Shown here piece after piece: positions 1-64,000 of a stretch of DNA of 64,000 nt. Location of the stretch: NCBI GenBank assembly GCA_038496445.1, contig JALMLS010000093.1, positions 861,710 through 925,709 on the forward strand, read 5' to 3'. The stretch's first letter is position 1; each line of letters starts with the position of its first letter. Origin of the DNA: Trichosphaerium sp. ATCC 40318. Taxonomy: Eukaryota > Protista > Tubulinea. Both the position numbers and the translations under genes were made by a program. A model generated the notes under the pieces. That model had not been told where the DNA came from. It saw only the letters and a program-made list of their open reading frames with translations, and searched no databases.

Positions 1-518
1 TCCTGTTTTTCACCTTGAGTAGTCTCAATGACAGGTGCAACATTCTCATTTCCAACACTATATGATATAGTCAGGTATTGTGATTCTTTAACAACATTGA
101 GGTTAGCACAGTGCAGTCCAATGTTTAGTGCTAAAGGTAGGAATAATGTGAGAATACTGTTTTGATTCAATTTGGTTTTTTAGATGTAGTTAAGTTGCTC
201 CTCTACTGCCGGCCTTTAAAAGAGTTTCAATTGGATAAGATAATGTTCAACCTGTTTGATTACCACAAACTATTGCAGTTACCTTTTATCTTTATCATAC
301 AGGAGTATGCTATTGGATATTTAAACATTTTTAAGCAATACAGCATTGCCAGCAAAAGTTGGGAAGATTGTATTGCACAGGTGTAAAAACTCTACAAAAC
401 ACTCCTTTACAATCAACAACTGTTCCTTTTTCACATAGGTCAGTGTAAGTTCCAGCATACAACCGTCATACGATCTTGTAAAATACACTCAAACAAACCA
501 GCAAATCATTGTAGTGTA
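1..518 (+). CDS. 3' part of a spliced hypothetical gene (partial)
   Basis: Short open segments bounded by AG/GT (DVVKLLLYCRPLKEF..., QEYAIGYLNIF..., VSVSSSIQPSYDLVKY...), ending near 518. No recognisable motif. Confidence 0.3.
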
Positions 519-554
519 ATGTTTTTTATTTACAAATTGTACATGATGTTTTAT

Positions 555-3500
555 TTATTCGCCCCAAGCAAAAGCACCAAGCATCCATTTAGAATTATAC
601 ATGTTTTCATCATTATCAGTAGGATCATTAGATGCAGGACTACTTTAAAATTAACCAACATTTTAAACAACTGTAAAAGATTCGTTATTACCTTAGTGTC
701 TCTATTTTGTCATCGTCTGGTGTTTTTAAAATTGGTTTTACTTCAACAGTTGGGGTTTCTGCGTCAGTTTGTTCAGGCACAGGTATTTCAACAGGCACCT
801 CAGGCTCTTTTGGTTCTTCAGGAGGAACAAACACCTTAGGTTTGGATTCAATACTTTCAGTTTCAGCTGCTGGTACTTGTTCTGGCTCAGCGACAGGTGG
901 TGGACTGATTAAGTGTTAGGTGTGCCTACTATGACTTTACGTACACTACAGCTTCTGGTTTTTGATCTTCTACTGGTTCGGTCTCAGGCTGTGCTGGTAC
1001 AGCTACTTGTGCGCGTGCTGCACTCGCTTTTTCTTCTAGCTGTGCCTTTTCTTGTTGCAATGAATCTATCTTAGCGTATGCATCATGCAGCGTTTGGGAT
1101 AGTTTATTCTTTTCTATTACCAAGGTCTGAACAGATGCACCCATCTTAGATTGAGCAATAACACGGTTTTTAAACTCGAGGTTGGCTACACGATTACGAA
1201 TTAGTTGGACCAAATACGACAAACAGGGGAAAAAAAAAGATAAAACTAGGACGTACACATCAATGTGGTATTCTCGTTCATTAGTTGTTCCGTTGTTTTT
1301 GCTTGCTTCCTAGCGGCTTCAATGTATGTGTTAAGCTGTGACTCCAAAGTTTGCTTCTCCCCTTGTAAATCGTTCTTTTGTTGAAGGATGTTGGTGTTTG
1401 CTTCCTTAAGCGCTTTTCGCGCTTTTTCAAGGCTATCAACACGTTCACGAAGAGCTGCAATCTCCTTGGAATCCTCTTGACGTTGCTCTTCCTGTAGACA
1501 ATGAGTTAGTAAGAGTAAAAAAAGGAGAAGTAAGCTTTGGCAAAAAGTTGTTCGTACAGGAACTTCAACCGCTTTTACAGCATCTGCAGACCGTTGCTCC
1601 AATGTATCCTTAGCAGCTTGCAAGTTATCGTTCGTTTGTGCCAAGAGTGCATCTTTTTCGGATACAGTTGCCGTCAAAGACTCAATGTTACCTTCAAGTG
1701 TTTTGATCTTCATCTCAAGTTCCATCTTCTCAAGCAGCGTATGTTGATTTAACTGATGTATCTCTGTAGCGCCTTCTTCCTGCGATTGCATTTCTCTATG
1801 TGCTCGTTGCAATGCTTCATTAACCTTTACAAAATTGTTTGATGTCTGCGCTAGCTGATCACGGGTTTCTTCCAAGGTTTTTTCAAGAGCAGCCTTCTCT
1901 TTAGAAAGCATGTCTATCTCTGCAGTGTTGACACCAATAATATCTTGTTGCTTCTTCACCTCAACCTCTAGTTTGAGCTTTTCAGCCGAGTCATTATTGA
2001 CATTTTGGGCAATGCTAGTACTGAGCATATTGTTCTCTTGCTAAAAAAAGAAAGAACACAGTTAGAATAGAAATAAAAACCACTGGCAAACTCACCTCAA
2101 GCTGCTGGATCCTGGCATCCATTTCTTTTACACGCACGCTGAGTGCTTCCTTCTCAGCGTTTGCAGTTTTGACAGATGAAGTCAGGTTCTCCTCCAACTT
2201 GTCACGTTCATCACGCTATTTCACACGAAGGTTAGTACTAACAACAAGGACTGTTACAACTTACCAAGAATGACAAAGCAAGTTCAGAGCCTTGCTTCGC
2301 TTCAGTTAAACTGACACGATCAGTGCTGAGCGACATTATCTAACACGCAGTGGGTGAGAACAAAGCACTTGAATAAATAACAAAAAAAAATAGTACCTCT
2401 GTTTGAAGACGGTCATTCTGCTCTGTAAGACGCTTAACACTGTCCTGTGCCTCTTTCAATTGCATTTCAAGACGAACAGACGTGACAGTCAACTACAACA
2501 AGCGTTAACACAGAATTACCAAACAAAAAACTACAACAAAAATCAACAAGAAACTGTAACTCACGTGATCTTGATCCTTATTATGCTGTGTCTTGTAGTG
2601 CTCCAGTTGTGTGCTCAAGCTCCTGTTTTCATCCTTAATCCGACTTACTTCACGTTGAAGTGTTACAACGTCATCAGCAGAACGATCTCCTCGCTCAACC
2701 TTGGCTTGCAAGTCGCTAATCTCTTGATTCAACAGCTGCGCTTGATCTCGCAACTTTTGAGCTGCACTTTCGTGATCCTCTGTAAGGTTTTTGACCATAG
2801 CAGTGTGGGACTTCTTTACATCATCTAGCTCTTCTTCAAGTTGCTTGACACGCTCGTCATTTTGTGGAGCATCCAAATTATCTAGTGGATTCACGCCAAA
2901 AGATGGAAGAGCGCCAGAAAATGGGGACAAAGGACCAGCTTGTTCCTTTGCCTTTTCTTGCAGCAATTTTCTCTCCTGCTCCCACTCTTCTTCTTTGATT
3001 TGATACTGCTGAAGTTGTACAGACAAGTTCTCATTCTTGTGGCGTAGGGCATCAATTTCGCCATCACTTTCCCCTGAAACCTACATCACGTTATTAGATA
3101 ATATGACATACCACTAAACCAAAAAGCGAGAACACTTACACCGCCACGGATCTTCTTGAACAGAACCGCGTTTTGGTTCTCAAGACGAGTATTGTTTTCT
3201 CTCGTTTCGTCAAGTAAATCATTAATAGCATCCAATTCACGTTGATGATTAGCTTTTAAGGCTTTAATTTCTCCCTAATCACATCAATTAGAAATAATAA
3301 TAAAAAATGAAGGAGCTTCGTACTTGGGATTCCAAATATTGTGTTTCCTTTCCTGTAGCATTTGTAAGTTCTTGCTTCAACTGTGCAAGTTGAATCTGGA
3401 GCTTGTTATGCTGTTTAGTCTTCTTAGCAAGCCTATTTGTCATTAGCACGCATTTGCGAACGAGTATTGCTTGTCTACGCACTTTTCTTTGAGATCATCA

Positions 3501-6500
3501 ACAATTTGGTTATTTGCTTCCGCACTGGCTTTGGACTGAAACAAAACGTTAACCACACCAGATATTTGGGATTATGTCTTTACCTGCTCCAAGTTGGCAT
3601 ACTCAACTTGCAAACGACCAAGCTCTGCTCTCAAGGTCTCCAACTCATTTTCATCTTCTTCCATGCCAGATACAGAAAATTGCATGGCTTGCATCGCTTC
3701 CATGGCTTGACTAAAGAGATTTAATTTTTAGCAACATGTACGTATTTCAATAGACCAACTAACCTTTGCTGCTCAAGCTTGGTAGATAGCTCTTCATTTT
3801 GCTTGCGTAGTTTATCAAGCTCCTCTACATCCCATTTTTCAGGGGCTTCACCAATACCAGCGAGCTTAGCAGTCAACTCCTCATTTTGTTGTTTTATAGC
3901 ATCTAATTCAGAAGTCTTCCTTTCTAATTCTTCACTGAGCATTTGCACACTTGTAGTCATACTGCTATCGCCACTGGATCCTGACAATGCTGCTAGCTCC
4001 GCTTGTAAGTTATTACGCTCTTCTGTGAGCTAAGCAAAGTTAACAAAAGCGCTATCCAACAAAAATATCATTTGCAACATAGCAACTACAAACCTTAGTT
4101 ATGGTCTCGTCAAACTCACGCTGAGTTTCTCCCAGCTTTTCGTTCACAAATTGTAATTCTTGCACTTGTTGTTCCATTGGTAATAATTCAGTCACCTGTG
4201 CATTGAGCTTAGCAACACGCTCTTCTGCTTGACTCTTTTCGAGTTCCAAATTCTGAATTTGTATCTGAGCGTTTGTAAAATCTAGATGAAACCTTCTTAG
4301 TAAAATAGACAACCACCAAATATCATACCTTTCATACGCGATCGAACATCAATGAGCTCTGCTGTAAGCTCATTGTTTTGACTCATAGCTTCTTCATACG
4401 CGGTATTGATAGCATCACGCTCTTGTCCCAAGGAAGCATTAACATCCTGCAATGTTAAGCACTGTTCACTGTATTGTGATAGCGCAGCTGTAAAAAAATG
4501 TAAGAGTCTTTTCTGGTTCAAGAGGCAACCACATACCGTTTGCCTTCGCACAATCTCCACCAAGTTGCTCACATTGTGTAGTTATTTCTTCAAGCGATTG
4601 AGCTTTTTGTATGTTATCCGACATTAGACGTTTCTTGGCTGCCTTCAATTTTGTATTTTCTGTCTTTAACATTTTAGCAAGTTTTTTTAATTTGCGACAT
4701 TCTAGAGCAAGGCCTTTTCCTTTCTCCACCAATGTCTCTTGCATTTCTTCCAAGTGAGTGATTTTCTCTTGCATCATCTCCTTTTCGCCCTCGTTTTGGT
4801 CATTTATCTGGACATTCAATAATTCAAGCTTCTCCAATGCTTCATCGCGTTCTTGTTGAAGTACATTGGCAGCCTCATTTAACTCTTGTTCAGTAGCAGT
4901 AGCAGCTTGTAATAACTTGTTGACTTCATCATACTTGTTGTTTACAGAATCCAACTGCTCCTAAAAGACTTGTAAGCAAAATATACAGACGTTGTAAACT
5001 TTACATTTCCAGCTTTTTAGTTGCCAAATTGTACCTTGTGGTCAGTCGCAAGTTGCGCTCTTGCTGCTTCGAATTGTGCTTCTAGACCTGCGCGCTCATC
5101 GAGCCAAGATTTTTCTGCTTCGCCATGCTTTAGTACCTTTGCAGCTAAAGCAGACCGCTCGAGGTCTAATGAGTATACATCGCTTTCGTGTGCCTCTTGT
5201 TGTGTTTTTAAACCAGTGACTTCGTCTTCAAGTGCTGTTTTAGTAACTTGGAGCTCATCAACAGTCTCTTGAAGTTGTTTGTTCTTGCCAAGCAATTCCT
5301 CTACAGAGTCTTCCAGTTCTTGAGTTTTGTCTGCCTGTGCAGCACGGTCTTGTAACTCTTTTATACTCTCTGCAAATTCGTCACGTTGGCGAATAGCATC
5401 TGCGTGATCTGTTTGCAGAGTGTCATATAAGTGCTGCTGACCCTGTAGTTGGGTGATAAGGTCAAGGTTCTCAGTCTCCATCTTCTCAATGTTTCGGTGA
5501 AGTTCTGCCATTTCGTCCACCTTACCTTGGTACGCCTCCTCAATACGGACCATCCTATCGACCAGCCCCTGCGTCTTAGCTATTAACGCATCACTACTGG
5601 CTTTGCGTGCTTCCAACTCATTGTTTGCATCACTGAGCTGTGTCTGCAAGTCCTGTATTGCCATATTCTTGTTCTCACTACCAGCCACTTGTTCTTTTAA
5701 TGTTGTAATTTCAGTTTCATACAGTTGCAACTAGCTTGTATTTAGCAAAAATCCTCAACTTCTTTGTGCCACTTTTGCGTACTTGTGCAGCCTGCTCATT
5801 CGTCTTACTATGCAGTGCTTCGACCTTCTCCTTTTCTCTCTTGGCCAAGGCTTTGTATTGCCCCATTAGTTTTTTTAATTTAGCCACAGCTGTTGGAGAC
5901 GCCGTAGGAGATTTTGTGCTATCATCAAGTTGCTATGAACAAAAATTAGTAAAAATTGGTTACAAACATAACAAACCTTTTCAACTGAAACTTTTGCCTT
6001 CGTTGCTGCGTCCTAACAAAACAAGTCAAACCAAAACAACCGCGTTTAAATTTCTTCACTAGAGAACAGCACGTACCACTTGATCCAGTAGATATTGCCT
6101 CTCAGTAGCAAAAGCATTGTTCTTCTCTTGCAAATCAGTGATAACATCTTCTGTTTTAGTCAATTGATCACGCAATGCTGTAACTTCAGCAGTAGCAGTG
6201 GCAAGGGATCCTTGCAACTCTGCCAATTCAGCAGAGGTGTCCTCACTTTCTACTTGGGTTGTTTGCGCCAACAATGTTTCGAGTTCTTCGCACTTGCGTG
6301 CAAGGGCATCGCGCTCATCCAATAATTCAAAATCAGCACCAAGATCATTTAGATCATTGCTTTGCTGTTGAGCTTCAATTGCAGCAAGGTCACCGGTTAG
6401 CTTGATGTTTTGAAGCTTAAACTGATCTCGTTCTTCTTGGAGTGCTTTGAGATCCTTTAGCTTTTCTTTTACATCAGCCAGTTGCTCCAGTTCCCACTGT

Positions 6501-9500
6501 AGCGCTGCATTCTCCTTGACAAGATCTACAGATGGCTCTTCGTTTTCCAGCTCTTCAAGTTTTTCTTTCAACTGAGCATTCTCAGCCTGCAACTCTTCAA
6601 CATTTGAAGATGCACCAAAGGCGTCGTCAGTCATCCAATCATCAGCTGGAGTAGCACTCTTTTCAGCAAGTTCTTGCTGTAAGGCAGTGTTTTCTTCCCG
6701 CAACTTCTTAAGCTCGGCCTCCTTGGTTGCATCGCTCTATTTGGTCCGGTTAGAATACTAGGAGATGAACAAATAATCGTACAGCTTTTTTCTTCTTGAT
6801 AATCAGTCGAAGCTTTTTAGCAGTGGTTTCGAGGCCTGTTAATTTACGCTCAAGCTCAGAGCTGTTTGCAACCAACACTTCGTTTTCCTGTATTCACAAA
6901 AGTTAGACTACAAAAGGAATTTTGAACTACCTCTGTTGCGCGATTAGCACGCTCTAAAGCGGCTTGGGCATCGGTGGTTAATTTACCAACTTGCTCTTCT
7001 TTAGATTCTAAGAGCTGCTTTAAGCCCTTAGTCTCTTCTGTTAAAATAGGGACGAGCTGGAGGCAATCATTAGTTTACAATAGTCGCTTATGTAAAAAGG
7101 TCAATAAAATACCTGTGCATCACTGGCTGCACTCTCATAGTCTTGTTTGTATTTATTTGAAGACTGAATGGCCTCTTCCAACTTTGATGCAAGCTCTGAT
7201 ATTTTTTTCTTTGCATTCTAAGAACAAGAGTTGGCGATGAAATAATTGACCCAGAAGCAAATCATACCTTATCACTTTCCAAACTCTCCTTTTTGAGAGT
7301 ATCCAATTCGCGCTTAGCTTCCTTAAGTCCTTTATTCTCTTGTTCTAGAGCATGTTCACGAGCTTTTTGTGATTTTTGTAGCGCATCTAGGCTAGCTTTG
7401 GCTTGTTCCACTTCTTTCAACTTATCCGTCTGGCAATGCAATTAGCAAAAAAAGGACAAAACAATTTGAAGTTTCGCCTTTGCAGAAAAGACAATGTACC
7501 TTAGTGTTTACTTCTTTTTGTAAACGCTTCGCATGTCGTTTATATTTACCAACTTCTTCAACGTGTTTTTTTTGGCTAGCTTGCATAGACGCCAACTTAT
7601 CGTCTAGTTCTACCTTGGACTTTTCCAGGTTGGCAATCTTAGACTTCATTTCGCTGTTCTCCTTATTTAAGCCTACAAAACAAGTCAGAATAACCAACAA
7701 AAAAACCAGGTGACATTTAGACAGTCAATAATTACAACGTACGTTCCAAGTTGGCAGTATTTTGAATGAGAACTTTTCTATCTGGTACTACTGCAGCGAT
7801 ACTAATTGACTTTTCTTTCCAGTGTTCCTTCTCATGCAATAACTCCTTGCACTTCCGAGCTAGTTGATTTTTTTCCTAATGAAAATGTCAACCGAAAGTA
7901 AGTTTACAATATAATATTAACATACTTTAGAAACAGCTTTGTGGTTCTCAAGAAATTCTTCCATTTCGCCTTCAAGTGTGTCCTTTTCATTTCTAAATCT
8001 CATTTAACAACACGAACAAAGACTGTTTAAAAGATAAAAAGAAACCTACTTCAGTTCATCGCGTTCTTTTAGTAACACTAGGACCTGATCTTCAAGTACC
8101 GCTATAGCCTTTCGTGACACTGACACCTTAAAAATGATTAGATTATAAACGATTGGATATCAAATACAAGTATCAAGTGCGTACCTGATCAGTGGGGAAT
8201 GGTTGCTTGTAAACAGTAGGCGGCTCTGGATCATCTTCAGTTGCAACAGGGATACCGAATTCATTGTTTACCCAACCATTCTGGTGGTTAATTGGCGTTG
8301 TGGCAGAAGACTAAAGTCAAAAAAAATTAGCAAATTTGTTTTCAATTCTGAATTTAAAAAAAAGTTTACCCAATCTTCAGCGTGCCCTCCGTTTGGCTTT
8401 GCTCCGGGAGGTGTAGCAAACAAGCGCCCAGCAGGGGTGTTGAAATAGTTCATCGCTAGACATACAAATAAGCACAAATTACTCAGTAAAACAGGTCGAT
8501 TTGTTGCACATACCAGGAGCAACAGCAACTTCTTCTGTTGCTGGAGTGGTAATATCATGTATGCTCACGAATTCTTCATCACCTTCATCAGAGTCACTGC
8601 TTTGCTACTCGGATCTTAAGTACTTGATAACAATAATACTAAAAGCGTACAGCCACAGTAGGGATAAATCCTGGTGTTAGATCAATTTGTGGAAGTTCTT
8701 TCTTCTCTTGCTGTACAGTAGGTGACATGGCGCCATTGGCCGTAGTAGGTAATACATTGTCATTTACCGCGATTACTTCCTCAGGCTTGCCAACAGAGGG
8801 AGGAGGTGCGGTATACATTTCCTCAGTGTTGGCAACAGGAACAGCACTGTGCTCAGTTTGCGGAGATTTTACTGAAGTTAATTTCCTAGGTTTACGCTTC
8901 CGCATGGCTCTCTTTTCACGTTTTTCACGTTTCTCACGCTTGATATCTTCAATGAATTAATTACACTGCACCAAAAAAAAAGTTGAAAACCGTACCCTCC
9001 TTTGTTGGCAAAACTGCATCAAAGCTCTCTTCCATGGCTGTCATGTATCCTGCACTGTCAACACTCGCAGTCATTACCGAAGGATCCAAAGAAAGTGGCT
9101 GCTCATTCAGCACAATACCAAAGCCAGTATCGCCGAAGTAATCAGTTGATGGACCAACATCTACTTCTGGCTCGTTTGAATTTTCCATAACAAATGTTGG
9201 TGCACTTGGCCCTTCTGGATCCACACCAATCTGAGGCACACTTGCAGGCATAGTAGGTACATCACCAAACGACTGATTTTCGCCAGCAATGAATGTCTGA
9301 GGCGCATTTACTGTATCATCGGCCTTTTCGTGATCTGAAGCTGTGCCATCAACTTCAATTTCTTTTTGAATAGGTAATGGAGTCGGAGCAAATCCCTCAT
9401 CGTGTGATGGCGTAATCTGAGGTATAAATGGTTGTGGTTGTGGTACAATAGCAGGTACATCCTGTACAACAGGAATATCGGCAGTGCCTACTGTTGGCAT

Positions 9501-10130
9501 CCCTTGGTCGACTTCTGTAGTTGGAACTGTTTCAGCCGGTACAAGCGGTACAAAAGGAGTCGCTGGCTAATAGTACAATAAGTTGATAGTTTAATTTACA
9601 AAAACTTCCTTGTCGTACTTGTTCAACCGGCGTTGAAGGCGTTAGCACTTTTGGTTGTTTAGCTTCTTCTTCTCTCTTTTTAGCAGCTTCCATCTCACGC
9701 CTTTCTTTTCTAGTCATGACGCGGTCTTGCTGAGGGCGTGGAGCTCCCATTGTAAAAGTAGTTATAGAGCTTTGCGCGGTTGAGAGCAAAGGTGCAACGA
9801 ATCCAATGGCTAAAATTGTGAGCTGACAGTTCGTTTTCATTTTTTACTGAGGTGACAAGTACCTGATGAAGTCGCTGAAGGAGCGGCATTACGTGCACGG
9901 CCCCTTTTGCGCCGTGTCCTGGTTTTTTTAGGATTTTTCGAGCTCTTCTACAAAAAATAAGAAATTGCGAGTTTTTGATGATTAATAGATACGTACAGGT
10001 GGCCCACTAGATGTAGGTGGCGGTCCTAGGCGAGTGAAAATGTTAGTTAACGCTGCAAACTTTTTTTTATTATGACAAATTGAAAAAGTAATTGTTTGAT
10101 GTCCAAACTGTGTAACGCACCACTGGACAT
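555..10130 (-). CDS. Very large multi-exon coiled-coil protein (golgin/myosin-tail-like) with Pro/acidic low-complexity N- and C-terminal regions
   Basis: Dozens of minus-strand E/K/Q/L heptad-rich exons separated by ~45-90 nt GT-AG introns. ATG at 10130 (MSSGPPPTSS...); last exon ends ...SKWMLGAFAWGE* at 555. Confidence 0.8.
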
Positions 10131-10500
10131 GTGAATATATCAATTTAAGCCTTGAACATAAACAAATGCTGTGAATAATATCTAAAGTAGCGTTAATACC
10201 AAAAAAAGGCTATGCGCGGCGTAGTGTACACGCTCGCACCAAGGAGGATGATAACAAAAAACAAGAGAAACACTTTACAATTATTGTTTTTCGCTTGTAC
10301 TACTTACGCAATTTACAACGTCACCAAAACTACAATTCTTGCTTTTCGGTGTTTGCCTACGTGTTTTTTCTAAAGTCCTAACATTTTGACTTTTTTGACA
10401 CGGCGCGTTTTTTTCTCGCAAAGGGTCACACAAAAATTTTGTTGGCAAACTCTTTTATTGTTTCAAACAGCACCCTTCACAATAACGAAGTAGGTTAAAC

Positions 10501-11707
10501 ATGTACAGGCACCAGTACGACAGCGACATAACCATCTGGTCGCCTCAGGGCCGCATACATCAGGTTGAGTACGCCATGGAGGCCGTTAATCAAGGCTACG
10601 CCTGCGTTGGTTTAAAATCTAAAACACACGCTGTTATTTGCGCCCTACAACGCGCCAGTTCAGAGCTCGCGTCTTACCAACGCAAGATCTTCGAAATAGA
10701 TGATCACGTTGGTATTTCTATCGCTGGTTTAACAGCTGACGCAAGAGTACTGTGCAAATTCATGCGCACTGAGTGTTTAACGCACAAATACACGTATGGA
10801 TCGCCTATTGTGGGTAGCAGATTGCTCAAGCGCGTTGCAGACAGTATCCCACCCAACTAATTTTTTGTTACTTTTTTTTTAAACGGCCAAAACCACAAAA
10901 CAATCAATGATTGCGCTTGTGTGGCCACCTAAAGCTCCTTAACGAAACCTTGAATCCCAAGTTAACACACAACGTTATGGTAGAAGACCTTATGGTGTAG
11001 GATTATTAGTGATTGCTCATGATGTACGTACTAGTAGATAGATATTGTTTTATTGGTCTTTTTTTTTTTGTTCAATTTGTAACTTATTTCCTTGTTTCAG
11101 CAAAATGGACCTCATTTGTACGAATCATCTCCTTCTGGCAATTACTATGACTTCAAAGCACAAGTACAGTCATTGTATTTTTTTGTAGTGTTAACGTGGC
11201 TCAGGCAATTGGCAGACGCTCCCAATCATGCAAGACATATCTTGAAAAAAATTTCGAAAAATTTGAGTCCTGTACGCTTGTTTGATGCGAAAGAAGCCGT
11301 ATAACTTATTCACATATAGTGTCTTTGGATTCACTTGTTAAGCACGGCCTCCGATCCCTTCGCGAAGCTTTGGCACGCGAAAAAGATAAGGATAAGGTAA
11401 ATTTCTTTACTGCTTTTTTTAAATTCTTTTGTCTAATCGTTGCGTACCCAGGAACCTATTGAGCTTACTTTGAAGAACTGCAGTGTCGGTATTGTTGGTG
11501 AGGGACAAAAATTCAAGATCCTCAGCGGTGACGACCTCCGACCTTACGTGCGTTTACACACCATTTCTTTACGAAGTGTCAAAATTATAAATGACAAGTT
11601 TACATTTTACCAACACCTCGCATCTACTCACCTACTTCCAGATTTTGGGAATTGATGACCAAGATGATGATGAAGAAGAAAACACTGGCATGGATACGAG
11701 CTCATAA
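10501..11707 (+). CDS. PSMA1: 20S proteasome subunit alpha type-1 (alpha6)
   Basis: [29 protein letters not shown] alpha-subunit signature; [15 protein letters not shown]; [19 protein letters not shown]; acidic tail ending MDTSS*. Confidence 0.95.
10844..10952 (+). other. Putative U12-type (minor spliceosome) intron with GT-TG termini
   Basis: 5' GTATCC; branch TCCTTAAC at 10936-10943. Splicing to 10953 restores the conserved D-K-S-Q-V-N-T-Q. Confidence 0.65.
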
Positions 11708-11961
11708 ACTTGTACAAAACACGCACCGTTTGGACACCTCTTATAAAATGTATTTGTGTGCAATTTAAAATAAACACCCTTTAAAAACCCGCAAGACTAA
11801 TATAATAAACGCAATGCATGCTTTTTAAAACAAAGCAAATGGTTGGAAACAAAACGACTAACTGACAATTATTCGTGTTTTATTTTTATTACAAAGTTTG
11901 ACTCGTTTTTTGTTTTTGGTTTTTTTTTTTGAAAACTGATCAATTCTGCCAAACAACAAAC

Positions 11962-13302
11962 ATGGCTAATAACAAGTACAAAGTTGTACTCCTTGGTGAA
12001 GGTAAAGGAATTACAGCTTGTAGCCACGTAATTATTTAACCCCAATTGTCGCTAGGGTCTGTGGGTAAATCCTCTGTCTTTATGATGTGGACTCAACGCA
12101 AGTTTAATCCTAAACACATTGAAACAATGCAAGCCACATTTAAGGAACAGGTAGTACGCCTACCAACCGGTAAACGTTGCACAGTGGCACTTTGGGTAAG
12201 TAAACAGCCTCAACAGCAAAAAAAAAAAGCCAAACAAATCAAATAATTTGATAAACGTGAACAAACGCTTAAAACATTTGCTTACGTGCGCCAATATTCT
12301 TGAAATAGATGTATTGGTCTTTCTGCGAGAGCTACACTTTTTCCTATATAACATACATCACTGACAGCCTCTCCTAGGATACCGCTGGCCAAGAGAGGTA
12401 CAAATAAGGACTAAAAGAAAAAAAAGAACAACGCTAGGCTAATTACTAACTAACTACAGGTTCCACGCATTAAGTCCAATCTACTACAGAGACGCCAATG
12501 GTAACATGATCGGTTTTATTCAATAATTTCCTGTGTATTTGCGTTTGACGTTTTTCAAAAAAATCAAACCAGAATACGACTGACATTTCTCAACGCTCAG
12601 TTGTTGCCCAAAAAATATTGCGGTCACGCTCCCATTAATTTTTTAGCGACGACAAGCAAAGTCTTAGTGTCATTTATTACTGAGAAATCTTTTTTTTTTT
12701 TGGAAATACCGTAATCCTCCTGACATATTTTGGTAGGCGCTATCCTTGTTTACGACATTACAGACAATAAATCTTTCACAAGGGTAACAAACTGGGTAAA
12801 GGAGTTACGCTCAGTGCGCGGAAACGACATTGACCTCGTGATTGCTGGTAACAAGATAGACTTAGAAAAACATCGTGCTGTTAACAAGGACGAAGCTATA
12901 GCGTGAGTAGCTGCTTCAATGTATTTCATAATAACTAACCACTTGCATCACAGTTACGCTAAAACTCAAGGAGCAGAGCACTTTGATACATCAGCAAAAT
13001 TGAACAAAGGAATCCACGAATTATTCGGCAATTTAGCAAAGAGTGCGTAACCTCTGCCAATCTGGTTGATCCACGTTAACGTATTTTTTTGCAGAGATGA
13101 TGGAACACGGAGACAAAGGTCCAGGAAACACTAAAAAGCACGTGCAATTGCCATTGATTGCAGTTTTTTAATATTCCATTTTTATCTTGCGAAGAAAAAA
13201 AACTAACTGATCCTATGCAGACGTTCCGAGCGTACCCTAATTATCGACAACACATCTCCGGAACCAAGGAGAACTGGTGGATCATGCTGTGGATCATCAT
13301 AA
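11962..13302 (+). CDS. RAB21: Rab21-like small GTPase
   Basis: [50 protein letters not shown], DTSAK and C-terminal CCGSS prenylation motif. The last intron appears to be GC-AG (13138-13220). Confidence 0.9.
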
Positions 13303-13424
13303 TATGCCGTGTATAACGTTCTTCCCACGTTCAATAGCAAAACTCAATTTGTAATCTACGTGTAAATAATTCCATAAAGTATCAGTCAACATTAAACAAA
13401 GACAATTTTATTTTTTTGTTGATC

Positions 13425-14414
13425 ATGGCAACTGAAGCAAACGAGCAGAATTTGTACGAGCAGAAAAGTGTTAAAGCAGGCAATGTAAGTTTGACGCTGT
13501 GGATGCGTCGCGCAAGCACTGGTGGGGCATGTGGTGGGCCTTCAAACTCATCTTCTGACGCCCCTGACAATTTTGGATTGGACATGTGGTCGTACGCTAT
13601 TTTATGTGGTTTTTGATGCTAAACACGCGTGTTTATATCTGCTTTGGTACTTGCAAATAGTTTACAAGCGTTAATTAACACTTCAGACGCTATTAAACCG
13701 CGTGGAGATAGCGTGATTGAACTTGGGTGCGGATTGGGTGTTGTTGGTGCGTTTTGATATCCTCACGTTACAAACGGATGTAAACAGATCCTTACAGTGA
13801 GAATCAGGTATTGCTTGTGCCAAAATGCTGCAAGCGAAACGAATTACCAACATTGACGTTTGTATATCTGATCGCGATCAAAAAGCCCTGGACTTGGCGA
13901 GCAAGAATATAGCGACAAACAAACTCGATGACGTATGCAAAGCAATCAAACTCGACTGGGCCAATCTATCTGAGTGCCCCAAATATAATCTGATACTGGG
14001 TACACTGATCACGTGATCGTATCAACAAGAATTACGTTAACACTTACCCAATTTCAGGTGCAGATATAATTTACGTTTCAACAATGGTACTTCGCTCACT
14101 TTTAACACAACTGACATTAATTAAATTAGGTCAAGCCATTATTGGATACCATATGGTCCATCCTCGCGCCATCTGGCTTATGTTTGTTGTGTCATCCTCT
14201 CAGGTACTCAGTTATAGGTATTGACGAGAGGGGCAAGGCAATACAGGAGTCCACAGATACTGTCCTAGAAAAGTTCATGAGAGAATTAGGCTCTTACAAA
14301 CCGCTACTGTATTGTTTACAACTGGCCGAGGTAGTGTATAACAATGATACGCACAGAGTGCTGGCCATTGCCTTCGATAAAAGCGTTCTTGACCAACTTG
14401 GAGAAAAAATGTAA
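13425..14414 (+). CDS. Seven-beta-strand protein lysine methyltransferase (METTL21/Methyltransf_16 family)
   Basis: FGLDMW..SALVLA, VIELGCGLGVVG (motif I), ISDRD, LDW and ILGADIIY motifs across spliced exons. Confidence 0.85.
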
Positions 14415-14602
14415 CATTCCAAAAATAAAGCTGTAAACGCTTTAATAGATACAATTTGAAAGGGCAACACGTGTTACCAAGATTTCTCTCCGTTCCAAAC
14501 AATGTTCAGTGATTGCACGTTGCATGATGCAATGTTACCAAAAAACTTCGTGACTTAACCAGTTTTACGGGTATTCACCATAATTACAACACAACAGGGA
14601 CA

Positions 14603-15299
14603 ATGAAAGCCACGGTACTTGTCAAATTAACAAGAAATGGCGCAGGGTGCGTTTGCCCATTACTTCCCAACAATTATAAATCGATAAATACGATCTCCTA
14701 CACGCCGACATCTTTGCAAACCTCTCTTCAAACCATTTTGATGCGCGTGAATCTCACACAAATTGTAGGAATGAGTGGACACGCATAGATGCCCCAAGCA
14801 CCAATACGATCGTTGTTAGGAAGACCCTTGGCAGAAGATTACGAATCGTCGTTGTATCTGACATTCCACTATCCCAAACTGCACTCTTGGATATCAAACT
14901 TGTTCAAATAGACGATACCGTACGTATTGTTCAGCTATGATCTGTGTTTTGGCGTGTTGGCGCTTTTTTCCCATTTTCTCCGCTAACTGCCACTAGGGCA
15001 TGGAAACTTCTTACACAATGGATTCCAATGCTTTCGAGCTTCGTGGTATTTACCACAGTGTAACAAAAATAGGTAAGGGGTTAAACAGTATTGCCGTTTC
15101 ACTAAATATATAATTTTCAGCAGATAATAATTCTCGTGAAAACAATCAAGTTTATGTTATGGATGTAAAATTGTACAGAACTGACCACAGATTCTACTTT
15201 ACTGTTGGTGTGGAAGACGCAATGAATACACAGCGATGCACAACGGCTGATTTTGTAACAAGAAGTAGGCACATCAATTTTTGTAGTAGAAGGAGATGA
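14603..15299 (+). CDS. Spliced hypothetical protein (5' end uncertain)
   Basis: In-frame exons NEWTRIDAP...IDDT / GMETSY...TKI / DNNSRENNQVYVMDVKLY...RRR* with canonical junctions. Confidence 0.5.
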
Positions 15300-15510
15300 T
15301 CACAAAAGGGGAAAGCCGTGACTCACAACTCCTTTTTTTAGAATGTAACATAAAAATTTTCCAAAAAAATGCTGTAAATAATCGAATGTAATAAAATAAA
15401 CAAACAATCACAAGAAATGAAAGTAGAATGGTAGCACAAGTTGTATAAACAAGTATTTTAATCTCACACAACCATAAATCTAATGAGATGTACAACCGTA
15501 ATAATGCTAG

Positions 15511-17019
15511 CTAGTCTGACCATTCTTCGTCAGATACCTCATCATCTTCAAGGTCACCTCTACGTGACGCCATAGCGCTCGCAAGCGTATCAGCTAATGA
15601 CCTTTGTCCAACAGCACCGAGTGCGCCAAGGTCTGGTAAATCTTTCTTTGATTCAGTTTCATCCACGTGACGAAGCTGAGTGCCTTTGTGAATCTAAACC
15701 CTGCGTCAGACAAGAGTGAAACTCACACGATTAGTAATACCTCTGATAGGAGACCAGCTGATTTTCCTTGCTTTTGAGGTGTTCCAGTAGTAGGATGTGG
15801 CGCCCTTGGGCGCGCAGGGGGAGGGCGAGCAGCTATTCAGGATTAAAAGGGTGCGTTCTTATAAAAAAATAACTAGGTACCTCCGCTTGCGCCAGGTGGA
15901 GGTGGTGGTGGGGGTGCGCTCATACCGGCAGGTGAAGGTGCTGGTGGAGGCGGTGGCGGTGATGGGGCAGCAGAAGTTCCAGGCATGGGCGGTGGTGTCT
16001 CACCATTAGCTGTCATGTGATCCGAAATTACACCTAAACAAAATTTAATGTGGGTTTTTTTTTTTGTTTCATTAAAACCTGTAGCGTACCCATCATAAAC
16101 GCGGCCGTCTCTGGATTCTTAAGTTCCGACTTTTTGACACCAGCAGCCTGGAAGAGTTTTTTCCAATCCTCTGGGATATTTCTAACAGATGCGTGTCAAA
16201 ATTACAATTAAATTGCTAACTCCTCTTACCTGACTTCGAAACCTTGCGTCTTGTCCCAGCCAATATGTCTTTGATGTCTGAAATTAGTAGGACCTGATAA
16301 AGAGAATCCTTCAGGCGCTGCTGGCTCCTTGTGGAAGAGCTTTGAAAAGAAGTGACCCTTTTTCTTTTTCTTCTTGGACTTTTCATGTTTTTCGTGTTTC
16401 TTTTGCTTCTTAGCGCCAACAGCGCTCTTGGCAGCATTGATTGTTTGAAAAAACTGGGTTGCGTCGGTTTCATCTATTAACCAGTGTCAAAAAAACGTTA
16501 ACGAAACTTGGATCCAGAACGGCATAAAAACGTGTTGCAAAAATCTTTTTTGACGCCACTAACCAGCGAAAGACAAGCCCGCTATGTGGTCGTCTAGTTC
16601 GAATGCATGAAAGAATGAGGTCGTTTGCTGATAAATGACGTCGATGTACAGTTCTTGGTCCCACACTATGGTCCTTTTCTAATGCCGCGGTTTAGGTTTG
16701 TGATACAGTAAAGTTCATGTTTGTTGGACTAGATAAGCAAAAATACGCAGTACGTACATCTAAATCAACGAGCTTTACATACCAAGAGTTGCTCGAGTTA
16801 GATACAATTACAGCGGCGCCCATTAATCCTGTATCGCTCCATGTAGAGCCGTCAGCGACGTACAGCTTTACAGCAGTTGCTATGTGGTACTAACAATAAG
16901 ATTAAAGGCAACAATGCAAATAGTTCAAAAAAACTACGTTTTAGTTGCGTATCACGAACCTCAAAACCGCTTGTAGCGTTTTTAACGCATGCAATATCAC
17001 TAGAGTCAAGAGCAGGCAT
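15511..17019 (-). CDS. WASP: Wiskott-Aldrich syndrome protein family actin nucleation-promoting factor
   Basis: WH1 (VWDQELY...FFHAFELDDHIAGLSFA), CRIB (SGPTNFRHQRHIGWD), IPEDWKKLFQAAGV, poly-Pro, WH2 (LLSEIHKGTQLRHV) and acidic end DDEVSDEEWSD*. Confidence 0.93.
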
Positions 17020-17234
17020 AATTAAAAACACACTACGATGTGTCTAGGCGTTAGACTAGTTTTCAGTGAGAGTTTTAATTGAACAGGGAGCGATGTGACC
17101 GGTACCCCCAAGTCTTGATAATTAAAAATAACGCAAGGGACCAATTTTTTTTTTTTTTGTGCAATTTTTGAATTTTATTCAGTTTTTTTTACTTTGCATT
17201 TTGTACATAGACCAATGCTGTAGAGCAAAAACGA

Positions 17235-20200
17235 ATGGCCCAAATGGCAGATATACCTAATACAATCCCTGCCAGGGACCAAGAAACAGTTGCTGACCAA
17301 GAAACGCACCTCCTTGGAAATCTGTTAGACGACAGGGAAGAAAAGAGCCAAATGCACAACGGGCAACCGAATAACATGCCAATGCCACAACCGCACTTAT
17401 TGCCACCCGATAGGCCCTATTCAGCGCCACCGGTGGTGTTTGATTCCGGTGTTAACATAGAAGATGACGATCTCATGAATCAGGTAATTAGCACTCGCCA
17501 AGCGTCAAAAACGCCTAGTTTTTCCTTTTGAGCTTTCACCTTGATTGTCAGACTTAAAATTGGCTCTCCATTGTTTATTTGTACTGTTTCAACGACAAAT
17601 CCGCTCAGATTCTTTGTTGTGACCCTTATTTAGATTATTGGCGGTGGATTTGGCCTAAACTACCCACGCGTATCTCCTTCAATATCTCTAGGATGGGATA
17701 CAGCCTTCAATCCGCCTCACCCCACTAGTATCCACCAAAACAAAAAAATTTAAACTGAAAATACTGAAAGTTTTTGTGTTATTCTGATTTTCAAACGCTC
17801 TTTGAAAAACAACAGCGTCGCTATTTGGGGTAAAAGTGACATATTGGTTTGCAATTTTGTCTCTTTTTTTTTTTTTTTGGTGAGCTTGCGAACCAACAAA
17901 TTACTCCCTCTTACGCGCTGTGACAATGCACTTGTATTCCTTAACACTAAAGAACCGCCACATGAGATGCTAAATGATCACGCTCGCCAAAACCGCATCC
18001 CAAATGAATACGAACGCCATGATATGCCTAACGGTATGCACCGTGATACAAACAACCCTCACAACGAGCCTGCTGGATTCAACGGTAGATTTGCTTCGAG
18101 TGGTTCCAGTGGATTTCCACCAAACGGTGTTGGCGCAGCGCCAGGTACTTTGCGTGATTGTAAACTACTCGAGTTTTCTATTTCTGTTATTATTTCTTTG
18201 AGCTAATTTTTTTTTTTTACAAGGCTGGAATCGCCGTGAGCCGCGAAGAAACCCTGCACCTATTGGTGTAAAACCGCCTACGCCTGTAGGAATAAATCCG
18301 TCTGTTGATTGGGGACAAAGCGAATTAAATGGGTACCAAAGATTTGTTTTTTTTTTTCATTATTTTTTTTGCTGTGTAAAAAAAACGTTAAAAAGAATGC
18401 TGCTGTGATTCAATATTTACCAATTGGGTTTTGTGTCCTTATTTTTTTGTGTGCTTACGTGGTTAGCGATTACGGTCAACGGTCTCCAAAACTCATAAAA
18501 AAACCGTTTGCTGAGCGGCATTCGCGTAGGGGTAATCAGGGCCAACAACAAGGAGGTCGCATGCATTCTGCTCGCGCATCACTCCCTTTCAACCAAGTAC
18601 CTCAGCACAATTTGGACCCAACAGTGTACCCAGATACACGTCAAAGTGGGCTAACGCAACAAATGCAACAAATGTCTCTTGGTATTGACCCAGGGGTGCG
18701 TATTCTCGCAACGTTTGCTTTTTTTTTTTTTTGTGACCTAGTTTTCCCTACTTTTTTTTTTTTTCAGTCGAAGCCTTATGCGTTGCTTTAGATGTCTTCG
18801 TTTACACCTACAACACAAATTATTGGCACTGCGGGATTACCACATGGCGGATTTTATACACCTACTACAGTGCCTTATCCAGGCTTTAGCATGGTCCGCC
18901 CTGCGCAACAAATAGGCGTCGTACGCTTTTGTTTTGAGTGGTTTTTGTAATTGCCTTACATAATCTTAGATTGGCGTTCCGCAAGGCCAAAACCCACCGC
19001 AAATGGTCATGCCAAGACGTGGTCTTTATGCCAGTACGTAAATTAAAGGAGTTTATGCTTTTTCTTTGTATTGTATTATGTGGTTGCCTGATGTAACACG
19101 TATTATCCAGCTCCTCATCCAATTGGTTCTGTGCCTGTACAAAAAGAGGCGACGCACGGACAACGCAGCCAGCGCGGACAACACAGCCAGCGTGGACAAC
19201 ACAGTCCTCATAATCGCGGTCAGCATATGCACAGCCCTCATGGTCAACATAACCAACATGGTCAAACACCTTCGCCAGATTATCACTTTGGGCCAAACTC
19301 GATGTACCAAGAGCGTCAACCACAACGCAACTTGGCACCTGGTTCAGGATCTTTTATGAACCAACAAGGTCCTCCTAGTCGAGAACCTATTGGGTCTGGA
19401 ACACTTAATAGAGGTAAATATATTTTTGATAAGCGATTTGCTGCCAATACAAATCTCACAAAAAGTAATTAGGTGGCTATTCTAACCGCGATAATAATGG
19501 TGGGAATGGAAGCTCTTCGTCTCGTTCTAGGCCAACAAGCACTAACAGGCCAATGCGCAGCTCACTTCTTGAGGATTTCAGAAACTCGAAGAACAATAAA
19601 AAGTTTGAGCTAAAAGTACGCAATAAATCAAAAGTATGTTTGTAATTTTGTTGCACTAACAACTTGAAAAAGGATATTGTTGGCCACTTTGTGGAATTTT
19701 CTGGTGATCAACACGGTTCGAGATTTATTCAACAGAAACTCGAAACTGCGTCAACTGCGGAGAAGAATATGGTATTCAAAGAAATCTACCCAAAGGCTTT
19801 ATACCTAATGGTGGATGTATTCGGAAACTATGTGATACAAAAATTTTTTGAACACGGTGCGCTTTTTCATCCTCTTTTTTATTTTTTTGAGCTTTGGTGC
19901 TTGAATTTGGTCTTTTTATGTATCATTTGTGCTGATGTCGCAAAAGGTACCCCTGAACAGAAGCGCCTATTAGGTGAGCAATTGAAGGGTCAAGTTGTTT
20001 ATCTATCGCGACAAATGTATGGATGTCGCGTTGTACAAAAAGCCCTTGAGGTAATCGATGTAAAGCAACAAGCGGAGCTTGTAAAAGAACTAGAGGTGAG
20101 GAAGGATAACCTTTTTTTTTTTTTTTCTTTTTTTTCTCATTGTTAATCATTCGCTCTTTTACTTATTTTTCTCGCTTAGGGACACGTTCTCAAATGTATA

Positions 20201-21194
20201 AAGGATCAGAATGGCAATCACGTCATTCAAAAGGTTATCGAGCAGGTTGGAAATGCACGTGCTTTGTCCTCTTTACACGTAAAAAACAAACCTACTACCC
20301 CACCCATTCTTCTTTCTCTATTTTTGGGAAATTGTACTGTATAAAGCTCACTATCCCTTAGGTCCCTCCACACCTGAGCCGATTCATTGTCGAGACCTTC
20401 CAAGGTCGTGTATACCAATTGGCAACTCATTCATATGGGTGCCGCGTCATTCAGCGCATACTCGAACATTGTCCTGAGGTATTATTATTTTTTGTTGGAG
20501 TTGTATTTTGGTTTTTTATGTTATGCGCAAACAAAAACCAACTGATATATGATTTTAGTGTGTACTTGACGAATTACTTGGTTGTGTGCTCGATTTGGTA
20601 ATGGATCAATATGGTAACTACGTTGTACAGCATGTATTGAAGAATGGATCACCAAGGTATTTTTTTGGTTACCTTCGTGAAGGTGAATGTAAAACTAAAA
20701 TTGTTTTTCTAGTGACAAAAAACATATCGTTGCCCAGATGCAAGGTCGCGTGTTGGCCTTGAGCCAACACAAATATGCCAGTAACGTCATCGAAAAAGTC
20801 GTACAGCATGGTTCGTATGAAGACAGGGATTGGATTATCACTGAGGTGCTAGAAGAACACAATGGGTTAGTTACTTTATTTAAATTTTATTCGAACACTT
20901 TCTTTTGTTTGCTAACTTATCTGATAGCACTCTGGCGCTAGAAATAATGATGAAAGATCAATTTGCAAACTACGTCATTCAAAAGATAATCAATGTGGCA
21001 GAGCCTAGACAAAGAGAGCGCCTGGTACGGAATTAAAGATATTTGATGATGTTTTGTTGTCTTGCTGATTTTTTGTTTCCTCTTTTTAGGTGCGCAAAAT
21101 TCAACCACACATTGCCACTTTGAAGAAGTACACATACGGAAAGCACATTATTGCCCGCCTGGAGAAAATCATAGGCAAGGGCAGCTTGGGTTGA
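17235..21194 (+). CDS. PUM: Pumilio/PUF RNA-binding protein
   Basis: Q/P/N-rich N-terminus, then PUF repeats: [103 protein letters not shown]. Confidence 0.95.
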
Positions 21195-22324
21195 GCTGGA
21201 GGGCTCTCTTCAGTCAAGTTTTTTTTTGTCAGGTCAACAAAGACATTGTTTGATAGTGTACAGAAATGGGAACCGGCTTTTATATTTATCTTGCTGACTG
21301 ACAGAAGAAGCACTGACGTTTTGTTAATTTGTTCATGTTTGTTTTGTGTATATACTGTAAATTGTATGTACGTTTGCATGAACTTCCTAATGTTGATATT
21401 GTAATAAGAATAAATGTCAATAGTTCATGATTTAAAATAACATGTTTGATGAGATTTTGTAACTTGTAACAAGCCCTTACAAAGTAGTATAATGTTTAGT
21501 AAACACAATCAATACATAACAATGCACAATATAGTATAGTTGGTGGTGATGTACAAGCATGAAGGATGTAGGGTTAAGGTTACCTAAACCTCTACTTTTT
21601 TGATTTTATTAGATTTTGCTACTTTCATGGCTGTGCCGTTAGGCACAGGCATGTATTATTATGATGTGCAGCATCAAAAATGATATTCGTGCACTACATG
21701 GCCCATGAGCAACATGTGAACTTTTTTTTTTTGCAAATTTTGAAATATTTTTACCATGCAGTTGCATTTGGAGGCTGCATTTACAAATGTATTTTTAATT
21801 ACTTTATGTATGTACATATATGTTATTAGGCCATATAAACGTGGTACAAGCAATAATTTATTTGTAGGTATTCATAGTGATGAGTTATATAGATGTAAGG
21901 GTTAGGGTTATAATGAAAACGAGCCCACTAGCTGAGCAGAAATATGGCTTCAAGCACCCCTCATGAAAATATGAAATATGTTTCTAGCCCTTAAATGGCC
22001 GTTGCAAGCCAAATATGGCATCGAAATTATCATAGGTATCCTTCATAATGAGATAGCATTTTTAGTGGCATTTTTACCGCTTTTTAGCACTTTTTAGCGG
22101 CAAAATCATGTTGGCTTAAGGATTGCTTACACAACGGCATTATAAAATCACCTATAACACCCCACAAAGCTTTTTTGTATGCGCTTATAATCTGACTACA
22201 TGATGCAAGCAACGATTTGGTCATAGATGGTCATGGCTTTTGGTGATTCGAATGCGCGTTCATTGCTTATTTTTAAGCAACTTCTTTTTGCATGAGGGCC
22301 TCTCTTGCCATATCGTCTCGTGGG

Positions 22325-22348
22325 TTAGGGTTAGGGTTAGGGTTAGGG
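22325..22348 (+). repeat. Interstitial telomere-type repeat (TTAGGG)4
   Basis: Four exact tandem TTAGGG copies; degenerate TAGGGTT copies at about 21569, 21900, 23398, 23640-23727, 23832 and 23848. Confidence 0.85.
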
Positions 22349-24185
22349 TACTACTACAGAGGTGCCAAATGTTTTAGCAGATTCTGATCCTTGAGAATAC
22401 CCTTTGAAAAAATAGAATACTTTTTCTTATGTAAAACACCGCCGCGATGTTGGTAGAAGCAACTAGATTTGTGTCAGTGGCATACATGCTGAGATAGCCA
22501 TTTTTGAGGCCTTTTTTTTGCTTTTGGCAGCCAAAATCCAGCTGATTTTCATTTGATAGAAGTTTGTATGGGGGCCTTGATTACAATAATGCCTATGTCA
22601 ACCTTAAATATGTACTTGTATGTAATTTTAATCATAGATTATGATGCAACCAACGATATTGCCATATGTGCTTACCATGTAAAGTTATTAATACATATGT
22701 TGCTTTCATCTTTTCTTACAACACGTTTTTGCATGTAGTCACGACCATGTGCATTATGAAAAGGGCGCTAATTTTGCGTGCGGTCGTAATATTTAGCGTA
22801 TATCATGGTACAAACGTGTATTTTGGTGGGTGGCATATATGCGATTCAAAACTGGCGAATTGTGAAAATTGAAAATATTTTTTTGATTTTGGATGGCTCA
22901 CCACCATACCCCAAGATACTTTTTGTCCCCAAATTCATATTGACCAATTTAGATTTATGCATGAAAGTATGGCAAGCAAGATGATATAAGAATTTTTTAC
23001 CTACATGCCATAATAGATTTTTGGAATTTTTTGGGATTTGGCCTGAAATATGTTGGCTGCCTTTACTTATGGTGGTAGCTGTATAGCATAGCCCTAATTT
23101 AGGCCAATTTTGCAAGCTAATCCCAAATCTTTGTGTGATTTCAAAAATATAAAATATATGTCGTTCGGCGAAATAATTGGATTTGCAGGCATTGATACTT
23201 GGTTGCTAAGAAATGCTAAAAATGCTGATTTTTCCAACATGTTCTCCAACCCCCCCTTGCTCCTCCGCTATACCATATGCCTTGTTATATGCTTATCACA
23301 TGATTATTATGCCATATTTACATGGTGATAAAATCCACAATGTGATTCAGCATAGTGATAGAAATTAAATATTTTTTGTCATTTTATGGTCTACCCATTA
23401 GGGTTGCCTTGATTACTCACCATGTATATCATCATATATGTAGCGCTTGCTGTATCAAGTATTAATATGTCTTGTTTTATTATTTATGAAGTATGAGCAA
23501 TTTATATTGCCCTGGTGCATAATTATGAGGTGTTTTTATAGAAGTACTAAGTTTTTTAATATTTAGTGTATATTTTCGCTTAATGAGCAAGACTTGCCTT
23601 TTTTGGTAGTTGATTCACCGAATGAGAATCAGCAAACACTAGGGTTTAAACCCCTAAGCCCTAGTATACAAAACTCTAATTCACTGATACTAGGGTTTTC
23701 ACCGAACGTTAGGGGTTAGGGTTTAGGAGTATGTACCAACCGTATTTTTTTGTACACTACTCTACCCTGTTGTAAAATTTTTTCGATTTTTTTGGCTTTT
23801 TTTTATGTTTTTTGCACATACAATCTCCCTGTAGGGTTACAGCAAGATAGGGTTTTTTACAAACCCAGGACCTCATCAACAATCTTGCAAACTGTCAAAT
23901 TCTCATTTTTTTCTTACTTTTTTTAAACAGGCGAAATTTCCAATTCACATTTCGAAACACGAAATTTTCCTGTCTATTTCTCAACGCAATTATTGGGGGA
24001 AAAAAAGCCTCATTTTACTTTTTTGACTTTTCATAAATCAAGGATGAGCTCAGATGAAGACCTCTCTCTCATAAACATTGAGTTTTCTGATGAGGATGAG
24101 CCCTTCAAAGAAGCTGATGGTAAGCCCAGGCTCAGGAGGAAGAGAGTACTAGGTACTAACCTCTTTTTTACTCTTTGTTTTTTTT

Positions 24186-24240
24186 AAAACCCCCTTTATT
24201 AGTCTTATTTTAATTTTTAAAGACTAATAAAGGGGGTTTT
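24186..24240. repeat. Perfect 21-bp inverted repeat (hairpin, 13-nt loop) in the first intron of the outer gene
   Basis: AAAACCCCCTTTATTAGTCTT ... AAGACTAATAAAGGGGGTTTT. Confidence 0.9.
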
Positions 24241-24470
24241 TTTGCTTTTAAATGGTTTTTTCAAAACCCCTAATTTTTCAAATAAATTTCGAAAAAAAAA
24301 TGACGGTTTTTGTACACGGTTTTCATGTGTCCGATTTTTTCGTTACCATGCGGTTTTTTTGCATGGTAGAACCAAACCCAAACGAGGATTTCGTAACACG
24401 CAGAACGCGTGTGCGTTGTTTTTCATTTGGTTTTGGTTCACACTGTTTTATTTTGCTTTAATTTTCAACA

Positions 24471-24954
24471 GCGAGCTCGCCGTGGCATTAGAACACGTAT
24501 ATCGCGTGTTAGAAAGTCGCGCTAGTTGGCGGTTGGTTTTGGTACACAATTAAATTGTGTACTTTTTTTTTAATTTTTTTTGTTGTTTTGCTTTTTTTAC
24601 AGACCATGAGCTCGTTGTACGGTTTTAAACACGCTTTTTACGTGTTCGTACATGACCGCGAGCTCGCGGTCGGTTTTTGTACACATAAAAAGTGTGTACT
24701 TTTTTAAAAACTGTTTTTTTATAAAGTCTTGCTTTATAACTGACTGTAAGCTTGCTGCATGGTATACAACACATGTTTATTGTGTTCGTACCCGACCGCG
24801 AGCTCGTGGTCGGTTTTTGTACACATAAAAAGTGTGTACTTTTTAAAAAACCGTTTTTTTTTTATAAAGTCTTGCTTTATAACTGACTGCAAGCTTGCCG
24901 TTGTGTATGTAACACATTTTTAATGTGTTCGTTTCTGACTGCAAGCTCGAGGTC
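24471..24954. repeat. Cluster of GACCGCGAGCTCGCGGTC palindromes in ~140-bp tandem units (intronic)
   Basis: Copies at 24654 (perfect), 24794 (1 mismatch), 24937, 24602 and 24471 (degenerate); flanking sequence repeats with a ~140-bp period. Confidence 0.9.
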
Positions 24955-25749
24955 ATACTTTCCACACAGAAAAAACGTGTTTGTATATTTATTTAATGTG
25001 CCATCTTCTAATACTCTTTTTAGCTCCAACAAGCCCTGGTTGGATGATTGTGAGTACCCATGGAAACCACAACACTGAAACAAAAATTGTGGGTACTCTC
25101 ATTGGAGAACACAGAGATGTTATCTTTGGTTTTGAGTAAGTTGGTTGTTTTTTTGGTTTTTTTTTTGTTTTGTCCATTTTTTTTTTTTTTATCCATTAAA
25201 TTTTGCGTTCAATGCAACACGCGTGGCGCATGTTCGTAAACGTAGCTGTCATTTATATTTTTTTTTTATTTTTTGTTTTTTTTTTTATTTTTTGTTTTTT
25301 TTTTTATTTTTAATTCATTTCAACTAATTTATCTATGTAGAGGTGTTATCATAGCCAACCAGTTGGTTTATGCTAAAACCATGCCCATCAAGAGGATGAA
25401 GAGATGCCTAAATGGGTTTTTTGCTGCCAGCTTTGACAATGTGTTGGAGTCCCAAATAACTCCTAACAACAAGCTGAAGGCAGCATTCAAGGTACGTTTT
25501 CCGATACATACACGTTCGGGCTGTGTTCGTTTTATTTCAGTTTTTTTTTTTGATTTCAGGGCTAAAAATATTCCCAGCAAATGAACTGTAATTGCTGTAA
25601 ATTTTAGGTAAAAATTACTGTCAAATGACAAAATTTGCAGCAAATCAACAGCAAAAAACTACAGCATTTGACGGAAAATTCAGGGTTTTTACTGAGAAAT
25701 TCAGTAAACATATCAGGCATTTACTGCCATAATTTGTCTAATAAAGGAG

Positions 25750-26265
25750 TCATTTGCCATCTCAACTCAGCAAATGGTGAGGTTATTTGCCATCACAACT
25801 CAGCAAATGGTGAGGCCATTTGTCGTCACAGCTCAGCAAATGGTGAGGTTATTTGCCATCACAACTCAGTAAACAGTGAGGTCATTTGTCGTCACAGCTC
25901 AGCAAATGGTGAGGTCATTTGCCATCACAACTCAGCAAACAGTGAGGTCATTTGCCATCACAACTCAGTAAACAGTGAGGTCATTTGCCGTCACAGCTCA
26001 GCAAATGGTGAGGTCATTTGTTGTCACAGTTCAGCAAATGGTGAGAACATTTGTCGTCACAGCTCAGAAAATGGTGAGGACATTTGTCGTCACAGTTCAG
26101 CAAATGGTGAAAACATTTGTCGTCACAGCTCAGCAAATGGTGAGGTCATTTGTCATCACAACTCAGTAAACAGTGAGGTCATTTGCCGTCACAGCTCAGC
26201 AAATGGTGAGAACATTTGTCGTCACAGCTCAGCAAATGGTGAGAACATTTGTCGTCACAGCTCAA
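25750..26265. repeat. 33-bp tandem array (~15-16 copies), left subterminal region of element A
   Basis: Unit CATTTGCCATCACAACTCAGCAAATGGTGAGGT; the core ATTTGCC/GGCAAAT recurs at the right end (43880-43975). Confidence 0.9.
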
Positions 26266-26315
26266 TAAATTTCAGGGTCATAATACAATAACTAGCCTGT
26301 TTATTTCTTACACTA

Positions 26316-28762
26316 TTACAAAAACAAATAACCATTTTCTTTGTTTTTCTCCTTCAGCTCGGCAATTGAATATTTTTGTAAACACTCCAACACTTAAACA
26401 ATAATAATTAGCGCTCGTATCACAAATGAAAAAGACGTACAGCCAATGTGATGTCTGGTTAGATTTGCATTATTTTTTAAAGAAAACCGTTTGAAATAAT
26501 TGATAATTTGATGAGAACTAACAGCAAGCTTGGCATTCTTTAAAATTCTTTTCGCTATCATATCTTCTCGCTTCTACAACACAGTGTTAGCGCATAATTG
26601 ATTGTAAAGGAATAAACACCTCATTTTTAAGCTGTGCAATAGCAGCAAAAATGTATCTTGCCGTCATTTCTGCATTCTGTTGATATGAAAGGTTTTTGTT
26701 GTTGATAACTTTCATAGCGTAGTCTACATTAACAATACGTTTGTATGATTCCAAAGTTGGCATAAAATTGAGCATGCTGTGAACACTTGTTCCAGGACCT
26801 ATTACAAAGAATGAATAGTGATTGCAAAAGTAAAAATGATATCGCACAACAAATAATTACACACTCGTCCTTAGGCACAGCTATCATCGACAACCAACCA
26901 CTGTAACAAAAATAAACATACAAATGGGTCAAAAACTATACATGTTGTTTGTGTAGCAATCAAATAAATCAGTTGGATTAACAATTTTGCATCCTTTGTC
27001 GTTGTACAAAAAAGAAACTACACCAAACACCAAGCATGTGTCAGCAACCTATCAATAAATAAGCACATCAAGTAAACAATCATTACGACCTTCAATGGTT
27101 CTTCTTCGCTCAGTGGTTTGTTGAATCCAATAATTTTGTGCTCGTATGTCGTTTTACCTAAAATAATGAGCCTGGTTTTCTCTGAGTACCAACTTCAAAA
27201 CGCATACAACTACAAAAAGAAAGAAGTTAGATAACATCAAATAATAAAAAAACAGTACCTCGCTATTGCCACATCAATGTATGCCTTCATTTGTTTTGTA
27301 TTAGGGGTTCCATCTTTAGAATACAGCCAAACACAATCTTCATGTAGTTTGTTCCATGGTGAATCATTTGTTCAGAAAAAGACAATTTTGTTTGGAAAAC
27401 TTCAAGAGAAGCCTTTGAAGATACTGCTAATATGAAATTAGTATACATACACCAAAGCAAACGCAACAAACCAGGTATGAAACCAAGTGCGGAGCCAGTC
27501 ACAGTGACACCAGGTGCGGAGCCAGTCACAGTGACACCAGGTGCGGAGCCAGTCACAGTGACACCAGGTGCAGAGCCAGTCACAGTGACACCAGGTGTGG
27601 AGCCAATCACAGAACTAAGCGCAATACCATTCAAAGCAGCAGGCATAGAACCACCCAGCTCAGAACCACTTGGCACAGAATCAGTAGCACCTGTAGAACT
27701 AACAGCAAAATCAGATGTGGCATTTGCCATAGCATTATCATGTAATGAAGGTTGCGACAAATGGTATTGATCCATAAATGTGTTCATCAAGTTTGTAAAT
27801 TGATTGATGTTGTTTGAAAGCACTTCATCGTACTCATCACTACAAATCAATCAAAAATGAGAAAATTAACACTAAATTGGATCCAATACCGTACATGTAC
27901 TTGAAAGCATTATGCTTATTGAAATGGGTAGTGGCTGAAATAAAATACATATCAAACATCACTTTTCCATTCATTAACATGTCCCAATAGCTATTAAACT
28001 ACAAGTAAAAAAATTAGAAAGCGAACAAAGCAGTGAGAAAGCGCACCATTGTTGTAAACATTTCTTTTGTTTTTTGTGTGATTTTAAATGTGAGTCCTAC
28101 ACAAAATACGCGAGCATGAAAAGCTGTTTGAGCGATGGCCACTACATGTAACAATATAAGCAAAAAACTCCAACAAATAGCAACATTTACTGCATACCTG
28201 CATCCTCTTTAGAAATGCCAGGTCGTTTCGCTTTAATTGTTCTTAAATATGCCATTATGTAGCCTTTTATCTTTTTTAATAGGCTCACATATTTCGAGGT
28301 GATGACTTTTGGATTAAAAATAAACTTTCTGAGGGTTTCATCTTCTTGCCATGCAATTTTTATGTCGTTCAATGTGTTAGTTTTGTCTGTGTGGCTGGTG
28401 GCTCCGGCTTCAAAAAATGCAATGTGAATTTTGGTCAATTCTGTTGCCTACAAAAAACCATAAATAATGTACCGAAAATAATTATTTACTCGTACCATCA
28501 TTGAAACCTGAGTAGGCATTGAGTTTTTCTTTATCACATCAATTTCTTTCTTTTGGCTATTTAGCTTGTTGACGACAACATGCATTAAATCATGTACCCC
28601 TCTAAATAGCTAGTAAGTTACAGAAAATGTAAAACAAAAAAAAGAACGTAATTTTGCTTTTACTTACTGTAACATGGCCTCTATATGCTCCGGAGTCATT
28701 TGCCATTTTGGTGGTGGTGTATTTGCCATTTCATTCAAGTTGGGTGGAGTATTTGATGCCAT
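26316..28762 (-). CDS. Element A accessory gene, unknown (possible TnpA-like ORF); probably degraded at the 3' end
   Basis: Spliced exons starting MASNTPPNLNEMANTPPPKW 38 nt downstream of the transposase stop; 27-bp PGVTVTGSA repeats at ~27480-27615. Confidence 0.55.
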
Positions 28763-28799
28763 GTTGAAGTTAATATTACACCGGAGTTGACTTTTTGAT

Positions 28800-31700
28800 T
28801 TAATTTGGTATGGCATAATGGTGGTAGTTTATCAGCCGTATGCCATCTTCTGGTGTTGTATACATTTGTGCCAATTTGTAAACACTTTTTAGCTCCACAC
28901 ATGCCATTTCATTGGCAGGTTCTATCCTATTAAAACAATGAGAACAGTTTCACATTGGATAAATCCCGTACATAACAAACTCAGTTTCAGCATCATAGCG
29001 GTATTCCAAATTAGAAATGCGATAATAGCTGGTCTATGTTAGTGTATTCTTTGAAATGACAAAAAAAAAAAGAGGACGCACTCTCCAAAAATTAAGACCA
29101 TTTCAGGTCGATGTAAACTACGATATATTCTTTTGGTTGTAATGTAAATACAATTTTTTGGTCTCTTGTTGGTACGTTCTCCAAGTTTTAAACAATGTCT
29201 TCTGATACATTGACAATTTAATTGTCCCATCAGCCGATGTCGCCGAATTGTACATTGTAAACGGGCCATTTTTTATATAATCCACCAACAAAGGAAAGGT
29301 ATGCTCTATTGCAACCTTTTCACTGAGGTTTAAATATCGTCTGTTGCACTTGTTGTTGCCTAACTCCATAATGTAAATGTTGGAAAAAAAAAACATGCCA
29401 AAGTTACTTACGCAAAGTCCATGTCATCTGTGGCCTATAATAAAATGCAGGAGTTATGACACTACAAGCAGGAGTTCGTTGTTTTTTGACAACCACAGTT
29501 TTACACACTTCATCAAACTTGCCAGAATAAGAAATCATCAACCATGGGATTTCTTTACTGGCAATGTCACTAAATTTGTTAAACCAGTTAAGTTATTTTA
29601 TCAATAACAGCGTACACTATTTTATTGTGATTTTTTGAAGAGTGCTTCCAACTCTTAATGGTTGCGTGCTTAGATTCACAGGCATAAGTGCTTAATAGTA
29701 GTAAGTTAAATAAAAAAGTGACAAAAAAAATTGCCTGAAATGTTTAAATACGCCAAACTTCTTGACCATGTACTCATAGTGATAAGGTACATGAAAATTG
29801 ATTGTATCAGTGTTTAAGCCTATTTAATACACCTTTTGTAAATAAAGTATTGGAAATACAGACCGTGCCTGGAAAGTTGTTTTTTATAGCTTTCAATAGA
29901 TTTTTATACATTTCAGTAACTCTACATAAATGCCGTTGCTCCAAATAATCTCTTTGAGTCATCACTATAAATGCCAATAAACTTTTCCTTTAAATCATGA
30001 GCAACAAAAATAACAGCAATCAATAAGAACAAGTATAGTAGTACCACATTGACATCATTTCTTCTGACACCATTCCGCGAAACACTAGCAAAGCCATTTT
30101 TAAAAATGTTCTCATATCCGTGCCATCCCAGCTGTCTTTTACCATGCATCCTTTTTTGTTCCAAACAGCCTTCATCCTAGTAACTTTGTTACAATACTAA
30201 AACAAGAAATAAACTGGTCTCACTTTCCCAAAGATTTGTTTTGTCCTCGAATGTATTTTAATCATTTGTTGATGTTTCTCTTTATTTCCTCTGTTGTATC
30301 TTCTTGCTGTAATTGTTGTAGCGTGTGTATCAAGACTATTTTGGCTATGCCCAAAATGATGTTGTGAAAAGGACAATATGGTGAATGTAAAAAGAAGTCA
30401 AAGCGAAATGGCAACATCAAAGCGAATGGACTCTTAAAAAAATGGCAATGTTAGTCATTTTCCTACTACTACAACAATTACCACTTACTAGTTTTTTTAC
30501 GCCATAGCAGCTTGTGATGTGTTCATTGTAGTTGAATCTATTTAAATCATCAAGTATTTTCCAGGTGTTTCTTTGTTCTCGTTTAACATCAACTGTGTCA
30601 GTTACCATTGTAAAAGAATCTTTTGCAATCCTACAAATTCTACACGGATAGAAACATGTGGGACTTTTCATGGCTAATCAAAATGAGTGAGATAAAAGAT
30701 AAATAGAAAAAAAATAAAGTTGTTCTTACATATCAGTTTATTGGAACCAGGAGAGTCGCCGAATATCATTGTTAATCTCAAAAACACTGTAAAATACTAT
30801 GTACAATAAATATCTACAATATGAACCATTACTTGGTACCTTTTTCTCAGCCGCAATATAACATTTGATTCCAGAATAAATACGCAAAAAATCATCTACA
30901 ACATGCTTCAACAAATCCTCTTCGTGGTGACATTTTGGCAACACAGACAACATCATTTTTCCCGTTGCACTAGCACTATTTGGCATATTTGAAACAACCA
31001 TGTACAATGGTCCAAAACTGTCTTTCTTGTCATAAGTGAAGTCGTCTTTGCTTATGTATGCTTTTGAAAATGACAATAAGTACTACAAAAAATTTATTTA
31101 TTTGTACCTGGAAGCAATATATTGTTTGTTCTATCCTGTTTATACCTTTTTAAAACATCGGCAAATATGGTTTTAATATTAGAACCAGTTTCAGGACCTC
31201 TATAAACTGGATGTGTTGTGGTAGCTCCATTTACAGTAACAGAAACTGTGGGAAGATCGTCAACAATACACTCTGCAATGCTGTCTCTTCCAGGAAGATG
31301 GTAAAGCGCGCGTTTTATGTGGTCTGATGGAGAATAAAAAGGAACCTTGGTGTTGGAGAGCATATCTCCATTATCACTTTTTTTTGAAACTAGGATTTCT
31401 TTTGTCGGTTTAAAAGACAATAAAAACTACATTACTAGTCAGGTTACATGGGTAATAATTCTGTTGCTTGCCTTTTCTTTAACATGTTTGAACAGCGTAT
31501 CTATGCAACATGAAATTATATCTAAAATAAAGGTTAAAAGACGGACAAAAAGCTTCAAATATCAATACCCTGATGTTTCACTCCAAAAAGCATCAATGAG
31601 GTGTTAAACAGCGTCAAAATTTTTTGGCAAAGCACTTTAGAAAGCTTGTGTTCCATTTTTAGAGCTAATAATAGATACCCAAACTTTTCTGCTGGAGTAG

Positions 31701-32263
31701 CAGTTGATAAAGACGCTTTTGGTTTAAAAGCGGGAGGACTTTTGTTCTCATCAAATGCTATACATTGCATTAGTGAATGAAATTTATTTGATATTAACTT
31801 CTTACCGTCGGAGTCATTTAAAGCGTTGTTTGTGAGCCAAGGTTCAAGGATGCCATCTCTAATATCTGCATCATAATTGTCTTCAAAGTCAATGTGGGTG
31901 TAGCTATCGCCACTGCTTATACTGCTAAAATCCGCAATCTGAGTTATCACCGGCTTCGTCGTAACTATCTCCGTCATCTTCAATGTTAAAATGAACTCCT
32001 GACTTTACAATATCATTTAAATGAATGTCTCCATCTAAATCATCATCAATTGGCATGTTTTGGTTTAATAGATCAGACATTTCTTAAAAAGAGATGAATT
32101 TAGCTGTGAATATAGATTTAAAATGACATCTCATACCTCTATTTGCCATTGCGGCCATATGTTTCGAAGTATTAACATGTTGATAATAAAAGTACTGTTG
32201 ATTGTAGTGTTTGTGGCATATATTGCAATAATCTGAGTCAGCCACAGCACTGTTTGAGGCCAT
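28800..32263 (-). CDS. Spliced DDE transposase, CMC/Plavaka-like, N-terminal C2H2 zinc finger (apparent frameshifts at ~31930 and ~29155)
   Basis: CNICHKH...QHVNTSKH; YISKDDFTY (D1); IFGDSPG (D2); YPCRIC; CPFHNIILG; HVPYHYEYMVKKFG; YACESKH (E). Confidence 0.8.
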
Positions 32264-32366
32264 GTTAGTTAAAATTGTATTATCACTTCGTGATTAAGTC
32301 AGAATGTTTGTGCAAATAAAATTAAAACAACTGATGAATTGATGGCAGTTTATTGCTTTACCTATA

Positions 32367-35300
32367 TCAAAAAAAGTTAACTTCATCATAAGCAAAGGAA
32401 GAGTAACAAAATTCGTACATTATTTTTTCATTAAAATTTGACAAGTACTCTTCTTTTAATTTTGTGTAACTATCTTCTCTTGCGACAATTGCTCTATCAC
32501 TTTCTTTCATTTGTTTTGCCGTTAATGGAGGAATCAATTTGTGTCTGTTGCAACAAGCACAGTTTGGCAAAGTGGAATTTGAAGTCCAATCAGATCTTTT
32601 CTGGCACCTAAATATAAAGTACGTTTGATTCCCGCTATAACCCCAACCATGAAGGTAAGCTTTCACAATCAAAGCTTTTTCATAATCTATTGCAATAAAG
32701 TTAACTATTGGTTTTAAAAAACGGGCTCATACCTGGTGTTGTCTTTCCTAAAAGTGATAGTGCCAAAAATAAATAAGTTGATCCTGTCCAACTGTCGGTT
32801 GGTTTTTGTTGCAATTGCAAAGACCTGTTGGCCAAGCCTACAACTTTTTTGAGTGTGACATCATCATCAGATCCTTGTATTATGAATATATTGTTGTCAA
32901 TGTACCTACAATTACCATGTCATCAACGAGGGGGCAATTTTAATGCAAGGAAAAAAAAAATAAGAAAAGAAACTCACTCTTTGTTTACTATGACGCTTTT
33001 TGTTATAACCTTCAATCCCGGCTTCAATTTTGAATGTTTACTACCATGCATACATGTGTATATAGTAGAGATGAGCTGAAGTTGTTTAAATCTAGTAAAG
33101 CTTAACTAATTAAAAAGGAAACAAATAAGGCTTTACCCATTTTTATCATATCGCAATATGTCTCCATCGTCCAACATCAAATTGTTATTGTCATCAATTT
33201 CTTTTTTTCGGGCCAAAGACAATATGCAATGCATATTTGCTTGTACTTGTGGCATGTTTAAAGGTACTTTAAGCCTATGATCCCATCTGATTGGTCTAAA
33301 AGGGCTTCTTTTCATAGTTGCCATTAACTTGTGCAATTTAAGCATTTTTGTAGCGACAACATTAGAAAACGGCTAAACACACAACTTAGCTAATCAAAAT
33401 GTGATTGTACTGGTACTGTACCTCATCATTTCTTTCCACGTGTCGTAACACAACTGTAAAATACTGTGTACGGGCTGTAGAGTAAGCAGTTTCAGGACAA
33501 CTCACTGTTACTGTATGAGGTATGCTCATTGGACTTTTAATAACAGCGCCTTCTTCATCTTCTTCTACACCGTGCAAGCCCCATACAAATTGATTTCCAC
33601 TTACATTAATTGTGTCGTCAATGAGAAGCTTTTTTGAATAATGACTTTCATTGTTCAGTGCTATAGCAGCACAGGTAAAGCCGCTTCTTTCATTCATTGC
33701 TCCTCCAGTTCCATCACAGTGTCTTTCTAGCTCAGCATCTTTCTCTGTCCACCCTTTTAAAAGGTCAAATTGACGAATTATTATTACAATATTACCTTCA
33801 GTTCAACATGCAACTTGGAGCAGTCTTTTTTATAATCCAACCCGTTCTTTAAACCACAGGCATAATGAAATGAAATCAAAGGTTCAAGCAATTGTTTGTC
33901 CTCGTCCTCTAAACGGTATGTAGTGTCACAGAAATTATTGCCTTTTGTGACTCCTGAAACTGGAGCAATCCAACCCACACATTTTTCGCCATCTTTTGTT
34001 TCTTCAAAAGAAACTGAAGAGTATGGACTGACATAATATGGAGTGTTGATATGTGTGTCAGTGTATGCTTTCAACTTGCATGTAGATTAGTAATAAGCCA
34101 ACAAAGGAATGTGACAGTCAAAAGGGGAAAAACATACCCTGTATCTTAGTTTTTTGACATGACGTTTAACAAATTGTGTTAATTTGTTGTGAATGGTGCC
34201 ATCATCCAACGCGTTCAATCCACTGAGCTGTGCATAGTACAAATACACACCTATTGGTTTTGTTGGTTCAATAGAATCTTTTTGGTCAGGTAATTTAGTC
34301 GCTCTAACTGCATCACTTGCGTAATTGTAAAATCTTCCTAAACGAGTTGCAACTTTTTCTTCATCAACAAGAGAGCTCTCCAATATTTCTTTGATCTTTT
34401 GTTGGTCTGACAATTCTCGTTGTAATTTTTGGGAGTCTATTATGATCTCGCTTGAAGTCATACCCACTTTAAAGCATCTAATAGCAGCATTTAAAGTTCT
34501 AACTGTAGGTGGCCTTCTTAATTTTGTTCCTCTATGTCCTAACTTTTGTTGTGCCACCTTATGTATAGCCACGGCACATTTATAAACATCAGAAGCTTGT
34601 AAGCTCATTGTTTTGGTAGCCTATGATGAAGTTAGCAGACAACAAAGCTAACACCATTATTTAATAAAGCACCTTTTCCAATGTTTCGTAAAATGACTCA
34701 GCTGTCGGAATTGGCGCATTTGCTCCAGAAGAAGCTCTAAGTATTGTTTTCAATCTTTTGTGTCTATGCTCAAAATGTTAAAAGGTGATAAAATCCATTG
34801 CCGCTTTGTACCTATTGTCTACTTCCAAAGATATGTCTACTTGTTGCAACCAATCCTGTAAATTGTTTTTACTTGGTTTGTATAATTCTTGAGTCACAAC
34901 GTCTGCCAATAATCCATATAACTTCTTTTCTGTTGAAACTATATCAGCTACATATTCTTTTTCTACATAATTCTGTCTTAAATGGTATTGTTAACAAAAT
35001 ATTGAAAGTAGAATTAAGCACCTATTTTTTGTTTTTTGTTTCTTCTTTTTGACATTCTAACAATTGTATTTAGTCGTGTTTTTTGTATAAAACAATTGAA
35101 GTACCATAATAAAAGCCATTTGTACTCCTCTTGTTGGCGGTCGCTTTCTTTTTTTATATTTATACAGAACTTCTCCATCATCTTCTTGGTCAATATCTGA
35201 CATTGATTCATCACTCGATGTGCCACATGATTTGCTCAATTGATCGCCAATAATTCCCTTGTACAAAATTAGCAAGAATGTATTAAAATAGTGTAATGTA

Positions 35301-35802
35301 CAGCTGTTGGTAGATTGCTATCATTGTCACTATCATTATCACTGTCAAAGCTTATGTCATCTGTATTTTCACTTACAGCATCTTTGTCAACGCCGTCTCC
35401 ATTTTCAACGCTGTCTCCGTTTTCTATGCTGTCTCTGTTTTCTATGCTGTCCCCATTTTCAATGCCGTCTCCATTTTCTATGCTGTCTCTGTTTTCTATG
35501 CTGTCTCCGTTTTCTATGCTGTCCCCATTTTCAATGCCGTCTCCATTTTCTATGCTGTCTCCGTTTTCTATGCTGTCCCCATTTTCAATGCCGTCTCCAT
35601 TTTCTACGCTGTCTCCGTTTTCTATGCCGTCTCCATTTTCTATGCTGTCTCTGTTTTCTACGCCATCTCCATTTTCTATGTCGTCTTCAACTTCACCTTC
35701 AATGTTTACTTCAACGATTGCATTATTTACAGCCTGATCTCTTTCATTGGATGGTGGAACTGTTATGAGGACAGTTCTAGATATTTGTCTTCTTTGCTGC
35801 AA
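32367..35802 (-). CDS. 2OG-Fe(II) dioxygenase-like domain fused to an SRA-like domain (element A copy; ends approximate)
   Basis: RHCDG (HxD), FVWGLHG, PHTV (distal H), FTVVLRH; then MHGSK...GLKVI...ANRSLQLQ. Collinear with 53748-56430. Confidence 0.65.
35390..35680 (-). repeat. 18-bp coding tandem repeat (IENGDS/G x ~16)
   Basis: Repeated ATAGAAAACGGAGACAGC-like unit within ORF 35269..35802. Confidence 0.9.
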
Positions 35803-36436
35803 TATCTGGGCAGCTCTACCACGTCGCCTGTTTGAAACTCTAATACCAAACTTAAATCATGTTTAAGGGGGAACTTATGTACTTTAAGGTATTACCATTG
35901 GCAGCGCATTACATTGCTGTTACACATAAAGGAGGAACTTATGACTATTAAGCCATCCACCATTGGCAGCGTAATACAGTTGTTGTATGTGAGAAATAAA
36001 CTTGTTACTTATGAGGGCAATCTAACTGTTAAGGCACTCACTTAATGCACTAATTACATTACTACTTACCATTGGCAGCGTATTTGACTACTTTAAGTTA
36101 GTTGTGAAATAGTTCACAAATTACACGTCATCATTACACAACTCTTTCTTTTTCTAAAAATCATCTCTTATTGGGGTAATCTCACTGTTAAGGCACTCAC
36201 TTAATGCACTATTTATCATTACTTACCATTGGCAGCGTATTAGAGCACTTTAAGGCAACAGCAAAGCCCATGCGAGCTGCAAATAACCTGAGTTTTCTGG
36301 GAAATCTTTGAGCTGGTATCAAAGATTTCCACCTTGTGACTACACAAAACTGGTTCTTTACTTTATGTTACAGTTTTATTATTTAGGATGTTTCACTAAG
36401 TTTCACTAATGGGGGTAATCTAAGTGTATTAAGTAA

Positions 36437-39008
36437 GGGGGCACTCTGGAGTCAAAAAAAAATTTTCTGTAAAGACACTTACATGGTGTAAAATGATGCT
36501 GCGGTTTGATCGGCGGTGGTTTCGTTTGATTCCGTTCACTCTCAAGCTCACAATTTGCAAAACAAAAATGGAAATTTTTTTTTTGATCAAAATTTTTGTC
36601 GGGAAATAAATGTTAAGTAAGGGTTTATACACTTAAATATTGTTTATTTACTATCAATGGCATCGTTTCGAGGTAAATGTGCCTCTTGTGGATCTAATAT
36701 ACGCTCTAATAAAGAAAAACGACCAATAAAACCAGAATCCATTATAAAAGATGATAAAGCTACACATATATGCCAAAACTGCAATAAAATTGTTTGTGCA
36801 GTGCTAAAGGTTAAAAAAGAACAAAAAAAATCCCTTAACTCACGAGGTCGCAAAGTATCCGCTGACTCACTAATTATTGAACGAGAAATATTCGAAAATC
36901 TTTTATTGTCAGTACCGTGTACTAAATGCGGTGATACTAACTGGAAGATACCAGATGAAAGCACTGCTACTGGTATAATATCACATTATACACTTAAGTG
37001 TCAAACATGTCGTTCTACCAAGAAGTTTGATACACACAATACAACAGAACATGAATCATCAAAAAAATTTACTGCAAATGTCAAAGCTGTAGCAGCTATA
37101 TCCCTCTCAAGACTAGAATTAAGTCAAGCAAGAGCACTCATGGGCGCTCTTGGATTGCCTGTAATTAACAAAGACTTGGGTACAAAGATTCAAAAATATG
37201 TGTGGAAAGCAACAACAGCTGTGGCTACACAAAGCATGCTATCGTGGCAAGAAAAATACAAATTATTGAAAATAGACTTGGTAGCTGATGGTGCTTGGTC
37301 ACATGTAGCTTATAACAACGCCAGACATGGAACACTATTTGTTATAGATTATAAAATACGGAAAATTATCTTTGCTGGGGTTAAAACTAAACTACAAAAC
37401 GTTTCTACTGCATCAGGCACACATACATTTGTTGGAAATTATGACGGTTCCTCCAAAGGAATGGAAGGTGCTTTGTTTAAAGATATGATAGAGGAATTAG
37501 CTCGCAATGATTTATTAAAAAACGTTTGTAGTGTATCATTAGATGGTGATGCTTCTACAAACAGTGCTTGGACTACAGATACAAGAACGCAGCTTATTCC
37601 TGTGTATAGAGATCCAGGTCATATGAAAAAAGCATTTAAAAAGCGATTGCAACTCATTTTTGGAAAATCAAAACGATACGTGACATATCCAGATCGTATA
37701 ACAACTTGGTTTATGTGTTGTATTAAAGAATCTGAAAAAAAGTATCCCAATGATATATCTGCTATGAGAAATGAGTTTTTGTTTCGTTGGGGATTTACAA
37801 TGTCTCACTATTCAGCTATCATGTGTAAAGACAAATGTCCATGTATTACAACTCATTGGAAGTCTTGCGAATCAAAATCATCTTTATTTGAAACGCATAT
37901 GGTGTCTGATGTTTGGACAGAGGTATTCAGTTATTTAGAACCACCAGATCGAGGTAGATTTAAAAAAGTTAGCTGGCACGCTAATTACATTATGTCCAAG
38001 TTTGAAAAGAAGTATTTAAACAAAAACTCAGGCAGATATTTAACAGTATATGGAGATGATCAAAAGAAAAAAAAAGCACTACAAAAAGAGGTAACAGCTA
38101 TCACCAAACAAGTAAACACATTTATTCATGGAAAAAATACTTGTTATGTTGAGTCTCTCAACAATGCTAAGCTAAAATGGGTTTCTAAACGAATCAATTA
38201 TAGAGCCAGCTTTACTTCTCGCATTCATGCTTTTGTTGTCGAACACAATGAGGGCAAGGTTGAGTTACACAAGCGTGTATTGCAGCAATTATGTCTTGCA
38301 ATTACTGATTATTCAAAACGCGAATTAGAAATATTGGATCACTCTACAAAACAAGATAAGAAACGCAAGGCCTCGGACAGTTATAAGATGCAGCAAAACG
38401 CATTAAAACGAGCTAAAAATATTAAAAAACAAAAAGAAGCTGGTATATCTAATGCAGCTGGAGACGTATATGGAGAGCAAGAAAAAACAGAAGCCATGAG
38501 TTCAGAACATGAAGTCCAAGAAATACTAACCTTAGACAATGGTGGAACAAAAGTAGATGTCACAATTATTACCTTAAAAGCATTCTTAAGGCCAAGAAAG
38601 ATTCTTATGACAGGGAAAAGGCAAGCATTAATTGATCGAGTGTTGGCAAACAAAGATGCAAAAAAAGTGTTAGAAAAAAACAAAAAATAAAATCTACAGT
38701 TTTTTGCTATAAAATTGTCAACATCTCATAGTCACCATAACTCACCATGTTCATATTTTCACAATAAGCTTTTAGTTGTATAGGGGACATATGATGAAAA
38801 GGTGGGTTCCGTACCTTTCCGTACTACAAAGTGAAAAATTTTCATCATAACAAACTCATTCATCAAGCACTGCATTCAAATGAATCTTTTATTACAGATT
38901 AAACTCGCCATTGTGAAGCCCTTCAAAAAAAAAATCAAAAAAAACAATGGCTTACAAGCATAAAAATCAGTTCCGAAATATTTGTCAAAAATTGCTCAGA
39001 GTGCCCCC
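36437..39008 (+). mobile_element. Nested Kolobok-like DNA transposon (2.57 kb)
   Basis: 12-bp perfect TIR GGGGGCACTCTG; flanks GTAA / TTAA (near-TTAA TSD); single long transposase ORF. Confidence 0.8.
36657..38690 (+). CDS. Intronless 677-aa DDE transposase (Kolobok/'Mutator-like' domain) with CxxC zinc ribbons and C-terminal SAP motif
   Basis: VADGAWSH, YDGSSKGMEG, LDGDAS, DPGHMKK, TCYVESLNN; SAP-like TLKAFLRPRKILMTGKRQALIDRV. Confidence 0.85.
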   Translation: MASFRGKCASCGSNIRSNKEKRPIKPESIIKDDKATHICQNCNKIVCAVLKVKKEQKKSLNSRGRKVSADSLIIEREIFENLLLSVPCTKCGDTNWKIPDESTATGIISHYTLKCQTCRSTKKFDTHNTTEHESSKKFTANVKAVAAISLSRLELSQARALMGALGLPVINKDLGTKIQKYVWKATTAVATQSMLSWQEKYKLLKIDLVADGAWSHVAYNNARHGTLFVIDYKIRKIIFAGVKTKLQNVSTASGTHTFVGNYDGSSKGMEGALFKDMIEELARNDLLKNVCSVSLDGDASTNSAWTTDTRTQLIPVYRDPGHMKKAFKKRLQLIFGKSKRYVTYPDRITTWFMCCIKESEKKYPNDISAMRNEFLFRWGFTMSHYSAIMCKDKCPCITTHWKSCESKSSLFETHMVSDVWTEVFSYLEPPDRGRFKKVSWHANYIMSKFEKKYLNKNSGRYLTVYGDDQKKKKALQKEVTAITKQVNTFIHGKNTCYVESLNNAKLKWVSKRINYRASFTSRIHAFVVEHNEGKVELHKRVLQQLCLAITDYSKRELEILDHSTKQDKKRKASDSYKMQQNALKRAKNIKKQKEAGISNAAGDVYGEQEKTEAMSSEHEVQEILTLDNGGTKVDVTIITLKAFLRPRKILMTGKRQALIDRVLANKDAKKVLEKNKK

Positions 39009-40320
39009 TTAAGCAAACAGCGTCAAACTTAAATGGCTTATTACACACTTTAGACACTTCCTGGTTGACATCTGATATGCCTACATTATATTAAGGAGAA
39101 TTTCGCATGAAATACACAAAAACAAACTAAATGGCTAAATAATTTTTCAAAGCGCTTCTACGCTCTCAAACTGGCCAGTTTACGCGCAATCAGACAGACA
39201 GAGATATTTTTACCAAAAGTAATGGCAATAAAAAAAAACTCAGTTTACTATTTTTTTTTGTGAGAGCCAAATTATGCCGTCACCATCTACGACCTAATTG
39301 GTGGTGATACGAGCAATATTTTGTTTTTCACTTTTTTTGGTCAAAAAACCCACAAAGCTATTAAAAAAAACAATGTCGACCAAATAAATATTTATTTTTT
39401 TGTTATAGCACCCATAGCGACTTGTTAGAGATTGTGGCATGTTTATTTAAAATTTAGGTGGCAAAATCAAAATTGTTTCTGTACCTTGTCTTACACTCTA
39501 ATTTACACATCGTATTTGCCTTCGTATTGCTAATAACATTTAGAACAAGAAAACAACAAAAATGGCCGAATTGACTTACTGCTTTTACTAAATGTGTATT
39601 TATGTATGTAACACCAACAGAGTTTAGGCTGGCATGAATTTTGTAGACTTGATATCATTTTTGGCCATTCTTTAATAGATTATGCGTATGATAGTACATT
39701 TACGCGTTAAAAGATGGTTACAAGATGTTTAGCTGTGCGAAAAACAAGAATCGCTGGACTTACAATTGAGCAAGGCTGAACAAGAAACAGCGGCTGTAAT
39801 ACAAGCGACAAGCCAAGTTGAGGGAACTGAAATTTCAGTTCTCAGCACTTCCCACTTATAGGATCCGCAATCACATGTCAAATCATGACATCGTTGGATA
39901 TACTTCCCCACGTTTCTAAATTTTAAATGGTTACCATGTAACTGACATACTCAAAATTGTTAGTGTTTGCAAGCTGCCTAACGGACGTATCTTTACCTTG
40001 GAACCCGATGGTAGTAACCAGCTTGAAAGAGAAGTATGTCGCCACACAAGGAGCCTCTTGTGCTTATTTTAATCTTTAATAATCCCTTTTTTGTAGAAAA
40101 CTATGATGGTTAATGTCCACGCATGTTTAATACCATAAAGGTCATGGTGGTGGCAAAAATCCTTATTGACGCTGATTATAACACCGCTAAAAGGCTTTAA
40201 TCACCCTCCATTGGATGGGTAAACAGAAGTAAATGGAAAGAGATGTACCAGTTGATGCAGAATTGAAGTACGACAGATTTCTTCTCACAGTTCATTAACC
40301 TGTTAATCTGTATAGCTGTC

Positions 40321-41632
40321 ATGATTGTAGCCAACAACAATGCCCCAACTACTAAAGCATCAATTACAGAGGCACCAATTACAAACGCTCAAACCACAAA
40401 TACGTCAACAACTGAAGCTTCAAAGATAGAAGCACCAACCATCAACTGAAGCGCCAACTACATAAGCTCCAACAACTACAACAGCTTTGACAATGGTGGC
40501 TCCAACTACTGAGACACCAAGTATGGAACCACCAACAATAAAAACACCAACTACGCAACTGCTTACAACACTACCAGCAATAAAACCGCCAACCATGGCG
40601 CCAACAATGAAACCACCAGCAATGAAACCACCAACAACGGCACCACCACCAACAACACCACCAACAACGTCACCACCACCAACAACACCACCACCAACAA
40701 CGTCACCACCAACAACAACAACACCACCACCACCAACAACGTCACCACTAACAACAACGTCACCACCAACAACAACGTCACCACCAACAACAACGTCACC
40801 ACCAACAACAACACCACCACCAACAACACCACCAACAACAACAACACCACCAACAACAACACCACCAACAACGTCACCACTAACAACAACGTCACCACCA
40901 ACAACAACGTCACCACCAACAACAACAACACCACCAACAACGTCACCACTAACAACAACGTCACCACCAACAACGTCACCACTAACAACAACGTCACCAC
41001 CACCAACAACACCACCAACAACAACGTCACCACCAACAACAACACCACCAACAATGTCACCACCACCAACAACACCACCAACAACACCACCAACAACAAT
41101 GTCACCACCAACAACAATGTCACCACCAACAACAACAACACCACCAACAACGTCACCACTAACAACAACGTCACCACCAACAATGTCACCACCAACAACA
41201 CCACCACCAACAACGTCACCACCAACAACGTCACCACCACCAACAACACCACCAACAACACCACCAACAACAACGTCACCACTAACAACAACGTCACCAC
41301 TAACAACAACGTCACCACCAACAACGTCACCACCAACAACGTCACCACTAACAACAACGTCACCACTAACAACAACGTCACCACCAACAACAACACCACC
41401 AACAACACCACCAACAACAACGTCACCACCAACAACAACACCACCAACAACAACACCAACAACACAGCCACCAACTACTGCTCCACTTACAACAACACCG
41501 CCAACAATGAAGCTGCCAACCATGGCACCACCAACCATGACACCACCTACAATGACTTCACCTACAAACCACAACATGTTACAAAACGCACAACAAATAG
41601 TTTTCTACAGATTTTTCCATTTTTGTTTTTAG
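40321..41632 (+). pseudogene. Thr/Pro mucin-like low-complexity exon of a decayed cargo gene in element A
   Basis: ~850 nt built from ACA/CCA/ACG-TCA codons (TTSPP repeats); frameshift and in-frame TAA upstream at ~40440-40470. Confidence 0.6.
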
Positions 41633-42709
41633 ATTTCAGACAAAATTTGACTAATATAAACCCAGATTCAATAAAAAGTTACTGATAACACAGCCATTGG
41701 AGGTACGCGACTTTTCTCAAGTTTATTGCTACTGATAAAGCTTTTTTAACAAAAATACATGTTTATTAATTTTTTTTAGCTTTATTTCATCCAAACCAGC
41801 TCATAAAGTACAATTTACGCGATCATGGCCAATTTGAACCAGAAACAAACAAATTTAATTGTAATTGACACAAGTACGTTAATAACGCCACGACATAACT
41901 AAAATATCCATAGGAGATGAATTTGAAGTCTCCAAAAGGCAATTTTATGATATCTACCGAGAAACAATCAATTGTCAGCGTTACATTGCTGACTTAGTTG
42001 AAAACACATTTTTGGTGGCCAACTATGATACCAATTTTACTTCTGAGTTTTCATCTCGGTTGTCATATTCAAACTTGACGTATGCTCTTTCACACTTTTA
42101 CACTTTTACACTTTTGCACTTTATGTTGGTTGTCACAGTAATGTCTGTAGGTACATCAATAGAAGAGAGTGCAATACCCGCTTCGGCTTTTGTTTGGATA
42201 GCTTGTTGGCATGCCATGTTTCACACCAAGCCCCATTCACCGTTGCTGGTACACAAACTGGCTTTGATATATTGCCTAGCCATTACCGCTTCACACTTGA
42301 TCAACACGCGCGAACTGTCAATGCTGTTGTTGCAGATGCTTCTTTGCTTGGCCACAAGGTATAATTTTTCACTTTTTCCTCGTTTGTTGATGGACGGCAC
42401 TGACATTTCTCTTGTTGTAGTTTTTGCTCAACTCAATGTATGTTATAATTTGCAAAAATAGCTTTGAGGATCCTCAATGTCTTCTTGATGCACTGCTTGA
42501 AACAATTTATTGTCCACAACCTTTTAGTATGTTTTAAAACACTTTGTTTTATTGACATTATTTCTACAGGTCCCTGGTATAACATAAATGAAGTGCACGT
42601 CAAACCACTTAGCTTGTCGCCTGCAATTGATGTTGTCAATGTCTTACGTACCATAATTGTTTATGCGGATTAAAATAAACGCTAAGTAAAGAACTGTAGG
42701 ACCAAGCGA

Positions 42710-43767
42710 GCACAAGCAACAACAAACAACATACCCATCATTGTCTCTTCCAGCTCTGTTTAATGTTCCAAGAGACATGTTATTAGAAATACATGGCACA
42801 ACTGATGTAAAAACTTACCACAACTTGCCGCTAGTGTGCAAGTCATTTTTGACATTGTTGTTTGAGAGATATGGCAACAGATGGGTGAAAAAAGAAGTTT
42901 GGATAAAGTCGAATGAACATGGTACCATAAAAGCTGTGTTTAAAAAAGGACGATGTATCCAGCTATATTTTGACACGATATTTTATGGTATAGTAATGAG
43001 GTTAGTAAACTTACTTTAGTATTTAACTTTACCTGTTAATAGCCATTGTAGTGACACTTTCAACTTTAACATGGAGGGTGTGTTTTCGCACGGATCAAGA
43101 CACACCTCTGAAGACGGTGGCAGAACGGTAACTGTCAACTTCGAACAAACAACTTCTGGCTACGTCATTCAAAATCACTTCTTTTTTTTGGATACAAAAT
43201 ATCTTTCAAACACTACATACACACTTCAAAAACAATTAGTATCAGTGTCTGTTGTAGCTTTTGTTGGTGATGAGCAATTTCTTGTTTGGAAGACAGATTA
43301 TGGACCTGGTATAGATTATTGTTATCGTTGTTACGATGTAAAAAGTCAACAAGTCTTATTGGAAGTGTCAAACACATTGTTCATCAATCATGGGCTAAAT
43401 ACTAAGACAGGTACATAATATGTTCTTGCCACTGTACCATTACTCAAGAAATCACTGACAACCATTAGTAACATTACTTTCTGAGGACTCTGACAGTCAT
43501 AACGAACATGTAGCCGCTGCTGAAGGTCTTAACAAAAAAGGACTCAAATGGTGGCCGTTTATAGATAAGTGGCTTGAAGGGAAAGTTACTAGTGACGGTA
43601 TGTGGGTATTTCCCAACTCAGTTGCAGCAGAGTATCACGCGGGTGAGATGGGCACTTTGACATCATTCGAGGCAATGTTTACTTTTCCAGAAATTGAGCG
43701 ATGGAATGTAGCGATGGATTCATTCCTATTGGTTTCATTAGATGCTCCAGCCTATTCTCGATTGTAA
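42710..43767 (+). CDS. F-box-like cargo gene of element A (spliced, start uncertain)
   Basis: LFNVPRDMLLEIHG...YHNLPLVCKSFLTL F-box-like pattern, followed by two downstream exons. Confidence 0.5.
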
Positions 43768-44079
43768 AACAACTTTACAATAAACACTTTTTATAATTAT
43801 GTTTACTGAAATGAATCAAAGGCTGTCGGAGTTTATTAGGTACTCCGTAATAATCGTATTGTCATAAATGATACTTTTCCGGCAAATACTGGTTTTAGAT
43901 AATTGCCGGAAAGTTACCATTTGATGTTACAGTACAAAATGGTATTTGCCATCAAAGTTTACTTTTGTGGCAAATATTGTGTTTTGACAGCAATTTCCAT
44001 ACTTATTTTTACCCCTGTTTTTTTTTTTTTTGATTATTTTTTGATTTTTTCCCCTAAAGTATTCATAACACATTTTTCA

Positions 44080-46000
44080 TGTGTCGAACGTGCGACCGCG
44101 AGCTCGCGGTCGTGTACAAACACTTAAATATCCTGTTGTAAAATCGTCAGTTTTTAGTGGTTTTTTTTTTTTTGTTTTTTTTTAAATTAATTTGTTTCTG
44201 TAGGAGAGATTTCCATTTGTTGAAGGAGTAGACCAACTGCAGAAGTTTATCAAAGACGTCAGAAAAATCTACTCTTCGGACGAAGAAAAGTGGTGGAAGC
44301 CAATGCACTTTGAAGGCAACTACACCAGAGATTACAAAAAGCACAAACCCATGCTGAGAGAACACGGAGATGAGGAATCGAAGGTAGAGGAGAAGGAGAG
44401 AAATGGATGGATTATAAGCTGCAAGTGGAGACAGTTGTATTGGCAGGTGCTACTCTGGACTGGCATATTTTACACAGCCATGGAACTTCATGTCACAGAT
44501 TCTTGGTACTACATTGCCCTTCTTTTGGTCCATTTTAGAGATTTCTTGAGCTTTGGCAATGATTCAGATTTCCATCTCTTTGTGGAGTAAGTAACAATTT
44601 TCGCGATATTTTTTTAACACACATTCAACGTGTTCGAAAACAAATGACATTCATTTTTTGTTTTTTTTTTTTTTGTTTTTTTTTTTTTTATTTTTAACTT
44701 TTATGTAGCTACATGAAGACAGGCACCAATAAATTGAATGGCTGCATCATAAAGCCATCAATACAAAAGGGCCTGCTAAGAGGGATTGCTGCCAACTCTA
44801 TCAACAAGAAGTATCTGAGAGTGAAGAAGCCCTCATTTTACAAAGGCCCCTTGGACATGTCACACATAGCTTGTTTTTTGAATGTCAGAGGAGTCAACCC
44901 CAGGAACATTATACAAAAGATGCCTATTTATGAAACCTTCACCAAAAGGTTTGTGCTTTGCCCTATGCCTATTGTTTGGTGTGATGAATACAATACAGAC
45001 CCTATTGTTGGCTTTGGAGTTGGAGATGGAGCACACTGTCTTTTGACAGAGTTGGCGTACGTTCGCGAATATTTTCGAACACGTATTTTACGTGTCGGTC
45101 GACCGACCGCGAGCTCACGGTCACGTTCGAACACGAGATTTTCCTGTCGTAAAAAAACCTCGAACAACGAACCTTTTTTTTGTTTTTCTGGTTTTTTACT
45201 TTTCCTTACCTTATTGTTCAATTGTTTCTTACTTGTTTGCCTTAGACAAAATGCAGCTAAAACCTGCAAATTTGCAATCAAAAATGTGGAGTGGATAAAT
45301 CCTTTCGCCAAGATGCAAGCGATAGCGATCTACTGCACCAAGATCAACTTTCTGCAAAGTCTGACCACTCCAGACTCCAAGGTGGATCGCTACCGCCACC
45401 TGTTCAAGATGTGGTGCGACGACGCGGGCCAGGTCTTCGATTACCAAGCGGAGGCGGGAGATATAGGTAAGGTGAATTTTGCGATATGGGGAGCCAGCAG
45501 AGTCAAACCTCAGCTCAGTCCTGCTCAATGGAAAGAGGTGAGGGTTGTTTTTTTTTTTTATTTTAATCTTTTTTTTTTTATTTTAATCTTTTTTTTTTTA
45601 TTTTAATCTTTTTTTTTTTTTTCGCAAGTATTTTTAAACAGAGGTTCCGCGTGTCGTAGATCGTACCGCGAGCTCGCAGTCGCGTACGAACACTAAAATA
45701 CTCTGTTATAAAACCGACGATTTTTAGTTTGTATTTTTTTTTTATTTGTATGTTATAACTGATTGTTTTGTTTAGTTTTTGGTTAAGATGAATCTATACT
45801 TTCCATATGTGACCAACTGGAAAGAAAGCAAACAGTTTGTTAAGGCTGGCATGTTTTTTGAGCCATTGGACAGTGCTCTGATAGCAGAATTGGTTGCATC
45901 TGCTGAAAATGTGGTACGTAGGCTTTCGTCTTTATTCGAACACGCATTTCACGTGTCGAAGTACAGACCGCGAGCTCGCGGTCGGATTCGAACACGCATT
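44080..46000. repeat. Intronic palindrome modules CGTGT(T)CG-N5/7-GACCGCGAGCTCGCGGTC-N5/7-CG(A)ACAC
   Basis: Cores at 44094 (perfect), 45105, 45664 and 45966 (perfect), one in each of four introns. Confidence 0.9.
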
Positions 46001-47159
46001 TTGTGTGTCGTACAAAGTTTCGGTCGTTCACTCACACTCTCATCATAGCACACCAAACATCCAGTGGGCTACAGAACTAGAATATTGGCTCATGCTGCAT
46101 GGGCAGAGTTACCTCTCCATGCCAGAATAGCAGTAAGTCAAGTACCTTTTATATTTTTTTTTGAAAAAAGGGTTTGTGCCTAACTTGTACATTTAGTTTG
46201 TCAAGGCACTGACCTGCAGGGTGTATCATGAGACCAATCAATCTTATTATTTGCAGAGGTACAAGAACTGCAGCCAATATATCACACAGGTACAAAAAAA
46301 AAAAAAACCAATCGGTCAGTTTTTTTTTGTTGTTTTTTTTTGTTGTTTTTTTTTTTTTCTTCTCCCTCCACCCTCATCTAACTTTAACTCGAGGCCTTGA
46401 GACAGCTGAACGAGCTCGGTTGGTACGAGCTCTCGTGGGACACGAGCACCGAGGAGGAGCACGTGAATTTCGCGAACAGCCTGCGTCCGTGTATATTTCG
46501 CCAGCTTCTGATGTACGACCTGCACTTGCTTTGGACCGGCACCACAGAAGATGGCCAAAAATTGCCCAAGATGGTTATAAAAGAGATGAAGTACAAGCAA
46601 GCAGCAACGGTGCTCTCCTTCTCTCACACTGCCCTGTTGTCTATGCAGTGTTTGGATTTGCCTGAGGTGGAGGAAGCAAGTAAGTGTCATTTTTTTTTTT
46701 TTTACACTACACATCCAATGTCGCGCTCGGCGCTACACGCGAATCGCCTGTTCGTCGAACGTGGCGGTCGTACTCTTTTCTTTTTCTTTTTTTTTTTTTC
46801 TCTCCCCTAGTTTACTTTTAAACTAATGTCCTTTGTAGCTCCTCAGTTAGAAGCCATGTTGGAGAATGCCTACTTACCTTTTAGAGATACAAGGGCCAAG
46901 AACACTGCCAATGCAAGGGCAAGTGAAGGCAGTGCCATAAACAGGCATAAAAAAAAAGGTAAAGGCAAAGGCAAGAAAAAGAAGCCTATGGTTAAAACAA
47001 CTCCTCCTACATCAGATGAAGAAGAAGATTTTGAAGAAAAAGAAGATGAGGATGAGGATGCAGTAGTAAAATCAAATCGGTATTTTTGAAGGATTCCGTG
47101 TTAAATTCCAAAGGATTTATAAGCGGAAAATCTCTTCCTTTATTCCTATGGAATCCCAA

Positions 47160-47400
47160 TGAAATTCCGTAAGGATTTGGAGCGGTATTCCGTAAGGATT
47201 TAGAGCGGTATTCCGTAAGGATTTAGAGCGGTATTCCGTAAGGATTTAGAGCGGTATTCCGTAAGGATTTAGAGCGGAATTCCGCAAGGATTTAGAGCGG
47301 TATTCCGTAAGGATTTAAAACGGAATTCCTTAAGGATTTAGAGTGGAATTCCATAAGGATTTACAGTGGTATTCCGTAAGGATTTAAAGCAGGATTCCAA
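47160..47400. repeat. 23-bp tandem array (~10 copies), left subterminal region of element B
   Basis: Unit GCGGTATTCCGTAAGGATTTAGA; related inverted motifs (TAAATCCTAAGGAAT, AAAATCCGTA) at 61870-62030. Confidence 0.9.
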
Positions 47401-47451
47401 AAGAATTTGTTACGAAATTGTTGTTTATTTATTATCCACAACAGTACTTGT

Positions 47452-49559
47452 TTAAGCACCTGTAAATGTGTAGTGGTTGTTTCCAGTTACCAGTTCATCC
47501 ATTATGCATTGCATAGGAACACAATTGGTTGCCACTAAACAGACAATTAAATTTAATTGAAAATTACATGTTACGTACATAAAGGGTATTTTTGTATTAT
47601 TTGGCTGTGATCTGTTACATGTTTGACGCCTTTTAAAAATGTAAACAATTGTGATTGTAGCCCTTCCAAGTGTATGTCATCAGATGCGTTATCAAGGTAA
47701 TCAATTGGTTTTGATTTGTCATGATAGCATTTATCAATACATTTAAGTATACCTACTCCCGTGGCACCTGACGAAACACATTTTTTTAAAATAATGCTTT
47801 TTGGGTTTTTTTTGCATTTAAGAAAGGCCAATACGAGAGTTTTAGTCTTTTCAGCTTGGTGTTCAGGAGCTAAAACCAATTAATAAATAACAAAGTTCTT
47901 TTAAACACGTACCCAAAAAAATGACAGTTTTTTTTTCTTTGACAGTTAACGTCCAATGCCTACAACAAAACTTAGAAAAACAAACAAACGTTGGTAGTAC
48001 CATGTTTGTGGGTAGTCCAACTCTAAACCAATTGCATCTGGAGAACAAGCGATGGTTACTTTGTCATCGTTGCCAAATATCACTGGTACAGGAGCAATCC
48101 AACTTGCAGAGTGATGATTGGAAAGACTCTTCTGTAAGAAAATGTAAGTTCGCAAAAACCAATTTGTTAAATTACGTGCCGCTTTATGTTTGTTAAAATC
48201 TGTTGGTGCAATTATTGATCCATCATACTTTAATCGTATCAATGCCCAAAGAGCTTTTTGCGTTAACACAAAGTTATCTTTAGCAAACAATGGCAAGAAT
48301 TCTCGAATGCTTATATGCTTATCCTTTTCTGTACAAAACTCATCTTTCTTGTCTATAACAATCTAACAACAAGCATAAAAGACTACAATAGCCAAAAAAC
48401 AGGTTAGTGTACTTTGTAGGGCGCAGAATTATTTTGTAACGGGGTTGGTGAGTGTGATGTATTTGATACCACAAGCGTTGATGGACCAATTGTTTGTAAT
48501 GACAATATGGCAGGCATAGGAGGCAACAAATAGTTCTCATTGTTAAAAAGTTGCTGATTATTGATTGCAGAACTTGGTGTTTGCTCAAACACAACCATTG
48601 GATGTTGATAATTGGGTGTAGTGCTGTAACAGTTGTTAATAAGTTTTAAAAGCTACGAGACAAAATTACGTACATAAAAGAAAAATCAGCCTCTGCATAC
48701 TTTGTCTTGATTGCAGCTAGCCTAACATCATACGACGTTGATACACGTTCTGTGATGGACGAGCCAAGAGCGAAGACATAGTGGTAACAATCACAATAAA
48801 ATACATTGTCGTCTTTGTGAGGTTTGAAAAAAATAGGCAACATAATGTTAGCCAACGCAACCAATCTGTGTGCTGTATCAAATAATAAGTGATGATAAAG
48901 GTGTAAACAACAGTACGTACTTGTTGTTGTTTTTTCTTCTTTAGATTGAAAGTGCAAGAAAAATTTTGAAACAGCTGCTTTGTATCTTTTTAGCACACTT
49001 TCTTCTCTATACTTATCTAATTCTTTGTATATTTCAACCAGTGACAATTTTGTGGAAGTTTCAAAGCTATTGTACACTTTCAAAACTGAAATTTCAAGTT
49101 CACTTCGAGCTGGAATGTTCTTGAATTTCGTAGCGAGCCAAAGATATTGTATCATCAACGGTCTTCTCCACGGCTATAAAATAATTAGCATTCAAACTGT
49201 TCAAAAACGACAAAAGAGATGCCAAGCATTTGTAAAAGAGTGCTGGCTATGTAACTTTATGATTGGTGGATAAAAAGAAGCAAGCGACAGAAATTTTGGA
49301 AGATGTGTACCATGTTTGTTGCAGTTTGCTTTTTTTTGAGCAACAGTTGCACATCAGCGTGTAAAGCGTCTAATTTTTTGTTTTGGTCTATGGTAATTTG
49401 TAAAAGTGTCTGAAAGCAGCCTGTGTAACAATAAATTGGTTGTAAGAGCGTAATGAGTCTACCTTGAAAATATCTAGATAATTGTTTCATTTCTTCTGCA
49501 GCTGTAGGAGGAACAGTTGTTTCATCACTGGCTACACGTTTTCTTTTACGAGTGCTCAT
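47452..49559 (-). CDS. Element B accessory gene, unknown; basic NLS-like start
   Basis: Spliced exons from MSTRKRKRVASDE...; weak resemblance to the element A accessory gene (SIIAPTDF vs KIVNPTDL). Confidence 0.55.
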
Positions 49560-51605
49560 CGTAAAAAATAACAGATTACGATGTGGATTATGATGTGGAT
49601 TATGTTCTGACTTAATGTGTTTGGTTTTTGTTCATCATATTGACATCTAGATGAGATGAAAGATGCGACACGTATGGTGATATGTCATATTGTTAAGTTA
49701 TACAATATATTTCTTTGAAAGTGTTTTTGTTTTGCAGCTACATTTGTTTATCGTAGGTTGGAGTCAAATGACCTAAATTTACTTACCAATAAGTTATATA
49801 GTGATTGTTGATGTGATCTAACGGACCTAAAGTGTTAAACGATGACAAACATCAAAAAAAAGCTATAAAGCGTTAAATTAGGTTATTTTTGCGTAGAAAA
49901 AAGACATGGTGCATTTGTAATGTTGTTTGGTTCAACATAGAAATGTGTTGCGTTGAACTGATCAGTCATGAACAATTGTGCTTGTGAACAGCATCAAATT
50001 CTTGTTTTGAGCCATTTCCGACAGACGAAACTGAAAGTAGTGTAATATGATTTTTTATAGAAGTCATGGTTGTTTCATGAATCCATGTTCCCTTTTGACA
50101 CAACCAATTGCTTTTTACTAGCTCTTTTGCCAACACCAGAGACCATTGAAGTGCTTAAAGAGCTTTTATTAACATAAAGGACTTGACACAAATAAGCAGG
50201 CATTGGGATACTTTGAAAACAAAGATATCACCAATGTTATAGCAAAAGCAACAACAAGTGACTTGGTTGACAGGGTTGAACTCAAAGTGGCAGTAAAGAT
50301 GCTCAAAACAGTATTCAAAGAGAGAGTGGTGTTCAAACTGGTACTTTCCAATGCGATGTATGTGATATCTCAACTAAAGACAAGCTGTAAAAACTATATA
50401 CAAGTGTTAACAGAGGCTGTTTGTAGCACTTGCTCACGAACTAGTATTGAACGCGAACGACTTATCCATCACGGTTCAATTTGACAGTGTAGACCTAAAA
50501 GAATGACGCACAATCAAGATACTTCGAAGACATCTTAACAGCCTGCTATACATTGCTAAAGTTATCAATGGCAGACACTGGACATATAGAAATCAGTGTG
50601 CATGATAACTTACCTTTAAAAGTAAGACCATATCATCTGTTCAGGTTGTCAGGGTGATACACAGCATTGTATTGGACGACGTTGAAGATAAATCGCACCT
50701 TTCACCATCAAGTGACTCTTTACATCACACAAGTCTGGTCACTAAAGACAAACCATCATTCTGAAACAAGTAAAACGTACCAAAGCATGAACTGTCTGTG
50801 TTGATTGCTCAGTCTGTGTTTGTTGTGATGGCTGCATTGGCGTTGCTTATATTGCTTGGACGGCTTGAACGGCTTGAACAGCTTGAACAACCTGAGGTAC
50901 CAGCTTTTGTGATGTCATATTGTTAGAGTTATTAGGATTAATGCCATTAGCTTGTTTTCTGACTGGCGACAGTGCTGCTGAGGCTGTTTGTGTTTGTGCA
51001 AAAGCGACTAAAAGTAAGAAATGAGTGAAATTTATGAATAAAATTTGTACATACTCTTTCATAGCATAGCTGTGGGTAAACCACCGTTTAGTGGCGTGTA
51101 AGCTACATGTGGAACGTTTTGAGCCATTGTTGCACGTTGAGGCATATTTTGAGAGATAGCGCCCATTGCGTAACTGTACACCACTACACAACGCAGTTAG
51201 TAACGCAAAAGTACTTTGAGGTGGCATACCGCCTTGAAGCGATCAAATTAGCTCTAGCAACTAGCTGCTTGTTGCATTGCAACATGGTTCACCAAGAAAG
51301 TTGTTTGTTGTGGCGACATGTCCTTTGTAGAAGCTGTTTGGGTTCATCGTATGTTGTCTTACGCCCGTATTTGCTGTTTATTCAGCAAGTAGCCACTAAA
51401 GGCATTTTGTGATTCTGGGTTTTTAACCTCTATTGCTTGTGTTGGTGCGACTTGTTCATTTCCTTGCACACATTGTTCGTTTGGCGTCATTTGTGCAGGT
51501 GAACCTGTTAGTTGCGCATTGTTTGCAAGTTGCGTTTGCACAATTTCACCTTTAGTCCTGCCGGACCAAAACAAAACGAAACAAATACATGAATAAAGGT
51601 TTTAT

Positions 51606-52682
51606 TTACTTGGTCAAATCTATTACTTCTTTTTTAATCTTATATTTGCCAGTTTTCATCTTTAAGATAAAAAGATCGGTACAATTGAATTTTACTTTGC
51701 GTCCTTTGATGTACCTATAACCCGATTCAAAAGTGTTGGTTTCATCATAGTTACGCGTGTGTCCATGAAGGTATCCATTCTTATAATTTCGTACAGTTTG
51801 TCTGCTACCGTTTTCACGAAAGCGTTTGAAGACCACCATTGCACCGTTCTTGTATTCACATACCTTACGTACATTTCCGCATGGATAATATGCAGTCAGT
51901 TTTCCGTGTTTTACTCCTTGATGGAACGGTATAATGCGAACTATTTGGTTGTTCTCGTAAAAACGAGCTTGGCCGTGTTTCTTACCATTGACAACGGGTA
52001 CTGAAGCAAACAAGTTACCTTGACTATACAAACGTTGTAATCCATCAACATGTCCACCAAAAAAGATACGAGTTCTAGTCTTGTTTCCGTTCTTGTCGTA
52101 GTCTGTAGATTCTCCATGTTTTACTCCAAGAGAGTACTGCTGGTCAAGTGCAACACTTCCGTCTTGAAAGTAATGCACATCTTTACCGTGTTTCATACCC
52201 TTTTTATAGTCCGTCTTTGATTTGATAGTGCCATTACGAAAATACTTGATAAGTTCAGATTCCAGAGAACCGAATTCTATTTTGCATTTGCTTATCAGCT
52301 CGCCAGAATTGTGATATTGCTTAAATTCACCGTGATACACTCCATAATAATAATTTCCGTGTGTGTATGTGTCGTCTTTTATGAATACGGCAGGTCCATG
52401 TGGTGATCCTCGACGATAACTACGCTTACCACAAATAGGCTTGTTCCAATTTTGTGTCCAAGTTCCTATCGGTTCCAAATCCTCATTAAAACGCATTAAT
52501 GCCAAATATTTGCATACTAGAGGCATTAACACATACGCTTCATAGGCAAATGAACAAATGAAGGCAATCTCCTTCAAGGAAAAGTCTAACAACGACTATC
52601 GTTTGTTAGTGTTGGAAAAAACTAAATTCCGTACGTGACAGAGTTGACTTGGCGTAGTTTGTAGGCGCTTTTGATTTTGCAT
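51606..52682 (-). CDS. MORN-variant (YwqK-like) repeat protein with degenerate F-box-like N-terminus
   Basis: Repeats YxxGxKHGxxxxYxxxG; N-terminal LLDFSLKEIAFICSF...LMPLVCKYL; one short 5' intron, then a ~990-nt exon. Confidence 0.8.
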
Positions 52683-53747
52683 GCTAATCCTAAGTACATT
52701 ATTAGTTCGTGTTTTGGGATTGTACAAAAAAAGAACAAATCACATAAATAAATACTCTTGTACTAAAAATGGGTGCACGTCCTCAATGTTGTTTTGTTTT
52801 GTACGTTTTTGAGGAGTTCTACGCGTTTAAAGCGAAAACGCGGTTCTTAGACGATTAAAGTGGAAATACACTTTAAACGCACTTGCCACGCACTTGAAAC
52901 TCAAAAATATAGGCAAATCGTCCTTTTTCTAGTTTTAAAAACAATTTTTGTGCACTAGCCATGGAAATGCACTTTAATGCTAAAAACCGCTAAAATTAAG
53001 AGACTACGTACATTTTTTGCAAGAAATACTCGTTTATTTACTAACGTCGCTATTTTATGGTAAAAAGATGAGAATCAACCTTATACAGTACGTACATTAT
53101 GTGTTAGGCGTATTTAGGCGTCTATTCGTTGGTTAGAAGGCAAAGTAAGAAAGAAAAAACTTAAGCTGGTTCAAAGAACCACCAAAAGTCGCATTTGGTG
53201 TAGAATAGCGTTTTACGCTATTTAAACCTGTACAATAGCTTTACACAAGGTACGTAAGGTGCTACAAGAAGTTTAGGTTGATTTGTTTACTAGAGAACCT
53301 ATATAATCGAAGATTTGCGTTGGAACAGTACGTTTCTCTATTTTACATTGCATTTAACGTAGCGTTGGTTATGTTGCACAAGTTTAGATGTTGTGTTGTG
53401 TATAATGCATCAAGTCGTGAGCTGCAAGTCTTAGTTGTTGCAGATGCAAAGCGTTTGTCTTCTATACGATGAGAGTAAAACAGTGTAATGAAACTGCGTT
53501 GCCAATGCAGTTGCAATAAAAACGACTGAGGTATCGTTTTGAGCGAAAAGAAAGCTACACCGATGTTCAGATACGTTTGAAGAGTTTTCGTCAAGGAAAA
53601 GTACAACAACGTTTAAAACCGTTGTTAATGGCAATGTTAACATGCAAGATTACAATGGTGGTGTCAAATGAGCAATTTTGTTATGCTAGTGAACATTTAC
53701 ACTTATTTTTTGATTAAGCGTACTAACTCAATTTAGAATTGTTGATC

Positions 53748-56430
53748 ATGAGCGTAGAAACACCCAACAAGAAACGGTACGTCAACAAAGCACAAGTTTG
53801 ATTGTAACTTTATTAATAGCAAACGTTCAACTGTCAGTTCTCACACCAGCTCTCTTAAAGTAAAATTTCATCAACCTGCAGCTGTACTAATGCGTGTGCT
53901 TGGTTTAACACTCATTGTTTTCTTTAGCCATCAACGTATGCAACTGAAGCTCAAATTGAAGACTTAACGAAACAGCTACAAGTAGCTTGCAAGTCTGTGG
54001 CAAGTGTTTGTGCCACAGTATCAAGCATTAGCAATTTTCCGTTGTCTGGTAAAGGTTGGATCCTTACCAAAAAACACATCAAACAAACATCTAACAACGA
54101 AGACGTGAGAACAATATTAGCCACAGAGACTCCAAATTGTCTTTTATCCAGCAATTATATTTCAGCAATTAAAAAGGTACGCTTACATCATCTTTTTTTG
54201 TTTGTATTAACCACAATTGCATAGGCTGAAAGCCAAAGTACTTTCACAGTACTACAAATTCACAATGAGGCAATGTACATGGCAACAAAGGCTACGCAAC
54301 CTGGACAAACGATATCACTGGTTCCAAGATTAGCACATTGCGCGATCGTCTCGTTGAAACAAAATGGATCTGTTATTCCTACACAAGAAGACGAAATGCG
54401 AATGATCGACAGCGCTCGAACAAGCTCGAGAAATAATATCATTGTTAAGTTAGATGTGAATGTACCCATGAAAGGTTTCATCACAAGGCAAAAAATAACA
54501 GGACAACGCCACAAATTAACAGCAGGTGCAAGAAACAGCATATATTTGTATCATGTGCCGAATGAAGATAATGTGCAAAGTATACTTGGCTGTTGTAAGC
54601 AATTTGCAATGAAAAACTCGCATCTCTTAAGACATAAGGTACATACGATAGTTTAATCGTATTGTTTACTTGATTTAGATAATAGCAATAGACAGTAAAT
54701 CTGCGTTTACTGCGTATAAAATTAAAAAACAAAGAAGCTGGTTTTTCAACTCATCATGGATTGTTCCGTTTACTGGTAAAATGGCTGGCAACAGACACAT
54801 GTTCAATTGGTCAAAGACTGATGCGCAGGACAATATTCTTTTACAGCCTTTGATCGATTTGCACATGACGATGAGCAAAAATGCAAATAGTCGCGATTTT
54901 AATGAACAGGGAACTCTTTGCATCAGCTTAAAAGTAAGCAAACGTTCAAACAGTTAACTCGTAACATTATACTAGGAATACATTCCAGGTTGCACAGGAA
55001 TTCCCTTTCATGTTGACGGTGGCATAAACAGCCACGTAAATGAAACTAATGGCATCACTTGTTTTGGGTTTACATTGCGAGATTCTATCGACTGTAATTT
55101 AAAAACAATAGAGGTTGAAGGTAAACTGCAAGTAGTTGTTCATCACAGTTAATTGTATCATTAGGAAGCCACAAAACTCACATTTTAACAGGCAATAACT
55201 TTATATGGGCATTGCATGGTAGTTGTGCTAATGGCAAAGGCGCTGGAGGAGTAAGACACAAACTAGACATAACTGAGTTGCAACACAAACAAAGTGTCTG
55301 GACCATAGTATTACGACGCATGATTTTACACACAGGAAAGGTTTGTGCTAGAATCCAATGTTTACAACTTTTTTCACATCACTTTAGATTGATGACGCAA
55401 TAGACAACAAAATTGCTTTTATAAACCAACTGAGCGCTTCTTTGAAACAATATCCAAATTTAAAGCCGTTGAGCCATAAGTTGGAGCTAAATACCTCATC
55501 AATTCGATACCAGGCAAACAAACATCTTTTGTTAAATGTGTTGGAGCTTCAGGCAACCCAAGGTTTACCAAAAGATGGATTATTTTGTTTACATGAAGGA
55601 GATTTACTCATGTCTGACTGTCACGCCTTGTATGCTTTGGGCTTGTACAATAATCCATACTGGGCTTTGCATGGAAATAAGAATGTTGGTTTGAAGGTTA
55701 TCATCAAGCCTGGGATGTATAACAATGAGTACTTTTATTCTTCTTTTACAGTAGCTTGTTGATTGTTGTTTTAGAATTGTACACAAAAATTGGATGTTAG
55801 TTCGTTTAAGTGACCACAAAACACACTACAATAGACAAGTGGATTACATCAAAAAATCTATTGAATTACAAGCTAAGCACCCTACTGACAGATTTAAAGG
55901 CAAAACGTACACCATTTTACCTTTAAATGCAACCAACGCAGATGTTGAAATACAAAAAAAATATCAATGTGAATTTCCAAATTGTACGTCAGTCCGATAC
56001 TCAATTTGCTAAACACATATTTGTGCAGGTTCAAAAGCAATTGGGCATGTGCAAGAGTGGTATGTGCATGGCATTGTGTACAATTACCAAGAGCGCATTG
56101 CTGTCTTTAGAAGAGAGCGCAGACAAAAAATGGCTTTGTTGGAACCTTTTGAAATAGTCGAAAAAGATAAAACTGACAGCTTCACTTTAGTAGACACCAG
56201 CTTGACATGTGAATGTTGTTTATACAAACCCAAATTTATTACCACCTTTATGTTCGAACCTACACAAGCACCTGTCGATGTAGATCATGAAGCAAACACT
56301 GCAGCATTTAATAGTGCGGTCAACAATTCAACGGTACTTGTTTTGATCCATATACATTGATTTTCAGCTTAAATTCTGTTTGTAGACTCTTGCAAAGTTT
56401 CCATTTAACATGCACAGCTCACGTGTATGA
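53748..56430 (+). CDS. 2OG-Fe(II) dioxygenase-like (AlkB-like) domain fused to an SRA/YDG-like domain (element B copy, core apparently intact)
   Basis: LKEYIPGCTGIPFHVD (AlkB-like xYxPGxGIxxHxD; HxD at 55009-55017); FIWALHG; VRHKL; WTIVLRR; then GLYNNPYWALHGNKNVGLKVIIKPGMYNNE (55640-55729). Confidence 0.7.
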
Positions 56431-56525
56431 GCAGCCTCATAATTGTTAGTTACAAGTCAATAAAAATGGCACAGAAATACGACGACTTTAAATAAATAAA
56501 GATATTTTTTCACTTGCAACTCTAA

Positions 56526-59500
56526 ATGAATCAAAGGTATACTTGCGTGGCTTGTAATACCTGTTTATGGCGAAGCAATCGTGCAAGACATGAACAAACA
56601 AGTTTACACAAAAGCAACTTATTACTGCGAACAATATCAAATAATGCATTACGTACTAGATCAGAACCTAATGGCCACAATTACGACACAATTAACTTAT
56701 TGCGTACTTGTTTTGTCAAAACTCCCTGAAACTAACTTATTTAGCTTCTTTGGGCGTAGAAACAACAAATTTGCAGGACAATGTTACAAATTGGGTTGAA
56801 AATACGCCATCTTTTATCCATCATCCAAACCATCCCGAAACAATGCTCAGCCAGTCAATTATCTCCAAAACTACTCATGACAACAACCTTACAGAAAATG
56901 ATCAACGCGTTGAAAATCAAAATGTAAACTTATGTGAACGTACAGCTGTTAGAATACAACAAATGGAGTTTGTTACAACTTTGCAATCGAGCATTCCGAC
57001 GATAGAAAATGCTTCAGCAACTGACCAATTTTTGTACTTGGTACGAAAACTGCAACTAGAACAACAATTGCCAGATGAAAATGTCAAGCTATGGTTGAAC
57101 TTTTTCAAAACAGCTGAAACGATCTTCAATCAACAAACCAGATCTTTCGATGCGACAACTTCTCAATCGCCGCTTTCTTTTTTCGAAAACAAATTGAGTG
57201 TTGCTTCCAGTAAAAAAACTTTTCAAAAGGTACAACCAATCACACTTGTTCATTGTATTGTTAACATCACTTCAGTACACCCCAAAACTCAACATGCAAA
57301 CCATACGCATCAAAACTACAAATAACTCATTTATGGAAATTCCGTTCATTCCTCCATCTGAATATGTGAGATTGCTCATGTATCATTTGGAAGATAGAGA
57401 CAGCATAAATGACAACTCTAAATATCCACACAAGGTGGATAGAGCTGATGTAAATGGCGATATCACCAATGTGCAAATATTCGAAGGCCCAGAAACATCA
57501 CAACGATACCACGATATGTATCTTGATGTAGAAAAAACAAAACAAAACATAAGGCTTGCAGGTGCTGTTCAGCTTTGACGTTCCTTCTGTTATAACTTTA
57601 AAGTTTAGCTTATGTCTGCCATGATGATTTTACATACGATAAAAAGGATAGTTTTGGTCCTATGTATCTGGTTATTTGGAACATGCCAAACAGCGAAGAA
57701 ATGCAAGGGAAAATGACTTTGTTTGTGTTACCCACCAATGTAGTGATGGCAAATGCAATGAAGTATGTTGTAGATGACATTGCAATGATGTATGATGGCA
57801 TTGAACTTCATAGCCCCAAATTGAAACGTGTACGAACACTTTTATTTCATTGTTGTTCTTTACTCTAATTGTTACAGACTTTCAAAGTGTACTTAAGATT
57901 GGAAAAAATACTAGGAGACATGCCAGGAACATGCAAGGTTCTTTGTACGTTAAATTAATTACAAATACTATGCTAAGTTGATAGCTATAAAAAACCATGG
58001 TTCCAACCTTCCGTGCCGCGTTTGTGACATATCTAAAAATGGTTTAAAAAACCTGCAAAATAATTACAAAAAACGAACAAAGGATCAAGCAATCATTGTG
58101 TACAATAACCATAATATGTCCAACACCAACAAGCTATATTCTTTGTGTTTTAATGCCTTTGTACGTAATTACAGCTTTACAAACTCTTTGACACTGTTTG
58201 TAGTCACCGTTTTTGTTTCTACCCAATTTTGACATTTTCCAACATTCTCCTTTTTGTCCCTTCCACAATATTCTATTGGGTATTTCAAAACAGGTATTAA
58301 TAGGCACACTTGAAATGCTTCAAGAAAAGCATTCAAGGGCTGTGCAAAAACAAATTAATGCCAATATCGAATGGTATAAAAAGCAAAAGCACGTTTCTAT
58401 CAACAAGTACACGTTTGTTTACATGAATTTATCATTAACATTGATTTTAGAATGAAAGCAGTATGGGATAAACAAGGAGACTTGTGTTTGGTTCAACATG
58501 GTTGGGATGGAGCTGATACAAGATCTTTTTTGCAAATGGCATTGTTTGTGTTCAGGTCGTTCAGGTCTAAAATTTTCGAGCTGTTTTTATGGTAGATACC
58601 ATGGATTTGTGGTATAATTATACCATTGATTACAATTTTATACCACAAATTCCAGTATAATATACCATAAATCAAAGGATTTATACCATAAAACAGCCAA
58701 ATTATACCATAAATATGCAGTAGAAAGTGCGAATTTATACCATATTTTTTCACCTGAAAAAATGCAATATATGGTATAATTCTACCATAAAACACGGTAT
58801 AAAACACAGTATAATACCACAAAGTCTGGTATATTATACCTTAAAACTTGGTAGATTATACCACAAAACCAGGTGTATTATACCGTGTAAAAACTGTTCT
58901 AATAATAAAACCACATTTATTAATACATTTTTTTGTTTACATCCGTGACCTTTGGTTTTGTCCATATCCTCTTTTGTGGTAGTTGACACATCAAATAACC
59001 TTCAAAAAAAATATTGTACTTGCTGTAAGTGCATCGAATGGACATAGCATGAAAACTAGAAGAAGAATTAGTGAAGGCTTGATGCACAAAATAAATAGTT
59101 GTACAAAAATTGCTGTTTTGTTGTGGTGGCAGCACTGGGAGTAACAAATGACCTGTGTGGTGGAGCCAAATCAAGACTAAAACAAAGAAATGAAAATAAC
59201 TGCCAACTTCATCGGAAACAAGTTCTAGCAGAATCGTACCTGTTAGTTAACACATCTTGGTTTTTTTTTTATCATCTATCTAGCTTGGTTAAAACCTATG
59301 GCAAGCGGCTTCAAAACAACTACTTTTAGCGTACCTTGTGTTGTGTGGGCGATAAACTGGACAAGACTTAGTTTTGTGCTCTGACTTAGCCAATTGGTTT
59401 ACAATATCACTCGTAAGGTCAACGCATGGGTGTGAAGCCTAAATGCTATCTGTTCTGGCAAATGCGGGCGTTTAGTAGGGAAAAATTCAAAAAAATCCAA

Positions 59501-61807
59501 AAAAATCCAAAAAAAACCAAAAAACTCAAAAAATGGGTAGGCTCTGAAACAACTTGGCCTTATAGCACTATTCACGCGTTTTAACATGCATTGGAGCGTA
59601 TATCAAAAATGTCAAAAAAAAATAAATAATTTTGCTCCTGATTTGGTAAATGAGGCTGTATGGCGTTGATTGAATGTAAAAATGCCTATGGAGGGGAGAA
59701 AAAAATGAGAGCGGGGAAAAAAACCTCCAATTGGAGGTTTTTTGCGAATGGGCATTTTTCAAGCGCTAAACGCGTTTTTGGTGTGTCTACCACTGTAGCG
59801 TTCTAACATGGGGTACGTGGAGTGGTTTCTTTCTCAAATACTGTCAATCGGAGAAAATTGGCCAATTTATCCCTAAAACGCCCGCAATTGGGGCACGTTA
59901 CCAGATTTCTCTCTTAAAACTGTTTTTCACACATTTATATGCCAATTATGTTCAATAACGGCTACTGTCAAAGCATTGTGTGGTATGGCGTTTGCGTAGG
60001 GCCAAAGGCTATTAAATCAAGTATAGACCAAGTGAGCTTTGACTAACTTATACTTATACGGTATAATACCACGGTATAATACCACATTTTATGGTATAAT
60101 TATATGGTATAATGCACGGTATACTATACTTTAAAATACAGTATAATACCATGGTATAATACTGTGTTTTATGGTATAATTATATGGTATAATGCATGGT
60201 ATAATATACTTTAAAATGCAGTATAATACCATGGTATAGTACCATGTTTTATGGTATAATTATATGGTATAATGCATGGTATAATGTACTGTAAAATGTG
60301 GTATAATACCATGGTATAGTACCATGTTTTATGGTATAATTATATTCTATAAATTGAAATATGGTATAAACATGGTATAATGGCTGTTATACCATTTGTC
60401 CAAAAAACATGGTATTATACCATATTTTATGGTATAATTATATGGTATAATTATGGATTATACTGAGCTTGTACCATAAAAGGTGATTATACCATAAAAT
60501 ACGGTATAATACCATGATAATTTTCAGACCTGTTGTGTTCGAAAGCAGTAATGCAAACATGGTACATCACAAAAAAAAAAAAATCCAATATTCATCACTT
60601 TAGGTGCGCTTTATTGAGTTATATTGCCCTCATGTCTAGAAGTTTTCTACAAGAATACAAATTACATTTGGTCACTCATGCAGCCCTCAGTTTAAGAAAT
60701 TTGGTAGCAATTAACTTACCAAGTAAGTCTTGAAACTTATTTAATTGTATTGACAATATTTTGAAAGATGTAAATGTCACAACTCCTAACTTTCACGTTA
60801 TTGTACATCATGAAGATTTTATACGGATGTTTGGCATGCCAAAACATTATAGGCACAAAACAATACATTTATGTGCTTTTTAACACCTTTATTAGCACGT
60901 ACAGTTGTGAATCTAAACATAGGAAAATAAAAAATTGGAAACGAAGCACCAAAGGCTGCAAAAAAATACGGTACATATACCTTTTCGACTGTTAACACGA
61001 GTTTTTGTAACACATTTTAGAGATATAATGGCAAGAGAAAGTGATTCTATTTCTTCCTATTTTGCTGGGACGTTTAGTAAAACAATGAATAAATTGTCTA
61101 GCAACGAGCAATGTGAAATCGACAAACTCTCCAACTTTTGTTATTTGGCCAAACGCCTTCTCAACATACCTGAAGCTAAATGGACTCTTCGTACTGAATC
61201 ATTTACAAGTACACTGCATTGATTGTACTTTTAGATAATAGACAGTTGATTCGGTTTGCATTTTTGTCTCAAAAATTCAAAACAGCATTAAACAATGACA
61301 CAAACGAACGTGGCATTGAAGACACTTTACAAATTGCAATGTATAACTCTGCCAAATGCGCTCAAAGAGAATTAGCTATTTGTGCTTCTAAAAATACTTG
61401 TTTTAAAACTTGGAGACCGCACAAGTTCGAAACAAGAAGTGATTGCATTTACATTGAAACAACGGCCATTGTACAATTGCACTCTCAAGGAGAAGTTTAC
61501 GTATTTGGCAGGTAGCAAAAAAACCCTTTAAATTGATTTGTGATCGGATACTAATTCGAATTCAGATTGTTTACGATAAAAGATGTTGCAAATAGATATG
61601 ATGAAATTACAGAACTGGTAACGTGCGTACACAATTGTCACATTGATTCATTTATTGAATGCGTTTAGAATCATTCACAATGAAGATGAACCATGCGCTT
61701 GTGTCCCATTATCCATGATATATAGAGTTGAATGCATCATTCCACATCCTGATGCTGAATCGAACATTTACTTGGTGAATTACTACCAAAGAACCATTCC
61801 CAAATAA
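56526..61807 (+). pseudogene. Spliced CMC/Plavaka-like DDE transposase with C2H2 finger, interrupted by element C
   Basis: CVACNTC...RHEQTSLH; YVCHDDFTYDKKDSFGP; LGDMPG; LPCRVC; CPFHNILLG; HVIVHHEDFIRMFG; YSCESKH. Paralog of 28800-32263. Confidence 0.85.
58562..60532. mobile_element. Element C: 1971-bp non-autonomous CAG-terminated element
   Basis: TIR CAGGTCT(G)AAAATT; TSD TT (58560-61, 60533-34); GGTATAAT/ATTATACC subterminal motifs (80-bp period at ~60088-60340). Removal restores FRSLCSKAVMQTW. Confidence 0.92.
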
Positions 61808-62399
61808 ACATTCGTACTTATATATATTTGGTGAAACTTGTCGTAATTTATTATGCTTTTGGAAATAAACAGTAAATCCTAAGGAATCCCAAGAATTATC
61901 GGATTATTGTTGGAATCCTGTGTAAAATCCAATGACAAATAAAAACACTTTACGGATTTTTATCTAAATTCCATTAAAATCCTGAAAAAAACAGGAATTT
62001 GACTGGATTCCAATTAAAAATCCGTATTTTATTTTACTACTGTGAGGTTGAAGATGAGGTTTCAGAAGAAATCCAGCTGCAAAAAAGACCAAGAAGAAGC
62101 AGCAGAGCACATGGGTTGTTCAAAAAATCAAGTGAGCCTTGGTTTGAAAGTGTAGTAACTCACAGACCGATCGTACTCGGTACGAACACGATCGCGATGT
62201 GTTGGTTTGTTTTTTTTTTTCCCTTTCTCTTTTTTTTTTTTCATAAACCAATGTACCAGTTGATGTTATTTAGATTCTGATAAACCACAGCCTTCTACAT
62301 CAAAACATGATGTAAATAAAAGGTCAGGACCAACAAAGATGACCACAAGAAGCAGTCAAAGACTAAAACGAGGTACGTTAACTGCGAACACATATTTTC

Positions 62400-62906
62400 C
62401 GTGTTCGCATTAGACCGCGAGCTCGCGGTCGGTTTCCGACACGCGTTTTACCTGTTGAAAAATAGCTCGGAGGGTTTTTTTTGTTTGTTTTTGTTTTTGA
62501 CATAACTCAGTACTCATGTTGTTCTTACTTAGCACTTGCACCATCCAACAATGGTGAATCTTCTTCTGAGAAGCCTGCTGCCTCTTCCTCTCAATATGGC
62601 TCTCAATCCACCCAACCTCTAACTCCAAGAACCAAGAGGAGAAGAAGTTTGGCTTTGAGAAAGGGGTTGTTGCAAAAATTTTACAAGGCAAAGACTGAAG
62701 AGATGCTCCAATTGTTGTCTATGCCTACTTTGATTAAAAAAGTGGATGGAAGATTGCACCTCACCTTGGTTATTGATCCTGAATCAAAGTCTGGTGACAC
62801 CTTGATTAAAGGCAAGTTTTATATTAATTTTTCCTCGCCGAATTTTTTAACACACGTTTTCCGTGTTCGAACGTGACCGCGAGCTCGCGGTCGGTCGCCG
62901 ACACGT
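62400..62906. repeat. Two further intronic palindrome modules
   Basis: Perfect GACCGCGAGCTCGCGGTC at 62413-62430 and 62875-62892, each flanked by CGTGTTCG ... CGACACG. Confidence 0.9.
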
Positions 62907-63731
62907 ACTTTTCCTGTTGAAAAATAGCATTTTTTATGCGAACTTCACATGACTTACTTGGAGGTTTTTTTGTAGCTGGTAAAATAGATTTGACCCAGTT
63001 GAGTGAAGATGATGAAGAGAGCAAAGAAGAGGAGGAGGAAGATAATAAGAAAGGTAAAGAAGAAAGTGATGATGATGAAGATGAAGAAGAAGAAGAAGGA
63101 GAAGAAAAAATCATAACTGAACAACTGGTAGAAAAACTGATTTGCCACCAAGAAAACAAAGAAGAGGCAGAAGAGTGCTGAAAACTCCAGGTAAAATACC
63201 AACTAGATCTTCTGGTGCAAAAAAAAGAAAGAGAAACAGCATTGGCAAAGCAGGAAGGGCCAACAAGAAAAACAAGACAGGTAAAAAGCCTGTTGAAAAC
63301 GAAGACGAGGATGACGAAGGAGAAGAACAACTCAGTGAAGAAATTTTTGAGTAAACACATTGTGTAATCTTACCTTAATAAAGATAGTTTTAATGTAGTT
63401 TAAAAAAACAACTTTGTGGGTTTTTTTTTTTTTTTTTTTCAATAAAAACACATGTTTAATGTGTCTTAATATTGAAAAAAATGTTGCTCTGAAAAAAAAA
63501 AAAAAAAAAAAGAGCTATTATTCAGCCTCTTTGTACAATAAAAAAGACTTGTTGTTTGAGTGTACATATATATTTATTATTTATTTATTTATTTTTTTTA
63601 TGTGTGGTTATAGATATATATAAAATTTCAAGTGCAATATAATGAGATTTTAGGGTAAAAGGTTGGTGTAGGTTAGAAGGTAAGGTTTGGAAGATGGGTG
63701 GGGGTTGAGGCAAAGGTTGGGTGCAAGTTAG

Positions 63732-63971
63732 TTAGTTTAATCTTCTTCTAATTCCTGGTTTGGCTTTTTTTAGCTCTGCTTTGACAAGCTCATAGTTGTC
63801 ATCTCTCTCTTGAAGCTCCTTCAACATGGCTTGTTGCAAATCAGCCATGTTGTGTTTGGCCACCTTTTCAAAAGGCCAAACAGTAATGGATTTGTCTGCT
63901 AATTGTACCTTGCATGTCAATTCTCCTTGTGTATTTTTAAAGACAGCCATTATTTTGATAACTATGGGCAT
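63732..63971 (-). CDS. Last exon of a gene running off the window; chromo-shadow-like segment plus short coiled coil
   Basis: Preceded by a polyT-GTAG acceptor; IKIMAVFKNTQGELTCKVQLADKSITVWPFEKV resembles the chromo-shadow pattern; CpG-free. Confidence 0.45.
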   Translation of the reverse strand: MPIVIKIMAVFKNTQGELTCKVQLADKSITVWPFEKVAKHNMADLQQAMLKELQERDDNYELVKAELKKAKPGIRRRLN

Positions 63972-64000
63972 CTACAAAAAAAAAACTCAGTAAAAATAAA

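Follow-up and report, generated by a model that had tools for sequence, protein, structure and literature searches.

To our knowledge, no mechanism other than introners is known to produce bursts of intron gain. Protists and fungi commonly contain them, whereas they have rarely been documented in animals. Dispersed short palindromic or repeated motifs are also known from the baculovirus hrs and the VANC targets of VANDAL transposons; their binding protein is presumed to be dimeric, and in both cases the motifs and the gene for that protein belong to the same element. Introners of the general kind considered here have been documented in 201 species, and their families are recognized by introns that are alike at E<1e-5, with similarity that reaches both boundaries, has a matching orientation and does not extend into exons (PMC12130899). 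Further criteria are the absence of gene or exon duplication, at least four copies spread over different paralogy groups of genes, and the splicing out of the copies (PMC12130899). In Hypoxylaceae, 'sister' introns of about 90-200 nt carry two imperfect inverted repeats, each 45-55 nt long, joined in the middle by a perfect palindrome, which is best preserved in the least diverged copies (PMC8469720). For fungal symmetrical introns, copying through hairpin RNA/DNA and break repair has been proposed (PMC8469720).

In the present study, we analyzed a stretch of 64,000 nt (the window) for copies of an 18-bp palindrome, GACCGCGAGCTCGCGGTC. The initial annotation had listed five perfect, three near-perfect and several degenerate copies, and the perfect and near-perfect ones were recovered at their positions. 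The window scan placed perfect copies (n=5) at 24654, 44094, 45966, 62413 and 62875, copies with one mismatch at 24794 and 45105, one with two mismatches at 45664 and one with three at 24937. No match to the 18-mer was obtained in 100 dinucleotide shuffles, compared with the nine copies observed. Further degenerate cores were found at 24467 (four mismatches) and at 24602 and 24885 (five each). A profile search, run with filters off at a threshold of E<1e-3, gave matches only in 24466-24981, 44053-46028 and 62379-62937, so that all significant copies fell within about 6 kb (9%) of the window, which belong to one plus-strand gene. The claim that the motif is absent elsewhere in the window was thus borne out. 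The features of the locus are as follows.

24044..63400, plus strand: outer orphan gene (open blocks, frame-preserving GT/GC-AG junctions)
24466..24981, plus strand: tandem array of ~140-bp units in the first long intron, which starts at 24120 or 24153 and ends at 25023 (TRF, profile search)
25557..44017, no strand: nested insertion 1, ~18.5 kb, motif-free (inverted ends, Pfam, profile search)
44053..44157, plus strand: unit with perfect core at 44094, on the 3' side of the intron in which insertion 1 also lies (profile 87 bits)
44601..44640, plus strand: arm-only remnant (first hairpin, without core) in intron 44587-44708 (profile E 2.8e-4, hairpin pattern)
45062..45163, plus strand: unit with 1-mismatch core at 45105, intron 45057-45245 (profile 88 bits)
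45622..45726, plus strand: unit with 2-mismatch core at 45664, intron 45538-45775 (profile 81 bits)
45925..46028, plus strand: unit with perfect core at 45966, intron 45914-46048 (profile 83 bits, fold z -4.4)
47061..62042, no strand: nested insertion 2, ~15 kb, motif-free, inside the coding sequence of the outer gene (inverted ends, profile search)
62180..62205, plus strand: arm-only hairpin overlapping the donor of intron 62180-62273 (hairpin pattern, junction; below significance by profile)
62379..62475, plus strand: unit with perfect core at 62413, intron 62373-62532 (profile 89 bits, fold z -4.8)
62836..62937, plus strand: unit with perfect core at 62875, intron 62812-62975 with a GC donor (profile 87 bits, fold z -4.0)

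The copies form a repeat family whose unit is larger than the palindrome. As the initial annotation had reported for most copies, the core lies in an inner dyad of about 45 bp (GTGT, 8-9 nt, core, 8-9 nt, ACAC), and this dyad was present in all nine. The dyad extends to a foldback of about 85-105 nt, larger than the initial annotation had described, with the core at its centre and symmetric spacing about that centre. The outer and inner arm motifs paired in nine of nine copies, and the RNA fold z was between -2 and -4.8 in six of seven units; the unit thus folds back on itself, in the manner of the terminal inverted repeats of a MITE/TIR transposon. A scan of the window with Rfam found no known RNA family. 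Neither of two fold models revealed covariation or compensatory change above shuffles, so a role of the RNA structure lacked support. Conservation peaked at the centre of the unit and not at its termini; in ordinary MITEs, the termini are the most conserved part.

Core and arms were under strong constraint. Pairwise core identity was 92-94% (68/72 positions in the closest pairs), and the four ACAC/GTGT arm motifs around the core were invariant across copies, whereas outside the core and arms the units were about 70% identical or less, even in the closest pairs. The spacers had been described as free, and their mean pairwise identity of 0.38-0.48, against 0.92-0.94 for the core, agreed with that description. 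The stronger idea of hypervariable spacers was dropped, as spacers and other non-core positions were 66% and 72% identical in the closest pairs (p=0.36). Five of the seven core substitutions were CpG transitions in a CpG-depleted window, which indicated that the intact cores are young or constrained. The proposal that the copies reflect a multipartite site for protein binding, and not simple duplication, agreed with this conservation pattern and with the lack of RNA covariation, although no protein was identified.

The outer gene had been described as interrupted by nested elements, and the inverted ends of both gaps and their phase-compatible flanks supported this. It has a putative start near 24044, a poly(A) signal near 63378 and about 14 coding blocks, and its reading frame is in phase 0 at both 25491 and 44204, with the flanks of insertion 2 also in matching phase. 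No Pfam family was found in it, a word search with the largest exon returned no relatives, and an exhaustive search with the ORF at 44713-45606 returned none among 1.84 billion representative proteins. Insertion 1 has inverted ends that begin with CAGGG (13/14 match) and carries, according to Pfam, an ORF at 36657-38690 for a MULE transposase with F-box, as well as a small F-box-like gene; no exact match to the MULE protein was found, and its only relatives were 27-28% identical. Insertion 2 has inverted ends matching at 16/17 positions and a flanking 8-bp direct repeat (7/8). The profile search detected no copy in these two large insertions or in the neighbouring genes of the window. The MULE was considered as an autonomous partner of the unit and rejected, because no unit-related ends surround its ORF; the ends of both insertions are different sequences, and no partner with matching ends was found within the window.

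The copies were confined to intron-like intervals of this single gene. Every copy was flanked by frame-preserving GT/GC-AG junctions, which define candidate introns from the sequence, and the short intervals measured 94-238 nt. In a frame-preserving model of the gene, core-bearing units occurred in 7 of 13 introns and arm-only or degenerate remnants in about 4 (one significant in the profile search, the others recognized by eye), while 2 were without any trace. The earlier statement that most introns carry the motif was therefore acceptable, if generous. The tandem array comprises core-bearing units at 24654, 24794 and 24937 and degenerate ones at 24467, 24602 and 24885, with a TRF period of 140-143, 2.2-2.6 copies and profile matches of E 2e-6 to 2.5e-21. 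The intron holding insertion 1 (donor 25492, acceptor 44203) is homologous to intron 45538-45775 right to the acceptor, and in the latter a 20-bp T-rich tandem repeat precedes the unit. Intron 45057-45245 (189 nt) is in frame and without stops, and intron 45914-46048 (135 nt) is mostly filled by its unit.

All six of the six genic copies shared one orientation, scoring higher on the plus strand in leave-one-out scoring. The donor-to-core distance was 40-63 nt in four introns; the unit lies just downstream of the donor, and on its 3' side come an A-run and a T-rich tract, then a branch-like CTTACTT and finally a TAG acceptor. GTACGT was rejected as an element-specific donor, as this hexamer occurs 25 times on the plus strand across the window; the GTACGT donor and the CTTACTT...TAG 3' signals were also found in introns without a unit and at other places in the window. 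Intron-to-intron matches ranged from E 1e-7 to 2e-21, for example between 44018-44177 and 45590-45747 and between 62387-62466 and 62849-62928, and thus lay below the E<1e-5 used for introner families. This similarity never crossed into exons, and no exon-to-exon match was found in the window; since the exons are dissimilar to one another, plain duplication was excluded. In one intron pair, no more than 2-4 nt separated the end of the similarity from the acceptor, and in the other pairs similarity began 12-23 nt past the donor and ended 31-90 nt before the acceptor. Reading of the seven unit-bearing introns revealed no visible target-site duplication, though the element ends are undefined and short duplications could be missed.

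From the sequence, we consider that the palindrome is probably (at a probability of roughly 0.55) the middle of a short, non-autonomous repeat that folds back on itself and is of the MITE/introner type. The family is best read as introner-like, and hence as an already known kind of element. Its sense-oriented copies in the transcribed gene are predicted to leave the transcript as short spliceosomal introns or as parts of them, and they may have made these introns rather than landed in older ones. The constrained core and arms would be a signal for the copying machinery, possibly recognized in double-stranded DNA by a protein complex that is itself symmetric; lineages of the family would then stay identical at core and arms and drift elsewhere. 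Introner relics had been one of three options in the initial annotation. The short GT/GC-AG intervals, single orientation, fixed donor distance and intron-only similarity spoke for this option, and the lack of a visible target-site duplication spoke against it. Within the window, which contains only one host gene, every copy belongs to that gene, whereas published families span several unrelated genes; this also counts against an introner reading.

Because similarity mostly stops short of the splice sites, the units might have entered older introns secondarily. An ordinary MITE-like repeat of this type would mark introns without having made them, and it would account for the tandem array at 24.5-25.0 kb deep within a long intron and for splice signals shared with unit-free introns. 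We consider this explanation unlikely, since it does not lead one to expect six of six genic copies in one orientation, a near-constant donor-core distance, a 135-nt intron that is mostly unit, or 58 kb beyond the host gene that are free of copies despite many other introns and intergenic DNA. A selected cis-element in each intron, perhaps seeded once by a repeat and acting as a DNA protein-binding site or a pre-mRNA signal for transcription, chromatin or splicing, appeared doubtful. Core and arms that are 94-100% identical in the closest pairs, against about 70% elsewhere, despite four CpGs in the core, would fit such an element, as would the symmetric spacing about the centre and the confinement to a single gene. 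However, the fold models gave an RNA role no support, the tandem-array copies decay freely, no candidate binding protein is known, and constraint on the source elements would give the same pattern without any host function.

It is very improbable that plain duplication spread the unit through the gene, or that gene conversion between introns kept its copies alike. The copies do cluster within a few kb and some of them form a genuine tandem array, but beyond this array similarity never extends into exons, the closest dispersed pairs are merely 72-86% identical, and conversion could not be driven by an identical tract of just 18 bp with flanks that stay about 30% diverged. The two other options of the initial annotation, VANC-like anti-silencing targets and hr-like origin/enhancer palindromes, likewise have hardly any probability left. 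In their favour are the MULE transposase in the window and the nature of the motif, a palindrome that is dispersed, forms an imperfect dyad and has a restriction site at its centre. The motif was nevertheless absent from the other insertion and from the MULE-bearing one, where no profile match was found in 25557-44017, and no viral family was detected when 48 ORFs and exons were scanned with Pfam. Neither option predicts the strand bias and the donor-proximal placement. Returning to the introner-like family, an extended version of it seems rather unlikely to us: spreading mainly in one gene and without target-site duplication, it would use its palindrome-centred foldback for hairpin RNA/DNA and break-repair copying and not for cut-and-paste, or its core and arms would have been co-opted as a cis-element that the orphan gene needs in each intron.

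Outside the window, the core-plus-arms pattern had no matches in metagenomes. The bare 18-mer had at least 120 metagenome matches and 6 viral-contig matches, which were dismissed as chance, as all were single-copy, at 51-78% GC and without arms. The one contig found, from a Logan run, contained no unit, and a literature search found no published mention of the palindrome string. If the introner-like reading is true, a family with a central CpG palindrome and four short motifs would inform how introners are recognized and copied, and the genome would be marked as a place for studying recent intron gain. If the unit were common and randomly placed genome-wide, it would be just another MITE.

Compared by placement and not by sequence, the motifs differ from hrs and VANC targets in being intronic in a cellular gene, with no copy in the mobile insertions. 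The MITE-derived introns of the tunicate Fritillaria borealis also hold MITE-like repeats at species-specific intron positions; as summarised in a review, they have non-canonical ends (AG-AC, AG-AT) and clear TIR and TSD, whereas the introns here are GT-AG/GC-AG with no visible TSD (PMC11282704). The Hypoxylaceae sister introns resemble the unit in form only, as the sequences are unrelated: both have inverted repeats overlapping at a central palindrome, no flanking duplication and a predicted hairpin RNA (PMC8469720). Their palindrome is 10 nt and A/T-rich, compared with 18 nt and CpG-rich here, and their symmetry covers the whole intron including the splice sites, with a twin intron as ancestor (PMC8469720). 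The symmetric units here are 97-108 nt long and lie towards the 5' side of introns measuring 135-238 nt, where the asymmetric T-rich 3' tail has no 5' counterpart. The introners of Micromonas pusilla and Aureococcus and the further families listed by Gozashti et al. often have target-site duplications of 3-9 bp and occur in several unrelated genes, whereas here no duplication is visible and one gene is involved; unlike them, the unit is most conserved at its centre rather than its termini (PMC9860276, PMC12130899, PMC11282704). In the analysis the host had the appearance of an animal, a group with few reports of introners. With these same introners the locus shares short non-autonomous inverted-repeat units in sense orientation within genes, and similar introns at unrelated positions whose similarity stays out of exons (PMC9860276, PMC12130899, PMC11282704).

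We scanned the window for the 18-bp CpG palindrome GACCGCGAGCTCGCGGTC, hereafter the core, and found nine copies, of which five are perfect and the others carry one mismatch (two copies), two mismatches (one copy) or three (one copy), while 100 dinucleotide-preserving shuffles yielded no match. All copies listed in the initial annotation were recovered at the positions it gave, and three additional, degenerate cores with 4-5 mismatches each were found in the first cluster. Each core is the centre of a foldback repeat of ~85-105 nt (the unit). A unit profile with eight copies as input was then used to search the window with filters off. Significant matches, 97-108 nt in length, were confined to 24466-24981, 44053-46028 and 62379-62937; neither the genes upstream nor the stretches separating the clusters gave any, in agreement with the reported absence of the motif from the housekeeping genes.

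The inner arms of the unit are GTGT and ACAC, located 8-9 nt either side of every core, and the outer arms, AACA(C) and TGT, lie farther out. All four arm motifs were identical in 9/9 copies, and the ~45-bp dyad noticed earlier, formed by the core and the inner arms, was present in every one of them. Mean pairwise identity between copies was 0.92-0.94 in the core, 0.71-0.78 in segments with arm motifs, 0.38-0.48 in the spacers and 0.27-0.33 outside the unit; the spacers are thus free relative to the core, as had been proposed. In the four closest pairs, identical positions numbered 68/72 in the core, 44/67 in the spacers and 159/221 elsewhere, and the spacers did not differ from the remaining non-core positions (p=0.36). 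These results indicated that the core and its arm motifs are constrained and stand out against surroundings diverged by ~30%. Five of the seven core substitutions were CpG transitions, and CpG was depleted across most of the window. Neutral decay from a single ancestor cannot explain the intact cores.

Two pairings of the arms are possible: local pairing, which forms three hairpins, or pairing that spans the whole unit, which forms a single foldback tipped by the core. Pairing was retained in 82-95% of cells under both models. RNA folding of 91-nt units was better than shuffles in six of seven cases (z -2.0 to -4.8). Covariation above that of shuffles was absent under either fold model. From this absence, together with the strict sequence invariance, we infer that the unit is more likely recognised by a symmetric protein complex as double-stranded DNA than selected for its RNA fold.

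The units sit between open plus-strand coding blocks of 47-128 codons each. Junctions were assigned by frame arithmetic, which left one good GT-AG or GC-AG pair per interval. The putative introns are as follows (junctions of the first seven, GT-AG or GC-AG; all by frame arithmetic).

44587-44708, +, putative intron
45057-45245, +, putative intron
45538-45775, +, putative intron
45914-46048, +, putative intron
62180-62273, +, putative intron
62373-62532, +, putative intron
62812-62975, +, putative intron
24120 or 24153 to 25023, +, putative intron
25136-25340, +, putative intron

The distance from donor to core start was 40-63 nt in four introns. In leave-one-out scoring, the plus orientation outscored the minus in 6/6 genic copies, marginally for one. 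Intron-to-intron similarity reached 72-86% across 65-160 bp and never entered the exons. For one intron pair it ended only 2-4 nt before the acceptor; for the remaining pairs it started 12-23 nt after the donor and ended 31-90 nt before the acceptor. No target-site duplication was visible at the units. The donor hexamer GTACGT and the 3' signal CTTACTT...TAG were window-wide rather than unit-specific. The unit-bearing intron 45057-45245 measures 189 nt, preserves the frame and has no stops; its retention would leave the reading frame open. The first long intron carries perfect or near-perfect hairpins at 24190-24245 and 24340-24375, unrelated in sequence to the unit.

The single plus-strand outer gene proposed earlier (~24.04 to ~63.4 kb) was supported by the inverted ends bounding both of its large gaps and by the compatible phase of the coding blocks flanking each insertion, with the flanks compared as separate pieces. 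Homology searches were run on individual exons of the spliced model, which matched no Pfam family; the largest of them gave no match in a word search. The query 44713-45606, a natural uninterrupted ORF reading across the in-frame 189-nt intron, had no relatives among 1.84 billion protein representatives. The outer gene is an orphan.

Insertion 1 (~25557-44017, ~18.5 kb) lies in an intron of this gene and has CAGGG-initial inverted ends (13/14) with an unclear flanking repeat. It is a composite of several tandem arrays, a MULE ORF and a small gene. The MULE ORF (36657-38690, +) is intact and encodes 677 aa, with a Mutator-like transposase domain joined to an F-box; only two relatives were found (27-28% identity), and one of them, P0001 (Logan contig L127, 27% identity), has the identical two-domain architecture. 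The small three-block gene (42690-43764, +) has a weak F-box match, a poly(A) signal at its end and plain introns of ~50 nt without the unit. A 1.2-kb low-complexity array at 40409-41632 (periods 15, 18 and 33) shows an extreme GC skew of -0.53 and several open frames on both strands. Insertion 2 (~47061-62042, ~15 kb) interrupts the coding sequence; its inverted ends begin with CAG and match at 16/17 positions, and it is flanked by an 8-bp direct repeat matching at 7/8, both hallmarks of the hAT type. Its ORFs matched no transposase family. It also contains a 23-bp tandem array just within the left end and a 328-aa ORF with MORN_2 repeats (51606-52592, -). Twenty other ORFs scanned across 27-62 kb had no Pfam family match.

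Elsewhere, the telomere-like motif GGGTTA is repeated 4.7 times at an interstitial site, 22322-22349. The housekeeping neighbours are proteasome alpha-1-like and Pumilio-like exons (10501-10860 and 19664-20146, +), around which GC was 0.40-0.42 versus 0.31-0.39 in the 20-64 kb part. The proteasome exon scored best against mammalian subunits (165 bits), followed by a plant (150), protist parasites (121-128) and yeast (108). We judged the host to be of animal or closely allied origin, its genome compact, but not human. No tool found virus likeness in any part of the window.

Introners, intron-generating mobile elements, are short non-autonomous inverted-repeat elements that occur within genes in sense orientation and make up introns resembling one another (PMC12130899, PMC9860276, PMC11282704). 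The anatomy of the unit matches this concept, which was among the options of the initial annotation; on the other side, boundary-to-boundary similarity was partial, and neither a duplication nor an autonomous partner was found in the window. For these reasons we file the units as introner-like, with two live rivals: a MITE that inserted secondarily, and a cis-function of the units in place. We suggest that the units work like introners and probably represent a new introner family, the copies here coming from one host gene. In form they come closest to the symmetrical sister introns of Hypoxylaceae, in which inverted repeats likewise meet at a central palindrome with no flanking duplication (PMC8469720).

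Follow-up and report, generated by a model that had tools for sequence, protein, structure and literature searches.

The CMCT clade of transposons is the source of the V(D)J recombinase RAG1, which derived from Transib. CACTA, Mirage, Chapaev and Transib usually end in CAC, and the size range of CACTA elements includes 15-18 kb. In maize En/Spm, a protein that the element itself encodes is believed to bind the subterminal repeats, and the Pfam models for CACTA are Transposase_21 and related ones. The charting of the clade is ongoing, as ESTA, Lanisha and CNEST have all been described in the last few years, and its members include EnSpm/CACTA, Mirage, Chapaev, Transib and Plavaka, as well as ESTA and Lanisha (PMC12730594). 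They are characterized by a DDE signature with C(2)C, C(2)H and H(3)H motifs, mostly CA..TG termini, and 2-5 bp target site duplications (TSDs) (Kojima 2025, PMC12730594). In mouse RAG1, the relevant residues are D708, C727/C730, H937/H942 and E962, i.e., spacings of +19 and +20 (PMC4914335). TSDs of 2 bp are found in some animal EnSpm families such as ENS1_Cis of Ciona savignyi, whose 5'-CAC...GTG-3' ends are invariable (PMC6004678), while the fungal EnSpm-like ESTA and CNEST have TA TSDs and start with CACGG (PMC12730594, PMC12810828).

The window (the whole stretch of 64,000 nucleotides analysed here) contains three elements, hereafter A, B and C, which share with the CMCT clade CA..TG ends, a TSD in the 2-5 bp range, large size and subterminal repeats. 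They differ from it by the third terminal base, G (CAG...CTG) instead of the usual C, and the transposase of A and B differs by its very great length, its more than 20 short introns and its lack of detectable similarity to Pfam transposase models. Judging from sequence features, it is likely that A, B and C form one cut-and-paste family with terminal inverted repeats (TIRs), A and B encoding a CMCT-type DDE transposase. As this transposase displays the CACTA/Mirage/Chapaev/Transib/RAG1 signature, the three elements are probably a poorly sampled, divergent branch of a known kind, rather than a new element type.

Termini, target site duplications and subterminal repeats

An earlier note on this DNA had proposed three related TIR transposons with common CAG-type ends and 2-bp TSDs (TT, TG and TT). 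This is confirmed, and its coordinates are exact; the elements are placed as follows:

25557-44017: element A, 18,461 bp, TTCAGGGCTAAAAAT...ATTTTTACCCCTGTT
25555-25556 and 44018-44019: TSD of A, TT
25557-25570 and 44004-44017: TIRs of A, 13/14 match
47061-62042: element B, 14,982 bp, TGCAGTAGTAAAATC...ATTTTACTACTGTG
47059-47060 and 62043-62044: TSD of B, TG
47061-47074 and 62029-62042: TIRs of B, 13/14 match
58562-60532: element C, 1,971 bp, TTCAGGTCTAAAATT...AATTTTCAGACCTGTT
58560-58561 and 60533-60534: TSD of C, TT

The six termini can all be aligned on the pattern CAG-N3-T-(A/G)-AAA in inverted orientation (CAG...CTG), and the TIR arms of B can be extended to 49 nt at 71%. The flanks of A are also compatible with a 3-bp TSD, TTT (2 or 3 bp). 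When TIRs matching at 13/14 positions or more and an identical 2-bp flank are required, the window contains two CAG/CTG pairs, namely A and B, whereas 100 shuffles yielded a mean of 0.16 pairs and a maximum of 1. At 12/14 or more, six pairs are observed for 1.8 expected, and TIR plus TSD alone is thus weak evidence. Three pairs at 12/14 (13684/29343, 33821/53528 and 37216/43522) were rejected as shuffle background, with no other transposon features.

Since A, B and C are each present as one copy, their boundaries cannot draw support from multiple copies or empty sites. Reading frames provide another line of evidence. In silico removal of B with one TG copy reopens a long host-exon frame (...EDEDEDEVEDEVSEEIQLQKRPRR...), and removal of C with one TT reopens an exon of the B transposase gene (...ALFVFRSLCSKAVMQTWYI...), which is colinear with the paralogous exon of A (...ALLVFRGMVSEEMMSMWYYY...). 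With B or C left in place, a stop occurs within 9-13 codons of the insertion. This frame restoration confirms the boundaries and 2-bp TSDs of B and C to the exact base.

The dense subterminal repeats reported earlier are equally real; they are element-specific, with a different motif in each element, and are enriched at both ends of A, B and C:

25749-26264: left subterminal array of A, 15.6 copies of 33 bp, unit with CAGCAAATG / CATTTGC
25567-25680 and 43866-43990 (right end): related GCAAAT motifs of A
47164-47398: left subterminal array of B, 10 copies of 23 bp, ATTCCGTAAGGATTTAGAGCGGT
58589-58889 and 60052-60523: subterminal repeats at the two ends of C, with units of the GGTATAATACC type

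In A, 21 of the 37 GCAAAT/ATTTGC matches are located within the first 1 kb. AGGATT/AATCCT motifs occur at both ends of B, with GGAATCC and AATCCT in the right terminal 150 bp.

Genes carried by A and B

A and B both contain a large intron-rich gene, which would encode a protein of about 1,400-1,700 aa according to our models. The paralogy of these putative transposases, noticed earlier, holds: the four motifs quoted in its support occur once each in A (minus strand) and B (plus strand), in the same order. The two proteins are 33% identical over 1,111 columns of a local alignment, tblastn recovers colinear conserved blocks (A 33972-28806, B 54757-61801), and A and B have a common C-terminus, directly followed by a stop in both. 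The model of A, obtained with a home-made splice-aware dynamic programme, comprises 1,698 aa without internal stops, with possible additional acidic-repeat 5' exons up to 35963. The main features are the following, D1 and D2 being the first and second putative catalytic D:

28800-34620, minus strand: transposase gene of A, more than 20 exons, introns of about 45-70 nt (approximate model)
32137-32285, minus strand: C2H2-type zinc finger exon of A, CNICHKHYNQQYFYYQHVNTSKH, upstream of the catalytic core
30804-31061, minus strand: D1 exon of A, DDFTYDKKDSFGP...NMPNS...VLPK, 49% identity to B 57608-57865
30786-30730, minus strand: D2 exon of A, IFGDSPGSNKLI
30673-30489, minus strand: C(2)C exon of A, PCRIC, first C 19 residues past D2
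30265-30432, minus strand: C(2)H exon of A, HSPYCPFHNIILGIAK, 62% identity to B 58204-58359
29616-29819, minus strand: H(3)H and E of A, NFHVPYH and YACESKH..IK.WK, E 20 residues past the second H
54273-61807, plus strand: transposase gene of B, split by C (approximate exon spans from the model)
56526-56726, plus strand: zinc finger counterpart in B, CVACNTCLWRSNRARHEQTSLH
57609-57829, plus strand: D1 exon of B
57878-57944, plus strand: D2 exon of B, LGDMPGT
57985-58160, plus strand: C(2)C exon of B, PCRVC
58204-58412, plus strand: C(2)H exon of B
60768-60852, plus strand: H(3)H exon of B, NFHVIVH
60853-60895, plus strand: GC-AG intron of B
about 60906-60920, plus strand: E of B, SCESKH

In both proteins the signature begins with the two D, continues with C(2)C, then C(2)H, then H(3)H, and closes with E, so that D, D and E come in the expected sequence; the positions are D1226, D1309, C1328/C1331, C1399/H1402, H1517/H1521 and E1533 in A and D864, D946, C965/C968, C1031/H1034, H1192/H1196 and E1208 in B; these positions come partly from a self-built gene model, some junctions of which are uncertain. 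The zinc motifs between D2 and E are PCRIC, CPFH and HVPYH in A, and PCRVC, CPFH and HVIVH in B. The distance from D2 to C is +19 in A and B, and that from H to E is +20 in both, given a conserved GC-AG intron with a non-canonical GC donor; in A, the H(3)H and E exons are joined over this probable intron at 29734-29691. Upstream, the zinc finger exon gives weak zf-C2H2 and zf-DBF matches in Pfam, below cut-off, and the C2H2-type finger is a candidate DNA-binding module.

Several cargo genes had also been announced for these elements, which is an overstatement. Passenger ORFs do exist, but the largest supposed cargo ORF of A belongs to a nested transposon, and the others are orphan or low-complexity sequences, none of them common to A and B:

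36434-39011, plus strand: transposon nested in A, perfect 15-bp TIR TAAGGGGGCACTCTG, AG/AG flanks
36434-36448 and 38997-39011: TIRs of the nested transposon, distinct from the CAG ends
36657-38690, plus strand: ORF of the nested transposon, 677 aa, single exon, Mutator-like transposase (PF20700) and F-box
40466-41629, plus strand: passenger ORF of A, 388 aa from stop to stop, with mucin-like tandem repeats rich in Thr/Pro
42690-43767, plus strand: passenger gene of A, at least three ORF segments, the first with an F-box-like motif
51609-52592, minus strand: passenger ORF of B, 328 aa, MORN_2 repeats (Pfam E=4e-13)

The Mutator-like and F-box ORF was rejected as cargo of A, being located inside an independent transposon with its own TIRs; one remote homologue, P0005, has the same two domains. 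The relatives retrieved for the MORN_2 ORF are only 24-30% identical to it, those of the two complete single-exon ORFs show no more than 24-29% identity, and the F-box-like motif at 42690-43767 falls under the curated Pfam cut-off (E=0.009). In self-BLAST, passenger regions share no DNA with the rest of the window, which therefore gives no sign of captured host gene fragments; tRNA and Rfam families were not found in the window either. Finally, the term "giant" applied to A and B is an exaggeration, as 15-18 kb falls in the CACTA size range.

Affiliation of the three elements

Searching 1.84 billion representative proteins with a profile of the D1 exon yielded three true matches, all of them fragments of 76-126 aa (P0001, P0002 and P0004); a fourth match, to a repeat protein, was spurious. 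A divergent relative is found on the metagenomic contig of P0002 (locus L002), where the D1 and D2 motifs of A and B recur, including both D, the D2 motif ILGDIPGSNALI being followed by intron-like sequence, as in A. This contig ends just past the D2 exon, before the E position, and shows neither a CAG-TAAAA end nor a tandem array that would be informative. Back-translated scans of metagenome (twice), viral and prokaryotic genome contigs revealed no relatives. Pfam recognized no transposase family, at E<=1 or E<=10, in 20 exon-sized pieces of A and B (scanned singly) or in the three database fragments, a result that excludes closeness only to families modelled in Pfam. Profiles of the D1 and C(2)H exons retrieved nothing relevant from the PDB; AlphaFold2 modelled the D1 exon poorly (pLDDT 59), with only a beta-beta-beta-beta-alpha-beta pattern, and Foldseek found no match for it in the PDB at E<=0.001, its weaker hits being disregarded as meaningless. 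Neither in sequence nor in structure did the Pfam, PDB and Foldseek searches return a statistically significant match to described transposases, and the clade assignment is therefore based on short motifs and the distances between them, partly in the self-built gene model. The CMC-type assignment made in the earlier note stands as far as the diagnostic signature goes, i.e., motif order, CA..TG termini, 2-bp TSD and a RAG1-like spacing, the distances from D2 to C (+19) and from H to E (+20) being the same in RAG1 as in A and B.

Mirage, compared by description only, has a 2-bp TSD without fixed sequence, short TIRs and a CA start, but Mirage and ENS1_Cis-type EnSpm end in CAC...GTG instead of CAG...CTG, a difference that speaks against membership of Mirage, though not decisively. 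ESTA and CNEST, which had no Repbase hit, share the 2-bp TSD, a CMC signature visible only by motif alignment, a size of at least 7 kb and recent activity; their TSD is TA, however, whereas A, B and C have TT, TG and TT as well as CAG ends. PlavakaA and PlavakaB also have 2-bp (or 2-3 bp) TSDs, passenger genes and C(2)C and H(3-4)H motifs, but their termini are TGT..ACA (A) or CATCA..TGATG (B), and they are fungal elements with sometimes TET/JBP cargo, while our A and B have neither a TET/JBP gene nor a Plavaka-type Pfam match. Maize En/Spm is similar in its multi-kb size, many short subterminal repeats, non-autonomous derivatives and insertions into genes, but its TSD is 3 bp long, it ends in CACTA, and its protein, of the Transposase_21 type, is seen by Pfam. 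EnSpm/CACTA sensu stricto does not fit (CAG ends, 2-bp TSD, no Pfam CACTA match with exons scanned singly), nor does the 5-bp TSD of Transib, the TSD being 2 bp.

These comparisons leave two ways of placing the elements within the clade. One is that they belong, with the same mechanism, to an ordinary CMC family that is already catalogued, the most plausible candidates being Mirage and a 2-bp-TSD animal or fungal EnSpm, a placement that we regard as quite possible. Their orphan appearance would then reflect the scarcity of eukaryotic transposon proteins and the lack of Mirage and Chapaev models in Pfam; the searched protein libraries were indeed mostly prokaryotic or metagenomic, and even the window's own ORFs are missing from them. 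TSDs of 2 bp are known from ENS1_Cis and CMC-NA MITEs (PMC6004678) and from PlavakaA/B and Mirage (PMC12730594), and CNEST, a new CMC branch, had no Repbase hit (PMC12810828). What argues against a catalogued family is the CAG found instead of CAC at 6/6 ends, the recovery of only three short fragments among 1.84 billion representatives, and the fact that no Pfam model sees any exon. The other placement, which we put forward tentatively, is a previously uncatalogued CMCT lineage, in line with the distinct lineage inferred in the earlier note. Its members could be defined by CAG...CTG ends with a TAAAA box lying 3 bp further in, by 2-bp TSDs other than TA and by element-specific subterminal arrays. 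Their transposase might be a protein of at least 1,400 aa with more than 20 introns, a zinc-ligand spacing identical to that of RAG1 and no detectable similarity to described families, and they may have been recently active in a poorly sampled eukaryote, carrying lineage-specific passenger ORFs. If so, this further branch would have kept the RAG1 spacing, but with CAG termini and a 2-bp stagger, and would inform the evolution of end recognition and target-cut spacing in the CMCT clade.

Readings outside the clade fare much worse. The end of A (CAGGGCTAAAA) resembles the hAT terminal consensus, the Ac terminus being CAGGGATGAAA, and a C(2)H motif past the second D also occurs in hAT transposases, whose "C.aH.LnL" block is similar to CPFHNI(I/L)LG. 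Membership of the hAT superfamily is nevertheless very improbable: hAT TSDs are 8 bp long, rarely 5-7 (PMC12730594), against the 2 bp that frame restoration gives exactly for B and C. Moreover, no exon matches the hAT dimerisation domain (PF05699) or BED, the termini of B and C (CAGTA and CAGGT) misfit the hAT YARNG pattern, and both C(2)C at D2+19 and H(3)H 20 residues ahead of E are CMCT/RAG1 features rather than hAT ones. It is just as hard to believe that the big intron-rich protein is not the transposase, A being moved by the Mutator-like and F-box protein, or A and B being of PIF/Harbinger-ISL2EU type. PF20700 in ORF 36657-38690 is the sole transposase domain recognized by Pfam in the region, and ISL2EU elements do make 2-bp TSDs. 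However, that ORF lies between perfect 15-bp TIRs of its own, which bear no relation to the CAG ends, and it has no counterpart in B, the only gene common to A and B being the large DDE-signature gene. Harbinger elements have an additional Myb-like second ORF; in A and B there is no DDE_Tnp_4-type Pfam match, and a C(2)C/H(3)H insertion is present instead.

Under the CMCT affiliation, the N-terminal part of the transposase, including the C2H2-type finger, would bind the element-specific subterminal repeats and pair the CAG...CTG ends. The putative RNase-H-type core, with its zinc-binding insertion, would then cleave at the CA/TG termini through its DDE site, presumably leaving a hairpin on the flanking DNA, by analogy with Transib/RAG. 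The 3'-OH ends would attack the target 2 bp apart, and repair would generate a 2-bp duplication with no requirement for TA (TT, TG, TT). As C lacks coding capacity and has its own subterminal motif, it should need a third cognate transposase, which would act in trans from outside the window.

Insertion sites and history of the locus

A is located in an intron of a host gene, gene X; once A is subtracted, this intron (25493-44203) is about 248 nt long, similar to neighbouring introns. B is located in a coding exon of the same gene, and C, a non-autonomous element whose ORFs do not exceed 76 aa, interrupts a coding exon of the B transposase gene, about 30 nt upstream of the donor site of this exon. 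Because reading frames are restored on excision, host gene X was disrupted by B, and the B transposase was in turn disrupted by C. The elements are recently active. In addition, A is putatively autonomous and may still be active, as its transposase is intact in our model.

The locus constitutes a clean natural record of recent activity, in which one family member broke a host exon before its own transposase was broken by a non-autonomous relative. For annotation purposes, it is advisable to mask these 35 kb as transposon sequence and to model the host gene across A and B. The earlier note had overlooked that C lies in an exon, not an intron, of the B transposase gene, and that B lies in a host coding exon.

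Element ends, target duplications and insertion history

The three CAG-ended DNA transposons of the family (A, B and C) lie at exactly the positions reported in the earlier note, A and B within a host gene (X) and C nested in B.

Elements and host gene
Element A, 25557-44017, TT flanks: TT/CAGGGCTAAAAAT...ATTTTTACCCCTG/TT
Element B, 47061-62042, TG flanks: TG/CAGTAGTAAAATC...ATTTTACTACTG/TG
Element C, 58562-60532, TT flanks: TT/CAGGTCTAAAATT...AATTTTCAGACCTG/TT
Host gene X, ~24040-25492, 44204-47060 and 62045-~63350, + strand: multi-exon, with acidic and basic low-complexity tails

When aligned outside-in, all six ends follow the pattern CAG-N3-T-(A/G)-AAA. A short TIR with a 2-bp flank is by itself weak evidence for a transposon: six such CAG/CTG pairs with at least 12 of 14 matches are found in the window, versus 1.8 in shuffles, while only A and B are left at 13 or more matches (shuffles averaged 0.16 and never reached two; n=100). 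Decisive evidence for the ends and 2-bp target site duplications (TSDs) of B and C is provided by frame continuity. When B is removed together with one TG, the host exon that it splits reads as a single long open frame (...EEKEDEDEDEVEDEVSEEIQLQKRPRRSSRAHG...). When C is removed together with one TT, the exon that it truncates in the large gene of B becomes ...ALFVFRSLCSKAVMQTWYI..., which is colinear with ...ALLVFRGMVSEEMMSMWYYY... in A. With either insertion left in place, a stop is met within 9-13 codons. The ends and duplications of B and C are thus base-exact, as had been claimed for both (TG and TT, respectively). For A, the claimed TT flanks are present, and a TTT duplication is also allowed. 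TA is not required at the target, the duplications being TT, TG and TT.

Element A sits in an intron of gene X, which would measure ~248 nt without it, similar to neighbouring introns. B interrupted a coding exon of the same gene, and C landed within a coding exon of the transposase of B, ~30 nt upstream of the donor site of that exon; the window is compatible with either order of these two landings. As the interrupted frames are otherwise intact, both insertions look recent. Because B lies in a coding exon, the host allele is broken, and the still open reading on both flanks suggests a recent, possibly polymorphic, insertion. The ends of C are splice-like (left, CAG/GTCTAA, 58562-58570; right, TTTTCAG/ACCTG, 60520-60532). 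Hypothetical splicing there would remove most of C and leave 10 nt in surplus; the resulting frameshift means that B's transposase would not be rescued.

The transposase shared by A and B

The transposase gene is all that A and B have in common. Each of the four peptide motifs quoted in the earlier note is found a single time in A (- strand) and in B (+ strand), in identical order, and stop-to-stop ORF pieces of A are colinear with B (A 33972-28806 to B 54757-61801). Splice-aware models (scored by codon log-odds with a bonus for A/B conservation and limited to GT-AG introns of 38-130 nt; C was omitted from B) comprise 34 exons and 1,698 aa in A and 23 exons and 1,415 aa in B, with introns of ~45-70 nt and no internal stop. 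Both models are approximate, with uncertainty at the 5' exons and at some of the junctions. The proteins are 33% identical over 1,111 columns (local alignment) and both end in ...IP(N/K), immediately followed by the stop. The genes are indeed paralogous and intron-rich, as proposed. Where the H(3)H and E blocks meet, what looks like the beginning of an intron is conserved at the codon level (FGVFKHF in A, FGMPKHY in B), and both genes probably share a non-canonical GC-AG intron; a GT-AG alternative would drop these conserved codons.

Probable GC-AG introns joining the H(3)H and E blocks in frame
A, 29691-29734, - strand: 44 nt
B, 60853-60895, + strand: 43 nt

Upstream of A's transposase gene, a long acidic tandem repeat (35272-35856, - strand; 18-bp unit x16) encodes ENGD(G/S)I... 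and is read by the model as 5' exons of the gene; its membership is uncertain, as B has no counterpart.

Conserved transposase residues
First D: DDFTYDKKDSFGP in A and B
Second D: FGDSPGS (A), LGDMPGT (B)
C(2)C: PCRIC (A), PCRVC (B)
C(2)H: CPFHNI in A and B
H(3)H: NFHVPYH (A), NFHVIVH (B)
E: CESKH in A and B

In both models, the first Cys lies at +19 residues from the second D, and the E at +20 from the second His once the GC-AG intron is taken into account. The same spacings are found in mouse RAG1 (D600, D708, C727/C730, H937/H942, E962; PMC4914335). At the sequence level, these residues appear diagnostic for a transposase of the CMCT clade, which includes EnSpm/CACTA, Mirage, Chapaev, Transib (from which RAG1 derives), Plavaka, ESTA and Lanisha (Kojima 2025, PMC12730594). 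Motif order, RAG1-like spacing, CA..TG ends and 2-bp TSDs all point to the CMC-type assignment made previously. Both proteins have a conserved C2H2-type finger on the N-terminal side of the core. The residues around the motifs also appear to echo those of plant CACTA transposases: D(G/D)F...(W/G)P...N(L/M)P, D.P(A/G)...(A/Y)P.C..C, xxH..(N/G) and E(R/S)....(L/I)K.

Pfam searches with each transposase exon returned no match, even at E<=10, and neither PDB profile searches with the first-D and C(2)H exons nor AlphaFold/Foldseek on the exon with the first catalytic D gave anything usable. Against 1.84 billion representative proteins, the best-exon profile matched three short metagenomic fragments and nothing else. 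The 9.2-kb contig that carries one of them (L002) encodes the second-D motif as well, ILGDIPGSNALI, followed by intron-like sequence as in A. These few fragments indicate that the family is present elsewhere and barely sampled.

Subterminal repeats, passengers and affinities

Dense subterminal repeats had been described for all three elements; they are concentrated at both ends of each, with a motif that differs per element.

Subterminal motifs
A: GCAAAT-type, including a 33-bp x15.6 array
B: TCCGTAAGGATTT-type, including a 23-bp x10 array
C: GGTATAATACC-type

A, B and C are most likely a cut-and-paste family. The N-terminal region of the transposase would bind the element-specific repeats, and the DDE/zinc core would cut at the CA/TG ends and insert with a 2-bp stagger; both activities, and a hairpin intermediate if there is one, are inferred by analogy. 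As C has no ORF longer than 76 aa and carries a subterminal motif of its own, it would need a third, cognate transposase, which is absent from the window.

The several cargo genes announced by the earlier note are overstated: the largest extra ORF of A belongs to an independent nested transposon, as its own perfect TIRs indicate, and is not cargo. The other ORFs are putative passengers.

Nested transposon and passengers
36434-39011, in A: nested transposon, 2.58 kb, perfect 15-bp TIR TAAGGGGGCACTCTG (arms 36434-36448 and 38997-39011), AG/AG flanks
40466-41629, in A: ORF, Thr/Pro-rich, mucin-like
42690-43767, in A: multi-segment gene, F-box-like (F-box E=0.009, below cut-off)
51609-52592, in B: ORF with MORN_2 repeats

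Several orphan ORFs are further putative passengers. The nested ORF (677 aa, single exon) combines a Mutator-like transposase domain (PF20700, E=2e-27) with a C-terminal F-box (E=6e-5), and only two database relatives were found. P0005 (locus L001), which comes from an unrelated sequencing run and is 27% identical, is a remote homologue with the same two domains, and the transposase-F-box fusion seems conserved. The sizes of 15-18 kb stand, whereas "giant" is generous, since the CACTA range includes them.

The elements appear to work like the CMCT clade, whose signature they carry, and we rate them as a divergent form of an already known transposon type. Classical CACTA elements differ by CAC ends, 3-bp TSDs and a Pfam-recognisable protein, ESTA/CNEST by a TA duplication (PMC12810828), Plavaka by TGT or CATCA ends, and Transib by a 5-bp TSD. 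Neither the 8-bp TSD and dimerisation domain of hAT nor the DDE_Tnp_4 of PHIS/ISL2EU is found. The elements may possibly belong to Mirage or to animal EnSpm with 2-bp TSDs, which do exist (PMC6004678), but both have CAC ends instead of CAG. A, B and C may form an uncatalogued lineage, a reading that we consider somewhat less likely than not.

Host gene X and its surroundings

The DNA of the window is eukaryotic, with GT-AG introns and a G+C content of 31-43%; no tRNA or Rfam family matched within its 64 kb, nor did Pfam match two exon pieces of gene X. Between this gene and a Pumilio-family gene (~17.8-21 kb; PUF repeats, E=2e-31) lies an intergenic, interstitial telomere-like run, (GGGTTA)x4.7, at 22322-22349. 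Gene X also carries an introner-like repeat (unit of ~95 nt) with a palindromic core, GACCGCGAGCTCGCGGTC, flanked by AACACG...CGTGTTCG / CGAACACG inverted motifs. Its nine copies (cores at 24654, 24794, 24937, 44094, 45105, 45664, 45966, 62413 and 62875), where none is expected by chance, are all in introns of gene X; A, B and the neighbouring genes have none. Three of the units are preceded, at a distance of 15-25 nt, by a GTACGT donor. The pattern has the appearance of intron gain or expansion, driven by a transposon or a repeat and restricted to gene X.

Follow-up and report, generated by a model that had tools for sequence, protein, structure and literature searches.

The 64,000-nucleotide stretch of DNA analysed here (the window) contains two anciently diverged copies of a two-gene unit, in a eukaryote with very short introns. 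Copy A lies on the - strand and copy B on the + strand, about 20 kb apart in opposite orientation, and in each an accessory gene (ORF1) is followed by a transposase-like gene (ORF2). ORF1 most likely encodes an accessory protein that resembles 2OG/Fe(II) oxygenases but is very divergent, a putative counterpart of the TET/JBP genes of fungal transposons. The explanation as a whole, combining a two-gene transposon unit, an oxygenase accessory and self-demodification, was judged to stand a little below an even chance; it is favoured by the colinearity and significant similarity of the gene pair in A, B and a metagenome fragment, by the intact ORF1 with shared intron positions and by the CMCT motif order of both ORF2 copies, and it is weakened by the lack of a Pfam match for ORF2, by the lack of terminal inverted repeats and target-site duplications and by the depletion of CpG in the elements.

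The interval singled out by the sequence-only reading (53748-61807) begins at the candidate first ORF1 exon of copy B and ends at its ORF2 stop. According to that reading, the gene immediately preceding the CMC-type transposase-like gene is the same in both copies, and this arrangement was confirmed, with the ORF1 stop and the ORF2 ATG on the same strand and separated by 103 nt in copy A (32367 / 32263) and by 165 nt in copy B (56360 / 56526). Its peptide blocks were likewise all recovered in place, ten of them (at least five residues long) by exact search, together with PHTV and RHKL. The term "giant" transposon was not upheld, the gene pair spanning about 5.8 kb in copy A and about 7.6 kb in copy B, with no element ends found. 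When the two loci were compared, protein-level colinearity was observed over both genes (tblastn), whereas the nucleotide comparison revealed no similarity. The features of both copies are given in Table 1.

Table 1. Positions, in window coordinates, of the genes, exons and motif blocks of copies A and B.
Feature	Position	Strand	Remarks
Copy A ORF1, accessory gene	32367..34608	-	637 aa, 7 exons, stop included
Copy A ORF1 exons	34608-34138, 34074-33796, 33742-33422, 33372-33137, 33091-32978, 32905-32733, 32686-32367	-	
Copy A ORF1 exon 3	33422..33742	-	proposed catalytic core
Copy A ORF1 WIAPVSG	33952-33972	-	upstream of exon-3 HxD; exact search
Copy A ORF1 LLEPLISFH	33865-33891	-	upstream of exon-3 HxD; exact search
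Copy A exon 3 RHCDG	33710-33724	-	HxD
Copy A exon 3 FVWGLHG	33569-33589	-	
Copy A exon 3 PHTV	33509-33520	-	
Copy A exon 3 FTVVLRH	33440-33460	-	
Copy A ORF2, transposase-like	28800..32263	-	at least 15 exons
Copy A ORF2 C2H2 zinc finger	32159-32227	-	
Copy A ORF2 DDFTYDKKDSFGPLY	31002-31046	-	first D block
Copy A ORF2 FGDSPGS	30743-30763	-	second D block
Copy A ORF2 PCRIC	30633-30647	-	C(2)C
Copy A ORF2 CPFHNIILGI	30346-30375	-	
Copy A ORF2 NFHVPYH	29779-29799	-	H(3)H
Copy A ORF2 CESKH	29666-29680	-	E block
Copy B ORF1	54225..56360	+	at least 614 aa, 7 exons, stop included
Copy B ORF1 exons	54225-54638, 54679-54933, 54976-55120, 55192-55340, 55388-55728, 55775-55983, 56029-56360	+	
Copy B ORF1, possible extra 5' exons	53748-53795, 53928-54176	+	
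Copy B ORF1 core	54976..55340	+	one intron inside
Copy B ORF1 WIVPFTG	54757-54777	+	upstream of HxD; exact search
Copy B ORF1 LLQPLIDLH	54838-54864	+	upstream of HxD; exact search
Copy B EYIPGCTGIPFHVDG	54976-55020	+	AlkB-like string and HxD; FHVDG 55006-55020
Copy B core FIWALHG	55200-55220	+	
Copy B core RHKL	55254-55265	+	RHKLD 55254-55268
Copy B core WTIVLRR	55299-55319	+	
Copy B ORF2, transposase-like	56526..61807	+	stop 61805-61807
Copy B ORF2 zinc finger	56544-56609	+	
Copy B ORF2 DDFTYDKKDSFGPMY	57623-57667	+	
Copy B ORF2 VTDFQS	57871-57888	+	
Copy B ORF2 PCRVC	58011-58025	+	
Copy B ORF2 CPFHNILLGI	58255-58284	+	
Copy B ORF2 NFHVIVH	60788-60808	+	
Copy B ORF2 CESKH	60906-60920	+	
Nested insertion (~1.9 kb) in copy B ORF2 intron	58600..60520	.	
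80-bp tandem array in nested insertion	60056-60352		

Judged by its motifs, ORF2 is a zinc-finger and DDE-type protein, for which copies A and B gave colinear tblastn blocks with 32-59% identity; the copy A gene model is partial, with plausible splice junctions for most exon pairs. The CMCT motif blocks occur in the right order in both copies, a motif-level match to the definition adopted from PMC12730594. Twenty exon-sized ORF2 pieces gave no Pfam match at all, transposase profiles (e.g., Transposase_21, DUF4218 and Plavaka) included, and no candidates came up when the best-conserved transposase exon was used in a word-based search for homologues. At the level of motifs, copies A and B may be assigned to old, diverged, CACTA/EnSpm-like DNA transposons. 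As in CACTA/EnSpm elements (TnpA and TnpD), a DDE transposase carrying C(2)C and H(3)H motifs is accompanied by a same-strand gene for a second protein of poor conservation, and introns are numerous; unlike in those elements, ORF1 is a separate upstream gene and not an alternative splice product, and neither CACTA termini nor subterminal repeats were found at either unit.

All ORF1 junctions follow the GT-AG rule, with introns of 45-72 nt in copy A and 40-71 nt in copy B. The spliced frame of copy A is open throughout, with strong donors (AGG|GTATGT, AAG|GTAATA, GAG|GTACAG, TGG|GTAAAG, AGA|GTGAGT and CAG|GTATGA), and in each copy the reading frame is intact across six introns, with intron positions shared between the copies. 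The two proteins share 26% identity over 574 residues (Smith-Waterman score 350; mean of shuffled sequences 40.5; z = 54.6), and the central region alone reaches z = 21. A third, partial homologue (L001, reached via P0005) was found on a 992-bp JGI metagenome contig, with z values of 47 and 23.5 against copies A and B, respectively; four of its intron positions recur in A and/or B, including the copy B intron 55121-55191, identical in position and phase, and the three sequences are pairwise 26-40% identical. When 1.84 billion proteins were searched with a profile, the sole relative retrieved was an 82-residue metagenome fragment, besides four repeat-protein false positives. Exact look-up of the window ORFs showed the protein collection to contain no entries from this genome. 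Pattern scans of metagenome contigs with the transposase and ORF1 gave nothing, one alignment being too divergent for use, and scans of viral contigs and GTDB genome contigs revealed no relatives. On these searches ORF1 is an orphan almost without known relatives, which suggests that both the gene and its host lineage are under-explored.

As regards the proposed 2OG-Fe(II) dioxygenase identity of ORF1, the HxD, His and Arg motifs agree with it, the AlkB-like string is present in copy B and absent from copy A, and the profile and structure searches gave no significant match. The earlier observation that the HxD, the His and the terminal Arg persist despite strong divergence was borne out at about 26% identity: A and B both have H258-x-D260 (A numbering throughout), a part that L001 lacks, and H307, H326 and R350 do not vary among the three sequences. 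Four of the eight His residues of the central region are conserved, compared with 28% identity overall, and the spacings are 63-68 residues from the HxD to the His and 19-24 residues from the His to the Arg. The AlkB-like YxPGxxGIPxHxD is present in copy B only, copy A reading KKDAELERHCD there; in the region of the AlkB strand/loop N-x-Y-x-P-G-x-G-I-x-x-H-x-D, copy B has LKEYIPGCTGIPFHVDG and copy A has LKKDAELERHCDG, and LK-EYIPGCTGIPFHVDG of copy B is taken here to be a close match to this family string. The hairpin G-N-x-F-x-W-x-L-H-G of ORF1 resembles G-D-V-V-V-W-G-G of AlkB. As had been noticed before, the first Arg of the AlkB RxxxxxR is replaced (Y, V or Y at that position), with only the second (R350) kept; a basic residue is found 8-10 positions ahead of R350, namely R342 in A and a Lys in both B and L001.

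The ORF1 exons, searched singly, matched no 2OG family and no Pfam model at all (hmmscan, E <= 10), and no match was found in PHROGs or, with phmmer and hmmsearch, among PDB chains, the 48-aa copy B core exon included. TET/JBP (PF12851) was matched neither in Pfam nor by sequence in the PDB, and the ORF1 profile search of the 1.84 billion proteins contained no dioxygenase, TET/JBP included. When spliced ORF1 was compared with AlkB profiles by hhalign, the probability was at most 0.3% and the proposed catalytic residues were not paired; the shallow, spliced three-sequence alignment gave 0.13-0.22% against a profile of 14 sequences from plasmid-borne genes (L009, taken in the wrong frame, and L014, a broken gene, were left out), a broader profile built because a search for homologues that started from E. 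coli AlkB gave enterobacterial sequences only. The best, non-significant register, which placed the AlkB core on the C-terminal domain, was rejected, there being no HxD and no Arg there. AlphaFold2 modelled copy A exon 3 (HxD...H...R) from a 4-row alignment with a pLDDT of 35.9 and no meaningful Foldseek match. These tests are of low power, because single exons served as remote queries and only three homologues exist.

Fungal DNA transposons carrying TET/JBP genes were reportedly described by Iyer et al. in 2014. The precedent invoked by the sequence-only reading is real: fungal KDZ, Plavaka and EnSpm transposons carry TET/JBP dioxygenases (PMC12730594), the carriers including Kyakuja, Dileera, Zisupton, EnSpm, Plavaka, ESTA and others (Kojima 2025, PMC12730594). 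The units resemble them as cut-and-paste elements, which in fungi include members of the CMCT clade, with a second gene for a nucleic-acid 2OG/Fe(II) dioxygenase, proposed for ORF1 on its motifs. Some fungal genes, the "PE type", are also too divergent for sequence methods and are detectable by structure only, with HHpred E-values of 1.4-19 (PMC12730594). Unlike the fungal genes, ORF1 has no Pfam match, local motifs that look nearer to AlkB than to TET/JBP and a large extra C-terminal domain, and its host has introns of about 45 nt and belongs to a lineage barely represented in databases. With the AlkB family (PF13532; E. coli AlkB, ALKBH1-8 and FTO), ORF1 has in common the HxD...H, the terminal Arg of the last strand, the G-x-x-x-x-W hairpin that precedes the distal His and, for copy B alone, Y-x-P-G-x-x-G-I-P-x-H-x-D. 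It differs in having no significant sequence or profile similarity, no first Arg of RxxxxxR and, in copy A, no N-x-Y/PG string, and its oxygenase fold is putative.

The oxygenase reading draws on the copy B string, the HxD of A and B, the invariant H307, H326 and R350, the spacings, the hairpin and the fungal precedent; it is opposed by the absence of statistical support from any test, by the YxPGxxGI missing in copy A and by the first Arg not being conserved. On this reading, the central ~200 residues of ORF1 would adopt a double-stranded beta-helix, as a highly divergent oxygenase that modifies nucleic acids, with local motifs probably nearer to AlkB than to TET/JBP. The proposed iron ligands are H258, D260 and H326, and 2-oxoglutarate could be held by R342 (Lys in B and L001) and by R350 on the last strand. 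Speculatively, the transposon might apply this enzyme to its own DNA or RNA, oxidising or removing a methyl mark, as fungal transposons may do with the TET/JBP genes that they have captured. A farther-reaching proposal, regarded as somewhat unlikely, is that ORF1 founds a hitherto unrecognised clade of nucleic-acid 2OG/Fe(II) dioxygenases, extremely divergent and joined to a second, possibly metal-binding domain, carried by CMCT transposons of poorly sampled, possibly non-fungal eukaryotes and captured independently, with AlkB-like in place of TET/JBP as the scaffold. Were ORF1 a working dioxygenase, self-carried nucleic-acid demodification would no longer count as peculiar to fungi and to TET/JBP; cut-and-paste transposons would have reached it more than once with different enzyme scaffolds, and a new handle on transposon escape from methylation-based silencing would be available.

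The emptiness of every profile, structure-database and fold test for a dioxygenase, and the occurrence of the most AlkB-like string in one of the two copies only, would fit a non-enzymatic accessory protein, e.g., a TnpA-like factor for end binding or transpososome assembly as in En/Spm, in which the HxD...H...R would be a chance likeness among residues of the sort retained by any conserved protein. A second, poorly conserved protein is classically encoded by CACTA-type elements. This alternative was nevertheless considered doubtful: the copy B string matches the AlkB-family motif over a long stretch with seven fixed positions, the invariant His and Arg follow at fold-typical distances amid alternating hydrophobic residues, and a DNA-binding domain was likewise not detected in ORF1 (Pfam). 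Even without enzymatic activity, ORF1 would stand out as a protein that is conserved and intact over more than 600 residues and has essentially no relatives in a set of 1.84 billion representative proteins.

It is improbable that the units are immobile host genes, i.e., a domesticated transposase and its partner after an ancient duplication. Such an origin would agree with two ORF1 copies intact at 26% identity, with the intron-rich genes, with the absence of nucleotide similarity between A and B and with the search for terminal inverted repeats and target-site duplications, in which no convincing pair was found flanking either unit, each family having one copy in the window. It is opposed by the two oppositely oriented copies 20 kb apart, in a stretch with a Mutator-like transposase and dispersed short repeats, by the 1.9-kb nested insertion in copy B, by the patchiness of the family (a single relative in the set of 1.84 billion representative proteins) and by the depletion of CpG in both units, as in the other repeats; CACTA elements are themselves often intron-rich (PMC4158355).

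The C-terminal ~200 residues of ORF1 are a second conserved domain, probably not of the SRA kind. H389, N403, H405, D433, H451, C574 and C576 are invariant, and these His, Asn, Asp and Cys residues could be metal ligands; a His-Me/HNH nuclease reading of the DH...N-x-H was rejected for lack of profile support and for its atypical spacing. SAD_SRA (PF02182) gave no Pfam match at E <= 10 with copy B 55388-55759 (an intron-free exon of 113-124 residues) or with the copy A exons, and a PDB search with a three-sequence profile of the putative SRA region was empty. In copies A and L001, D/E-G-x-x-L-x-Y-D-K-x-G precedes G-x-K-V-x-T-K, a combination that loosely recalls the SRA strings GDxLxYTGxGG and PVRVxR; this YD(K)xG...GxKV string, in two of the three sequences, is the sole likeness to the SRA/SAD (YDG) domain, copy B having MSDCHA in place of YDKxG. 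The AlphaFold2 model of the copy B C-terminal exon (pLDDT 58.8) has a long first helix and a mixed alpha/beta order (helix-strand-helix-helix-strand), a low-confidence prediction that does not match an SRA barrel, and gave no Foldseek match below E = 5. The observed/expected CpG ratio inside the elements is 0.50-0.82 (0.50-0.59 in copy A), not near 1, and this is not what full protection from 5mC would leave. The full earlier claim, a dioxygenase-SRA fusion acting as a self-encoded 5mC/6mA eraser, shares the dioxygenase motifs and the loosely SRA-like strings of A and L001, but in view of the missing profile, PDB and Foldseek matches, the string lost in copy B and the CpG ratios it is very improbable, and the SRA fusion is not supported.

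The nested insertion of copy B contains many inverted GGTATAAT-rich repeats, whereas the corresponding site of copy A is occupied by nothing more than a short intron. No tRNA or Rfam matches were found in the window. Dispersed short repeats and a Mutator-like transposase are among its other contents; the intact Mutator-like ORF had only two matches, with 27-28% identity.

The gene pairing put forward by the sequence-only reading was recovered in both CACTA/EnSpm-like units of the window, copies A and B, each of which carries the same accessory gene (ORF1, the candidate dioxygenase) upstream of the transposase-like gene (ORF2). When all open frames of copy B (+ strand) were compared with the rest of the window by tblastn, a colinear chain of protein matches was found across both genes of copy A (approximately 28.8–34.6 kb, − strand) and nowhere else. 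All the peptide blocks of at least five residues quoted in that reading lay at the places assigned to them, and both four-residue blocks were also found. ORF1 was modelled with GT-AG junctions, each copy being built with the other as guide; the introns, 40–72 nt long and with good splice donors and acceptors, shared five positions between A and B, with a sixth present in B only and a seventh in A only. Two extra candidate 5′ exons are possible in copy B from position 53748, previously proposed as the start of the region. The spliced ORF1 products displayed 26% identity over 574 aligned residues, and their Smith-Waterman score exceeded that of shuffled controls by 54.6 standard deviations (z = 21 for the central region alone). 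The spacing between the two genes, described as about 100 bp, was 103 nt in A and 165 nt in B, the two genes being on one strand and the distance taken from the ORF1 stop to the start codon of ORF2. No nucleotide-level similarity was detected between the copies, which argues that they are old separate lineages and not recent duplicates.

Features of the window, with positions in nucleotides
Feature	Position	Strand	Description
Copy A ORF1	34608 (ATG) to 32367 (stop)	−	seven exons, open 637-codon frame
Copy B ORF1	ends 56360	+	seven exons, at least 614 codons
Second conserved ORF1 domain, residues 358–580	copy A 33372–32540; copy B 55388–56200		
Nested repeat-rich insertion, ~1.9 kb	58600–60520		inside copy B ORF2 intron
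Mutator/F-box ORF	36657–38690	+	intron-less, intact, 677 aa; Mutator-like transposase PF20700 (Pfam, E = 2e-27) and F-box PF00646
MORN_2 repeat-variant ORF	51606–52592	−	328 aa, intron-less; Pfam E = 4e-13
Acidic 6-residue-repeat ORF (IENGDS-like)	35269–35802	−	tandem array 35395–35680, 18-bp period, 16 copies
Dispersed repeat, ~80–140 bp	24468–24980, 44018–44177, 45070–45199, 45590–45747, 45935–46016, 62385–62501, 62843–62936		MITE-, SINE- or satellite-like
Long imperfect tandem array	40420–41632		periods 12–33 bp; open in several frames
Tandem array, 33-bp unit	25749–26264		15.6 copies; open as Ser/Ala/Asn/Gly/Glu-rich repeat ORF
Tandem array, 23-bp unit	47164–47398		10 copies

In both copies the ORF2 blocks follow the same order, from an N-terminal zinc finger of the C2H2 type through DDFTYDKKDSFGP(L/M)Y and a second block with Asp (copy A, FGDSPG; copy B, VTDFQS) to PCR(I/V)C, CPFHNI(I/L)LGI, NFHV..H and CESKH. 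The contexts of these blocks resemble those of the plant CACTA TnpD blocks and, given both the blocks and these local contexts, ORF2 may reasonably be called a CMC-like transposase, as had been suggested, at the level of motifs. Pfam returned no match on any of 20 exon-sized ORF2 pieces, and neither terminal inverted repeats, CA..TG ends nor target-site duplications were found around either unit. The description of the elements as giant was not borne out, as the gene pair covers 5.8 kb in copy A and, with the nested insertion counted, 7.6 kb in copy B.

The proposed catalytic region was represented by a profile of its C-terminal half, and a search of 1.84 billion representative proteins with this profile gave five matches and no AlkB, TET/JBP or other oxygenase. 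Four of them were long bacterial repeat proteins with 6–9 weak stretches each and were taken as false positives. The fifth was an 82-residue ORF (P0005) on a 992-bp JGI metagenome contig (L001), which encodes about the last 240 residues of an ORF1 homologue, with four intron positions in common with A and/or B and alignment z values of 47 with copy A and 23.5 with copy B. Word-based protein searches and scans of prokaryotic genomes and of metagenomic and viral collections retrieved no further relative of ORF1 or ORF2, and the window's own ORFs were absent from the protein collection searched; ORF1 is in effect an orphan.

The strand-loop of the AlkB family reads N-x-Y-x-P-G-x-G-I-x-x-H-x-D. 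Copy B ORF1 reads LK followed, over a 42-nt intron, by EYIPGCTGIPFHVDG, a close match to this string, whereas copy A retains HxD alone (KKDAELERHCDG). Downstream, the three sequences have in common G-N-x-F-x-W-x-L-H-G, then G-A, H-[KT]-[VL] with its His invariant, a basic residue and a hydrophobic strand with an invariant Arg at its end. The spacings, 63–68 residues from HxD to His and 19–24 from His to Arg, are compatible with a jelly-roll oxygenase, and 4/8 His of the central region are conserved, compared with 28% identity overall. Pfam and PHROGs, searched with each ORF1 exon singly, gave no 2OG family, and no oxygenase was matched among all PDB chains in single-sequence and profile searches. 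The spliced three-sequence alignment was compared by hhalign with two AlkB profiles (120 enterobacterial sequences, and 14 plasmid-borne sequences from proteobacteria, actinobacteria and cyanobacteria), giving probabilities of 0.1–0.3% and a best register that left the proposed catalytic residues unpaired. AlphaFold2 on copy A exon 3 alone, which holds HxD...H...R, with a four-row alignment, gave a pLDDT of 36 and meaningless Foldseek output. This negative evidence is broad, with each test being weak: the Pfam and AlphaFold queries were uninterrupted single-exon translations and not the full domain, and the profiles were shallow (three homologues). The TET/JBP enzymes of fungal PE-type transposons, with HHpred E-values of 1.4–19, were recognised through structure only (PMC12730594). 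Because of the single-exon queries, the shallow profiles and the precedent of enzymes invisible to sequence methods, a dioxygenase fold for ORF1 is considered plausible yet unproven, with chances roughly even or slightly better; the conserved HxD, His and Arg motifs of the original proposal stand, and these weak tests added no profile, PDB or fold support. The proposed dioxygenase activity would be less probable than the fold.

The central region is followed, after a 47–49-nt intron, by another conserved stretch of some 200 residues, the first 113 of which form one exon in copy B. The proposed SRA identity of this stretch is not supported, as no test run favoured it: Pfam on the copy B exon gave neither SAD_SRA nor any other family, the PDB search with the three-species profile was empty, and the low-confidence AlphaFold2 model of the exon (pLDDT 59, pTM 0.40; long helix, strand, two helices, strand) did not resemble an SRA barrel and had no Foldseek match. 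A YD(K)xG string, which may have prompted the "YDG"/SRA idea, is present in A and L001 and replaced by MSDCHA in B. The residues H389, N403, H405, D433, H451 and C574-x-C576 (copy A numbering), invariant across the three ORF1 sequences, hint at a metal-binding or catalytic site.

Transposon-borne nucleic-acid dioxygenases are already established in fungi, where TET/JBP genes are carried by Kyakuja, Dileera, Zisupton, hAT, Harbinger, IS3EU, EnSpm, ESTA, Plavaka and Helitron elements (PMC12730594). The present unit has the same organisation, a CMCT-type transposase with a candidate oxygenase gene, but gave no profile-level match to TET/JBP, AlkB or SRA; a literature search with AlkB and transposon terms gave no AlkB mention among the matches listed. 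Overall, the interpretation is partly supported, with both the gene pairing and the class of the transposase upheld at motif level; if the enzyme reading were true, this would be a novel version of a known transposon strategy and not a new category. With regard to the proposed erasure of methyl marks, the CpG observed/expected ratio was 0.75 for the whole window, 0.50–0.59 for copy A and 0.70–0.82 for copy B, with TpG/CpA raised, and approximately 1.0–1.1 in some stretches (10–20 kb and 51.6–54.2 kb). This pattern, as expected for mosaic CpG methylation, suggests that the host methylates CpG and that neither unit was spared the resulting decay, a weak point, from a small sample, against an efficient self-protecting 5mC eraser.

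With a G+C content of 36–42%, the window is of eukaryotic origin; its host genes, among them one for a long coiled-coil protein and one of the Pumilio family, are open frames interrupted by short gaps. Introns measured 39–72 nt throughout the gene models of the window and L001, with frequent TAG acceptors. Introns so uniformly short, and the almost complete lack of relatives in the databases for three separate genes, point to a poorly sampled eukaryotic lineage. The Mutator/F-box ORF, 2 kb upstream of copy A ORF1 on the opposite strand, was searched against 5.8 billion protein clusters; just two relatives (27–28% identity) were retrieved, and one of these likewise pairs Mutator with an F-box-like domain. 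The IENGDS-like ORF lies 0.7 kb upstream of copy A ORF1 on the same strand and may represent a further gene or exon belonging to element A. The MORN_2 ORF is upstream of copy B ORF1, approximately 1.6 kb from that gene's first modelled exon (54225). The 12–33-bp-period array encodes Thr/Pro/Ser-rich mucin-like sequence in one frame and has a strong GC skew (−0.53). The dispersed repeat has the palindromic core GACCGCGAGCTCGCGGTC; it is arrayed in tandem at 24.5–25.0 kb and is found elsewhere as single units, some of them 0.6–1.1 kb downstream of copy B ORF2.
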